62,202 nucleotides of DNA, filler included, from 5 parts of 5 records of this genome joined end to end with filler, not necessarily neighbours in it, one strand, 5' to 3'. Shown: positions 1 through 62,202, counted from the whole stretch's first letter. Notes: a model not told the origin generated them from the letters alone. Translations and numbers: made by a program.

Positions 1-474
1 CATCTGTTCGATATCCATCGCGATCAGCGGTTCGTCTTCGATAATCATGATGTCGGTCGCAACCTGTTTGGCGATTTCGGCAGAAGCCTGATCTACCAGA
101 GCGGAAACTTCATCGATATCGACGTTCAGGATTGTCGCTGTTTCCTTGTGGGAAAAGCCTTCAAGCGAGATCAGAAGGAAAGCCTGTCGCGGTTTGGCTG
201 GCAAGGCCAGAAGGTTTGCTGCTGCGCGCTTTTCCCACGAGTAAGGTGAATCGATTTCATCGATCTCAATCGTTGTGGAACTGAAGAGGTGTGAAAACAG
301 TTTATAGACGGCAATCCGGTCGTCACCGTCTTGCGGGAAAAGCGAAACATCTTCGATCAGGGCTTCGAGCACAGCGGCGACATAGGCGTCGCCCGAAGTC
401 TGCGATCCTGTCACGGCACGTGCGTAGCGCCGGAGGTAAGGTAGATGCGCGGCGACACGGGTAGAAAGTGACAT
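1..474 (-). CDS. phyR: PhyR anti-anti-sigma response regulator (runs off window start, 3' truncated)
   Basis: Manual translation from ATG at 474: MSLSTRVAAHLPYLRRYARAVTGSQTSGDAYV (sigma-like domain) to ...DIMIIEDEPLIAMDIEQM (receiver start). AGGAG RBS upstream. Divergent from nepR-ecfG. Absent from the ORF track. Confidence 0.93.
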   Translation of the reverse strand, partial: MSLSTRVAAHLPYLRRYARAVTGSQTSGDAYVAAVLEALIEDVSLFPQDGDDRIAVYKLFSHLFSSTTIEIDEIDSPYSWEKRAAANLLALPAKPRQAFLLISLEGFSHKETATILNVDIDEVSALVDQASAEIAKQVATDIMIIEDEPLIAMDIEQM

Positions 475-546
475 GGTGAATACTCTCCTGCCTGTTAAAA
501 GGTCTTTGTATATCGTGGTGCCTGTGAATGGCCCTCAAAGACATTA

Positions 547-571
547 AATGGGTTTGCTATAAAAAAGTTCC
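547..571 (-). promoter_or_regulatory. EcfG-type promoter driving phyR (GGAAC-N16-CATT)
   Basis: Minus strand GGAAC 571-567, 16-nt spacer, CATT; close to the EcfG consensus GGAAC-N16/17-CGTT. Confidence 0.65.
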
Positions 572-578
572 CCATGAC

Positions 579-603
579 GGAACTTTTTATTTCGGGTGGC
601 GTT
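579..603 (+). promoter_or_regulatory. EcfG-dependent promoter for nepR-ecfG (GGAAC-N16-CGTT)
   Basis: Exact consensus: GGAAC 579-583 and CGTT 600-603, directly upstream of nepR. Confidence 0.85.
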
Positions 604-630
604 TGCAACTCAGAACTGAAAACCAAATAA

Positions 631-843
631 ATGCGGGGCGAGACATTGAAGAACCATAGCAAGGGTATTGATAAAGGCATGACCCTGCCTGGCGCCGCCA
701 AAAGTCCGGACGCGGCGATCAGCCGCCGTCTTAAGGCGCTTTACGACGCAGTTGAGCAGGAAGAAATTCCCGACCGGTTTCTGGAGCTACTTGAACGTCT
801 TGATGCAGCAGAAACTGCATCCAGGCGCGAAGCGGAGGGCTGA
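631..843 (+). CDS. nepR: NepR anti-sigma factor (start may be TTG 646 or ATG 679)
   Basis: ISRRLKALYDAVEQEEIPDRFLELLERLD NepR core; TGATG overlap with ecfG. Confidence 0.9.
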   Translation: MRGETLKNHSKGIDKGMTLPGAAKSPDAAISRRLKALYDAVEQEEIPDRFLELLERLDAAETASRREAEG

Positions 844-1415
844 TGACCGTGGTCAGGGAAAAAGACAGCGTTTTCAAACGTGACATGCTGAAGACAGTGC
901 CGAGCCTGCGTGCTTTTGCCGTGTCTTTATGCGGCCACCAGGATCGCGCGGATGATCTGGTTCAGGATACGATCATGAAAGCCTGGGCCAAGCAGGAAAG
1001 CTTCACCGAAGGAACCAATATCAAGGCCTGGCTTTTTACGATCCTGCGCAATGAATTCTACAGTCAGATGCGCAAGAGCGGACGTGAAATCCAGGACAGC
1101 GACAACATTTTCACCGAGCGCATGTCCACCCATCCCGCTCAACATGGTGTGATGGATCTGAAGGATTTCCTCGAAGCGCTTAATCGCCTTCCCGACGATC
1201 AGCGGGAGGCCATCATTCTGGTGGGGGCTTCCGGTTTCTCCTACGAGGAAGCCGCCGAAATCTGTCATTGTGCGATTGGCACGATCAAAAGCCGTATTGC
1301 ACGGGCACGTGTCAAGCTGCAGGAAATGCTGGATATCGACGGCGAATCCGATTATGGCCCCGACGCCAATACAGCCGCTGTCGTGAGTGGCGCATTTGCT
1401 TCCCGCCCTGTTTGA
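843..1415 (+). CDS. ecfG: ECF15 sigma factor EcfG (RpoE2/SigT type)
   Basis: LRAFAVSL...ADDLVQDT...AWLFTILRN region 2; LSYEEAAEIC-like FSYEEAAEIC...GTIKSR region 4; phyR/nepR context. Confidence 0.92.
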   Translation: MTVVREKDSVFKRDMLKTVPSLRAFAVSLCGHQDRADDLVQDTIMKAWAKQESFTEGTNIKAWLFTILRNEFYSQMRKSGREIQDSDNIFTERMSTHPAQHGVMDLKDFLEALNRLPDDQREAIILVGASGFSYEEAAEICHCAIGTIKSRIARARVKLQEMLDIDGESDYGPDANTAAVVSGAFASRPV

Positions 1416-1442
1416 ACGGAGCTGATTTCAGCCTTTTATATG

Positions 1443-1476
1443 CCGCAGGAGCGCGTGATGCCTCCTGCGGTTTTTT
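1443..1476 (+). terminator. Rho-independent terminator after ecfG
   Basis: CCGCAGGAG/CTCCTGCGG stem followed by T6. Confidence 0.8.
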
Positions 1477-1538
1477 GATATGCTCTTGTCATTACTCCAG
1501 GAGAGCATACATCTGCGGAACACAAAGACTTCTGAGGC

Positions 1539-2420
1539 ATGAAGGAAGACCTGATGAGCAACTGGAAAGCAAAACTGATCCCGGCGAAGTTTCGCAAGGA
1601 CAAGACCATAATCCCGGTCGTCCGGCTTTCCGGTACCATCATGGCGGGCGGCTCACCTGGTCGGCGCAATCTCAATCTGGCTTCCTGTGCGACAGCGCTT
1701 GAGCGGGCTTTTTCCGTCAAGCATGCTCCTTGCGTTGCCATCTCGCTGAATTCTCCCGGCGGCTCTCCGGTGCAATCGCGGCTGATTTATCAGCGCATTC
1801 GTGCCCTTGCCGAAGAAAATGGCCGGCCGGTTTATATTTTCGTAGAGGATGTGGCCGCATCCGGCGGTTATATGATTGCCTTGGCCGGTGATGAAATTTT
1901 CGTTGATCCGACCTCCATCGTCGGATCGATTGGCGTTGTCTCGGGCGGTTTCGGGTTTACCGAAATGATCCGCAAGATCGGAGTTGAGCGCCGGGTTTAT
2001 ACCGCTGGTGAGAACAAGGTCATGCTGGACCCGTTTCAACCGGAAAAAGAGAAGGATATCGAATACCTGAAAGCCCTTCAGGCCGATATTCATGATGTTT
2101 TCACCGGCATGGTGAAAGAGCGCCGCGGTGCCAAACTCACCGATGATCCTGACCTTTTCTCCGGCCTGTTCTGGACCGGGCAAAAAGGTGTTGAGCTTGG
2201 GTTGGTCGATGGGATCGGCGATATGCGAACCACGCTGAGACAACGCTATGGCAACAAGGTCGAACTGAAGCTTGTCAGCAGCCCCACAAGTTTTTTCGGC
2301 AGGAAATTGCCGGGCGTGACTGCCGGAGGGCTCGATGGAGAAGAACTGGCGGCAGGATTCGCTTCCGGGCTTGCCGAAACGGTGGAAGATCGCACATTAT
2401 GGTCCCGGTATGGGCTGTAG
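1539..2420 (+). CDS. S49 family (SppA/SohB-like) serine peptidase; start may be 1554
   Basis: NSPGGSPVQS, AASGGY and SIVGSIGV motifs. Confidence 0.9.
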   Translation: MKEDLMSNWKAKLIPAKFRKDKTIIPVVRLSGTIMAGGSPGRRNLNLASCATALERAFSVKHAPCVAISLNSPGGSPVQSRLIYQRIRALAEENGRPVYIFVEDVAASGGYMIALAGDEIFVDPTSIVGSIGVVSGGFGFTEMIRKIGVERRVYTAGENKVMLDPFQPEKEKDIEYLKALQADIHDVFTGMVKERRGAKLTDDPDLFSGLFWTGQKGVELGLVDGIGDMRTTLRQRYGNKVELKLVSSPTSFFGRKLPGVTAGGLDGEELAAGFASGLAETVEDRTLWSRYGL

Positions 2421-2524
2421 TCGCCTATAGCTGAAATTCGCATCAGGGTTGCAGAAACTTTGAGGCGAGCTTCAAATTCATCACACCGGGTCGCGTCGTA
2501 ACGTTTTCAACGGGGAGCACTGAT

Positions 2525-2713
2525 ATGGGACGTTTTCTGGTCCTTGCCGCAATTGCAGGCGGTGGATACATGCTTTACCGCAAGTTCATCAATGATGCCG
2601 AAGCCTTGAGTGCGCGCAGCGAACAAAAGCGTGCGGAGCAGCAAAACGGGGCGACCGGAACACTGGTGAAAGACCCCGCCACGGGTGAATATCGCGTTAA
2701 AAAATCCGACTGA
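2525..2713 (+). CDS. Small membrane-anchored hypothetical protein
   Basis: GGGGAG RBS, N-terminal hydrophobic helix, C-terminal TLVKDPATGEYR motif. Confidence 0.7.
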   Translation: MGRFLVLAAIAGGGYMLYRKFINDAEALSARSEQKRAEQQNGATGTLVKDPATGEYRVKKSD

Positions 2714-3086
2714 CGAAGACGCCGTTCAGCAAAAGTCTACCGCCCTCCCGTTTATTACACCCGGGGGAAGCGTTGCCTCATGTTGGATTGGTGAGCCTTT
2801 GCTTGCTTGACAAATCACAGAAATGTTGCCCTCATTGCTATCGGGGGTTTTATATTCCCGTGTAAGATGTGATTGCGGTTTCGGTGGTATTTCGAAATAT
2901 ATGTCGTTTCTGAAACTTTGATGTTCGTCATCTGACCGGTTGCGGCCATTTTGATCCACCAATGTGATCACGGCAAGAATGTGGTGGGGGCTGCTGTTCT
3001 GAAAGCTCACCTGCGCCGAATAATGGGCGGGACGGCCTGTGCGCGCTCGCATGTCCCGGTTGGAAACACCAAGCAAGGAACGAGTC

Positions 3087-4580
3087 ATGAGCTTCGGAGT
3101 TATTGTCAGTCTCACCCTCTATTTTGTGTTGATGCTGGGCATCGGCCTTTATGCATGGCGTAAATCAACGTCCAATTCCGAAGAATATATTCTTGGCGGG
3201 CGCCAGCTCAGCCCTGGTGTGGCTGCACTTTCCGCTGGTGCCTCTGATATGAGTGGCTGGCTTTTGCTCGGTCTGCCCGGCGCCTTGTTCGTCAGCGGGC
3301 TGACACAGAGCTGGATCGGGATCGGCCTCACCATCGGTGCATTCTTCAACTGGGTCATTGTTGCACCGCGTCTGCGCGAACAGACAGAACGCTATGACAA
3401 CGCACTGACAATCCCTGCCTTTCTGTCGAGCCGCTTTCCCAGCAAGGCGCTGACACTCAGAAGCGTTTCCGCTGTGGTGATTGTCATTTTCTTCGCCGTT
3501 TACACTGCATCCGGACTGGTTGCCGGCGGCAAGCTTTTCGACACTGCCTTTGGTGATCTGGTTGATATAGGCGGTCTCACCCGCTATCAGACCGGCATTG
3601 TGCTTACGATGGGCATTGTCCTGGTTTACACGATGATCGGCGGGTTTCTGGCCGTCAGCCTGACCGATTTTGTGCAAGGCTGCATCATGATGCTCGCACT
3701 GGTCGTCATGCCGCTTGTCGTTGTCGTTCGTGCGGGTGGCTTCGGTGTTACGGCTGATCGGATGCTTAGCGTCGATCCGAACTTCCTTTCGATGACACAC
3801 GGGTTGACCATTGTCGGCTTCTTGTCTGCGGTGGCGTGGGGGCTTGGCTATTTCGGCCAGCCGCACATTATTGTGCGCTTCATGGCCATCCGCAACGTCA
3901 AGGATGTTCCCACTGCGCGTAATATCGGCATGACCTGGATGATCATTTCGCTCATCGGTGCTGTTGGTGTCGGTATTTTCGGCCGTTCCTTTGTGGTTGG
4001 CAACAATATCAACGTCGCCGATCCCGAAACGATCTTTATCGTTCTGGCAAACACACTGTTCATTCCTCTGATCACGGGTTTTCTGCTGGCAGCATTGCTG
4101 GCGGCGATCATGAGCACGATTTCCAGTCAGCTTCTGGTTTCCTCGTCATCGCTGACAGAAGATTTCTATGGCCTGTTCCTGAACCGCAATGCAAGCGATC
4201 GAACAATGGTGAATGTCGGGCGTATTTGTGTGTTCCTGGTGGCGGTGGTTGCTGCCTATATTGCCTGGAACCCGGACTCACAGGTTCTGGGACTGGTGTC
4301 GCACGCCTGGGCCGGGTTTGGCGCTGCGTTCGGTCCGCTGATCATTCTGGCGTTGACCTGGCGCGGTATGTCCGGCTGGGGGGCCGTTTCAGGTCTGGTG
4401 GTCGGTGCGCTTACCGTGATTGTCTGGATCGCGCTTGGCTTTAACCAGAGCTTTATGGGCGGGGCCGGTGTTTATGAAATTATTCCGGGCTTTATTGCGG
4501 CCTTCATCGCGATCTTTGTCGTCAGTCTTGCGACACCGACCGAAGGCGAGTTCCGTCCGCTGGAAGCACCCGCGGAATAA
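3087..4580 (+). CDS. putP: Sodium/proline symporter PutP
   Basis: ALSAGASDMSGWLLLGLPG, WGLGYFGQPHI, AAIMSTISSQLL; ATG 3087 preceded by AAGGA. Confidence 0.93.
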   Translation: MSFGVIVSLTLYFVLMLGIGLYAWRKSTSNSEEYILGGRQLSPGVAALSAGASDMSGWLLLGLPGALFVSGLTQSWIGIGLTIGAFFNWVIVAPRLREQTERYDNALTIPAFLSSRFPSKALTLRSVSAVVIVIFFAVYTASGLVAGGKLFDTAFGDLVDIGGLTRYQTGIVLTMGIVLVYTMIGGFLAVSLTDFVQGCIMMLALVVMPLVVVVRAGGFGVTADRMLSVDPNFLSMTHGLTIVGFLSAVAWGLGYFGQPHIIVRFMAIRNVKDVPTARNIGMTWMIISLIGAVGVGIFGRSFVVGNNINVADPETIFIVLANTLFIPLITGFLLAALLAAIMSTISSQLLVSSSSLTEDFYGLFLNRNASDRTMVNVGRICVFLVAVVAAYIAWNPDSQVLGLVSHAWAGFGAAFGPLIILALTWRGMSGWGAVSGLVVGALTVIVWIALGFNQSFMGGAGVYEIIPGFIAAFIAIFVVSLATPTEGEFRPLEAPAE

Positions 4581-4597
4581 GCCTTTTCGATCTCTGT

Positions 4598-4631
4598 CAT
4601 CCGCCGTCGTTTCCGTTTTCGGCGGCGGATG
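4598..4631 (+). terminator. GC-rich hairpin after putP (probable terminator or mRNA stability stem)
   Basis: CATCCGCCGTCG/CGGCGGCGGATG 12-bp stem with one G:U; no clear U-tract. Confidence 0.5.
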
Positions 4632-4711
4632 GCAAGCCACTTCGGCTTGACCCTTTCGCGCTTCCATGGCACTCAGCGCACACCCTTCAATGAAGACAAA
4701 GTCCGTTTGCC

Positions 4712-5662
4712 ATGTCCGATGACGCGATCCCGTCCCATATGCATCCAAAGCGCTCCTTTCAGGGGCTTATTCTGACGCTCCAGTCCTACTGGGCCGACAA
4801 GGGCTGTGCGATACTCCAGCCTTATGACATGGAAGTGGGCGCCGGTACGTTGCACCCCTCAACAACGCTGAGGGCGCTTGGGCCAAAGCGCTGGAATGTG
4901 GGCTATGTTCAGCCCTCGCGCCGCCCGGCGGATGGCCGATATGGTGAAAATCCCAATCGCCTGCAGCACTATTATCAGTATCAGGTGCTTTTGAAACCTT
5001 CTCCACCGGATTTGCAGGAGCTTTATCTCGGTTCGCTGAAGGCGATCGGGCTTGACCCGCTCCTCCATGATATCCGCTTTGTTGAAGATGACTGGGAAAA
5101 TCCGACTACCGGCTCATGGGGGCTTGGTTGGGAGTGCTGGTGCGATGGCATGGAGGTTTCCCAGTTTACCTATTTCCAGCAGGTGTGCGGCATTGAATGT
5201 GCACCGGTCGCTGGTGAGCTGACCTATGGTCTGGAGCGCATTGCCATGTATGTTCAGGGCGTTGACAGTGTTTATGACCTGAATTTCAATGGCCGTGAAG
5301 GCGATGAAAAGGTCACATATGGCGACGTTTTTCTGCAAGCCGAGCAGGAATATTCGCGGCACAACTTCGAGTATGCCAATACAGAGATGCTGCACCGCCA
5401 CTTCCTTGATGCCGAAGCCGAGTGCAAGGCGCTTCTTGGCTCCGGATCGCCAGATGCGCCGGGAATGCTGCACAAATGTGTTTTTCCTGCCTATGATCAA
5501 TGCATCAAGGCTTCACATATCTTCAATCTGCTGGATGCGCGCGGCGTGATTTCCGTAACAGAACGTCAGAGCTATATTCTGCGTGTTCGAACATTGGCAA
5601 AAGCCTGCGGCGAAGCTTATCTTCTAACGGATGCAGGCGGCTTTCAGCCGGAAGCGGCCTGA
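4712..5662 (+). CDS. glyQ: Glycine--tRNA ligase alpha subunit
   Basis: [43 protein letters not shown]. Confidence 0.97.
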
Positions 5663-5730
5663 TCACATAATATCCGTCACAGCCATGCGCTAAGCCTGAT
5701 AGCCGTGGTGGACTAATCGGGAGAGGCCGG

Positions 5731-6294
5731 ATGCTGATTACCCTTATCGTACTGATCGTGGTTGTGTTTGCGATCATTGGTTTTGTGATTTCGCTCTACA
5801 ACGCGCTGGTACGAGCGCGGCAGACGGCGGAAGAGGCCTGGTCTGGTATTGACGTCCAGTTGAAACGCCGTGCAGACCTCATTCCTAACCTCGTTGAGAC
5901 AGTCAAAGGCTATGCCAGCCATGAGCGTGGCACGCTGGAAGAGGTTGTTGAAAAGCGCAACAAGGCACAAAGTGTGGCCTCCGGCGATGTTGTGGGCAGG
6001 GCGCAGGCCGAAGGTGAGCTTTCTCAGGCACTGGGCCGCTTGTTTGCGCTTTCGGAAGCCTATCCCGACCTTAAGGCCAACCAGAACTTTGCGGATCTTC
6101 AGGCTTCTCTGGAGAAGACGGAAAGTGAAATTCAGATGGCGCGGCGCTATTACAACGGCGCTGCCCGTGATCTGAACATCAAGGTCGAAAGCTTTCCCAG
6201 CAATCTCATCGCCGGCCAGTTCGGTTTTCAGAAGCGTGATTATTTTGAGATCGAAGATGCGGCTGACCGTGCTGTCCCCGACGTTTCCTTCTAG
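5731..6294 (+). CDS. lemA: LemA family protein
   Basis: N-terminal TM; AWSGIDVQLKRRADLIPNLV; EAYPDLKANQNF; ARRYYN. Confidence 0.93.
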   Translation: MLITLIVLIVVVFAIIGFVISLYNALVRARQTAEEAWSGIDVQLKRRADLIPNLVETVKGYASHERGTLEEVVEKRNKAQSVASGDVVGRAQAEGELSQALGRLFALSEAYPDLKANQNFADLQASLEKTESEIQMARRYYNGAARDLNIKVESFPSNLIAGQFGFQKRDYFEIEDAADRAVPDVSF

Positions 6295-6331
6295 GTTTTA
6301 TCCCGGTTTTTCCGGCTTTTTGAAAGTTTGA

Positions 6332-7594
6332 TTGATGAACAAGGACAGGCTTACCGTCATCCCGCCCAGGCATCCGCTTGAAGGTCGCGTCAGTCCGCCC
6401 GGTTCAAAATCGATCACCAATCGTGCGCTTCTGCTCGCCGGGCTTTCCAAAGGCAAAAGCAGCCTGACCGGTGCGCTGAAAAGCGACGACACGAGACACA
6501 TGGCAAATGCCTTGAGGGCGATGGGCGTGCGTGTGGATGAGCCGGATGAAACGACATTTGTTGTCACCGGGTCCGGCAGACTGGAAGCGCCACATGAACC
6601 GATTTTCCTTGGTAATGCGGGTACGGCAACGCGGTTTTTGACAGCCGCCGCAGCCAGTGTTGATGGCACTGTCATTGTCGATGGTGATGAGCATATGCGC
6701 AAACGGCCGATTGGCCCGCTGGTCAACGCGCTGCGCCGTCTGGGGATCGACGCCAATGCCCCGACCGGCTGTCCGCCGGTAACGATCAACGGCAAGGGCG
6801 CGTTTGGCGCAGGCCGGATTGAGATCGATGCCGGTTTATCCAGCCAGTATGTATCGGCTCTCTTGATGGCCGCGCCATTGGCGCCGGGTGGCCAGCCTGT
6901 GACTGTGGTTCTGACAGGCACAGAAATTGGTGCGCGCGGCTATATCAGTTTGACGCTTGATGCGATGCAAGCCTTTGGCGCCAAGGTGGATCAACTCGAC
7001 GATGCGACATGGGTTGTGCAGCCGACCGGATATCAGGCCGCCGATTTTCATATCGAGCCGGATGCATCGGCTGCGACCTATCTCTGGGCTGCCGAGGTGC
7101 TGACAGGGGGGCGCATCGATATCGGGACAGCCGCTGAAAAATTTACCCAGCCGGATGCAAAGGCACAGGCCGTCATTGCAGCCTTTCCGCACATGCCGGC
7201 AGAGATCGACGGTTCGCAGATGCAGGATGCCATTCCGACGCTGGCCGTGCTGGCGGCTTTTAATGAAACACCGGTGCGGTTTACCGGCATCGAAAACCTG
7301 CGCGTGAAAGAATGCGATCGCACGCGCGCCCTTTCGCTCGGTCTGAATGCCATTCGCGAAGGGCTGGCAGAAGAAGATGGCGACGATCTGATTGTACATG
7401 CCGACCCCGCACTTTCCGGTCAGCATCTGCCCGCAGAAATCGATACGTTTGCCGATCATCGGATCGCGATGAGCTTCGCGCTGGCGGGGCTGAAAATCGA
7501 AGGCATCACCATTCTCGATCCGCTTTGCGTCGGTAAAACCTATCCGGAATACTGGGACGCGCTGGCATCGCTGGGTGTTACATACAAAAGCTGA
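6332..7594 (+). CDS. aroA: EPSP synthase (non-CP4 type)
   Basis: [48 protein letters not shown]. Confidence 0.95.
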
Positions 7595-7605
7595 AGGAAA
7601 AACTG

Positions 7606-9564
7606 ATGGCCTCAGAACGCCGGACAGTGGCGAAACCGCTTTACGCACTTATGCTGGGTGTTGTTCTGGCGCTGACATTTGCCATTCAAACACAGGCGGC
7701 TGAAACTATCCGCCAGTTTACCTCAGATGTAACGGTTGAAAAATCAGGCCTTTTTGATGTCTCCGAGACGATTTCGGTTCATGCCGAAGGCGATCAGATC
7801 CGGCGCGGCATCTATCGTGATTTTCCGTTGCGTTTTAAGACCGATAGTGGCCGCAAAGGTGAGGTGACCTTTGACCTTAAATCCGTGACGCTGGATGGCA
7901 AGCCGGTGGCACACCATACCGAGAGCATCTCCAATGGTGTTCGTATTTATATGGGCTCTGCCGATACGACGCTGCCACCGGGCAATTACACCTTTCAGAT
8001 GAACTACGAGACGGATCGGCAAGTTCGTTATTTTGACGATCATGACGAAATTTACTGGAATGCCACCGGTAATTTCTGGGCGTTTCCGATTGAGAAAGCC
8101 ACCGCCAACATCACGCTGCCGGAAGGCGTGAAGCCGACGGACACAACATTTTATACCGGTGCGTTTGGTGCGACCGCGAAAAACGCGACGGTTTCGACAA
8201 ACGGCAATGTCGTGTCCTTTGAGACCACGAAACCGCTTGGTCCGAAAGAAGGGCTTTCTGTGGTTGTCGCAGTGCCAAAAGGTGCAATTGATGCGCCGTC
8301 CACCACGCAGAGCACGTCCTGGTTTTTGTACGACTACCGCAATTATTTCATCGGTCTCGGTGGTCTTGTTCTGGTCTTCGCCTATTATTTTTGGGCCTGG
8401 ATGAAGGTCGGTCGCGACCCCGAAACCGGGGTTATCGTACCGCGCTGGCACCCGCCAGAGGGTTTGTCGCCTGCGCTTGTTGCCTATATCGAAAATCAGG
8501 GTTTCGGTTCGCGCCGCTTTGATGCCATTGCTGCCACTGCAATTGATCTTGCGGTGAAAGGGTTCCTGACGATTGAGGAACCGAAAAAGGGTATGAGGAT
8601 CACGCGCACGGAAAAGCCGTTTGATGCGTCATTACCGCCGGGCCAGCGGGCCTTTCTGAAAGCCGTGGACGATGCCGGCGGCACTTTCATTGTCGATAAG
8701 TCCCACAGCTCCGCAGTCGCGGGCATGGCAAAAGCGTTTACTTCGGCGATCACGCGGGAGCATCGCGGCGATTATTTCGTCTCCAATATTGCCTATACGG
8801 TTGGCGGCGTGGCCGTGTCCATTGTGTCTGTCATCGCGCTTCTGGTTTTCGGCTACATCAGCAATGCCGTCATCCCGGTGCTTTTCCTTTCAGTATTCCT
8901 GTCGGTCTTCATCGGCACATTTGCGTCCGCCATTGCCAAAAAGTTCCGTCGGCGCGGTCGTTCTCTCGTTTCGGCGATCAGTACGCTGTTTGCCGTAGCG
9001 GTCGGCGGCTTCTTTCTCGTCCATGCCCTTGGCGGCCTGTTTGTAACGCTGGCCAGTGCCAGCATTACCAACCAGGGCTGGGCCGTCATCGTCGCCGTCG
9101 GCGGTATCGTCCTGACCAACCTGGTTTTCTTCTTCCTGATGGGGGCGCCGACCCCTGCAGGCCGGAAGAAAATGGATGAGATTGCCGGGCTGAAGCAGTA
9201 TCTGTCGCTGGCGGAAGCCAACCGGATGAACCTGAAAGATGCGCCTGAAATGTCGCCGCAGCATTTTGAGACGCTTCTGCCTTATGCCGTGGCGCTGGGC
9301 GTTGAAAAGCCATGGTCCAATACCTTCGACAAATGGCTGACGGCAGCAGTTGCCGCCGGAACCGTCGGTTATTATTCGCCCTATTGGTACTATGGTAATT
9401 TCAGCCATAACAGTCTGTCCGATCAGATCGGCAGCTTCTCCTCGTCCATGGCCTCCACCATGTCATCGTCCATGCCGACGCAAAATACTTCGTCGTCCGG
9501 TTTTTCCAGTGGCGGTGGTTTTTCCGGCGGTGGCGGCGGCGGCGGCGGCGGCGGTGGCTGGTAG
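7606..9564 (+). CDS. DUF2207 family membrane protein with Gly-rich C-terminus
   Basis: Signal peptide, [22 protein letters not shown] helices, [27 protein letters not shown] end; usual LemA partner. Confidence 0.88.
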
Positions 9565-9652
9565 GTCGCTTTTGCCTTTCGAGGATGACAACAGCCGCGC
9601 AGCTTGCTAACACCGCCGCACCGATAATCCACAAACGATAGAAACAGTCCTC

Positions 9653-9681
9653 ATGCCTGATTTACTGCTTGAACTCCGCTC
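9653..9681 (+). CDS. glyS: Glycine--tRNA ligase beta subunit, first ~10 codons (truncated by contig end)
   Basis: MPDLLLELRS matches the alphaproteobacterial GlyS N-terminus; downstream of glyQ. Confidence 0.8.
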
Positions 9682-9781
9682 NNNNNNNNNNNNNNNNNNN
9701 NNNNNNNNNNNNNNNNNNNNNNNNNTTAATTAATTAANNNNNNNNNNNNNNNNNNNNNNNNNNNNNNNNNNNNNNNNNNNN
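9682..9781. other. Artificial contig-joining spacer
   Basis: N44-TTAATTAATTAA-N44; stop codons in all six frames. Confidence 0.99.
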
Positions 9782-9806
9782 CCCCCCCCCCCCCCCCCCC
9801 CCCCCC

Positions 9807-10854
9807 TTGGGATGCTATGCATTCCCGCGCTGTTGGAGTGGAGATGTCAGAGCTAAAGCCGGGAAACCATGCAGCAATATGAGAATGGACTCCTTTGGCC
9901 ACATCATGATGCATTCCAATGCGTGTGCGCACTCGCGGGTGCTGGTGTTCGAGTCTTGCGCGGGGCTTGTGGCGGGTGGGATTGCAGAACGGTTGGGAGG
10001 TAGGGAGTCATCGTGATGAGCAGAGTCACAAGGGGTTGCGCTGATGTGCTCCTTAGGGCTTGGGCAAGTGATCAACATATATCCTGGCAAGCACCCGGCA
10101 CTGTCCACCCTCAACTTCTTTAACTTCAGTGCGGAAGTGAAGTCTTCCGTCGTCTCCATATCCACCGAAATTGTCAACAAAGGTACCTTCAATATGTGTG
10201 TAGTGCATGCAATCCCATACCGACCGTGTGCAGTGAGTGCCGGTGAAGAGATCGAGCAGCCACCGGAGCCAAAGGACCGCTCCGGGGACACCGCCGAGCC
10301 CTCCGATGACAAGGACAGGAGGCCGCGCGGTCCGCGGATACTCACCCGCGTGGAGTGGCTGAAGGAGGGCTCGGACTCACTGGTGATCGTGACTAAGTAC
10401 GATTCGTTGGCCATCCTCAAGAAGCTATATCCATATCTAAAGAACGGCCGGCCGTTCTGTGTTTTCAGTCAGAGCATCGAGGTATGGCGTCCCGTGTATA
10501 ACAATCAGCAGACGCCTGATATTGGCGCCCGCATACAGGCTGTGGACGAGTGCAAGCGATGGGCTGTGCAGAGTAGACTTGCGGTCAACTGTCAGATTAA
10601 GGAGACGTGGACGCGAGAGCACCAGGTAAGTTAATGATCTCTCCAATCTCTCCATTCTCTCTTGCTTCCCGGCCGGTGTTAACCCATTGTATCGCCAGGT
10701 CCTCCCGAAGCGGACTCATCCACTCATGATGACCGATGCCTCCAGTGGTTATGTTCTCACCGGCTACAAGTCAACCGAGCCCCAGGCCGAGGATGCCAAG
10801 CGCGGGGCCGAGGAGCCTGCGGAGTCTGATGCCAAACGCCACAAGGCGGATTAA
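9807..10854 (+). CDS. TRM6: Eukaryotic tRNA m1A58 methyltransferase non-catalytic subunit TRM6/GCD10, 3' part, spliced
   Basis: MRMDSFGHIMMHSN...VLVFESCAGLVAGGIAERLGG; RPFCVFSQSIE; ETWTREHQ|VLPKRTHPLM...SGYVL. GT-AG introns 10000-10056, 10183-10233, 10482-10538, 10626-10698. Confidence 0.85.
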
Positions 10855-11143
10855 AGCCATCCTACCTCAACTCTGTTACTGGTGCTCTGGAGTCCATGCA
10901 GTCGTTGCCTGAGCCGAGGCCCTCATGCACTACGGGGCATGCAGCAGCTAAGATCATGGATCTTCACATATGAGAAACCACTCCGACCAGTTAATGTACA
11001 AGGGCACCGCATACTTTATCCACCAAGATTCGGTTAAAATATTGGAGGTTTACACACCGCTTCGCGTATGTGCCTATCCTCTAGTAGAGAGAGTCTCCGC
11101 AGGGCATCTGCCATATCACGTCCCGCCGCCAGTACCAATAACA

Positions 11144-11903
11144 CTACCACTCCACCGGCTCCGTGAAGATCGATTTCTTCCCTTCGACAGGGGTGGCCTC
11201 AATGATGTCTGAGGCGTTGACCTGGGCGCACAGCTGCCGTGCCAAGTCTTCAAGTGACTCGCCGGCATTCGCGGCCCCGCTTGGGGCTCCGGCCAGCGTT
11301 ACCTCGCCAATGTCCGCTTCCGTGAGGGAGGAAGCCTCGGCCTGGCTGAAGTCGACGTCGGCTATGGACCTGTCTAATGTAGTCAGTACACGGCGAACTC
11401 CACAGTTCAGACGCCGTACCTCCCCGCCGACTGCAGCTGAGAGAAAAGTTTTCTCACTGTTGCATCAACCTCACTCTCGCCGGCGGTGTTGTCATCTTCC
11501 AACTCCACAGCAGTGGTGGGGGCGTCTGGAACTGAGGACACCGGGCGGAGCACATCACTATCGATTGTCAGCAACGACCTATTGAGCAGAGAACCGTAAG
11601 GCAGATGCACCTCATATCCAACTTGGGTGCCTGGGCAGGCAACCAAGGGCCACCTACTCGTTGTTCTGTTTAAGAGTTGAAAAGAGGGACTTCACCAAGT
11701 CACCAACATCCTCCGACTTCTTAGTCCCGGCTCCTTTGTCCTGACCACCAGCACTCGCTTCCACTGGATTGCCCGCACCCGCCAGTGCCTGCTCCAACGA
11801 CGCTGCCTGCACCACTTCAAACTGGAATTCCTCTCCGTCAATCTGCATAATATCCTGTTGGCATATACAACTGTGGAGGTGTTGTCGTTCATATGTCTAC
11901 CAT
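11144..11903 (-). CDS. Hypothetical acidic protein with repeated amphipathic helices, 3 introns
   Basis: Manual splicing gives M|DIMQIDGEEF...KQNNE|SLLTIDSD...SAGR|SIADVDF...EPVEW*, with consistent intron phases. Confidence 0.55.
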
Positions 11904-11984
11904 GAAGGTGTGTTGGGGCGCACGTGCTTCGCATGACGTGTCAGCATTTACTGCTTCGCACTGATCACTGGCAGTCGTCCGTGC

Positions 11985-12670
11985 TGAGTGCGCGGTCGGG
12001 TGCCACCCGGCGGGGCCGCGCGGCCTCCTGGCGGGTCGGCGGCGGGTGGGGTGACGCTCACGAGGCGGGCGCCCGGCCGGGCCCGGTCCCGGGTGACGCC
12101 GGCCCGCCGAGGCGCCCCAAACAGCCGGAGCCCGGCCACTGCCTTGAGCCCCCGGGCCGGACGCGGTCGGGGCTCGGGGGCCGGGCGGCCCGGGACCCGG
12201 CGCGCGGCCGGGCCGGCGCGCGCGGCCCGCCGGGCGGCGCCGTGCGATCCGCGTCAGGCCTGAGTGCGCAGCCGGCGGCGGCGCCCCGGCTCCCGCCGGA
12301 TTTGAAATCGCGACAACCCCGCGGGCCCGGCAACGGCGCTCCCAAGGCAAAGTGCCGGGTGAGCGCCCGTGCCGTACCCGGGCGGCACGGCATTCATGAT
12401 TGTGCCGTCAGTCCGATGGGCCGGCCGGGCGCGCGGCCAATATCAGGGCACGGCCGCGCCCCAAACCGGCCGCGGGCAGGCCTTGATCATCATATGGCAT
12501 CCGGGACTTGAGGCGTGCCGGACCAGACTGGCAGACGGCGACCCGGCCGGCCAGCCCCGGCCAGTGCCCCGGCCGACGACCCGCAGCCGTCCTGCAGCCG
12601 TCCATCCCACTCCATCGTGGTCTGGTCGCCTTGGCCGTCGGCGCGACGTCAGCCTAGACAGGGGCCGGGC
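11985..12670. promoter_or_regulatory. Ultra-GC-rich island between divergent genes
   Basis: 12121-12240 has 12 A/T in 120 nt (90% GC); flanked by divergent starts at 11903 and 12735. Confidence 0.6.
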
Positions 12671-12734
12671 ATGATCCGTGTTGTATATAGACTAAATAAC
12701 ATGAGTTTGTCAGGTGACACTGAAGCTGCCAGCC

Positions 12735-13475
12735 ATGACGGAACCCGGAGAGGCGAGAGGGTGCCGCCATGTCTCGGGAAATTTGCTGCTTGGGTCCGCC
12801 TTTTTCGGAGGAGCAGTTCTGGCCTCCATCCTTGCCTACCCCAAGGAGGTCTGGGATATTGTTAGCTATGATGGCTCCGTGTTGGATGCTGGTATGTGAG
12901 GCGGAGGGCAAGGGAGCCGGCGGCCGGGACTCAACTTTGCTATGCAGCCATCAACCTCCCCCTTCTAGCAGTCACAACCGCGATTTATTTCAGTGCCTTG
13001 CGTTGCAGCTGCATGGCTGGGGTGTGTGGGCTGCTCTTCTGGTGCGCGTTTCAAGTCACTCTGTGCCTCTTTTTGCACTGTGTTGGTAAGGGCGCAACGC
13101 GTCGATGTGTCGTATGCAGTCTGACTGTAGGGATTCCCCGGTTTATTCTCAGGTATTTCGATAATCTGGAACGCCGAGTTCGGGGGCGTGCTTCAGAACG
13201 CGGTATGGTCCCGAGCATCCAATGGTGTCCGAGCATCTAGGGCCGGCGCGTCCAAGATGCGGGCGCACTTGGTGTCACCCGAGTCCACGGTGGACTTGCG
13301 CCATCCCAAGACCGCCATCGCGTGCGGCGTGGCAATGGGGCTCTTCTGCATCCCCGCTGACACATATTATCTTGCTCGGGATGTCACGGCCGGTGAATAT
13401 CTCACGACCACTGCGCACGTGTGTGCCATCATACTTGGCGCGGTCACTGTTGCACTTCTCAAGCAGGTGACGTAG
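12735..13475 (+). CDS. Hypothetical multi-pass membrane protein, about 3 introns
   Basis: Hydrophobic segments across ORFs 12714, 12896 and 13188 joined by GTATGT/GTAAGG/GTATGG...YAG introns. Confidence 0.5.
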
Positions 13476-13508
13476 ATTTGATTGAGGTTCTGTCTCGGCA
13501 TCATGTTC

Positions 13509-14459
13509 TCACTCGGGCAAGTGAATCTCGTCCTGGATGCTCGGCCTGTTCAATGGGGGAAGGACCACCCTGCGTTGAATGCCGCTTGGTGTAGCCTCCC
13601 GCCAATCGTCACTGGCCCGATGGAATGGGGTGCGGCACCTCGGCGTCACGGCCACGTTCGTGGCGTCAGAGTAGTCCCTAAAGAATAAATCTGATATCGG
13701 CCTGGAATCCGAGCGGGCGTGCCCCTTGGTCCTGGACTGCCTTCTAGAGCCAGGAGGGGAGGCCCAGGGCCTCACTGAAGGGCCACTAGAGGCAGCCTCT
13801 GCATCGTCATCCGACGGGCGAACAGACACCCGCCGAGGAGCTGCTTTCACCGGCCGCTCCGTGGGGGCAATGGTAGCCGTGGGCACTATGGAGTCACTTC
13901 TCCTCCTGGAGCTTGTCAGACGCGGAAGCATCTTTGGAGCAGTCCAATCTATCGTTTGCTGAGGCTCCGTGTACAACCTCATTGGCTTGGGCGCCTCGTC
14001 GTCGTGAATAGATTTCTTCCGGGAAGCTTCCTTGGGTGTCCGTGTCGCCTTCGAGTACATTCCCATCTTGAATAGAATATCGCTAGGCAGCGCGCCCACC
14101 CTCCGTGAGACTAGGTATACAGCCTTCACAAAGGCTTTGTAGTCCATGAACGCTTCCTCCTCCCTCGCTGCTTTGCATATATTGATGGCATCGACCATCG
14201 ACAAGTTCGGGGTGCCGAGCAGCTGTGACTTCTTTAAGGTCTCAATGAACCCCGCCACATCCATGAGACTCTCCGAGGTGGACGCAGGAAGCCGCGACAG
14301 CGCGTCCTGTTGGACACTAAAGCACAGCTGACGAAAGAGGCCCTGGAGCTCGGCGGCGGTGTTGGCCTTAACTGCAGATAAAGGCTTGTCCGCTCCCTTC
14401 TTCTTTAAACCCAACCGGCCATCTGGTGATATAGAAGACTTCCGTCGAGTGGAGGCCAT
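13509..14459 (-). CDS. Protein with one p25alpha/TPPP-like domain and a basic disordered tail
   Basis: LQGLFRQLC...MDVAGFIETLKKSQLLGTPNLSMVDAINICK...MDYKAFVKAVYLVS resembles the p25alpha pattern. Confidence 0.55.
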   Translation of the reverse strand: MASTRRKSSISPDGRLGLKKKGADKPLSAVKANTAAELQGLFRQLCFSVQQDALSRLPASTSESLMDVAGFIETLKKSQLLGTPNLSMVDAINICKAAREEEAFMDYKAFVKAVYLVSRRVGALPSDILFKMGMYSKATRTPKEASRKKSIHDDEAPKPMRLYTEPQQTIDWTAPKMLPRLTSSRRRSDSIVPTATIAPTERPVKAAPRRVSVRPSDDDAEAASSGPSVRPWASPPGSRRQSRTKGHARSDSRPISDLFFRDYSDATNVAVTPRCRTPFHRASDDWREATPSGIQRRVVLPPLNRPSIQDEIHLPE

Positions 14460-15755
14460 TGGTGTTTTAGGCTTATCCTGCCGGGCCGGCGACTTCTTGG
14501 TCTGGCGGGCTGCCTTTCAATCTGAATATGCAAAGTTGTGAAGATGTTGTTGACGAATTCGATATTAAAGTGAGCTTGAGGCGGGCCTGCCCGCCCTGCC
14601 CCCGCTGGCCAGTGATGGCATAAACCCAGTGCCATGATATGGTGAGCCTGTAGCGAACTCTCACAGGCTGCCCCTCACCCACCCCGGCCCCTGATAGTCT
14701 TCGAGGTGCCACCCGGCCAAGCGGCCACTCGCCCTTGCGCTGGCAGTTGGCTCAAACGATCAATGGCCCCTCCGCTTATCAGTATTGGGCCGGGTACGCG
14801 CCCATGACGCATTTGCAGTCACGGGCGGACACCCAACACCCCTCCGGGCCTACCAGCGTCCGGGATACAACAATACACACAAACCCCTCCAAACCGAATC
14901 GGTGTCATCGGCCGTAAGAGGCACTGAGTAGTACAAGAATCTCTCTCTTTTCCGTCAGCTTTTCTCGCGATGCCCCAAGGGCCCTCCGCGAGGGTAATGC
15001 CGACTCCATAATTGGCAGCGGTGAGAGCCGGAGATGAGCTTGATGAGCATGGTTGAGGGGTGGTTTCGGCTTGTTCAGTTTCGCGTCAATGACGCCCCCC
15101 CTGACGGTAGGCCCAACTCTGTACTAAGTTGTAATTGGCCACGGTTACCGTACGGGAACTGCAGGACCAGCCCCAATCGGAATTTGCTATTGGCACTCGT
15201 AGCGAGCTGCCGCCATCGGAATGTCTTGCAAAATGACGTCACAGGGCCTCGGTGAGTGGGGGCCGTGGCCCCAACTGGACGTTCCAATCGATACCATCAT
15301 AACTTGTTGCGGTCTGCGACCAATCGGCGTTAGATCCTTGGTTGACCTTGGTCAATTGTAGCGGCGGTGAACTTAGCGGCGGCCCGGGCCGGGGGCGGGG
15401 GTGCGCGGCGGGAGCCGGGCGCGCCACCAACAAGGCGAGGGCCCCGCCGACGGTTGCCACGCCCATGGTACACTGGGCTTACTCTCAGTGGAGGAGAAAG
15501 TGGGGGAGGTGGTGGAAACACACCTCAGTACTGCGACTCAGCCAAGTCCTAACGACCGTAAAACGGTGCTAAGTTATTACAGAAAACGGTGCTAGAGTCA
15601 CTGAGGAAATGAGCTTTACGTAGAGCGTGCGGCCGGTCATTGGACCAGGCCACGGTGCAACTTTGTTGAATTAGGAGCGCGCAGCGAGAGGAATGAGCCG
15701 CGCGAAAGATTGCACCTTGCGATAAACCCAACACAGCCGGCCAGGGCAACAGCGG

Positions 15756-18700
15756 TTATTCGCCGGGGCCCGCTCGAGGGGCCGGAGCAGTGCTGCGGTA
15801 GCGGGTCGCCTCGTTCCTGCGCAGGTACTCCGTCTGAGGGTCGACCACCTTGTGCGCGGTGAGGCCGGCAGTCTGCGTGGGGACGGCCACAAGGGGAATC
15901 TTATCAGGTAGTTGGGCGTTGGCGTCGGCCGAGTCGGCGAGGAGGCACTCCAGGAGAACTATGGCCGCCTGTTTGTCGAGCCTACGGAAAACGGTTAGTG
16001 CGTGTCCCCCCTAGGACACACAGCACCTCCATACCTCTCGTTGTATTCTCCACATCTGAACAACAGGTGCAGAACGGGTCAGCCATCTAGTGATGTCTCG
16101 ACAACACAAGCCCTCACAAACACGAAACCACTCCAATGATGGAGCGCGAGATGGAGCCGCACCAAACCGAAAGTCACTTCCTTCACATACCTGGGCGTTT
16201 GAATGCACATTGGACAACCAATGGTGGTTCCACATTTGCATGCGTTGATGAGGTCGAGGGCCGCCTTAAGAAGCTGTGGGAGGTGCTTATACACACCTGC
16301 TGACACCCCACAGCCGCCTGGCTGCTTATCGAAAATGAGGATTCTTCGTGGCCTTTCCCGCTTCACGTCATAGGCACTGGGGCACTCGGTTCCTAAGTCA
16401 CAGTGCCATCTCAGTATGGACCGGACCCGAAACCCAAAGATCACTCACCAACGTCGGCGCGGTCGCATGACACGAATACCGGCAGCAGCTCCAGGAGGCA
16501 GTGGTCTATCGCGTGCAGACCGGCCCTGAACGTGAATGTTAGTGGCGATGCCACGGTACCATGGTTGAGCGGGCGTTGCTTGGGGGTCCAACTCACCACA
16601 GATCCATGCCATAGTCGTCCAGCACGCGATGAACACGGTCAGGGATTGGGCACCACACTGCCACTGTCTCCATCTCCGCGGGAGGGTACTTTGGAAGGGT
16701 GCACTTCTCGAGTACGCGTCCTGCAGGAGACTTCAGCGACAAGATATCCATATGACAACCACCAACCTGAGTGCTTGGCCAACCGGCGGTAACCATACAC
16801 GTATGTCTTGACAGTGGCCTTGCTGTAAACCGGCTGGGGGTGCAGCTCCTTGAAAGGAATCGCCACGCCATCGAGCCTCGTCAGCGCATTGATGACGGTG
16901 AGGTCCTGGCATTTGGTGTAGTAGTTCGGGCGGCACGGCTGGACCTTCGCCTCCAGCTCCACGCAGTCCAGCGATCGCACGATGTACTCCTGCGCCTGCT
17001 TTAGGAAGATGGCGCCCTCGAACAGTTCGAACTGAGCCTTGCGTGCGGGTCAGCTTTCCACACATGTCTGCCTAGATACCCAACACCCATTGCTCTTACC
17101 TTATGATACTCCGACTCATCGATGACTTCCCCACTGGCCTGGTCAATGACTTGGTACCTGCGGCTGTCTGCGCTGCGGATGTTCACGTCCTTGGCTGAGA
17201 ATCGTTCCTTGGGCAAACTGCAACGGTACCCATCCACACCCCTCACAATTCCACCATTTATCACCTGGCCGCTCACCGGAGCATCTGCCTTGTCAATCAG
17301 CAGCTCGAACAGACTCGCGTCATAGGCCGGCCCAAATATCGCGCTGTCCGTATCCTCGTTTAGAGCCAGCTCCTGCGCGGCCAGTAGGAGATGCTGCCGC
17401 AGGACGTACGGATTCGTGACATCCGCCGCGGCGCATTCGATCTTCCGACGAAGAAGAGAGTGGGGATTCCGCATGAAGTACTGGTCCACCGGCGTCTCGT
17501 GCGCGACGAGGATCGACATCGAATCGCGCCCGCTCCGCCCGCTCCGCCCAGCCTGCTGCCAGAAGCTAGCCATGGTGTGCGGAAGGCCGATCTGGATCGT
17601 GGAGTCAAGGGTGCCAATGTCCACGCCGAGTTCGAGAGCATTGGTGGCGGCAACTCCTAGCAGCTTCCCAGTGAAGAGTCCATTCTCGATCTCACGGCGC
17701 TCGGAGGCAAGATATCCGCTCCTGTACGCACGGATGAGCTCGGAGAGCTGTGGGGCGCTCTGCTTATCGAATATCTCCCGCGTATTCTTCAGTACCACCT
17801 CGGCGACCTTGCGGGCACGACAGAATACAAGTGTGCGCAGCCCGTGCCGCACCATCTCCGCCATCAACTCCGACGCCTCAGTAAACGAGCTTCGCCTCCT
17901 GTTCTCCTCGTAGAGCTGCATCGCATCGTCAGGATTCTCGCTCGTAAACAAGCGATCTAGTGTGGAGATGCCACTAAGTGTGGTCGAGACGCCACTCCGG
18001 GCCGACTTGGCTGGTGAGTCAGGTGGCGGTTCCGTCCTTGCCCGCTTCGCTGAGGGCGGACTCGAGGGTGGCTGGCTACACTCGGATGCATCGGGTGATG
18101 GCATGGGCGAAGGGGATCCTGGCACCGCTGCGTCCCGCTCCTCCCGGCGTTTCTGTCGGTGCCGCTGGTCCTTCTTCCTCTTCTGGTTGAGCCATCTTGC
18201 CGCGCCCCACGACACATCCTGGGTATTGGCGTTCTCGCCGCTGCCCTCCAAGACCCACGGGGGATTCCAGAAAACAAACAACTTCTTCCCATTTGGGGAG
18301 GAGTCCTTCGTGACGGCCACTATCTCATCGCACGCGGGGCTGCCGACATCGTCTCCGTCAAGCCCGTCCATCCCATCCTTCTTGCGGCGTCCCTCATCAC
18401 TGCGCCCAATCAGCATACGAAAGTGGTCCTCGGGGTTCGCTATGGTCGCACTGCAGCCAATGAACTGCAACCGACTGTTGCCGTGGTGCATGCACAGACG
18501 CCGCAGACGCCGGAGAATGCAGGCAACATGCGCGCCAAACGTTCCGGAGTACGTGTGCGCCTCATCAATGACCACATATCTGAGGTGCCTCAGCACCGCC
18601 CTCCACGTCGAGTGCCCGGGGAGGATGGAGTAGTGAAGCATGTCCGGATTCGTTAGGAATATTCTCGATGTGAGCCTGACGTGCTCGCGCTCTGTCGCCT

Positions 18701-19814
18701 TCGTGTCGCCATCGTAGGTGTTGCAGACAATGCTGTCAAGGCCCGGGTGTGACGCCGCCTTCTTACGCAGGGACCCGAGCTGGTCCTGCGCGAGAGCCTT
18801 GGTAGGGTACATGAAGATTGCAACGGCCTGGGGGTCCTCCACCAGAGTCTCAAACACCGGCAGCGTGAAGATCAGGGACTTTCCACTCGACGTTGATGTT
18901 GAGACAACACAACTCTTTCTTCTCTGGATCGCGTGAATGGCCTCCGTCTGGTGATTGTACAGCCGCGCCACCCCCATTGTCGTCAAGACCGCCTGCACCG
19001 GCTCAACCAGCACGGGTTGAGGGAGGCTACAGTCAGCCTCCCGGCTCGGAATTTCCTCAACATGTTCGATTTGGTCCTTGTATCCACTGTTCTTACGAAT
19101 GCTCTCAAGAATCCCATCAAGGCCCAGCTCCAAGCCCCGCTTGTCAAAGTTATCCGCACTCGGCGCCCCTAGGCACCCGCCCCCCGCCTGCCCTCCTTCC
19201 TCCATGGTTATCTTGGGAATATCGCCCAGTCTCAAAACAACCTTGGCCGGGTCAAAGTCGGGATGCCACACCCCCTCAGCAGCACCTGGCCACGCCTTCT
19301 CATCAAAGCGGCTTACAAACGTATCATGGGCCGCCTCAAGGTCCGCCACCAGCCTCTCTCTTACCGCCGCCCTCCTCTTATTAATGGCAATCTGACTGGT
19401 ATTCTTCTTGAACGGACCAATATTGAGCTCCAGAGCCGATTCCGCACCACCCTTGTACTCCGGGGCGAAGATGTCGTCTCTGGCCTTCAGGTCGATCTGC
19501 CGAACAGTCGCCATTTGTGGCCACTGCAGGCCTAGCATCTCCTGCACCCGCACCTCAAACTGGGCTAGCTTGGAGAACTCCTTCATGCGCTCTAGTGTGC
19601 AGGGGAGTTGCCTCTTCAATAGCAGACATGAAATGATATCCAGGGACACGAACGCCGCTAGCAGCGTCTCGAAGTGCGGGGGAAGATCCCGCTCCGGATT
19701 CTTCTTTTTTTTCGATCCTTTGGTGGCACGCGACCGTTTGGAGGCTGTGGAGCCGCTGGAGCCGTTTGAGCTGGCCGATCCGGCGGTGGCCGAGGACGAT
19801 GAACCTGTACGCAT
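15756..19814 (-). CDS. HRQ1: HRQ1 / RecQ4-family SF2 helicase with C-terminal DUF1998 Zn domain, spliced
   Basis: LYNHQ, TSTSSGKS, YPTKALAQDQ, TNPDMLH, IDEAH, SATIANP, TNALELGVDIG, QQAGRSGR; C-terminal CD...GGCG...CKC...GCPMC...C. First ATG 19814; stop 15756. Confidence 0.9.
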
Positions 19815-19949
19815 CCCGCCGCCCGTGCTGGTCGCCCGGCTGCTCACAGGGTGGCGTACCTCTCTTAAGGGGTTTGCTGGAGTTTGTGCTTCCTTATTTG
19901 ATTGGATCGTTGCAGTCCTCGTTCGGACACTGGACTCGGAGTGTGCGCC

Positions 19950-20900
19950 CGCGACGACCACCCGTCCGCCGCGGCGCGCGGTGCGAGTGGCCGGCCGTCA
20001 ACAGCGCCTCATGCCGGGGATTGGCGGCGGCCGCGTGACACTGCCGAGCCCCGCTGGCAGCCCCCGGCCGGCCGGGTCAGAGCCCGACCGGGTTGAGGGG
20101 ACGAAACCGCCCATGCCGCGCACCCGCCGCCCGCCCCGGCTGCCCGGTGGTGGTCCGGCCGTCCCGGTGGCCCCGCCGGGGAGGGGGGGGGCGGGGCGGA
20201 CGCCCAGTTTCCGTTCCAGTGGTGCCCCGGGCGGCCAGCAGGTGCTTTGGCCGGCCAGGACCGTCGGCGGCGGCGCGCCGTCGGCCCGCCCGACCGGGCG
20301 CGCCGCCGCCGTCCGCCACGCCCGACCTGACCGGGCCCAAAAACACGGCCGGGCCGGCTGAAACCGCGGGAAATCTCATTCCTGGAGATACGATCTCGAA
20401 GACTGAGATTGGCATGTTGTCTTCGGCCGTTTCGCAAGCGGTTCACACTCCCGTCCTGACGACGCCTGCGCCCCACCCCCGGCCCCCCGCTGACCAGTGG
20501 CACGGCACCAAGCCGGCGCACTGCAGGACTTGGAGTGCGTTGGGCCAGCCCACCTGCGCGACTCGGACGGCGCCGCCCGCGGCGGCCCCGGCCCCGGTCA
20601 TCAGTGACCGTGGCGCCCGGCCGCCGGCCTGCACCGTGGGCTGTACCGGGCTGTCCCGGGACGCCCGCCGGGGACCACATCCCCGGCCCCCAGCGGCGCG
20701 ACGCGCGGCCGCTCCGGACCAGCGGCACGCAAAGTCTTCGGGACCGGGACTCAGCCGGACCGAGCGCCCGGACGGCGACGCCCCCCCCACGACGCACCCA
20801 CGCAGGCCAAGAGGCGACAGTGGTTCACTGGAGTCGATTGCGGCGCCTTGTTCACAGCCATAGAGGGCTGTGGGGCGCCGTGGCGGTGCAGTGCCGCATG
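19950..20900. promoter_or_regulatory. Ultra-GC-rich island between divergent HRQ1 and LIM genes
   Basis: GC-rich, GGCCGG-dense; GC-box/G-run at 20178-20199; GCGGGAAA at 20366-20373. Confidence 0.6.
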
Positions 20901-21044
20901 ACGGGCCCGCACCGCTCGCGATGGGCTTGTCCCGCCTGATGGAACTCAGACCTCAATAGGTTGCAGGTTATTGATACATAAGCGCCAAACAGACCCTTTG
21001 CATATCCTCAGGACACTCGCGCAAAACGGGCTCTTATCCGCCCA

Positions 21045-22933
21045 ATGACTCAGGCAGACGACGGCCGCGAGGCGGTGTCGTCACTCTCCCAAGGGAGTTT
21101 CCCCCGGGTGGAGCAAGCCAGCCGTAAGGAGGCCGAGCACCTTGCTTTGGGGCGCGGAGCGCTGACCGAGCGGGCTGTGTGCGCGGGGTGCCATGGACCG
21201 ATCAAGGACAAGTTCCTCCTCGCCATGGGTAAGATGTGGCACGAGGACCACTTCCTCTGTGCCCAGTGCAAGGAGCCCTGCGGCGGTGGAAACTTTGTAG
21301 TGTACCAGAACAAGCCGCACTGCCTGACTCACTTCGGGCACAGCCTGGAGCCGTCGTGCGTGCGCTGTGAGAAGCCTATCCGGTCTGAGTATGTGGTCCA
21401 TAATCAGGAGCTGTATCATTGCGAGTGTTTCAGCTGCTCGCGGTGCAGCGAGCCGCTCCACGGACAAGTGTACTACAGCCTCGGCAACGGCGATGTGGAG
21501 TGCGAGGCCTGCAACCAAACCCACCTCCCGGTTTGTCGGGGCTGTTCCCTTCCAATCACAGACCAGGAGATCTATGAGCTGGGGGGCCACTGGCACCCGG
21601 CACACTTCCAGTGTGCGGAGTGCAAGAAGGAGCTGCTCGACGATGGCGAGTTCTACGAACACGATGGCCTGCCGTACTGCGCCAAGGACTTCACCAAGCT
21701 CTTCAGGGTGCGCTGTCGTATTTGCAGCATCCCAATTCAGTCGGAGATCAAGTATACCTCATGGGGGGAGCCGTACTGCGCTCACCATGACTCCCAGTAC
21801 CCGCGTTGCACCTTCTGCCACCGACCCACGGCCAAGAATATTAATGGTGGAGCGAGGAGATACAAGGATGGCAGGACGGTGTGCAATACATGCGGCGTTA
21901 ACTGCGTCCACGACGCCAAGAAGGCGGAGGAAGTGCTGGCGTTCGTGCGATCGGCCATGGAGAAGGCCGGAGTAGATCTACGGGTAAGATGCGAACTTTT
22001 GGTGTGTGTGTTGGTGTCGGCGCGGGCATAGTGGTGGTGAGGCGTGTCAACCTTGGTGTCACTGTCTCTCTCCCTCCTTTGTTTTGTTGTTGAAAATGGA
22101 TGATTCAAACTTGGGCTTACCCTGTCACCCGTAGAAAACCCACGTTAGGGTGGAGCTGGTAGAGCCGGCGGATCTGAAGCAGTTCAAGGAGTTTTACGAG
22201 GACCCATGTTCGCATCCTCACTGCATGCTAGCGTACAGTGCCCATCAGACCAAGGCCAAAGGTTCCGGGCCCAAGCCCTTCCGAGCAATCCCGGAGCGCC
22301 TGGTGTGCCTCAGTGGGATGCCGTTTGAGCACGTGAGTGGAACAGTGTTTGTGATATAGTGTTTGTGTGTGGCGGATCCTCTTAGTCCTGTGACGAATGA
22401 GCTCCCTTGGATCGGTGTTTGTATTTGATGTTGCGGAGAGCGTACTGTGCGATGGATAAGATTTCTGACGGTGGTCGTCACAGACTGCCGCGGCGATCGC
22501 CCATGCCCTTGGTCATGCGTTTATGATGGTACACAACAGGCCGGCGATGGCGGGCCCCATTAGCGAAGGCCTCTCCACATACTTTGAGACAGTGGTGCTT
22601 TCTCACCGCGGCGGGGACATCGCGGAGTTCCTGATGAGTGAAATTGACAACCGCAGCCATGCCGACCGGCGGTATGGACTGCGGGAGGCTACGAAACAGG
22701 TTCAGCGAACATCTCTCAAGAATGTGATCCAGTGCGTCTTGCAGCACAATAGGTTCCCCCGTACCTACTCGAAGGCTCGTGATGAGGACGGGAACCTGGT
22801 TCATAGGCGGAGGGTCGGAGACCCAGAACCCGTACCGATGCCCCGCTCAGTGCGCCGTAACAGGCCGAGTGGTGGGGCCAGCAGTCGTGAAGAGAGCCGT
22901 GAAGGAAAGAGCCGTGACGGAAAGAGCCGTGAC
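21045..22933 (+). CDS. Three LIM domains plus LIM-like and DA1-type peptidase-like domain, spliced, 3' truncated
   Basis: Three CxxC..H..C/H..CxxC LIM units, WGEPYCAHH...RCTFC...DGRTVCNTC DA1 LIM-like unit, AIAHALGHAFM...ISEGLS. Confidence 0.8.
22891..22933 (+). repeat. 15-nt coding tandem repeat (SREGK/SRDGK) at contig end
   Basis: About 3 copies of AGAGCCGTGA(A/C)GGAA. Confidence 0.8.
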
Positions 22934-23033
22934 NNNNNNNNNNNNNNNNNNNNNNNNNNNNNNNNNNNNNNNNNNNNTTAATTAATTAANNNNNNNNNNN
23001 NNNNNNNNNNNNNNNNNNNNNNNNNNNNNNNNN
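22934..23033. other. Artificial contig-joining spacer
   Basis: N44-TTAATTAATTAA-N44. Confidence 0.99.
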
Positions 23034-26000
23034 CTCCTCTGCCTCCTCCTCTGCCTCCTCCTCCTGGGCTTCTTCCTGGGCTTCCTCTTCTTGGTTGTCG
23101 TGTGCAGGCTGGCTAGATATGGCGCGGCCATCTATGGTCTTGTGCTTGAGGTTGCCTAGAGAGGGACATATTGTGAGCGAAATTGACGTGACCCTGTGGC
23201 CTGTCCGCCTACCTATAAAATACCCGTCCGTGCAGTTGTTGGCAGTCAACATCTGCCTCACCTTGTAGATGAGTTGTTCGAGTGACTTTTTGATTTGGGG
23301 AATTTGAGCGAGCATGGCAGTGGTCTTTTGCACCTTCACATGAGAGCACAGCGTCTGCACACGCCATGTTTAAATCTGCGTATCTTTAACGAATCTCAAC
23401 CCCTGTCATCCACTCACCTGTAAGAAACGCGTGGTTGCTTGAAGCATTTTGAGACAGTTAAGAATGTCGCTCTGATGGTGCTTGAACTGGAGCAAGGAGT
23501 CAGCACTCTCAATTGTACAGCCACAGCTAGCAACCCACATTGGCTGTGAAGAATGGCAGGGAGAGCAAGAAGTGCTTGACAAACTGGCCGCCATATTTCA
23601 AGAACTGCCCAAGCAAAACTGTGTGCTTGTCCTCAAAGATCTTCGTCTGTTCTTTAAGGGCCTGCAGAAGCATCACAGCAGAAGTTGCACGGCCCACGGT
23701 GACTAGTGCGGTCGATGAATCCGTTGAGGGAGAGAAATTGAGGCAGGTGAAGGCCTTGACCAATTCCATTAGGACAACTTTGTGGTACACCGGGAAGGTT
23801 GTGGAATTGATGGTGCCGAAGTTGGGGTTGTCAGGCTCGCTAACATAGCCCATCATAACATCAGCAACCAAGGTGTGCAATACATCCATCGAGGTACGGG
23901 AGCGTTCGATATACTCTCGCATGACCACCGCAATGCCATCCACATCCTGCATAGACATCAGTGACATACTGAATCGAGGCAACGAATGATCCAGACCTTG
24001 ACCTCAGTATTCCAATCCTTTCGCAACAGGTTTGCCGAAAAGTCGCTAACGCTGGCGTGGATGTCATGGTGAGAGCCGACATTCTTGAGGAGTGTCGACG
24101 CCAATTTGACAATATCTGGGGAAGTGTTAGAGATCGAGCACGAGTAGTTCTGACGCCGTACCAGCCCCAACATCGAAACTGCTGACGCCTTCTTCCAGTT
24201 CAAGCAAATACTTCACCGCCTGGATACGGAGGTCTTCCATGGATGGGCGCCGCCGGCGATCGGTGTCATTTGCGCCAGCAAGAGACTTGAGCACCTCGCC
24301 AGCAGCATCGGCACAGTCGGAAGTGGCGAATACGTCTGGACACGAGAACACGCACGCAAGGATCTTGACCAGGACCTGTAAAGTGGGCTCGGCACACTCT
24401 CGCTGTTAAATATGAATCAAAATTCAGATTTGAGTCAGGGCATCATAGGAACAAACCGCAGCAACATCGTCTTGATCTGAACTGACCGCAATCAAGGTGC
24501 CGATATGATGCCTAAAGGTGCACAGCGCCTCCTGAAGAATGACATCAGTGTTGGCGCAGAGCACAATGTGTGGCCGTTTTTACCTTGATCTCCTTGAGTG
24601 CCTTCTGAGGCGCGCAATCAGCAATAATCGAGGACTTACGGCGATTGCCCCCGAGGAATGACAGCTTCGAAGAAGAAAAGATCATCTTGATCTTGGTGTG
24701 CATGTCTTTCAAGAGGTAGCTAAGAATAGATGGCTTGTGGTGGCGTTAGAATCATCGAGATCATTGCGTCATAAAGGGATATACCTCAAGTGTAAGGACC
24801 TCTGTTTCATGCCCACATGTGTCAAACTTCTCCAGATTTAACGTGGATGAGTTCGTCAAAATCTTGTAGCTTTCAAGGCCGATTTCACGAAGGAATGGCC
24901 GGATTTCTTCAAAAGAATTCTCTGGTGCAACAGGCTTCACAGCCTTCTTCCCTCTGAAAGTACAATAAATACACCATGATCATACACGTAAGGTCGGAGC
25001 TTACTTCGGATCGTCGCTCGACTTGCCAACTTTGGATGTCTTTGCGCCAGCTTTCTTGGCCTTAGCCTTGGCTACCATTCCAGGAGGAATCATATATTGC
25101 GGAAGAACAAACTGGTGTTCCATCATTTGTAGCGCCTTGTCCAATTGCTCCTCTAGGGAAACCACATTTAGCAAGCGCTGAAGGACTTTTCCCTGCATTT
25201 CCAAATTCTCCTGGTCGGCGAATGCGTTAAGCAGCTCCCGGAACCTGCGTCCAATATAAGCACGCAACGTGGCAATGAAGCCAATGGCATACCAGTTGAT
25301 GCCGTGAACAAGCTGTAAGCACATAGAGTCCTGGACAGAGGGGCTGCAGCTTTCAAACGTCTTTCGTCTTGTGAGTTTAGGAACGCTGGAACAGCTCGCA
25401 CTACGTACATCCAGGTAAGAAGGATCAAAAAGATTGAGGGGGCAACCCAATAGGCCATCAATTCCGCTAAGGTCATTTTCTTGCAAGATTTTCTCGCATA
25501 TTTGGGCTACCCTGAATTTCGAACACAATGTGGCTACTTTTTCCTGAAAGAGTATGAGAGGATTTTTCGCAAACAATCGAGAAATCCCATACCTGTTTGA
25601 AATGGCCTTCAGAAACCATCCCATGAATATTCAGTGCGATTTGCGAATCCTTCAACATGATGAGCATTCAGCCGCCCAAAGACACTAAACTGGGATACCT
25701 TTCCATCCAAATTATACAAAATACTCTGGGAAAGGCTCGATGAGCTAGTACCCCCCCCTCCTGGCAGCTTTCCGTCTTCAAGATCCACAAGGAAATCCTC
25801 CTCAATCTCGCTTGCAATATTCCTAACGCAAACATTTCAGCAAAAGATAACAACTTGATGTTGCCAACGCTTACTCTGATATCCATTCAATTACGTTTCT
25901 GTGCACACTAGGGGTGCTGACCAGACGGGTCATCTCGTCATACATGAAGTTGAGGCTCTCCTACATGTTCACTCTTGAGATGTTGTGCGAGGGGAGAAGG

Positions 26001-28404
26001 TTTCATACTAACCACTGAGCGCTTGCACTGGGACAATACGTTGTCCATCATTTCACGAAGGGACTTCAAAACCTCATCCGATGCGTCCTCATTGGCTCTA
26101 ACCTTCACCATTGTGATTATACCGATGATACCAATTCTCTTAAACTTGAAATCAGAATTGCTCAGCTGCTTTCGCACTACAATATGCATGTCGTCGTTCA
26201 AGGTATCCCTGTCGTTCTGCAGTGAAGATGAGCTAACCTGCAACAGACCTTCACCAATAAGGAAACGAACCTCTTCGTCGGCCAGCAACAGCAAGCAGAA
26301 AACATTGAATACCACCCTGAGTTGCTTGTTGTCAAAACTATCCAAGTAGTCTAGCATTCCTTTCAAGAAGACGGAAAATCTTCCGATGGTTGCGACATCA
26401 CTCTTCACAAGCTGCAGAAGAAGCTTCAGAGCGGAATTCACCTCCATCTCCGCTCCTGCACCGGTATGCGTGATTATGTTGCCAATCACCTCTTGGCAAT
26501 GGTAATCATCATCAAAGTGATGAAAAAGAGCACTGTACGTCTGTTCACCAAACCTGACCAAAGCCGCATCTCGGGAACGAATGAATGCTTCGGCAATATT
26601 GAGAAGGACACCGAAGTATCTAGTAACGTGTCAGATAGATAACTTCTATGGACAACGCCTTACTCCGACAACGCCTCGGTGTGACTGTCAATACATCCGA
26701 CCAGAAGGGTGTTGGTGAAGGCGCCACTTTTGACTTTCTTGCGAAGCAGAGAGTCTGCCTGCTTTCGGCAAGTCTGGATACTGTAAAGGATGATAATGAC
26801 CCACACGTCAAAGATCTTATGCTCCCCCTGTACACAAGAGTCAGGCCATTCTTTCTTCACCAGCACATGCGTACCTCGGGAACAAGAGATATTTCCCTGA
26901 GGAATGCTGCAGAGATATGCTTTCTAAATTGCAAGCCTGCTCTCAAAGCCTCTGCGGATAATATTTAGGTTCAGCCCAACTCAAAGACTATGCACACTAC
27001 CGAGCGACAACACCTCTGCGTCCTTCAATCGTTCCGTGCGGTTCCTGCGGCTTGGTCAAAAACACACGAGGATTCAACGATTTCACAGGGTTGCTGCTTA
27101 CTGGGTCGCAGTATTAGCCCTCGGCGCAGATGAGAGATCCAGATGAGAGCGCATTGCTTTCACGACCTTCTGTGCCGCCTCGGGAGGAGCCGCTTGCAAG
27201 ATAAATCTACAAGTATCATTAGTCAGAGTCCTATCGCATTGACCTTGAGCATAGCTACCTCACAACCACGGGAAGATCGTCACTCTTGGCGGATACGAGG
27301 GTCCTTTCAAAAACGGTGTCCAAGAAGGCCCCCTAGACAATCGATTAGGAGAAAACACGCCTATTGTAGAGTGTGCCTCGCCTACCATCGACTCGTCTGG
27401 TATGTTGAGGTTCGAAACCGCGTCAATCACTGGCACTGCCATATTGGAGTCGTCCATCATGATGGCTTCGAAGCAGTCTAGCACCGCCTGTATCACTATT
27501 AGTGGAGTCACAGCGCCTATATGAGAACTCGCCATACCAGGTGATCCGCATCGTGGACAATATCTGGCATGAAGGCAATGATCTCCCTGGTTAGATTGGG
27601 GCTGCATGACGATACCACCTCGGCTATCTTAGAAGCAAGGGCCTTGTTGTCTACCACCTTTTCAATCCATCGCATTTGACTCAAGAGCCGAGGCGCCGGG
27701 CTCTCAGCAGTGAGTGCTTCGCTTTAAATCACCCCATCTATCAGCATGCCGTATTACTCACAACGTTCCAAATTCTCACCCATCACAATCCAACGTTGGG
27801 AGCAGCTCAAGTAGAGTGGATAGAAGCTCCATCTGTATGCACCCGACTCCCAGCAGAATCCGAAGCACTGTCTCCGGTGTTCTACAGAATCCAAATTAGA
27901 GTTACGGCTCTTCGAAAGTTTAGGAGGCGTACCCAAGTTTTGAGAAACCTTCATATTTTCCAGATGCGGACTTCAACGCGATCGGTTGGAGGCAGCTATC
28001 CAAGAAGTCAGAGTCCCTGCAATCATAAGTAAACGAGTGAACACGGATTGCACAAATAGCCAGCATACGAGAACAAGTCTTCAAAGGCGGAAAGGAACTC
28101 GTTCTTCAAATCCGCATTCGTTGAGAGTTTCTTTTCAAGAAACCAACGAAGATTTAGAACATTTTCTACAACAGATAAGCCAAATATCACATTCGACTAC
28201 GCAGGAACACTTACGAACACGATGGCTGGCGGGAAGAGCGCATAAAGTCAAGCCTCCTTCCTCTAAAAATGACTGCAAAGTGAACTTTCCTAGACACTCC
28301 TGTTAGTTTGGTACACGAATGAAGGATCCCATACCATCACAGAGGCGCTTGGCCTGAGCTTGCGGGAGCTCCCCGACTTCGCTGTTCGTTCGCTTTCCAG
28401 TCAT
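23034..28404 (-). CDS. FANCD2: Fanconi anemia group D2 protein, many introns, 3' truncated in an acidic repeat
   Basis: CQEVIGNIITH, FLKGMLDYLD, DDMHIVVRKQLS (monoubiquitinated Lys equivalent at 26169-26171), KRIGIIG, LQATTRFLQ.LCSH.K, GNLKHK; ATG 28404 inferred. Confidence 0.9.
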
Positions 28405-28599
28405 ACAGCTCTGAGAAGCACCGTTTTTTTTGTGCACTTGATGTATTAGTACCTAACCATAGCACACCGCTGTGGCCGCGGTTCACCATACCTCAGTCAC
28501 TGTATGACGGACTGCACTTGAGGTCTCCAAGTTAGAGGGAATTGACAGTCTGGCTCCTGCGAGTGGGCGGCAACAGCGGACCACAGCACTGAGGGTCTT

Positions 28600-29295
28600 C
28601 GGGCTGCCCCGGCTGTTCACGATCCGGAACCATCCCACCCTTGGAAAAACACTACTCTTGGTGGCATCATGTCACGGGCGCCGAAGGCGCCGAACTTCGT
28701 CCGCGGGGACAGTCCCCGGGGCGGCTGCCGCAGCCCGGAGGCCGCCGATCCGCTGTCTGAGATGACAGGGGTGTTTCCCGCGCCCACGACAGCCACAGTT
28801 TCCCATCGATCGGCTTGGGTCAAAAGCCATCATCCAAATCAAAATTGTTTCCTTTCGATCAATATAATAGACTATAATAAGCGGTTGATCTCTATTGGAG
28901 CCGTTATTGAGTGTTTTACTTGAATACAACGATCGATGGCACGGCGGCGTCCGGCGGAGACGCACCGACGGCAAAGCCTGCATCATTGACCGAGCCGTGA
29001 TTCACCAGCCACACCAGTGGCGAGGCAGCCGTCGCTGCCGAGCTGCTGCGCAACCGTTGGCCGGACCATCATCGGGGGAGAGCCTTCTCCTGCCTCTCGG
29101 CCGTCGCGGATGCGGTGAATGATCACGGGACCGTCTGGCCAGGGACATGAGTCGCGAGCTGCTGCGGGCCTCCCAATGACCGGACGGTCCGGAGTGCCAC
29201 GACCGGAGCCTCCGCCGAAGGGGGCTCCGGGGCCTCCTGCGCGGCCGCTGGCGCGCGGGTTGGCCGGTCTAGCGGCGGCTGCCGCTGCCGGATGG
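28600..29295. promoter_or_regulatory. Bipartite GC-rich island between divergent FANCD2 and IQ genes
   Basis: GC-rich blocks flank an AT-rich core at about 28830-28930; TTTCCCGC at 28774-28781. Confidence 0.5.
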
Positions 29296-29315
29296 AGAAA
29301 CCGAATAACCCTACT

Positions 29316-30964
29316 ATGAGTCACAGCCTGGGGTTCTTGGCTGGGAACATCGGAGAGGGATTGCCACGAACGAGAGGCCCAAATCTCAGCGCCGCAAACC
29401 TCGTTCTCTCCGAACAAGCAACCACTCATATAAACAACAATCTCAGGAGTTGGTATCCGCACGACACCAACACCCCCAAAATCTTTCAGAGGCAGGACCA
29501 TGTTCTGCGACCTGCGCGCTTAAGTTAGGTAAACTACCCATAGCAGTCGAGGTATGGTTCAAGCAGAAAGCACGTTGCACTTCCCAAAGGAAGTTCAGAA
29601 GCTTGTGGATCTTGTGTGTGATGAGGCTTTCTTTGGGGGTATCGCTCGTCAAATAGCCGTAACCACTCTACGCAAGAAGGCTGCAGCAGGTATAGGCACT
29701 GCCTTAAACAAAAAATGGTTGAAGTGTTTCCCTGACCGTCCTTGTGTGTATGTAGGTGCTGGGGGCGACTCCTCTCATGAGGACCTGGTGAAAACGGTGG
29801 GAGAGGCTCTAGACAAGGAGACTAACGCATTAGAGCTTCGTGTGGGATGTGTAGTTCTGGGAGTGTTTGCGTCAGAAACATCCTCCCATGCGGAACACAT
29901 AGCAAAACGTTTGGAAAGTGAGAGTCCCGAGGGGCTTGGGTCAAGCATTATTTATGAAAAGGTATCGGGCATTCTCCCAAAAGGTACGACGCCAAGTTCG
30001 GCCGCGTCTCGGCGGTCGTCGTTGAAGGGCGGGGCGGACAAGAGCAAGCGTAAGAGCGTTATGTTCAAAGATGACGAAGCAGATGCCGTGGTTGTGAACA
30101 CCTACTCCTCGAACGCAACAGAGGAAGACCCGTGGTACCGGTATGCGGTTTGGTGCCTGGCTTTTTTGGTTTATGCTGACGTGGTCCCAGGCACAACTCC
30201 GACTCAGATGAGTCCAATCTCTCCAACGACCCCTATGTGGAGGGCCAGTCGATGGAAATCCAAACTAACACAGCGGCCAATACTATGGCAGCAGCAGTTG
30301 ATTCAAACGGTAGAGACCAGGAGGAGGGCTCGGTATCTCCATCGAATTCGTATGAATTCAACGTCCGATCGTTTGCCAAAGAGAGGAGTGCGTCACCAGA
30401 GCGGTCCGTTTCTCCCCAAAGGTCCGCGGTTGAGATAGAGCTAGAGGAAAAGAAAAAGAGACTTGCTGAGCTTCATGAGAAGAGGAAGAAATTGGAGGAG
30501 CTGAAAAGACTCAAGGCTGAGAAGAAAAAGAAGAAAGGCTCGGGTTCTGAGTCGTCATCCAAGGCGACATCTTCCTCCGCATCCTCAAAGAGCTCATCAA
30601 AGTCCTCTAGCCAGCGAGAATCACCGGACATTGAGAAAATGAAGATCGTGGATCTTCGTGAGATGGTGACGCTGGGTCCGGACGGGTTGAGGGTTCACTC
30701 TGAAGACGACGCAGCCAGAATTATTCAGGCGAACGTCCGTGGCCACCTGGCGCGGCAGAACTCGTTGCGACGGAGGTTGTCCGAAGGCAAGGCCGCAGGT
30801 GTGATCCAGAGGTTATACCGAGGCTACTCTGCTCGAAAGCTGGTGGATGAAATTAAGGCTGATACCCCTCGGTCCGACCGACTTGAGCCAATCCAAAATG
30901 AGTCTCCGGTGGATGAAACGGCTGAGGAAGAATCTGCGGCAGTTGCGATTCAGTCTCAGTTCAG
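29316..30964 (+). CDS. IQ-motif (calmodulin-binding) and coiled-coil protein, spliced, 3' truncated; start uncertain
   Basis: AARIIQANVRGHLARQ, AAGVIQRLYRGYSARK, AAVAIQSQF. Confidence 0.7.
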
Positions 30965-31064
30965 NNNNNNNNNNNNNNNNNNNNNNNNNNNNNNNNNNNN
31001 NNNNNNNNTTAATTAATTAANNNNNNNNNNNNNNNNNNNNNNNNNNNNNNNNNNNNNNNNNNNN
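30965..31064. other. Artificial contig-joining spacer
   Basis: N44-TTAATTAATTAA-N44. Confidence 0.99.
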
Positions 31065-31330
31065 TGTTGCTGCTGTTGCTGCTGTTGCTGCTGCAACTGT
31101 TGCATCTGGGCTAGGTGCTGGTTGCCTCCTTGCAAAACTTGGCCAACACCATTGAGGTCCAAGTTCCCCAGCTGTCCGCCCCCCACTTGGTTCCTCATAC
31201 TCGCCAATCCTGGCTGCATTTGAGCATTTCCTTGTGGTAGCTGCGTACTACCTGAACCCGCCTGGCTCAAAAGATGACCTCCTAGCTGCCCTGATAGGGA
31301 AGGCGGAACGGGCCGCCCCCCCTGCTGCAT
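31065..31330 (-). CDS. Gln/Gly-rich low-complexity protein N-terminus, truncated at a polyQ tract
   Basis: MQQGGRPVPP...QQLQQQQQQQQQ with CAG/CAA repeat at the contig end. Confidence 0.6.
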
Positions 31331-32182
31331 CGTTGAGAGCTCGCTTGGTATTCTTCCTAGTGTGCAACTAGCATATAGATGCAACAAACTCTCGGTCTTC
31401 GGGACCCAGAGGAACTCGGCCAGAAGAGCACCTGCGGTTTGCTGTCATGTTCCGCAAATGCAGGCTTGCATAGCATACATGCTATAGCTGTGTCGCCTCA
31501 AAACGGCCTTTGCCAAGTTGTTACAAAGTTCCTGACACCGTCATGAAGCACACGTGAAGGGCGCACCTTTCTTGTCTAGCCCGTGCTCAAATGAAAAGCT
31601 TCGTTGATGAAGAGTTACCCCGGATGCGATCAGCGAGAAAAAAAAATTCAAGACTGACTGCCGGGCCGACCCCCCTTCCTCGGCCGCGCCTTGGGATCGG
31701 ATTCAGGTCAGGCCTGTCCGCGGCGAACAGTGAACAGGCCGGCCCCGGCCGAGAGTCACCAAGGCCGACCGAACGGGTTTTCCGCACCTCCTCGCGGGAG
31801 CTCGCTACAAACGGAGGTGCAAATTACAACGGTACGATTTGGAATGTTTTCACACATGCATTCATGTTATAACGGTCTGTAACATCGTGCACATGAATAA
31901 TGTTGGGTAACGTGCCCTTGCTCTTTGTCTCCCCTTGGCGCCCGGACGAAGTGCAGACTCATCACTGCTCGCCTGACGAGCGAGTCTATCGATCCCTCCG
32001 TCCTCTCAATGTCCTCAGTCTCCTCCTGCGCTCCGTCACTGCATCCCAGGACTCTACTCTGACAGGCTGGCAAGTGGCTTCCTCAAGTGGACTTCCCGAA
32101 CATGCATTCAGAAACGCTTTGGCTGTGAAGCATAAAGTCATCTAGTAGATGATGTGGGTTCTACAGGTCATTCCGTGCTATA

Positions 32183-35100
32183 ATGCAGAGTTTGAGCCGA
32201 AAAACGCCTATCCTTCGCAGGAGAAGTAACCTGGGAGTAGAGGACCGATGGTATTACGTAGACAACAGTGGAAAGGCACATGGCCCTGTTTCCAGGGATT
32301 TTCTTGCGGCGTTGTGGCTGAATGGACACTTGGAGGCTGCCACTGAGGTCAGGAATGATAACTGGGCGGAACAGACATGGAGTGGAATATCTTCTCTACC
32401 TGATTTGTACAAGTGGTTGCAGTCGAAGGCAATTACGGACAAAACACAAGTGGGTCGGGTGCGAAAAGGGGGAACGGACCAGGCTTTGTGGGAACTAGGC
32501 CCCATGGAGAAGGAAGTGAAATATGAATCAGACGATGATGAGTTTACCAAAGAAATAACCACGGTCCTGCGCAACGCCGACGAGAATGTTCTCGCGCAGC
32601 GTATCGAAACGGCACAAGAGGAGGAGAAAGCTTCTGTTGATCCCAGAGAAGCGATGGTATTCAGAAGCCGTCATGGGAAGTACAATAAGACATACCAGAG
32701 ACCTCAGACAGTTGGAATGATGAGCACCGATGTTGAAAATATTAATCCTAGAGGAACACCATTCGGATTAGCAAGGACAGAGCGACCAACAACAACGTTT
32801 GGCGAGGTGGAACGGAGACCTTACCCCCCTACTGCGATAAATGCGGAGAGACACAAGACCTTCTCGAGATCTCAATCAACTAAGAATGTCGGTTTCTCTG
32901 AAAATACCCCTCGCAGTCAGGAAGATGTGGATGTTAGCAGGCTCCGTCCACATTCCAATACGGCAGTTTCTGATGGGAAGAGTCCGGATGAGAGGTTGGC
33001 AATGCCCATGGATTCCAGGGCCTCCAGCAGAGGAACCGCCCGCCCGATGTCCCTGAAGTCCAATAATTCTTCCCACTCACATCCATCTCAAGAAGTCGAG
33101 CGCGTATGGAGGAATCGGCAAATGGCCGAAAGCCGGCAGAGCATGGTAAGCAGAGGAAGTGTTAGAATTCAGGGCGTCAGCTCTGTGAATGGTGTCCCCG
33201 AGCCTCTCTATCAGCATCGCAATCAGGATAAGTCACCGGACCTTGATCATGAGAAGGCTATTGATCAGATGGTGAACGACGTTGTTCTAGCGAATGCAAG
33301 TGAAAAGGCTCATTCGCATCGCTGGGCACCATCAAGAGCAAAGTCATACGAAGAGGATTCATCTAAAAGCGGGGTCTTTTCATCGTTAGGAGACGAATAC
33401 TTTGATCTTGGGAATCACAAGACTGCTCTCCAGTACTTTGAGCGACAGTTAAAAACATCCAGGAAGGAAGGTGATGACAATGCTGAAGTGTCGGCTCTAT
33501 TGAATTGTGCCCGAGCAATATACGAGATGGGAGAGAGACAGGAAGCAATGTCCCATTTAGAGGAAGCAATGCAGTTAGCTGAAGACATCAATGATGCTCG
33601 GGGTACTTGCCAAGCTTTGGGAACGATGGGGTCTTGGAAACTCAGAGAAAACCATCACATGGAAGGGCTCGAGCTTTTCAGGCAACAATATGAGGTTGGT
33701 AAGGAGATCATGGTTGTTTCCCACATTGCCACAGCCCTTATTGGCATGGGACAAGCAAGTCAGGCTCTGTTCCGTATGAACGATGCCCTCCGTTACTTTG
33801 GTGATTCCATTGATTATCTCAAAGAATTGAGAGACTTCAAAAAGATGACGGCAGTTTTTGGACTAATGGGTGAACTGTATACATCTATTGGGAAGCATGA
33901 CGAGGCGCTAGAGATCTTGGAGAAACAAATGAATATGGCTTCAGGCCTGGGAGAATCAGCCATCATTGCCGACGCTTGGTGCTCATTAGGCGTAGCCAAT
34001 CTAGCCAAGGGAGATCACGTTGAAGCGGTGAGATGCCATCGTGAGCAGTTGGACATTGCTATGAGTCGAGGGAATAAGGGTGAGGAATACGCTGCATATA
34101 TTGCATACGGTGATGCCTTGTGGATGGGACGGGACTTTGAAGAAGCCATCAAGGCATATGAAGAGGGTAGAGAGTGCGCAGAAGCCTTAGAGTCCTGGGA
34201 GAAGCTTTGTAAGGCTCACCTGAAATTGACCATGGCTCTTGAGAGCATCGAGCATTTTGAGCGATCTATTCGGCTTCACAATTCTGTGTTGACAAGGTTG
34301 GACCATAATCCATTGTCGAAGAACAGTGTGGCTGGAGTTGAGTACCGTGCCTATATTGAGATGCACAAAGGCTTCTGCCAGCAATCACTTGGCAACTTCA
34401 ATGGAGCACGCCGAAGCTATGAAAACAGTTTGACCCATGCGCGCCAGATCAATAGCACACTTGTGCAGGGCAAGGTCAAGTGGAGAATGGCCGAACTTAT
34501 GAAGGAGCAGGGCCTCTCTCGCCAATCCACAGCTTTATTCAAGCAAGCCCGTGAAATGTATGCTATCCACAACCAGAAGGCAAAGCTTGAGGACGGTCCT
34601 GCGCTCCGCGATGAAGGTTCTGTCCTTGAGCAAACTGCCTTCGCCCATTTGTCTGGCGGGAATGTATCCAAAAGCATTGCGTGCCTACAGGAATGCCTCG
34701 ATCTCTTGCACAATGATCGCCAGGATGCTACTGATGAAGACACCCACATGAAAATGGAACGGGAGATGCATATCAATCTGCACCTTGCTGATGCTCATGC
34801 TGCGGCGGGCCACCATGACCTTGCAGTTCAATACACTGTTAGATGTCGAGAGATAGCCCTTTTGCTAGAAGATAAGAGAATGGAAGCGAATGTGCTTTTC
34901 AAAAGAGGATTGTCACACAAGGAAATGGGATCGTATGATGAGGCCCAGGAAGATCTTGAAGCTGCGCAAGAGCTCTTTTCCTCCGAAGTGAACACGCTCG
35001 CAGTTGCGAAGACATGCTGTGAATTAGGGAAGCTCAAGACGGAAACAGAGTCCTATCAGGCCATCCGGCTCCTTACTCGTGCAAACAATTTGTTTGAAAA

Positions 35101-37294
35101 CATGGGAGCAAGTTCTGATCTTGTGGACGGCTTGATGGCGATTGGAGATGTATACTTCTTTTCGGGTTTGTCTGATGACGCTCTGTCCCATTATCTTAAA
35201 TGTGCGGATGTTGCGAACGCCTGCAATGCCATTTCTAAAGCCGCCAGCGCCCACCTAAAGGCTGCGAAGTGTCACCGTCTACTTGAAGAACCGGAGGAAA
35301 CTGAACGCTGCCTTCGTGCCTCATTGAGATTGATCAAGATGGACCTTTCAAAGGTATCGGAGGATCCAAATGAAGTGCGTTTGAGGGTGGACACTTGCCA
35401 TGAAGCTCATGGAATGCTTGTTGGGGAGTTGGTGGACCAAGGGAAAGATAACGAGGCGTTCGAAACGTCTGAGCTTGGAAAAATTAGACATGTGTCCCAG
35501 CTCCTTGGAATGGCAATTGGCGGACTAAATTTCCAGAGTACCTTGCCAGGTGCTGCCCATGAGGACGCTGAGATAGATGTTAATGTTGTGGCCGAGATGG
35601 TTCGCCAGCAAAAAATTGAGGAGGGACAGCACCATCTCCACGAAACTGGGGGAGACGAGCAGGATCGCGCTGAAAGTGAAGCCAAGAATCTCGTCGCGCT
35701 GTCCCGTGGTGCCACCGTACCTCCTACATCTGATCACTTCTTGCCCGACCCAAGGACAAACCCTAAGCGATTCATCACTGTGGCCCAAGATAGCAAAACT
35801 CTCAAAGCGCAGGCCTCGCTTTCCGTTTCCGTGAACATCACCTACAACTTCTCTTCTCCTAAACTACACATTTTCCTTACGGGTCGGAACATTCCAGGAG
35901 GGCTGAAGCGTATAACAGTTGAGGCCGACCAAATTCTGTATGACCTTGCAGATGGAATGCCATTCTCACGTATTGTAGCTGACGCCCGGCGCTCCATGGA
36001 TGTCCTGCCTCTCGGCAGCACGCCATCTCCCGTGTCATCTACTGGCAAGGGAATCATGCCCCTAGAGGTCCTCGATAGAATCTTGATTGCCCCGATCGAG
36101 GAATTCCTTCCTAAGGATACCAGTGCTGTCATCCACATTATTCCTGATCCTATGATGTACCTGGTTCCGTTTGCAGCTCTCCATAGTCGTGGGAGCAACA
36201 CTCCATTCATCGCAAAGCACGCGTTTGTGTTACATTTGACGCATTCCTTACAGGCATTGAGTCATGCCAATCGGCAATGTAAGGATGCATCAGGACTTGA
36301 GCGCGAGAATCTGGTGTTTGGCGCTCCAATGATGCCCGTTACCGGGATTCCCCTTCGCACCTTACCAAAATTGGCTGGAATTCGCGCCGAGGTTGATGAG
36401 GTTGCCGCACAATTGCAGGCATTCAATCCACTAACTGAGGAAGCGTGCTCGGTTAGCGGAATCGAGAGAAGACTAGGAGAAGTCGAGTCCATTGGCGTGG
36501 TCCACTTTGCTACGCATGGTTTGATGGATGGCTTCGGTGAGAGCGGAAACGTTGGGCAGCTGGTGCTTTCGCCAACAGATGCCGAAACAAGGCAGGGCGG
36601 GTGGACATATGGTTATTCGAACTGGATTGAGAAGCCTTTGAGGGCTGATCTGGCCGTTCTTTCCGCGGCGAATCTCAGTGGTGGTCACGGAAATGGTGGC
36701 GATAAGCGGCTCACAGGAGAAGACGGGATGGCTCGTTTTGCCGGTTCTCTCATTGCATCCGGATGCTCATCTACATTAATATCGCAATGGTGTGTGCCAG
36801 ACAGTGCCCGACGATACTTCTTCAAGAAGTTTTACGCAAAGTTGACATCTTCGAACAATCGTGCCGTTGCTTTACAAGCTGCCATTCTTGCGAGTCGATC
36901 GAAGTATCCCAAAGAAAAGTTTTGGGCATCATTTACGCTATTTGGTGAATGTAGCTTCCACAAGGATGGTACAGCTGTTCCAAAACCCCCTCCTGAGCCG
37001 GAGACTGACGAAAATGGAGATGCTGATGGAAGCAGAACCCAGCCTGCTCGTTCGCGCGCATCGAATCGCCGCAGTACGTCGGCTAGAAAATCTTCGTCAC
37101 GGACAAAGAAGGGGAAGAAGGTTGGAAAGGGTAAAAAGAAGGAAGGCGGTGGTATGTTGGTCGCGAGCAGACAATCGGAGCACCCTCCTGCCGCCATTGA
37201 CGACCCCTCTGATATCAGGATCTACCCAATGTCGTCATCAGGCTCGACGGGTTCGTCTACGAGATCCAGCAACAAGAATTGCATCCTAATGTGA
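32183..37294 (+). CDS. GYF_2 - TPR array - CHAT domain protein (TTC28-like) with polybasic tail and CaaX box; single exon
   Basis: WYYVDNSGKAHGPVS (GYF_2); many TPR-like repeats; IIPD...LVPFAAL, VHFATHG, DLAVLSAA, SQWCVPD, FWASFTLFG; ends CILM. Confidence 0.88.
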   Translation: MQSLSRKTPILRRRSNLGVEDRWYYVDNSGKAHGPVSRDFLAALWLNGHLEAATEVRNDNWAEQTWSGISSLPDLYKWLQSKAITDKTQVGRVRKGGTDQALWELGPMEKEVKYESDDDEFTKEITTVLRNADENVLAQRIETAQEEEKASVDPREAMVFRSRHGKYNKTYQRPQTVGMMSTDVENINPRGTPFGLARTERPTTTFGEVERRPYPPTAINAERHKTFSRSQSTKNVGFSENTPRSQEDVDVSRLRPHSNTAVSDGKSPDERLAMPMDSRASSRGTARPMSLKSNNSSHSHPSQEVERVWRNRQMAESRQSMVSRGSVRIQGVSSVNGVPEPLYQHRNQDKSPDLDHEKAIDQMVNDVVLANASEKAHSHRWAPSRAKSYEEDSSKSGVFSSLGDEYFDLGNHKTALQYFERQLKTSRKEGDDNAEVSALLNCARAIYEMGERQEAMSHLEEAMQLAEDINDARGTCQALGTMGSWKLRENHHMEGLELFRQQYEVGKEIMVVSHIATALIGMGQASQALFRMNDALRYFGDSIDYLKELRDFKKMTAVFGLMGELYTSIGKHDEALEILEKQMNMASGLGESAIIADAWCSLGVANLAKGDHVEAVRCHREQLDIAMSRGNKGEEYAAYIAYGDALWMGRDFEEAIKAYEEGRECAEALESWEKLCKAHLKLTMALESIEHFERSIRLHNSVLTRLDHNPLSKNSVAGVEYRAYIEMHKGFCQQSLGNFNGARRSYENSLTHARQINSTLVQGKVKWRMAELMKEQGLSRQSTALFKQAREMYAIHNQKAKLEDGPALRDEGSVLEQTAFAHLSGGNVSKSIACLQECLDLLHNDRQDATDEDTHMKMEREMHINLHLADAHAAAGHHDLAVQYTVRCREIALLLEDKRMEANVLFKRGLSHKEMGSYDEAQEDLEAAQELFSSEVNTLAVAKTCCELGKLKTETESYQAIRLLTRANNLFENMGASSDLVDGLMAIGDVYFFSGLSDDALSHYLKCADVANACNAISKAASAHLKAAKCHRLLEEPEETERCLRASLRLIKMDLSKVSEDPNEVRLRVDTCHEAHGMLVGELVDQGKDNEAFETSELGKIRHVSQLLGMAIGGLNFQSTLPGAAHEDAEIDVNVVAEMVRQQKIEEGQHHLHETGGDEQDRAESEAKNLVALSRGATVPPTSDHFLPDPRTNPKRFITVAQDSKTLKAQASLSVSVNITYNFSSPKLHIFLTGRNIPGGLKRITVEADQILYDLADGMPFSRIVADARRSMDVLPLGSTPSPVSSTGKGIMPLEVLDRILIAPIEEFLPKDTSAVIHIIPDPMMYLVPFAALHSRGSNTPFIAKHAFVLHLTHSLQALSHANRQCKDASGLERENLVFGAPMMPVTGIPLRTLPKLAGIRAEVDEVAAQLQAFNPLTEEACSVSGIERRLGEVESIGVVHFATHGLMDGFGESGNVGQLVLSPTDAETRQGGWTYGYSNWIEKPLRADLAVLSAANLSGGHGNGGDKRLTGEDGMARFAGSLIASGCSSTLISQWCVPDSARRYFFKKFYAKLTSSNNRAVALQAAILASRSKYPKEKFWASFTLFGECSFHKDGTAVPKPPPEPETDENGDADGSRTQPARSRASNRRSTSARKSSSRTKKGKKVGKGKKKEGGGMLVASRQSEHPPAAIDDPSDIRIYPMSSSGSTGSSTRSSNKNCILM

Positions 37295-37378
37295 GCGAAC
37301 CGCCACTCCAGCATGCAGGCAAGCTTAGAGCTTAGTAAATAAGCAAGACACTTACACAAACAATTGGACTTTCCGGTC

Positions 37379-40300
37379 TCAGCGTTTACTTCGAGAACCC
37401 TTGCCTCCTAGATTCTGCCGTACTTTTCCAGCGGGAGAAAAGTCAGAATCCTCATTTGGATTCGACCGTCTCGGAGCCTCCCTCAAAGCGCCGCCTAACA
37501 TCGACCCGAACTCTTCAAAATCGAATCCGGCGCCATTATTGGAATTGCTGTTGACGTTTTCGCCAGTCCCAATTGAAACGCAGGGGCTCTTTCCAGGCGG
37601 CGGGGGCAACAGACCAGTGGTAGCCGGACGAGTATTAGGAGGGGGGTTGAGCAGCCCCTGTGGTTTGACTTGTGCTGCTTCGGGCTGGGGAACGGATGAG
37701 GGTCCTTGTTGAAGTCCGAGCACTCCTAAATCGGCTGGTCCATGAACTGGCTGAGGTGCCATTATGGGGCTTGCGCCGAGAGGAATGATGGCAGGGGGAG
37801 GTGGTGCGGTAGTGGTTTTCTGTTCGTACGCATCGAAGAGAGCTTGTTCAAACTCTTCAGCTGTAGTTGGAGCCGCGGAGTTTCCGACGACTGGTCGAGT
37901 TGACAGAAGCTTATTCATAGACATCTTCTCTGGAATCGTGTCACTGCCCTTTGGGTCCACTTTGCCTTTTGTGAGAGTTGGAATGTTCACTTTGGGAATG
38001 AAATCGGCCAGGGTATCCAAGGCCGAAGCTTCCACATTCGCTTTCGGCTCTTTAGGTAACTCGATTTCCTTTTCGGCTGCAGAATCAATACTCGGTACAG
38101 TGCCCTGACGAGACCCTTGTGCATCGATACTCGGTCCTGAAAAGTTTGAGGCGTCGTTCAAGCTCCCGGGAATGCCTACTTGAGATGGGGAACGTGGATC
38201 GAAGTCATCGTCAATTTCCATCATTGACATGGACTGATTTGTTCTTGTACCTTGCATTGAGGTACCCTCTACCGTTGGCCTTTTTGATGCCGCAGTGTTC
38301 ATCTCCATAGGAGAAGTTACCGCTGGATCCACTCTGGCCGTGACTGAGGGAGGCGCAGGAGGCGACACGAAGAGCGCTGTTCTAGGGGGACTAGCTCCGC
38401 CCTTCCCCATATCTGCCGCTTTTTCCACTACTGCCGCCGTTGCTGCGGTTGCGGTTGAAGATGCATCGCTCCCAATCGAAGACCTTGCTGCTGCAACAAG
38501 CTGTGCCGGGGGGGTTGGTGGAGTGAAGTCGTCGAGAAAGTTCAGGAAGTTGGCCCCTGTTGCCTCCTTCGCCTGGTTTTGTGAGCTCGTTGTTGCGTCT
38601 TCTTTTTTGAGGGATCCACCAAGCGACTGCCAGAACAGATCATCCAGTTCACGCTCTGTCATGAAACTGGACTCCGGAGTTTTGATTTCGATTTCTGCTT
38701 CATCAGGGAGTGTAGCATCACCAACACCCCCAGAACCGCTTTTGCCGTCGCTCGGCTCAGACTCTGGTCCCAGGTCTTGGATAGATATAACAGGCATCTT
38801 GATCGCAGCATGTTCTCCAGACTCCCTCTTTCCCTTCTGATTCCGTATACCTTCATATGCCATCAGTCGACTGTCCACCGCAGTTTTGATCATCTGGTGC
38901 ACACAGAACATAGCTGTATTATACTGCTTTTCGTTGAAGGCCTTCTCCACCAATAGTGGCATAAGAAATGGTAAAATTCGAGTAGCAGTTAGGTCAGGAC
39001 CAAGATATTTTGACAGCGCATCTGCAGTGCCCAAGACGCACATCAATACAGGGGCAGATCTGTCCACAGAGAGGGTAGAAACCAAAGTGGGAATAACATA
39101 ATCTACAACTGTATTCTTATCAAACTTCGAAAATATCTGACTCAAACACAACAAACAATTGACCCTAACCCGAAGAAATTTTGTGCCCGTGCATATCTCT
39201 CTTATCTTGGGCAGCACTGTGGTCTTAAGTGATCCAAACTCAATCATGAAAGAGAAGCGCGAGGTCTGCACCATAGCTTCTTCAAGCAAAGCAGAGTTAT
39301 TGCTCTCATATGCGCGAAACAGGAATGGTAAAAGTTTCGACTTGACCAACGCTTCTGGGCATTTGTTCATAAACACATCAATTCGTTGCAGTAACACTAG
39401 CAACATGTGACTGGCGTAACCTTCACTATGCTCAAGATCCAAGTACATTGAAATTCTCGGAAACGTCACATTCATGAAGTCAGACGACGTCTGATGCTCA
39501 CATATCGAAAGTAGATGGACCATTGCAAGTGGCCCCAGTTCCGGATTGCAGGCTTCTTCCAGCAAAACAGGAAATATCTTGCGCATTTGTAAGGACGGAT
39601 CGAACATCTTTAGGATCTCTTGAAATGACTTCAAAAATTTGACTTTCTCCGCATTGTCGTGATGCTCCATACTCTCTATATAGTGAAGGTATTTCACTGC
39701 GTCATCGTCGCCAAAGAGAGCATGCTTCATAAAATCAGCAGCCATTGGTCGAGTGGTTATGGTTTCGGTAGTTAGAATAGATATTAATGACTTCACCATG
39801 TCTGGAAGCCTAGATTCTCGTACAACAGACGCCACTTTGGTGAATGCTGCGCGATACTGCTCAAGCGTACCTGCTCTATCTGACATGGCATTGTTCCCAG
39901 CCGTATACCCATAAAATAAAGAAGAACCAAGGGAGTACATATCGGATAAGGCGGACACTTTCCGCCTAATCACTGCTTCAGGAGCACAGTGGTGTGCGCT
40001 AGGCACAGTACGGTACGGCAGTTCCGGCTCATTATCTTCCAGTTTCCAGGAAACGTCGATTTCCCTAGAGGTTCCCGTCATTTTCTGCATTTCAGACAAC
40101 TCCACGCTGAAGAAGAAACCTGCCAGTTTCCAAACACCCTTGGTGGTGATGTAAATGTTTTCCGGGGACACATCCATGTGGATCAACGAGCACGTCGAGT
40201 GACAGTAGTGCAGTGCATCAGCTATGTTGAGGGCCCCGCACTTGATATCGAGTTCCGATAATTCGATCAGCGGCTGATTGGTTCTTAAGCGCTCAATTAC

Positions 40301-40648
40301 TTCCGCAAGGCTTCCAACAACTGGCTCGGTGACCATAGCCACGATATCTCCACTATCACCAAGAGGCTCCTTGAGCCTCAAAATCATCGCGTGCTCTAGC
40401 TTGTTGACAAAGAAGGCATCTTTCCGAAGAAGCTCAAAGTACTCTTCCTGCTTTTCTTTCACGCCCTTTCGTTTCAGACCCGATGCTTTCTTTACAACTC
40501 CCTTGAAGTGCTTTTTTTCAGCCATAAATATCGAGACTTGCTCTCCGTTTGACCGCCGTCGGGCACTGTGGATATTCCATATTCCCCCGGGGCCGCCAAC
40601 AGTAGGACTACTGTCTATATCAAACTCCCTAGCTATCTTATTTCCCAT
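37379..40648 (-). CDS. SCYL2: SCY1-like pseudokinase (SCYL2/Scy1 type) with HEAT repeats; single exon
   Basis: GPGGIWNIH, VSIF, MVTEPV, HMDVSPENI, WKLAGF, HEAT region with RVRVNCLLCL; ATG 40648 (MGNK). Confidence 0.82.
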   Translation of the reverse strand: MGNKIAREFDIDSSPTVGGPGGIWNIHSARRRSNGEQVSIFMAEKKHFKGVVKKASGLKRKGVKEKQEEYFELLRKDAFFVNKLEHAMILRLKEPLGDSGDIVAMVTEPVVGSLAEVIERLRTNQPLIELSELDIKCGALNIADALHYCHSTCSLIHMDVSPENIYITTKGVWKLAGFFFSVELSEMQKMTGTSREIDVSWKLEDNEPELPYRTVPSAHHCAPEAVIRRKVSALSDMYSLGSSLFYGYTAGNNAMSDRAGTLEQYRAAFTKVASVVRESRLPDMVKSLISILTTETITTRPMAADFMKHALFGDDDAVKYLHYIESMEHHDNAEKVKFLKSFQEILKMFDPSLQMRKIFPVLLEEACNPELGPLAMVHLLSICEHQTSSDFMNVTFPRISMYLDLEHSEGYASHMLLVLLQRIDVFMNKCPEALVKSKLLPFLFRAYESNNSALLEEAMVQTSRFSFMIEFGSLKTTVLPKIREICTGTKFLRVRVNCLLCLSQIFSKFDKNTVVDYVIPTLVSTLSVDRSAPVLMCVLGTADALSKYLGPDLTATRILPFLMPLLVEKAFNEKQYNTAMFCVHQMIKTAVDSRLMAYEGIRNQKGKRESGEHAAIKMPVISIQDLGPESEPSDGKSGSGGVGDATLPDEAEIEIKTPESSFMTERELDDLFWQSLGGSLKKEDATTSSQNQAKEATGANFLNFLDDFTPPTPPAQLVAAARSSIGSDASSTATAATAAVVEKAADMGKGGASPPRTALFVSPPAPPSVTARVDPAVTSPMEMNTAASKRPTVEGTSMQGTRTNQSMSMMEIDDDFDPRSPSQVGIPGSLNDASNFSGPSIDAQGSRQGTVPSIDSAAEKEIELPKEPKANVEASALDTLADFIPKVNIPTLTKGKVDPKGSDTIPEKMSMNKLLSTRPVVGNSAAPTTAEEFEQALFDAYEQKTTTAPPPPAIIPLGASPIMAPQPVHGPADLGVLGLQQGPSSVPQPEAAQVKPQGLLNPPPNTRPATTGLLPPPPGKSPCVSIGTGENVNSNSNNGAGFDFEEFGSMLGGALREAPRRSNPNEDSDFSPAGKVRQNLGGKGSRSKR

Positions 40649-40844
40649 GAAAGAGCTACGACTCGCAGTTTCCCGACGCCATAAAAGCACATCAACTGTG
40701 TCTACTATCCAGTTGGGAAATGATTTTAAACGTATTGGACTCAAGTGTCGGAAAGACTGGCTGATAGCGGAGCTGAGCGTCAGCCCCAGTCTGCAAGGGG
40801 CGTGGTTGGCCTCTTGGTTGGCTATACCGGCCCAACAGCAGCCT

Positions 40845-41086
40845 GAGCGCAGCCGCCGGCCTCGCCGCCCCGACCGGACCGGGAGTCGGAGCGCCCGCGC
40901 CGCCCGGCCCCGCGCCGGGCTGGCAGCAGGCGAGTCGGCGCGGGGGCGCCGCCCCCGGCCGCCCCGGGCGCGCGTCAGACGGGAGCCCCGGTCGGCGGGG
41001 CCGCGGCCCTGGCCGGCACGGCGGCCGCGGCTGGCGTGCGGGGGCCCGGGACGGCGCCGGTTTGGCGCGGCGCTCGGGGCGGCGTG
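40845..41086. promoter_or_regulatory. Ultra-GC-rich island upstream of SCYL2
   Basis: 40861-41040 has 20 A/T in 180 nt (89% GC); abrupt switch to AT-rich sequence near 41090. Confidence 0.6.
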
Positions 41087-41625
41087 AACTGAACAGCCGT
41101 TATAGCTATGTATAGTATCAAATCGTATTCCGAAGTTCGGGTTTTACCCCCATGAATGGCGATATTTGAGGTGACAAAGAAATCAGGCCAAAGTATGAGT
41201 GCATCACTGATGCCCGCGGAAAAAAGCATGACCTAATGTATAGCTTTGACCGAGCCATGTGGATCGGAACGAGTCGAGGTCTACCTAACCGCGGTGGGTT
41301 CATCTAAGAACACCAAAAAGTGCTGCAGCTGTCCTTATCGCTCGAAGTGCTTGACTAGTACTGGCAGTTCCCCGATTCCCTAAAGGTTGCCATCATCAAC
41401 ACCTTTCTAAGCTAGTTTCCAGAGCATCAATCTATTCTATTGTCTGCCAGAAGCGACTTGACGACTGCAAGGAAATGCAGTACAGCCCAACAGTCCCATG
41501 ACACTAATGAAGTAGCAATACCCCAACCCAGCACTGTGCACGTCGACAACAAAGAAACACTCCAATTTACGAAACGGTAGAGTATGACAAAAATGAGAGC
41601 CCTGCCAATCACAAGCCTCACTACT

Positions 41626-42394
41626 CTAATCCATGCGCCCCTTCAAAGTGCGAGTAATCACTCCGGTAGGAGTTCTGTGTTTTCCTCGTAAATTCCCGGA
41701 ATAAAGAAAAAAAACATACTCACATTACTGACACAATTCCACCCCAACCAGAAAGGCAGTCTCTATCCACAGCAGCAAGCAAGCACTGGCTGGCAACTTC
41801 GAACAACTCCTCGGGATTCTACGCAATAAATAGTCTTAGGAAAATCGAAGTGCCATCACAAGACCCACAGTACCATTCCCGGCCTCCAGAAAGTCTCACA
41901 AGTACCCAATAGATTCTCATTTGCAGTTCCCGCACAGCAGAAGGAATCAGACTTAACAATGCAACCAAGGAGATCCATATCACAGATAAACGGCTTGTTG
42001 TCCTTGTCAAGGCCAGCAACAATGGGCTCGATGAACCAAGGACCAAAACGGCGAGCGTAGAGAGTAGAAGACACCAAGTTAGCCAGAGTTTCCGGCTGAA
42101 TGTCACGCTCCTCCTTCAGTTTATACATGTTCACCTGAAACTTCAACTTCTGCAAACTAGGGTATTCTATTAGCCAGATATCTTCACCTATAGTCAATAT
42201 TCATACACTGTCTGAATATCGGTCGCAAGCCCACTCAAACCAAGAAAGGTCTTATCGTTAATCTGGAAAGCCTTGGGGAAGTCACAAGATACAGTTTGCT
42301 GCTGAACGCCCAAACGCAAGTCACTGGCAATTGCAACGCAGTTTTCGCCGCACATAGCAATCACAGCGGAACCATTGTGCTCAAGGATCGACAT
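41626..42394 (-). CDS. PSMB3: 20S proteasome subunit beta-3, 3 introns
   Basis: MSILEHNGSAVIAM, GLATDIQT, RRFGPWFIEP, DRDCLSGWG, TLKGRMD*. Confidence 0.95.
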
Positions 42395-42929
42395 CTTGCC
42401 CGCTTGCTATCCCTGCTGGTTCTCTCAAAATTTAAATATTTGACCAAAACGAGTTTCACCGCTAGGCGTTGACTGCGGCTGTGCATCGCAAGAAAGTGAA
42501 AAGTAGCAATTCCTTCTTGGGTAAAGTGGGCGTTCCGCGGGTGGGACGCTGTGCAGAAGCACAACATGACAGGCCTCACATACCGGCCGCCAGCAAGGTG
42601 GTTCAATATGGAACAATAGCCAAAATGGACAACCCCGCCAGCCATCAGGCTTCCACTTGAGCAGCCAAATGGCGCCCGGCCGTGCCTCACTGCGGGCTGG
42701 CCTTCCAACCGGACATCGCATGACACTTCGCACGCCCAGCACGGAAATTGGCAGCGCCAACCACCCTCTGCGTACGAGGGAAACCAGACAACGAAATTGA
42801 ACGGGTCGACTCGGGAGTTACCCTCGAAATACCAAGATACTATAGAGATTGTCTGAGATACTATTGGGATTGTTCGACCAATTTGATTTTTAACCCTCAA
42901 GACCAAACCAGCCGTCCGGTGGAGCTGAG

Positions 42930-43320
42930 CCGGCCACTCACAGGAAGCCGGCCGGTGCCTTTGCCAGCGGTTCAGCGGGCCTGAGTGGTTCGTTTCATAC
43001 CGTACTGACATGGTGGGCGAGTGGCCGGCCGGCCCGGCGCAGTCGCCGCCGCGAGGCGCGTCCGCCCGTCGGCCCAGGGCCATATGGTTGCGCGGCCCGG
43101 CCCGCCCCGACGGCGGCCGCCGGCCGGCAGGCCCGGGCCCCACCCGGCCGATACCCCGGCCCACCCCCGGGCCCTGCCCCAGAACTCCAGCATGAACCGG
43201 CGCTGGCCAGTCGGCAGATCGGCCGAGCTTCAGCGTCCACGCCCTGGTCTGTCCCCAGCAGAACTGCCACTGGCACCCAGCCTCCAGCGTCGCAACCGCG
43301 TCCCGGTAGTGGTCCGCTGT
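42930..43320. promoter_or_regulatory. GC-rich island in the bidirectional PSMB3/RPN7 promoter
   Basis: GGCCGG-dense block between the divergent starts at 42394 and 43448. Confidence 0.6.
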
Positions 43321-43447
43321 ACCGCAGTCGTATTTGGAGTGCTGCCAAGAGGCCCTACTGCAAACGAGTAAGCTCTCCGCGAACAACATATTCCAATTTT
43401 TAGTGACAAATATTTGAATTTTACGAGGTTAAGCGGTGAGGGTTGTT

Positions 43448-44828
43448 ATGGCGTACACCGAGGAAGATATCAAGGACGTCGTGCCCCAGTTGAGCTTGGC
43501 ACAGCATAGGTTCACGCTGTCCCTTGATGATGATGTTGCTAACGGGTTCAAGAAGGATGAGGCGAAGGCAGAGCTTGAAAAGGAGATCAAGGCTCACAGT
43601 AAGTAGATATTGATTTCTTTGGAGAGTCTGGTGTAACTGCTGGTGCAGATATGGTAAATTTCTATGAGGACACATGCAAGCGGTTGAACTGGATTGTGGA
43701 CGAGAAACTTGTCGCTCAGATGAAGGAGGCTAACGCGAAAGTTGTTGCTGACTTGGATTCCAAGGTCAAGGAGGCCGAGGAGCAGGAGGGTGAAAACGAA
43801 GTTCGTGAGCTGATGCTTGCCAAAGCCGAGCATTACGTCCGCATTGGCGATAAGGTGTGTTGTAGTTCCCCTTATAGCTTGAGTGTGCCTTACAAGCCTC
43901 CAGGAAACTGCCCTTGTTTCTATCGAGGAGACTATGAAAAAGACTATTGGCCTTGGCCAGAAGCTTGATCTTGTTCTCATGACTATCAGGATGGGCTTTT
44001 TTGTTGACGACCATGATCTTATTAAGAGCGAGATTGATAAGGCCAAACAGCTATTGGATAAGGGTGGAGACTGGGAGAGGAGGAACCGCTTGAAGGTTTA
44101 CGAGAGCCTGTACCTGATGACCATCAGAGAGTCCAAGAAGGCGGCTCTTCTCTTCCTTGAGTCTGTGGCGACCTTCACTGCTTATGAGCTCATGGACTAC
44201 AATAGATTTGTCTTTTACACAGTTCTTACCAGCGTTGCTTCTCTAGATCGTAATACTCTCAAGTCTAAGGTATTGGGATTGGTTACGCGATAGCACATAT
44301 AATGCTGATAGGGTGACTTGTAGGTTGTTGATGCACCCGAAATTCTTTCTGTGATTAGGGACATTCCCCACATATCGCCTTTCCTGAATTCGCTTTATGA
44401 GTGCAAGTATGATGAATACTTTAAGAGCTTTGGTAGGTGCATTTCCGGTGTGTGTCTCGGTTTTTATTGAGACTGTATTCCTAGCCGATATCTGTGATCA
44501 GATTCGCCTGGACCGGTATATGTCCCCCCATTTCCGTTTCTTCTGCAGGGAGTACCGCATTGTCGCCTATACTCAGTTCCTGGAATCTTACATGAGCGTC
44601 CGCTTGGAACGCATGGCTGAGTCTTTCGGTGTAACCACTCAGTTCATGGATCGCGAACTGGCCAAGTTCATCGCAAGTGGCCGTTTGAACTGCAAGATTG
44701 ACAAAGTTGGCGGTGTTGTGGAGACCAACCGTCCTGACAACAGAAACGCTCAGTATCAATCGACCATCAAGCAGGGTGATATTCTGCTGAACCGTATCCA
44801 AAAGCTCTCTCGCGTAATCGATATGTGA
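43448..44828 (+). CDS. RPN7: 26S proteasome lid subunit RPN7/PSMD6, 4 introns
   Basis: [58 protein letters not shown]. Confidence 0.95.
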
Positions 44829-44925
44829 ATAACATGTACGCGAACGCCTTTGAGTCTGTACAGGCTCCATTTGATATTCACTCTCTGTGAGATAAATATG
44901 TGGAGCAATCAACAATCACATGAAA

Positions 44926-47313
44926 TTAGCTTGCTTGGCTTCTTGCTCGCCTGCCATGTCTTGCCACACGGCTTGGGCTACTCGCATCAACGTTCTTGCT
45001 GCTATAGGCAAGAGAGTACCATTCCATATTCGGATCACGCTGTGGGACGCGCGGTGGAGCTCTAATGGGAGAACCTTCCTCCCCCTGCCCACCAAAGATG
45101 TTTGTTTTGGTAGGTGAATACGTTCCCACATGTCGCCCGTGCTGGGCAGCATAGGTTTCTCCAAAGGCACTCGTGAAGCCGGACGCAGGAGCTTCTGCAG
45201 CCGCGCCCCATCTTTCAGCCTCCCAAGTGAGTACATTACTATCTTGAGGTTTCCTCTGCCTTCTTCCATGAGGCGATGGCGAGATGTTGTGTAAGATTGG
45301 TTTCGTGGGGCTATCTGACTTCACCGGGCTTGGCAATAATTCAGGAGTACTCTCCTCACCACAAATGTGGTCAGCCCACCCCTTGCAATCACTCGAGCAA
45401 AACACCTCTAGCTTGTTACAGTGTCGGCATGGCTGTTAGCAAGAGTAAGGCAGGCTGAACGGAAGCTACACTGACAAAGCCCACGACCAACCTTCAAGTC
45501 GACGCGATAAGGTGCCCCCGATGGTCTAATACCACAATAGAAGCACTTTTCCAAATCCGTCGCAGACTTGTAGCCTGGAACATCTCCAGTAACCATTGTG
45601 GGTGGAATATCTGCCAATGTGTTGTGCAGAGCCAGTACAGTGGGCTAAATCTCGACGTCAGCACAACACTATTGTCATGGCTATGTCCAACATACCTGAA
45701 ATGGGGTCACCTTGACAATTGGCCACAACCTGTACATCGCTTTCTCCGCACGCCGGGCCTTTGATACAAAAAATGTTGCTCGTGCTCGATTGTCTGCAAA
45801 TTTGTTCCATGGCCGTGGTGCTTCAAAATCAGTTGCTCCTGGAAGTAACCTAGTGTCGGCATTCACCGCAGAGATTGCCGCTGCTGTAAACATTAAGCCA
45901 GCGAATCCATGATGAGTCAGGGGTGCTAGCTCCATGAATTGACAACAATGCTCATAACACATTTTCCATCGTCCCTGCATCATCTGTCAGCACATTCCCA
46001 ACTTGTGCTCCATAATACCAACCTGATCTGCTGCGGTGTTTGCTATTAGCTCGGAAACTTCAAGCTGTAAACAGCCATCCATTTCATAGCTCAATTCAGT
46101 CTCTTTGTAGGAACCCAGAGTTTTCTCGTTGCGATGTGATTGTTTTTCATACTCGTAGTCTCGCAGAATTCTGTGGTCAGTTCCAGGGATGTAACGACGC
46201 GGAGGCTGCGTGCTAGCCACTCCGTACTCATTCTTGTATTGCCTTGGAGAGGGAGAGCGATTCATCGTTGCATTTGGATACCTGTTATGGAAGTCGTCTT
46301 TCAGTTTGCGGTGCACTTCCTTTGCTGTGTACAGGTTCCGAAGAACTTTTCTAACTGCTCGCTCCCCGGCACCCATTCCCCTTTCATCGTATTTTTTGAG
46401 AATGCAAGTCGCATGTAAAAACAGAAGCCAAGGGTCATTGGGAAACAATTCAAGTGCACTACTAAACATTTTCTCGGCCTCGGAACACCGACCGCCCTCA
46501 GCCATGATGGCATACGATCGCACAGTGATAGCATCCCGACTACGTGAGTCTTTGTTCCTAAGTACATTTTCGGCGAGTGATACTACGTTTTGACATAATG
46601 CAACTCGTCTTTCTCCGAGAGTGAACATCACCCAGTCACACGCCCCCTTACACTGGCGAAGAGCAAGGGCTAGCTCAGTGCACTTAAGCGCGGCAATGTC
46701 TTCACTGTCCCTCCACCCCGTTTCATCCCGTTCAATGACTCCGGTTGTCACCTGGTCTTTCCATACCCTTCCTGCACGCACAAATGCTTTCCAGTAGTGG
46801 CTCGAGACTTGATCTTCTGTCAAGAGTTCGTTCCATAATCGTACGTTCTTCTGAGGAAGACTCAGGGGATCGTCACCCCCAAGAGTCTTAACGCCAGCCT
46901 GGCCACTGACACTGTACGACTTCACCAGTGCTTGAAATGCGACTTCTCGAGTAACTTCGCTTAGGCCAGGACGAACAAGGAACTCTAGCAAGCACTGCTG
47001 AATCTCAGAGTGTCCACTTGCAGCTGGGGAAACGCTACCATCTATCTGTTCAATTAAGTCGAGTAGGATACTGACGTGCTGGCCCTCATGAGCACCAAAC
47101 AAAGAGCGTGCGAGCCGATTTGGAGCCATTGCTAGACTCTTGTGCTATTGTTTATAAACCATTTATAAACCATTTATAAACAAAAAGCTTTGAAAAGACC
47201 TGGTTCTCCATTCGTACCGGACCTGGAAACTTGTTCAGCGATTCTGATGATGGAGAGTCTCTCCGTCCGCCAAGTCTCTGACTATCCATGGATGGCGGTG
47301 TTGAGCTAGCCAT
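44926..47313 (-). CDS. Hypothetical helical/TPR-like protein with a degenerate MYND-like Zn finger, spliced
   Basis: EAEKMFSSALELFPNDPWLL (TPR-like); CFYC...FCSSDCKGWADHIC; 5' exon from 47313 joined in frame by intron 47145-47199. Confidence 0.55.
47151..47181. repeat. 11-nt tandem repeat (ATTTATAAACC) x~3 inside a predicted intron
   Basis: TTTATAAACCATTTATAAACCATTTATAAAC. Confidence 0.9.
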
Positions 47314-47519
47314 AGTATCTGTCTGATTGACTACATGAGTAGCAGCTTCGATGCTTTGTTGGTGACGGATGCGTACCGTCCTGGCTCTGCGGGGGTGACG
47401 ACTTTGGCCATGACCGCGCCTTTCAGACCTGACACTGGCGACCGTAAACCCGGCACGCCCCGGGGAGCTGCGTTGCGGTGACTCACCATGACCGCCGGCA
47501 GTGGTCGACACTAGGACAT

Positions 47520-48245
47520 CCGTCACAGCGGCCCCTGCCCCCAGCCGGCTGCCCGGCCCCGGACGCCAGCCGGCGGCACAGTTGCCCGCCCCCGTGACGT
47601 CGGCCAGCACGTAAGGCCACCGCGTGTACACGCGGCGCTGTGCGGCGCCGGAAGCCTGGCCCGGCTGGCCGGCCCGTCATCCTGGCTCCCGGTCGCGGAT
47701 CAAGTTCAATCTCCCGGCTATCTCGCTGCTCACTCCGTCCCCCAAGGAGGAGCAGTGCCTGGCGACAGAATGGCAAAACTGACACACGTGTCAATTAAGG
47801 CCGCCGGGGAGGCTGGCCGCGGGCCCCGTGACCGTCCACTCACGGTTGACTCGGAGGCCGGGCCGTGCCGCCGGCGGGTACCCAGCGCCCGCCTCGCCCG
47901 GGTCGGCCAGGCCGGCCATGGGCCCCCCGGGGCCGGGCCACCGCGCCTCCGCCGTGGCCCGCGCGCCGGCGAGCCGGCCGACCGGTCGGGCGTCAGCGCC
48001 GGCCCGGGTGGGCCAGCCCCATGCGGCGGATCGGGGCCCGGCCTGGGCCTCGCCGCGCGGCTCGCCGCTCCGCTCTCGGCGTGAGACTGAGAGCGGCGGG
48101 GCGGCGGCCCCCCCGAGTTGGGCCGGCCGGCGGCGGCCTCACTCACTCAATTGCACTGGAACCATAGTGTGGGCCACCGGGCCGGGGTCAGTGAGTGGCC
48201 ACGATCGAGCGTGTGAACGGCACGGCGGCCGAAGTGGCGGTCGGA
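47520..48245. promoter_or_regulatory. Ultra-GC-rich island between divergent genes
   Basis: GC-rich block dense in GGCCGG/CCGGCC, between starts 47313 (-) and 48352 (+). Confidence 0.6.
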
Positions 48246-48351
48246 GATCAGCGTGCAGTACCGACCTTTGTGTAAACCAGTCGAAGCTCCTCCAACAAAT
48301 TAAACCTCATAAAATCTTGAGGCTGACTACAGTCAAATACAAAGCTTAAGA

Positions 48352-49325
48352 ATGAGGCATCCCGACTATGTAGCGAAAAGGGTTGCAGACTGGGAGGCTC
48401 TCACCTCTCAGGGGAGCTGGTTGGTATTTGTGGGGAGACTGACTGACTCGGCGCGAACTGTCTTTGCATTGATGGAGAAGGACACCAACCCTTTCTATCT
48501 ATCATCCTCAGAGTACGGCCTCGTGATATCTCTAGGTGATGTTCTACTAGCTAACCGGCGCGTATGTGCAGTTGGGTGGTACGGGCTCATCATATCGAGC
48601 TTTTTGTGAATCCTCAGGTGCATTTTTCTCCCATACTGAGCATGACTACCGAAGTTGACTGTTCGACCCTGGCAACGCATGTTGGTCGGACATCTCTCAC
48701 ACTTGAACATGAAGTACGAGACGTGACGGCAGGAATCGTTGACGGAGTGCCCCCGGAGTATGTGATCCACTCCACTGTGACCAAGCCTGCAGCACCTTGT
48801 GTTTTAGCACGGATGCGCAGTACAATATGTCTTGTTGACGAGAAGACTCAGTCAGCGGCTCCATTGACTAATCCTGAGCTCATGAGAGAACATTGCAGAC
48901 CGTCCATTATGTCCTCCGCTTCACTGCAGAAGGTTGAACCTTTCAATCCTCCTTCCGAGAATGCGGACGGAAATGTGCATGTTCACGAATTCGTTGTCAG
49001 GCCCAGTGATTGCGACGGCCTCTCTCACATTAACAATGCTACTTACTTCGCCCTGTTCAATAACGCTCGGATTGACCGCCTCACTTCGCTCCACAAAAGG
49101 TCTTGGCAGGAGCTTCACATAAAGTCAGCACTGTCGCACGTCTACATCGAGTATATGGGTCAGCCAGGTGCTGGGGAGAAGCTGTGCATTCTGTCTTGGA
49201 CTGAAGATGAAAGTGATGATATCTTTATGGCAATGCTGCGCAATGAGAACAAGCAGATAATCTCCAGATGCCGCATGACTTCAATGGACAGTGCATCTAA
49301 CCAGATCCAAGCCTCACGGTTGTAA
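48352..49325 (+). CDS. Double hot-dog acyl-CoA/acyl-ACP thioesterase; 5' exon structure uncertain
   Basis: HVGRTSL in the first hot-dog; VRPSDCDGLSHINNATY in the second. Confidence 0.72.
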
Positions 49326-49351
49326 TATGAATGGCAGACCCTGAAAGTGGA

Positions 49352-52255
49352 TTAAGGGCGATACAATATGAGGTCTCTATTGGCAAGATAGTAAGTCACG
49401 GCGCCCATTGATCGCATATATCACATCATACCTCAGATATGTGACTTGTTCTTGGAGTTCAAATATCCTCAGGCCAGATAGCCTAGACATAAGCTTGTAC
49501 AGTGCAAGACAAGGGCCAGGCTGGATTTTTTCTATCTTTGCAAAAGTGTCTAGATGAAGTCTATAAATCTCACAGTATCCCTCGGCAACTACATCACTAG
49601 GAGTTCGTCGAGTGGCAAGACTTGATGCACCAAAAGCCGCAGGTGCAAAGACACGCTTCTGCCTGTACTCTAGCTGCATATTTTGATCAATTACACGTCT
49701 GGGTTAAATAAATGTACGGACCTTTCCAGTTTTAGGATCCTCAATGTGATTCGAATGGCAAATGACGCCAAGTCTTATGAAGGCAATATAGTGCATTTCC
49801 TGCCCTTGAGAGTACCAAACATCTCCGTCATTAAGCTTAATCAACTCAACATAAGGCCACAGTGAAGACAACTCCTCGGAAACGTTGGGGACAATCGCAT
49901 CAAACTTCTGCATAAGCGAAGTGAAATCCGCTATCCCCTTTTCTTCACTTTCCGCAAGCTTGATTGGCTTGACTATAGGGGAGAGTTCATGGAGCCCTGG
50001 AGTAGCGAGCAAGTTGTCACTTGAGAGGGACGTTGACAACTGCAACCTATTTGATGACAATTGTCGTGATGTAGATGCCTGTGGAAAAGCGTTATCGACA
50101 TTTTCGGATATACGTTGTTGAGATGGTACTCGGGCATGGTGCTGGCTCGACAAGTATTCCTTTCCAAGAACATTGTATAGTATCATCTCCTCACAATGCT
50201 CAAGGCCATGGTCCATATCACCGTTAAACCGCACCTTTGAGTCAACACCAGTGCGCATCAATGCTCGTTGATGACGTTGGGTTGCTGCTGAAATAATCAC
50301 ATGAACCCTATAAACATCATGTCCCAGTTGACAAGCCTGCTGAATCTGCAATGCAGCAGAAGAATCCAACTCATTGACAAAGGCGAAATCCAAAATTAAA
50401 AACTGCTGTTTCCTCGAGTTCTTGTTGGTTTCCCAGATCGAAATAAGCTCGTTAGTGATTTTTGGCACACTACAGAAAAAGAGGTAACCCTGCAACCTCA
50501 CAATATGGATTGCATCAGTGTTGTCATCAAGAATTGAGTTGTGACTCATGGGTCGATCGACATGGCTACGACGCTTGACAGTTCGACCAGATTTGTAGGG
50601 CCTAATACCATTGAAATGCACAGACTTTTTCAGGTATAGGATGAGTGACAGCAACGAACCGACAGCAACTCCCACAGGAATGTCCCATGGCGTCTCTACC
50701 ACGAGCCCCATCCCGGCCGTGATTAAAAGAATACCATACTCGGACTTGCTCATACGCCGCGCAGAGCGGATCATCCATTCCATTGTGATATCGGTCCCAG
50801 TATCCACCAGCAATGCTCCAAAGACAAACCTGGGGATATACTTGATATAAGTACTTCCTGTGATTGCAAATATCGCACATCCAAGGACCTATTCGGAAGG
50901 TTAGCTAGTGGTATATAAGGGTTTTGCATGACTTACAGCGATTATTGTTGGTACTCTCGAGGATGCATTATTCTTGACATTGATTGTAATCATACCAAGT
51001 GCTTGTGTAGATGTAATAAACCCTCCCACAAGCGACGCCAAGACATTGCTATAACCGAGCAACATTACGCTATGACGATAATCAATCTTCTTCTTGGTGG
51101 TTCGTTCAACCCCAGCAAGCATCAACGAAATCTTGATCAAGAATAGGGCGCACATTACCACACTTGTTGTAAAGGTTGCTCGCACTGCAATATCCCATTG
51201 CACCGATCGAAATGACAAAACTCCGAAAGACTCAAAGAGTGTATGGCCGCCTTCAGGCACCTCCAGGAAAATATGGTGATGTGAACCAGCGTCACCATAC
51301 GAAATGCCAAGAATGAAGAGTGTCAAATAGGCAATTGCTGATGACACCACTACCAAACCAAACTTTCCAAAGAGGGCAACAGACGACGGTAATTTCGTAG
51401 TAAGGCGAAAACCAGCTGACAGCAAGATAGTGGGAAGCATTAAGATGAAAGCCTGGCGAAGTCCATCCAAAGAATTGAATGCCTCTGCAGGAGTTTCACC
51501 GCAAGCCATTGAAAACCCTCCTGGATGTTTGTGAGCACATAATATATTTGATAACTTCAGTCACAAACCTTTGTATAACATGAGTCCAATGCTAACGACG
51601 AATCCGGCCGTAACAGGATAGGGAACGAAAGCAGCCACTTTGGATACCCCTAACCAGGTCGCTATCATCAATACCAAACCAGCAAATACCCCAGTCAAGA
51701 CGAGAGCAGCTATTGTGGTTGACAATACAACCTCTTCTGAAGAGGAGTAAGTCAAGGCATTGTCTGCTGCAGATGAAGCTATGCCAGACAAGAAGAATGT
51801 CAAAAATATGTCGGGTGCCGTATAGTCCATATGCGTTTTGCTGTCAAGAAAGTAGTTTCAGCGAGAAAATATCATGGTTCGCCGCCCTCATACCTTCTAA
51901 ACACCACAAATACGTTTACAACTACTCCACTAATACCCAGAGCAAAAAAACCAAGGTTTACGTGTGGAAGCAGCCTTTCATGAACAAAGATTAGCTGTAC
52001 AATACTCACACCTGCGACCAGGACCAGAGCAACACAAAATATGCCAGAGAATACGTTCACAAGAATAGACTTGAGAGTCCAGGTTTCAATTATATCGTCT
52101 TCATAGCTGGATATCTCCCGTACCGATGTTTCAAGAACACCCTTGTAGGGAAGATAGCCCTGGCTTGGCGAGTCCATATCCTCACCCTGAAGTTGAGAAT
52201 ATCTCTGGCGAGCTACAGTGGACTTTGCTGCCTTTACCGACTGGAAGGTGTCCAT
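49352..52255 (-). CDS. SulP/SLC26 transporter with STAS and cNMP-binding domains (yeast Vsb1-like architecture), spliced
   Basis: FVPYPVTAGF, multiple TMs, IVRLQGYLFF..LILDFAFVNELDSSA (STAS), DMDHGLEHCEE, cNMP-like C-terminus; last intron 49377-49431 gives stop at 49352. Confidence 0.82.
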
Positions 52256-52329
52256 CCCTTCGTTTCATGGAAAAGTGCGGTGCACTAGATGACCTTACGG
52301 CGCACGGCACATAAATATAAGACACACCC

Positions 52330-53085
52330 GGTGGCCCCTTGTCCGGCCCCTGTTCGCGCCGCCGGATGGTAGTGATGGTGGCGCACTCTGCTGCTGCCGG
52401 CCGGGGAGCCGGCCGGCGCCGGCGGTGCCGGGCTCGCCGGCCGCTCAGCTTCAGTTGGGCAGCGGCGAGCCAGGGCCGCGGTGACCCGGCTTCCATTAGT
52501 GCGCGCCCCCCGGTGCCGGCCCCGCGGCCCGGCCCTCCGCGCGCACTTGCGGACGTCGGACCCGGGGCGGCCCCGGGCGCCGGCCCCCGCCCGGCCCGTG
52601 AGGCGCTCCGCGGCGGACCGGAGGCACTCTGAGAGATGGCGGCGCGCCGGCGCGCCGCGGCGCCCGGGCAGCCCCCGGCGCCGGTCCCCTCAGGCAGTCG
52701 GAGACATAATGATTAGAAGTCTCATTTTGGTGTCTAGAGGGAACTTTCTCAAAACTCGGCTGTTCAAGCCGGGTGTCATCGATGCAATCTCAATCTCGCG
52801 GGCGCCACCAAAAGGTGGCTGGCGAAGTGACTCGGCGGCCTGCTGCACAGAGTGCCCGAGCGAGGGTGCCTCCATAAACGGCACTTTATCCTGCTATGAT
52901 CAAGACTTTCCGGAACTCGGGTCTGCCGATGCCAAATTCGGTGACCGGACTGGAGGGCCCCCAAACCGGGGATCAGCCGAAGTCGATCCGGCGATCAACC
53001 GCGGCCCGGGGGCCCCGGGCGCACTGGCGCCCTTGACGTCCCTACGGGCCGCCGACCCCCGATCTACTGATTGACCCGGGGCGCT
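52330..53085. promoter_or_regulatory. Bipartite GC-rich island between divergent SulP and p25alpha genes
   Basis: GC-rich blocks 52330-52690 and 52990-53085 around a hairpin-rich core. Confidence 0.55.
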
Positions 53086-53457
53086 CCGCTAGACTTCCAA
53101 ACCAGCTCCGATCTCCAAGAAGCCGCCAGGGACTAGCGCTGGTGACATGCTCATGACCCCATGACCGCCAAGATCATCTCAGCCGTCAGTAGCCCTAAGC
53201 GGCTCTTTGGGGTTACCACTACCCGCTAAAAGGGTCTAGTAGGTTCAAGTTCTGTGCTATCAACTCTTTCGTCTTGCATGGTTTTGGCGCGAACTCTCAG
53301 TGTGCCTCTCTCAGTCTATTCAGCATGATGGTACTATTGTGACCACAACTTGTCATGCAGTCTGAACACGAGGGCCAAACAGGGGCCATACTCATCACTA
53401 CAAATGACAACATTGTGTTGTTAGGATTCCACTCGATAGGTTTCAAGGTGAAGGGGA

Positions 53458-56059
53458 ATGGACAACAGTCTCCTCAAAGAGGCTTTCTATTCATTCGCCT
53501 CGTATGGTAGTGCTTTCTGCGTTCAGGAGGTATCTTTGTAGGTTGCAAAATATACTTGACTGAGCTGAGTGCCTGTTCTCATAATAGATAAGCAACTCCA
53601 ACTTCACCAAGCTTGTCAAGGAATGCGGTCTCGTGCACCCAAAGAAGTTTCCTTTGTCGGAAGCCGACGTACTCTTCGCACAACTTCGTCGCCGTAAAGG
53701 GGTGAGTAACCCGTATCCGAACAAAAACGCAGGTCACAAACAATCATTCAGGAGAGAAAAGTTAGGTATTCGCTTTTTGTGGAGGGTTTGCATGAAGTTG
53801 CCAAGAGGCTTCAGAAAGACCTTGAGGTAGCTTGCGGCATACGAATTGTACACTTGTATTCTGAACAATGTAATCAGGATGTCATAGAGAAAATCATTGC
53901 ACAAAGCCATCAAGCCACGAAGACTGCTCCTACCTTTGACAAAAGGTTTGGAGATTTCCTCGACGCACATTCGAAGGAAAATGGAAGTAATGACGAAGAT
54001 TCCGAGGAAGCTTTCGTACCTCCACTCCCAGGTAAGAGCAATAGCAGTTGTTACTGATTGTGAAACTTATTGCCGGTTTGCTGTAGCCCCCAAACCCCGA
54101 AATTTATCATCACCTATGCCTCGAATTGACGAGGGGGTAGCCTCCGAAGATACTGTATCCAAACAAAGCATTTCACTCCCTGGAAGCCGTGCCCAGTCCC
54201 CAAATAAGCTGTGCCCAGGTGAACAGGAACGAACGCCAGTGTTAGCTCGTTGAACTGACTCCACTTAAAAGACGTTGGTCCGATTCTGACCACAAGAAGA
54301 GCACACAATCGCAACCTTAGCATTGCAGTCAGAAATTCTCTGGGTTCTCCTCCATCTAGCCGCTCCCCTTCGCCAGTGAGGGATCTTGATGTTAGTGCCT
54401 AACAACATTGCGTATATTGATTGATTGACAACAAATCATACCAGAATGACGACTCTCCTGTTGAGATTGTTAGAATATCTGATTTACAAACGGTTGATAA
54501 GTCGCCGACAGCTCGTGGACGTCGGTTCCGTCGACCCTCTATGCTTTCAGTGGTAACGTCAAGCATCGTCATGTTGATGAAGCAAACTAATAATATCAAA
54601 ATGCAGTCAACTAGCCCAAAAGGAATGGCTGTGCCAACAAACACCGAGGATGTACCCACATGGGCGCGATCTACGCAGCGACGAAGATCCGAGCCAGTAG
54701 CGCTTTCTCCTCTCGGTGAACGAAATAGATCTGGCTCGAGTTCAAATTCGCCATCATCCTCCGCCAATTCCAATAGAAGGTTGTCGCTTCCTGCAGCGTT
54801 TTCACAGGAGTATAAGCCCATTCCTAAAGGGTAAAAACGCTTTAGAAAACAGTGGGAGCAATACATGCTGACGGATATACAGGTTGCGAGCAGGAATTGT
54901 ATCTGATGATATTGAGGATGAGGAGGATCTCTTCTTTTGGTATACCAAAAATGATGCTCGCATGACGTCTGGTCAGGTACGTTCATGTCGGGCTATCGAA
55001 CCTCAACATCATGGTGATTGATAAGAATCTAGTGGGTTCGGTTGGTGTCGGACAGTGCGATCTTCAGCGCTCGTGGGTTGACAAAGGCGGATGCACAATG
55101 CGTTTTCTCTCGCCTCTCTTCAAAAGTCGATCGGAGAATTACTTTCAGTAATGTGGGCTTATCAATTCTGGTGCAATTTTGTTTTGTGCTTAGCTCGACT
55201 GATGCAGTTCATGATCGCTATTGATTGCTTAGCCGAAAAAAAAGGTGTCGAGGCGAGGTTGTGTGAGTATCTTCCATTCACGAACAGAAATTGATTTCTC
55301 ATTTTCTCACTCAATCCATCGATTCCATACAGTACGAGAATGGATGCTTCAGGAATGCCGAAGATGCATTGCACAACGGAAAAATGACAGAGCAGAGGAT
55401 AACGAAAGGTTAGTAATCACAAGAGTTTTTGGTGTGTTTTGACTCTAATGCTGGAGTCAACATAGGGCCCGTCGCCGATCTGTACTAGCCAATGATAGGT
55501 CAAAACACCCCCGCGAGCAAAGGGGTCACATTAATTTTGTTGAAATTACCATCCCTGACGCCTCTCCGTCCACGCTCAAAGATCTTCGATGGAAGGAAGG
55601 CGTCCCTGAGATTAGTTTACATTCTGCCTTCCTATCGTTTGTGTAAGCTTAAGAATCCTCAGATGCTACTGTCGTGATGGTGTGCTAATTTTAATATCGC
55701 GTCGCAGGCAACCTGCCGAAATGATGGATGGTCTTCAGTTTCTTCACCTCTTGGAAGAAAGTGATCTCGTAGACAGTGATAGCTTTACCAGAAACCATGT
55801 TGATATTGTATTTGCAAAATCCAAGCAACAAGGTGAAAGGAGGCTCCGCTTTGAGGATTTCGAAAGGGCACTTTCAGATGTTGCAAGAAAGAAGGCACGA
55901 GTGCTCGATTGTGCTTTTCTGTGAACACGGACGCTAATAATGTTTTCGCAGGCTATGGAAGAAGAAGACCTTCGGGCGTATATGACTTCCTATATGGGGA
56001 ACTTATCAACGAGCACGCACGCACACATCAGCGTGGGTCTGAAAGTCTCACCACTTTAA
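53458..56059 (+). CDS. Multidomain protein with three short-type p25alpha/TPPP domains, many introns
   Basis: LKEAFYSFASYG...E|ISNSNFTKLVKECGLV...EADVLFAQL; WVRLVSDSAIF...DAQCVFSR...RITFSN|FMIAIDCLAEKKG; MDGLQFLHLLEESDLV...VDIVFAKSK...LRFEDFERALSDVARKK. Confidence 0.78.
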
Positions 56060-56822
56060 AGAATCAGTTCTTCCAAGAGGAAAGGAAATCAATATTTATT
56101 CGGCGTCGTGGTTTCGGCAACAAAGAATGGACGAATGCACCAGATTAAAGGATGCAGCCTCTGTCGCTCGAACGACTATCCGTTGAGTCACCAGCAATGA
56201 AAGCATGTGGTTCAGGCTCGACCACTCGCTCTGTTCAAGCCTTTGGATTGATGTCAATACGAATGGGAATGTGACCCGTTATCGTGAGGTTTGAGGTTGA
56301 CAATGAAGTCAAGTCCAAACGATGCATTCCGGCAACAATACCGGCATCAAGTGCAAAAGGCCTTGCTTTATATGGTGTGGCTAAGTAAATCCAATTTCAA
56401 CATTTACATGTCTCTGCGCAATGTACACCTTCACATGACTACAATCGTCTGGCTGGTGTCTTACCGAAGGCAGGAAGTGGCTTCGTGGTTGATGGAGGGG
56501 TGAGTGGAGTGGTATATGATAAGTGTTACATAAGTCCACGAATGATGGAGTGGCGTCTTTCCCTCTTCCCGATGAGCAATCCTGCTGTACACACTAATTG
56601 ACAGCGAACGTTGAATGGGAGAAACATGGGGCAATGGTCAAACAGCTGAATTACATGACGTAAAAAGACGTCTGTACTCTCTCACCTTGTATCTCCGTTG
56701 ATACTTGAATGTCGGTACCTGCCCTCAGTGATCGAATATTTGCCGCAGCGGGTCATACACGAAAGTGCGCCATACTTACAACCATCAATTGCCCAGTTCA
56801 TTCCACCGTTTTGGAGTCCAGT

Positions 56823-56922
56823 NNNNNNNNNNNNNNNNNNNNNNNNNNNNNNNNNNNNNNNNNNNNTTAATTAATTAANNNNNNNNNNNNNNNNNNNNNN
56901 NNNNNNNNNNNNNNNNNNNNNN
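56823..56922. other. Artificial contig-joining spacer
   Basis: N44-TTAATTAATTAA-N44. Confidence 0.99.
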
Positions 56923-57195
56923 TGCTGGACCTTCAGCCATCATATCTGGGCACTCGAAGCAGCCCGTGCTGGACAAGGCATTGTTGCCAGCACCGATGTG
57001 ATCGCCCGCAACTTTGTGGAACGCGGGGAACTGGTCTTGCTTAATTTCCCCGATTTCGTATCGCACTGGTGGTATCGCCTGCTGATACGCCCGGCCCGTG
57101 AAAAAGACCCGGCCGTCATCGCCACCGCCAACTGGATCCGCGAACTGATCAATCCACATACGGCGTCGCTGAAAGGCAAAATGCTTAAAAAATGA
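56923..57195 (+). CDS. LysR-family regulator, C-terminal fragment (5' truncated)
   Basis: FSHHIWALEAARAGQGIVA...VERGELV, GcvA-like substrate-binding domain end. Confidence 0.75.
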   Translation, partial: CWTFSHHIWALEAARAGQGIVASTDVIARNFVERGELVLLNFPDFVSHWWYRLLIRPAREKDPAVIATANWIRELINPHTASLKGKMLKK

Positions 57196-57273
57196 TCTGC
57201 CAGACAGAATTCACCTAATCTGTATTTCTAATACGACCAAATCATTGGCTGGATATTGAACAGAACGGAAGCT

Positions 57274-58269
57274 ATGGAAAAAATACTGGTAACAGGCGGC
57301 GCCGGATATATCGGATCTCATATATGCCTGAAATTGCAAGAAAGTGGCTATCTGCCGGTGGTTCTTGACAATTTGTCGAACGGTCACCGTGACGCGATTT
57401 CTGGTGATATCCCATTTGTTCATGCAGATATTCGTAATCGCACCGCTCTTGACGATACCTTTAAAAAATTCCAACCAGCTGCCGTCATTCATATGGCTGC
57501 CCTGATTGAGGCAGGTCTTTCGATGCAGGAACCAGCCAGCTTTTACGAGGTGAATACGACCGGCTCATTTAATCTGCTTGAAGCGATGCGTCATCATGAG
57601 TGTCGGCAGATCGTTTTCTCATCAACTGCCGCCATATACGGTAACACCAATCTCGACATGCTTGACGAGACTTTACCGGCTCAGCCTGAAAATCCCTACG
57701 GCCGCTCAAAGGCGATGGTTGAAACAATGATCGCGGACTATTGCGCGTTATATGGTTTTCGTTCCATTGCTCTGCGTTATTTTAATGCCGCGGGTGCGGA
57801 CCCTTCAAGGCGAACCGGTGAAAGACATGATCCGGAAACTCACCTCATTCCGCTTGCTCTATTGGCGGCGGTCGGGCGAAGAGACGGTTTAAAAATATTC
57901 GGCAATGACTATGACACGCCGGATGGAACCTGCATTCGTGACTACGTTCACGTTGATGACCTGGCAGCGGCCCACGTCAGGGCACTTGAGCATATAACAG
58001 GCGAAACAAAACCATTTTTTGATTGCGTCAATATTGGGACGGGCAAAGGCTGTTCTGTACGTGAAATATTGATGCTTTGCAGAGAAGTTACGGGTATCGA
58101 GTTCCCGATATCTGACGCGGCACGCCGCCCGGGCGACCCCGTAAAACTGATTGCCAATCCGGCGAAAGCGAATTCACTATTAAACTGGAAGCCGAAATAT
58201 ACAGACCCACGTGAAACGATTGCTCATGCTTGGGCCTATTATTGTTCTAACGCTCGAAAGTCTGAATGA
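57274..58269 (+). CDS. galE: UDP-glucose 4-epimerase
   Basis: ILVTGGAGYIGSH, FSSTAAIYG, PYGRSK, LRYFNAAGA, DGTCIRDYVHV. Confidence 0.93.
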   Translation: MEKILVTGGAGYIGSHICLKLQESGYLPVVLDNLSNGHRDAISGDIPFVHADIRNRTALDDTFKKFQPAAVIHMAALIEAGLSMQEPASFYEVNTTGSFNLLEAMRHHECRQIVFSSTAAIYGNTNLDMLDETLPAQPENPYGRSKAMVETMIADYCALYGFRSIALRYFNAAGADPSRRTGERHDPETHLIPLALLAAVGRRDGLKIFGNDYDTPDGTCIRDYVHVDDLAAAHVRALEHITGETKPFFDCVNIGTGKGCSVREILMLCREVTGIEFPISDAARRPGDPVKLIANPAKANSLLNWKPKYTDPRETIAHAWAYYCSNARKSE

Positions 58270-58417
58270 ACACAAATTGGTAACCTGTTCATGTGATATA
58301 CGATTTTAATATCTAGAACTTTTTTGTAATTGACGAGACGGAGCGGAAGTCGGCTCCATGCATTATGGACCAGAGGGGATACTGGTTGAATGCGTTCTGT
58401 AATTGGGGGGAAATTAC

Positions 58418-59257
58418 GTGCATAAGGTTTCTGTGATCGTTTCGACCTATAATTGGCCCGAAGCGCTTGAGATGGTCTTGCAGTCGTTAATCGACCAGAA
58501 AGATAGGAACTTCGAGGTGGTCGTCGCAGATGACGGGTCCGGCCCGGAGACGGCAAATACCATTATCCGCATGCAGAAAAAATCACCCGTGCCGATCAAA
58601 CATTTCTGGCAAGAAGATATGGGCTATCGCCTGTCACGTGTCCGCAATGGTGCAATCAAACTCGCAGAGGGCGATATTGTTGTTTTCACCGATGGTGACT
58701 GTTGTCTTCTTCCTGATTTTGTCTCAAACCACCGAAAAGTGGCCGAACCAGGCTGCTTCGTGACCGGCAAGCGCGTTTTTCTTAAACGTCGCTTCACTGA
58801 ATTCGTTATGAAAAAGCGCTTTTCATTTCACAAATGGCCTCGCATCCTTTTGTTCATACTGGGTCTGATGGGACAATGCAATCGCCCCTTCCAGTTTGCC
58901 CCTCTCCCGCAAAACAAGAAAAGCCTTTGGGCGCATCAGAAATGCTGGAAAAAGGCACAAGGGTGCAATATTGCCGCCTTTCGAAATGACATTCTGGCAA
59001 TCGGCGGTTTTGACGAAGCCTATGAGGGACATGGTCTCGAAGATTCCGATTTCGTGCTGCGCATGATCCGATCTGGCGTGAAACGCAAAAGCGTCGAATA
59101 CTGCTCACCCGTTCTGCATCTGTATCACGGACGCTCCATAGGGCAACGTCACGCAAACAAATCAAATAACGGTATGTATTTTAAAGAGCTAGAAGCAGAC
59201 CCGAGCCGCTTCCAACCGAGACAGAGTGAACTCATTCCAATCGCCGCTTCAGCATAA
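58418..59257 (+). CDS. Family 2 glycosyltransferase
   Basis: VSVIVSTYN, VADDGS, FTDGDC, GGFDEAY.GHGLEDSD. Confidence 0.88.
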   Translation: MHKVSVIVSTYNWPEALEMVLQSLIDQKDRNFEVVVADDGSGPETANTIIRMQKKSPVPIKHFWQEDMGYRLSRVRNGAIKLAEGDIVVFTDGDCCLLPDFVSNHRKVAEPGCFVTGKRVFLKRRFTEFVMKKRFSFHKWPRILLFILGLMGQCNRPFQFAPLPQNKKSLWAHQKCWKKAQGCNIAAFRNDILAIGGFDEAYEGHGLEDSDFVLRMIRSGVKRKSVEYCSPVLHLYHGRSIGQRHANKSNNGMYFKELEADPSRFQPRQSELIPIAASA

Positions 59258-59414
59258 AATAGTCCAGTTATCTGCGGGGCTTGGAACAACGCCAATTTCA
59301 AGATAAAAGGACCACCTGATTTTTGCATCCTCGATAGATTTCGAGTGTTTGTGCGTTGTGACAGCCCCGGCAACGGGGCACAGCCTTATCAAAAAGCGAA
59401 AGGGATTTTCCCAC

Positions 59415-59939
59415 ATGGATCTCAGCAAGATTGCCGTTGGCAAAGATGTTCCCTGGGACGTTAACGTCGTCATCGAAATCCCACAGGGCGGACCGATCAA
59501 GTACGAAGTCGACAAAGAATCCGGTGCTGTCTTCGTTGACCGCTTCCTCCATACCTCGATGTATTATCCGGTAAATTACGGTTTCATCCCGAATACCCTT
59601 GGACTGGATGGTGATCCGGTCGATGCCATGGTCATGTTCCGTGAACCGGTTGTTGCTGGCTCGGTCATTCGCGCCCGTCCGGTCGGTGTTCTGATGATGG
59701 AAGACGAGGCCGGGCAGGATGAGAAACTGATCTGCGTGCCGCACGACAAGATCGATCCGTACTATACCGATATCAAATCCCACGAAGATCTTCCGCAGAT
59801 TCTGCGTGATCAGATCCAGCATTTCTTCGAGCGTTACAAAGACCTCGAAAAAGGCAAATGGGTAAAAGTCACCGGTTGGGAAGGCGCTGAGAAGGCCGCC
59901 AAACTGATCGAAGAAGGTGTAGCCCGTCTCGGCAAATAA
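59415..59939 (+). CDS. ppa: Inorganic pyrophosphatase (family I)
   Basis: [42 protein letters not shown]. Confidence 0.96.
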
Positions 59940-59964
59940 GCCGATTTATGTGCGATGGCTTTCT

Positions 59965-59996
59965 AACGCCCCGCCCGGATTCCGGTGCGGGGCGTT
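59965..59996 (+). terminator. Hairpin terminator after ppa
   Basis: AACGCCCCGC...GCGGGGCGTT stem followed by GTCATTTT. Confidence 0.65.
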
Positions 59997-60309
59997 GTCA
60001 TTTTAACATGACGCCAAAAAACATACATAATCTCAATTCGCTCGGGACTATTGGACAAAGGATTTTTTCCGTGCAGGCGAAGCACGCCTGACGCAGGCAT
60101 TAAGCCTTCCGCCCCTTTCCAAAGATATTTTTGGTTACCTGCGAAACCTGAAAGTCTGCATTCCCGTATCAACTTTGCGTGCAATCATTGTAGCCGATAC
60201 GGCATTGCCACAAATTCACCTTTGTTGTTTCTCAACATCTTAAAGAAATTTTCTGCAAAACGCTTTGGCGACAGCACTTTAGACAACAGGAATTCAGAGT
60301 TTCAGACCA

Positions 60310-60852
60310 ATGCAAAGCAACCTGCAAACCAGTACGCCGTCCGATCCGGTCGAAATGATTGTCTCGACAGATGGATTGCTGCGCTTTGAGGACCGGGAAT
60401 TTCGCTGTGCAATTGGCAAAAACGGTGTGGTCTCTGCCGATGCCAAGACCGAAGGTGACGGTAAAACGCCGGCTGGAACCTGGCGACTGCGTTATGTTAT
60501 GTATCGGTCTGATCGCCGTGCAAGCCCCCATACAGACCTTCCGGTCACCACTATTTCCTTTTCTGATGGCTGGTGCGACGATCCTACCCATCCGGACTAT
60601 AATCGCCCCGTGCGGCTTCCGTTTGATGCCAGCCATGAGAAACTGTTTCGCGACGACGGGCTTTACAACCTCATCGTCGTACTTGGTCACAACGATGATC
60701 CTACCGTCCCGGGAAAAGGGTCGGCGATCTTCATGCATATTGCCCGCCCGGATTATACCGGTACCGAAGGCTGCGTTGCGCTTGGCGAAAAAGATCTCGA
60801 AACCGTTTTGTCCATGTGCACGACTGAAAGCTATATTCGGATCGATATGTAA
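60310..60852 (+). CDS. L,D-transpeptidase-like (YkuD family) protein
   Basis: EGDGKTPAG, GWCDDP, GSAIFMH...TEGCVA. Confidence 0.88.
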   Translation: MQSNLQTSTPSDPVEMIVSTDGLLRFEDREFRCAIGKNGVVSADAKTEGDGKTPAGTWRLRYVMYRSDRRASPHTDLPVTTISFSDGWCDDPTHPDYNRPVRLPFDASHEKLFRDDGLYNLIVVLGHNDDPTVPGKGSAIFMHIARPDYTGTEGCVALGEKDLETVLSMCTTESYIRIDM

Positions 60853-60921
60853 AATCATGGACTTGCCGTTGTGGCAATGACACCCTAGTTTCATGCTGCA
60901 AGCCATTGACCGGGACGGATC

Positions 60922-61896
60922 ATGATTGAAGACGATTATCTATACAAAAAGAACGGTATTTCCGGTTTCGGAGCACGCATCAGGCGTGTTTTCAGCTCCC
61001 GAAAGTTTTGGGTGGGCAGCCTTACCGTTATTGTGTTGGTCGCTGTCATCTATTATCCGGTCGGCATGGCACTGGTGCACAAGATCGACGACAATCCCGA
61101 TTTCACTGGTAATTATCAGGGCGGCAGCCATTCGGTAAGCACCGCATCCGCACTGATAGATCGCGAAATCAATCAGAACCGTTGGACGGCGAACGATCCC
61201 TTCTTCCTGCCGAGTGCCGCACTGGACAATATGCCGAACTTCCAGACGGGTATTGTCTATGCCCTGTCACGCTTTGCAATCGAGTTGTCCGATCAGATTG
61301 GTCGTACGCGTGGCTCAAGCCAGGTTGACCCGGATCTGGATGATGCAGCAGGCCTTCTGAAATTCAGGGGTGACAAATGGGTCTTTGATCCCAGCGTGTC
61401 GCTTTTGCCCGGTGTAACCTCCGAACAGCAATACCGGCAGGCTATTGCAGCGCTTAACCGTTACAATCAGCGCCTGGCAGACGGTCAGGCCGTTTTTGAA
61501 CGCCGTGCTGACAATCTGCAGGAAACGCTGAACCGTTTCGCCAATGATCTTGGATCAGCATCCGCACTGATTGATGACAAGGTCGAAGACCCATCCCTGT
61601 TTGATCGCACTGCTGATGATGTCTTTTATGCCACCAAGGGCCGTCTTTATGCCTATAGCCTGATCCTGCGTGACCTCGGCACCGATTTCGAACAGGTCAT
61701 CAATGAACGTCAGGTAGCACCAGCCTGGGCGGAAATGATCGGCTCGTTGCAGGCAGCAGCGGCTCTTGATCCTCTGGTTGTGGTCAACGGTTCGGCCGAT
61801 GGCATTATTTTCCCAAACCACTTGGCCGGGCTTGGTTTTTATCTGCTGCGCGCCCGTACCCAGATGCGCGAAATCAGCTCTATTCTGCAGCGATAA
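60922..61896 (+). CDS. DUF2333 family protein
   Basis: N-terminal TM; LDNMPNFQTG, GRTRGSSQVDPDL, ADDVFYATKG, PLVVVNG. Confidence 0.8.
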   Translation: MIEDDYLYKKNGISGFGARIRRVFSSRKFWVGSLTVIVLVAVIYYPVGMALVHKIDDNPDFTGNYQGGSHSVSTASALIDREINQNRWTANDPFFLPSAALDNMPNFQTGIVYALSRFAIELSDQIGRTRGSSQVDPDLDDAAGLLKFRGDKWVFDPSVSLLPGVTSEQQYRQAIAALNRYNQRLADGQAVFERRADNLQETLNRFANDLGSASALIDDKVEDPSLFDRTADDVFYATKGRLYAYSLILRDLGTDFEQVINERQVAPAWAEMIGSLQAAAALDPLVVVNGSADGIIFPNHLAGLGFYLLRARTQMREISSILQR

Positions 61897-62058
61897 GACA
61901 GGTTCCCGGTACCGGGTGTCAGATCACGAATACCTGAGTTGCGCGCTCAGACTTGATCTTTTCCTGTTTTTGCCCCATTTAGGGCCTAACCAGATGAAAT
62001 CGGGAACGCCGCGCGGGCAAGATTTGCCCCGGCCCCCAGAGTGAGAGGACAAGCCGAC

Positions 62059-62202
62059 ATGTTCATTCAAACCGAGCCGACTCCGAACCCGGCAACACTG
62101 AAATTCCTGCCCGGCGAAGATGTTATGGGCCGTCAAGGCACCGCCAACTTCACGGCAACCGATACAGATGTAAAATCACCGCTTGCCCGCAAGCTGTTTG
62201 AA
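62059..62202 (+). CDS. NifU/NfuA-family Fe-S scaffold protein, N-terminus (truncated)
   Basis: MFIQTEPTPNPATLKFLPG...SPLARKLFE; GAGG RBS. Confidence 0.9.
   Translation, partial: MFIQTEPTPNPATLKFLPGEDVMGRQGTANFTATDTDVKSPLARKLFE

Follow-up and report, generated by a model that had tools for sequence, protein, structure and literature searches.

Extreme G+C islands as highly probable upstream spacers of TATA-type promoters in a compact protist genome

Eight non-coding, non-repetitive blocks of extreme G+C content, mostly common to two divergently transcribed genes, were identified in eukaryotic DNA, and very probably they represent upstream spacers of ordinary TATA-type promoters; the genome is compact and poor in introns. 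The analysed stretch of 62,202 nucleotides (the window, from whose first letter all positions are counted) consists of five contigs joined via N44-TTAATTAATTAA-N44 spacers. The contigs at 1-9681 and 56923-62202 are bacterial, and those at 9782-22933, 23034-30964 and 31065-56822 (contigs 2, 3 and 4) are from a single-celled eukaryote and carry FancD2, LIM, RPN7, proteasome subunit and SCY1-like kinase genes. No relative was found. GC3 differs between contig 2 (about 0.70) and contigs 3 and 4 (about 0.50), and contig 2 may originate from another organism or compartment than the other two. The sample comprises eight islands in about 47 kb of eukaryotic sequence.

A 100-bp scan for GC of at least 70% recovered the same eight islands that an earlier note on this DNA had listed (Table 1), with lengths of 120-1200 bp and 70-78% GC, and no block of more than 100 bp in the bacterial contigs. 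The hand counts of the earlier note proved exact (90.0% GC at 12121-12240, 88.9% at 40861-41040, and 12 CG versus 18 GC dinucleotides at 33781-34080). Island cores reach 88-90% GC versus 48-58% outside islands (57.8, 49.5 and 48.3% in contigs 2, 3 and 4, respectively), and 15 pooled introns have 40.5% GC. The edges are abrupt, with consecutive 50-bp bins of, for example, 44, 64, 76, 90, 90, 86, 88, 52 and 44% GC.

Table 1. Islands, their neighbouring genes, and TATA-like elements in the window.
Feature	Position	Strand	Properties	Left neighbour or downstream landmark	Right neighbour
Island 1	11941-12680		740 bp, 76.6% GC	minus-strand gene start	TATA-like TATATA 12684-12689; ATG 12735
Island 2	19741-20940		1200 bp, 73.4% GC; GC dip ~20341-20440	HRQ1/CDT1-like helicase (minus, ATG ~19814)	LIM gene (plus, ATG 21045)
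Island 3	28651-29320		bipartite: 28651-28800 and 29011-29320	FancD2 (minus, multi-exon)	IQ-motif gene (plus, ATG 29554)
Island 4	31651-31770		120 bp, 70.8% GC; smallest of eight	Q/G-rich ORF 31070-31444 (minus, weak evidence)	TPR-CHAT gene (plus, ATG 32183)
Island 5	40771-41120		350 bp, 78% GC; core 88.9%	SCY1-like kinase gene, 5' end (minus, ATG 40650)	proteasome gene, 3' end
Island 6	42951-43300		350 bp, 75% GC	proteasome beta-type subunit gene (minus)	RPN7 (plus)
Island 7	47451-48200		750 bp, 76% GC; GC dip ~47700-47790	uncharacterised 380-aa gene (minus, ATG 47129)	thioesterase-like gene (plus, ATG 48352)
Island 8	52321-53110		bipartite: 52321-52730 (78% GC) and 52921-53110	SulP/STAS transporter gene (minus)	spliced gene (plus, ATG 53458)
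Proteasome TATA-like 16-mer	42427-42442	minus		19-34 nt upstream of mRNA 5' end 42408; ATG 42394	
RPN7 TATA-like 16-mer	43407-43422	plus	one R-position difference from proteasome 16-mer	16-31 nt upstream of cDNA contig start 43438; ATG 43448	
TATA-like TTTATAAACCA x 2.8 tandem repeat	47151-47181	minus		22-52 nt upstream of ATG 47129	
SulP TATA box	52312-52320	minus		26-34 nt upstream of adaptor-marked mRNA 5' end 52286	

The islands share a word pattern. GGCCGG and CCGGCC together occur 15.5 times per kb in islands, and outside them 0.14-0.26 times per kb in contigs 3 and 4 and 2.2 times in contig 2. CCGG (the most enriched 4-mer), GGCC, CGGC and GCCG are over-represented (z 6-9), a lag-2 anticorrelation was detected (z -5.4), and of the 14 GGCCGGCC copies that the window contains, 11 fall within islands, where 1.9 would be expected. 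The earlier note was right about the density of GGCCGG and CCGGCC; CGCG, which it had named alongside them, does not exceed what composition predicts and is slightly under-represented (73 versus 91.4 in shuffles, z -2.3), as is GGGG (46 versus 70.8). The pattern is strand-symmetric and (GGCC)n-like, the longest perfect (GGCC)n having only n=3, and is accompanied by degenerate tandem repeats of period 11-22 and A/T-free runs of up to 47 nt. G4 motifs are few in the islands and no GC-skew switch was found at them.

Start codons, and not stop codons, mark where islands occur. An island lies at most 600 bp upstream of 11 of 12 start codons, and none lies within 600 bp downstream of any of 8 stop codons; random placement gave a mean of 2.59 start codons with an island and a maximum of 8, and none of 5000 trials reached 11. 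The meta-profile shows 47% GC at -100 to -1, a peak of 74% at -400 to -301 and 48-55% after stops. This start-codon-anchored profile supports the proposed link of islands to gene 5' ends, although they do not literally abut them as had been stated: 50-560 bp with about 47-60% GC intervene before the ATG. Seven islands had been assigned to divergent gene pairs. For islands 2, 3, 6, 7 and 8 this was confirmed, and islands 1 and 4 probably lie between divergent genes too; island 5 separates the 5' end of one gene from the 3' end of another, so that its junction is tandem. The ATG-to-ATG spacing is similar in four divergent pairs (1055-1231 bp). As claimed, islands are absent from every convergent junction definable in the three contigs. 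To speak of a genome organised into head-to-head pairs overstates what about 47 kb can tell; in the eukaryotic contigs, 10 of the 13 pairs of adjacent genes were counted by hand as oppositely oriented.

Translation of the islands as 5' exons was rejected. The frame across island 5 has GC1 = GC2 = GC3, period-3 power in all seven tested islands (0.66-3.0) stays below the 95th percentile of shuffles (3.24) with values of 2.45-14.8 for coding segments, and none of ten island ORFs matched Pfam. An exception is the edge of island 2, into which the HRQ1-like gene extends with ~70 bp of coding sequence from its start. A repeat family was likewise rejected, and the islands are not transposon copies: all-vs-all blastn of the eight islands gave only short low-complexity matches (best 94 nt, 74% identity), and neither terminal inverted repeats nor target-site duplications were present at the edges of the seven of eight islands examined. 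Within islands, no Rfam matches and no tRNAs were detected.

Transcript evidence was obtained from cDNA contigs (not reads) of the public run X1, which cover two or three genes. Splicing is seen in these contigs, with 15 joints listed that span 48-58 nt and end in GT..AG or CT..AC; alignment identity is at least 99% for all 12 pieces, and RPN7 without its four introns forms an open reading frame of 391 codons. Loose cDNA ends at 42408 and 52286 bear letters which we take to be adaptor, and on these the assignment of mRNA 5' ends rests; both have TATA-like boxes about 30 nt upstream. A third adaptor-marked end (42401) is ambiguous, as the genome itself reads CCC there. The two mRNA 5' ends lie 543 and 35 bp outside islands, respectively, with the main ATG 14-31 nt downstream of the mRNA 5' end, and island 8 starts about 8 bp past the SulP TATA box. 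In the genes covered by cDNA, the order is island, AT-richer flank of 40-540 bp with a TATA-like box at about -30, mRNA 5' end and ATG. As the mRNA 5' ends are located outside the islands, the latter are best regarded as upstream spacers and not as core promoters or 5' exons. The term promoter islands, in the sense of CpG islands, therefore does not fit these genes, whose mRNA 5' ends and TATA-like elements are found in the AT-richer flanks. For yeasts and invertebrates, promoters that are AT-rich and low in duplex stability are described (PMC5852095).

Regarding their origin, we tentatively favour the view that the islands are a footprint of localised GC-biased fixation in promoter-upstream DNA. 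The process would be GC-biased gene conversion (gBGC), with very short tracts, at meiotic recombination hotspots anchored to promoters; cryptic repeats and length variation would be added when short motifs of the GGCC/CCGG type slip during replication. Precedents among recombination and gene-conversion hotspots are GC-rich promoter hotspots in yeast (10.1101/119768), a GC-rich divergent-intergenic hotspot in the 0.6-kb RPO41-BSP2 region of the Cryptococcus MAT locus (PMC3390403) and promoter-associated hotspots reported for dogs and birds, which are without PRDM9 (PMC3861134, 10.1101/023101). A near-A/T-free and very stable duplex would not nucleate TATA-dependent initiation and would probably hold nucleosomes, and with these two properties the islands would delimit both promoters; such a barrier role is conceivable, if rather unlikely. 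The combination of spacer blocks, origin by gBGC and slippage, and a delimiting consequence is the best explanation as a whole, with a chance that we put somewhat short of even.

The GC peak centred on promoter DNA, apparent from both meta-profile and permutation test, is what a gBGC hotspot predicts. Against gBGC, the edges are very steep, 50 bp being enough for a drop from 88% to 52%, and the decay of GC into the flanks that would be expected at synonymous and intron sites was not observed. GC3 does not rise consistently toward islands: in two of seven genes it is higher over the first 50 codons than over the remainder, by at most 0.04 (first 50/rest: TPR-CHAT 0.54/0.50, SCY1-like 0.50/0.54, unknown-380 0.48/0.48, IQ 0.44/0.55, HRQ1 0.68/0.70, LIM 0.76/0.75), a clear rise is seen only in RPN7 (0.70 versus 0.60 overall) and SulP exon 1 (0.54 versus 0.34), and island-proximal introns have 33-49% GC. 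Very short conversion tracts could evade this spill-over test. The GGCC/CCGG pattern is not predicted by gBGC alone. Against a barrier role, single-strand folding of islands was not consistently better than that of shuffles (z -0.35 and -2.33).

Alternatively, selection itself may have produced the islands as inert, nucleosome-binding, A/T-free insulators that separate two promoters. Where AT-rich TATA-like boxes drive initiation, an A/T-rich spacer would fire cryptic transcripts, and selection would keep inter-promoter DNA nearly A/T-free without runs prone to G4 or Z-DNA. Several features agree with this: the start of island 8 directly behind a TATA box, the abrupt edges without consistent GC3 spill-over, the long A/T-free runs, the rarity of GGGG and CGCG compared with GGCC/CCGG-type words, the few G4 motifs, the missing skew switch and the similar spacing in four divergent pairs. 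Selection per site for G or C would, however, be extremely weak, and the 540-bp upstream flank of the proteasome gene, untranscribed as far as known, has only about 55% GC. Literature searches yielded no precedent for such spacers, and we know of none for selected A/T-free insulators. We regard selected insulators as unlikely. The broader proposition, that an unsampled protist lineage independently evolved genome-wide near-A/T-free, (GGCC)n-flavoured initiation, nucleosome or supercoiling barriers which bound mostly bidirectional promoter pairs, appears more doubtful still.

The islands could also act as CpG-island-like platforms, on which dense unmethylated CpG would recruit CXXC-type factors while methylated gene bodies would slowly lose CpG. 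CpG o/e is 0.92-1.10 in islands (0.87-1.06 as determined in the island scan; about 15 CpG per 100 bp), higher than in non-island DNA (0.79-0.86), long exons (0.81-0.89) or introns (0.70), TG+CA o/e outside islands is 1.14-1.16, and both the prominence of CCGG and the location at gene 5' ends would suit such platforms. This depletion outside islands is mild, however, and could be ordinary dinucleotide bias; 88-90% G+C is not attainable by CpG retention; neither the mRNA 5' ends mapped here nor the TATA boxes fall within islands, unlike in TATA-less CpG-island promoters; and the window contains neither a methyltransferase nor a CXXC gene. CpG platforms are accordingly improbable, and the earlier judgement that methylation decay alone is insufficient holds with a bulk CpG o/e of 0.79-0.89, which is not vertebrate-like. 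That the islands are compositional landmarks for origin licensing between divergent genes, as a G+C counterpart of fission yeast origin islands or an analogue of mammalian CpG-island origins, is very improbable: apart from where the islands lie, their size (0.1-1.2 kb) and their bias toward divergent intergenic DNA, nothing speaks for replication origins, and one island per 2-6 kb would be far denser than the origin spacing known from other organisms. Readings without any promoter feature, namely transposons or MITEs, translated 5' exons of low complexity, genes for structured RNAs or assembly chimeras with high-GC bacterial DNA, can point to long open frames across islands and to the HRQ1-like coding sequence in island 2, but lacking mutual homology, terminal repeats, duplications, codon periodicity, and Pfam or Rfam matches among islands, and with the same gene-relative position recurring in three contigs, always contig-internally, they are already largely refuted and retain a negligible probability.

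Literature searches revealed no protist precedent for such GC islands. Protist blocks of 88-90% GC beside, and not over, TATA promoters would constitute an independent natural experiment, with bearing on the role of base composition in marking gene starts and on what drives island formation, be it recombination, chromatin or selection against cryptic initiation. In practice, the islands can be used to predict where genes start and which way they run in an uncultured lineage without reference genome, and such GC-rich blocks likely break short-read assemblies or lose coverage.

Among known systems, the recombination hotspots of yeast, Cryptococcus, dogs and birds resemble the islands in having intergenic GC peaks between gene 5' ends, hotspots at promoters, and conserved position rather than sequence; the contrast here is far more extreme, the bounds are sharper and a consistent GC rise at neighbouring synonymous sites or introns is absent. 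Cryptically simple, microsatellite-like sequence shares the over-represented short words, the degenerate repeats of period 11-22 and the variable length, and differs from the islands with their perfect (GGCC)n of n=3 at most, single genomic context and uniform composition across loci. In fission yeast, A+T-rich islands between divergent genes act as replication origins, and replication origins are located at mammalian CpG islands. The fission yeast islands are similar in size (0.5-1 kb), preference for divergent intergenic regions and compact genome context, but opposite in composition. Promoter-linked G+C islands are textbook knowledge for vertebrates, whose CpG islands are likewise 0.2-1 kb long, rich in G+C and CpG with an o/e of about 1, located at gene 5' ends, often common to head-to-head genes and dense in CCGG sites. 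The usual size and composition of CpG islands (at least 200 bp, G+C above 50-55%, CpG o/e above 0.6) are found here, with seven islands of 350 bp or more and one of 120 bp; GC is 70-78%. Unlike in vertebrates, G+C rises to 88-90%, the bulk genome is barely and not strongly CpG-depleted, a GC-skew switch is lacking and G4 motifs are few; moreover, in the two or three genes covered by cDNA contigs, the island harbours neither the mRNA 5' ends nor the TATA-like boxes, whereas vertebrate TATA-less islands contain the site of initiation. If the islands indeed acted as barriers, they would be compositional landmarks of promoters that arose convergently with the CpG islands of vertebrates and follow a different logic, because the promoter is located beside the island and not inside it.

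A scan in 100-bp windows with a threshold of 70% GC or more reproduced all eight GC-rich islands proposed in the earlier note, whose hand counts were exact (90.0% GC at 12121-12240, 88.9% at 40861-41040, and 12 CG versus 18 GC dinucleotides at 33781-34080), and revealed nothing comparable on the bacterial contigs. Outside the islands the GC content amounts to 57.8%, 49.5% and 48.3% in the eukaryotic contigs c2, c3 and c4, respectively, and fifteen RNA-defined introns have a pooled GC content of 40.5%. The edges are abrupt; around island 5, consecutive 50-bp bins contain 44, 64, 76, 90, 90, 86, 88, 52 and 44% GC. Islands 2, 3, 7 and 8 are bipartite with a central dip of 90-220 bp. A run of 25 C opens contig c2 (9782-9806), possibly as a sequencing or assembly artefact or as the edge of another island.

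Start codons were set by the first in-frame ATG together with homology, and for four genes by cDNA as well. An island was located at most 600 bp upstream of 11 of 12 starts (at 0, 53, 105, 121, 149, 153, 234, 322, 349, 413 and 557 bp), whereas none of eight stop codons or ORF ends had an island within 600 bp downstream (nearest at least 829 bp away; one end has no island on its contig). The previously claimed association of islands with gene 5′ ends is thus borne out. Random placement of the islands within contigs brought on average 2.59 and at most 8 starts into this distance, and none of 5000 trials reached 11. The exception, a gene with its ATG at 14459, has weaker peaks of 64-68% GC at -300 to -400 and one 100-bp bin of 81% near -900. 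Anchored on the starts, GC is 47% at -100 to -1, 74% (median 78%) at -400 to -301 and 49-53% within genes; downstream of stops it is 48-55%.

The islands are neither transposon copies nor translated 5′ exons, two of the outcomes which would have contradicted the initial proposal, as they showed no mutual homology and no codon periodicity. An all-versus-all blastn comparison yielded short low-complexity matches only (best 94 nt at 74%), by which a repeat family was rejected, and neither terminal inverted repeats nor target duplications were found flanking the seven of eight islands inspected. A coding function was likewise rejected: in the frame that continues without a stop from the kinase gene across island 5, the GC1, GC2 and GC3 values are all between 0.72 and 0.82, and its product is nonsense-like. 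The period-3 spectral power of all seven islands tested was 0.66-3.0, below the shuffle 95th percentile of 3.24, compared to 2.45-14.8 in 14 coding segments, and none of ten long island ORFs matched Pfam. The only coding sequence entering an island is that of the HRQ1-like helicase, with about 70 bp encoding a Ser/Gly/Ala-rich stretch. Known RNA genes were rejected with no Rfam match (E ≤ 0.1) and no tRNA in the islands.

The proposed location between divergent genes is clear for islands 2, 3, 6, 7 and 8 and does not apply to island 5, which marks one 5′ end at a tandem junction because cDNA places the 3′ exons of the proteasome gene to its right. Island 1 probably also separates divergent genes, as its right edge carries TATATA, followed after 50 nt by an ATG, and for island 4 divergence hinges on an ORF rich in Q and G without family match. 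By hand tally, 10 of 13 neighbouring gene pairs have opposite orientation (one-sided binomial about 0.05), a count which is suggestive of the earlier proposed organisation of the genome into head-to-head pairs but falls short of proof. Four divergent pairs have nearly equal ATG-to-ATG spacing despite island lengths from 350 to 1200 bp.

Contigs from X1, a public run whose kind is not on record, were placed on a 14-kb region (40001-54000). All 12 pieces were at least 99% alike to the window, with 12 single-letter differences, and they skip at least 18 segments, 15 of which are listed with 48-58 nt and ends GT..AG or CT..AC. Near-identity and skipped GT..AG segments identify X1 as spliced cDNA whose source is the same strain or a very close one. 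The SulP transcript extends to at least 49223 and so runs into the 3′ end of the convergent thioesterase-like gene, whose ORF ends at 49325. X1 depth was zero over the four islands of this region, where the absence of contigs is no evidence that islands are untranscribed.

Features of the window with their positions and supporting evidence
Feature	Position	Strand	Description	Basis
Bacterial contigs	1-9681; 56923-62202			
Eukaryotic contig c2	9782-22933		60.2% GC
Eukaryotic contig c3	23034-30964		50.6% GC
Eukaryotic contig c4	31065-56822		50.7% GC
Islands 1-4	11941-12680; 19741-20940; 28651-29320; 31651-31770		non-coding, high GC
Islands 5-8	40771-41120; 42951-43300; 47451-48200; 52321-53110		non-coding, high GC
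Introns	41675-53875		n = 15; 48-58 nt, 33-49% GC, GT..AG ends
Proteasome gene	exons down to at least 41577	minus		cDNA
RPN7		plus	four introns; removal gives an open frame of 391 codons	cDNA
SulP	3′ exons to at least 49223	minus	two more introns (49223-49722)	cDNA
Previously unseen gene	right of island 8	plus		cDNA
SulP TATA box	52312-52320		island 8 starts about 8 bp beyond
16-mer CAAATATTTRAATTTT	42427-42442	minus	before the proteasome gene
16-mer CAAATATTTRAATTTT	43407-43422	plus	before RPN7
Divergent pairs, ATG to ATG	19814-21045; 42394-43448; 47129-48352; 52255-53458		spacing about 1055-1231 bp

Loose letters were observed at three X1 contig ends (42401, 42408 and 52286), which we take to be the adaptor added by template switching in SMART-type cDNA synthesis, a mark of the mRNA 5′ end. 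RNA ends are not demonstrable from contigs alone, and the assignment of 5′ ends depends on these letters; since the genome has CCC at 42401, the end there is ambiguous. Judged by the adaptor-marked ends, the 5′ UTRs are short: the proteasome leader has 14 nt, and that of SulP 18 nt up to the first ATG or 31 nt up to the main ORF. This first ATG of the SulP mRNA, at 52268, opens a 28-codon frame overlapping the main ATG at 52255 (stretch 52253-52268), a possible uORF or case of leaky scanning. An AT-rich box is located about 30 nt upstream of each mapped 5′ end, namely a TATA box for SulP and the 16-mer CAAATATTTRAATTTT for the proteasome gene and RPN7, and other ATGs are likewise preceded by AT-rich elements, e.g. 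a TTTATAAACCA repeat. This repeat, a perfect 2.8-fold tandem array at 47151-47181 immediately before the ATG at 47129, looks like a triplicated TATA box. The 5′ ends and AT-rich boxes together argue for ordinary TATA-type core promoters in the flank of 40-540 bp, with the islands upstream of them. As mapped 5′ ends and TATA-like boxes lie outside the islands in the genes with cDNA, the term 'promoter islands' is not supported in the CpG-island sense. The 16-mer CAAATATTTRAATTTT has only two copies in the window (0.14 expected), which stand about -16 to -34 relative to the mRNA start of the two divergent proteasome genes (the beta-type subunit and RPN7), and may be a TATA-like or proteasome-regulon element which they share. 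ATAGTATC is present in five copies versus 0.62 expected (41112, 42836, 42857, 47312 and 50177), four of them near islands 5-7 and two within a 21-bp tandem repeat (42835-42873), with inconsistent orientation to the islands. The enrichment of the candidate motifs ACGTGTCA and CAATCTC was not significant.

Dinucleotides within the islands are near expectation (rho 1.01 for CpG, 1.03 for GpC); elsewhere a mild shortage of CpG (0.82) goes along with values of 1.20 for TG and 1.16 for CA. Comparison with dinucleotide-preserving shuffles revealed an excess of CCGG (158 versus 88), CGGC, GGCC and GCCG with z values of 6-9, and a deficit of GGGG (46 versus 70.8) and CGCG (73 versus 91.4). The density of CGCG noted earlier is accordingly explained by composition, the word being below shuffle level. 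At lag 2 identity shows anticorrelation (z -5.4), which together with the word excess points to a tendency towards alternating doublets of G and C, resembling (GGCC)n without long perfect arrays. The window has 14 copies of GGCCGGCC altogether (1.45 expected), and 11 of these are inside islands (1.9 expected there). TRF and a repeat finder detected degenerate tandem repeats of period 11-22 and one 49-nt pair within islands, and no A/T-containing word recurred convincingly. The islands are strand-symmetric, contain four G4-type motifs altogether and show no consistent GC-skew switch; single-strand folding relative to shuffles gave z values of -0.35 and -2.33, an inconsistent potential for hairpins or cruciforms.

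The window of 62,202 bases consists of five contigs separated by spacers of the form N44-TTAATTAATTAA-N44, and the presence of two bacterial and three eukaryotic contigs identifies the source assembly as a mixed bin. Bacterial genes encode a solute symporter, GlyQ, EPSP synthase and DUF2207, as well as an epimerase, a GT2 glycosyltransferase and DUF2333. The eukaryotic contigs encode an HRQ1-type helicase, a LIM protein, FancD2 (whose first exon was searched for and not located), an IQ-motif protein, a 1703-aa TPR-CHAT protein, an SCY1-like kinase, a proteasome beta-type subunit, RPN7, a thioesterase-like protein and a SulP/STAS transporter. The third-codon-position GC (GC3) of c2 is about 0.70 versus about 0.50 in c3 and c4; c2, which bears the same island type, may represent a GC-rich, isochore-like compartment or a different but related organism. 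The best match of the RPN7 exon was 62% identical and covered 76% of the query, and matches with a coverage of at least 88% went up to 58%, mainly from plants; the kinase matched plant proteins at about 30%. The helicase is fused to an N-terminal CDT1-like domain (17001-19961, minus strand), and its sole full-length match of this architecture was one EukProt transcript, 34% identical over most of its length. A scan of metagenomes with the HRQ1-like helicase as query gave six loci, all of at most 49% identity and uniformly high or low in GC, which were left out of the further comparison. The metagenome and genome collections searched thus yielded no related locus, and neither an exact 40-mer search nor an RPN7-exon scan matched genome contigs. 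Further characters of the organism are its introns, which are short and uniform at 48-58 nt, and its very short leaders.

In conclusion, the islands are upstream, non-coding, non-repeat compositional blocks which are tied to gene starts and lie beside TATA promoters, and these descriptive conclusions hold firmly for the sample of eight islands in about 47 kb. As to their origin, we favour an explanation by which GC-biased gene conversion (gBGC) would act as localised GC-biased fixation at promoter-anchored recombination hotspots, and slippage would add short GGCC/CCGG repeats. As a precedent, yeast recombination hotspots lie in promoters and are GC-rich and free of nucleosomes according to one account (10.1101/119768), and promoter hotspots are mentioned for dogs and birds (PMC3861134, 10.1101/023101). 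However, ordinary conversion tracts do not fit edges as sharp as those of the islands; these would be accounted for by the main rival, selection for a spacer that is A/T-free, initiation-incompetent and nucleosome-friendly and bounds the promoters, as would the onset of an island straight after a TATA box. The word pattern is not predicted by gBGC either, and selection for such a spacer accounts for the avoided G-runs and alternating CG. Also against gBGC, introns near islands remain at 33-49% GC, and GC3 of the first 50 codons exceeds that of the rest in only two of seven genes, by at most 0.04; a rise does occur in RPN7 (0.70 versus 0.60) and SulP exon 1 (0.54 versus 0.34). The spacer, however, would need implausibly fine selection, and a search for a precedent found none. 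Besides biased fixation at hotspots, which we favour, the islands may possibly be CpG-island-like chromatin platforms or replication origins.

In the literature searched, taken as main texts, no protist precedent for such islands was found. Promoters are characterised as AT-rich for yeast and for invertebrates, and as GC-rich for vertebrates, in one source (PMC5852095). The islands resemble gBGC hotspots in location, but the expected spill-over into their surroundings fails. Vertebrate CpG islands are alike in both composition and location; there, however, the bulk genome is CpG-depleted, which is not the case here, and transcription initiates inside the island, whereas for the genes mapped here it initiates outside.
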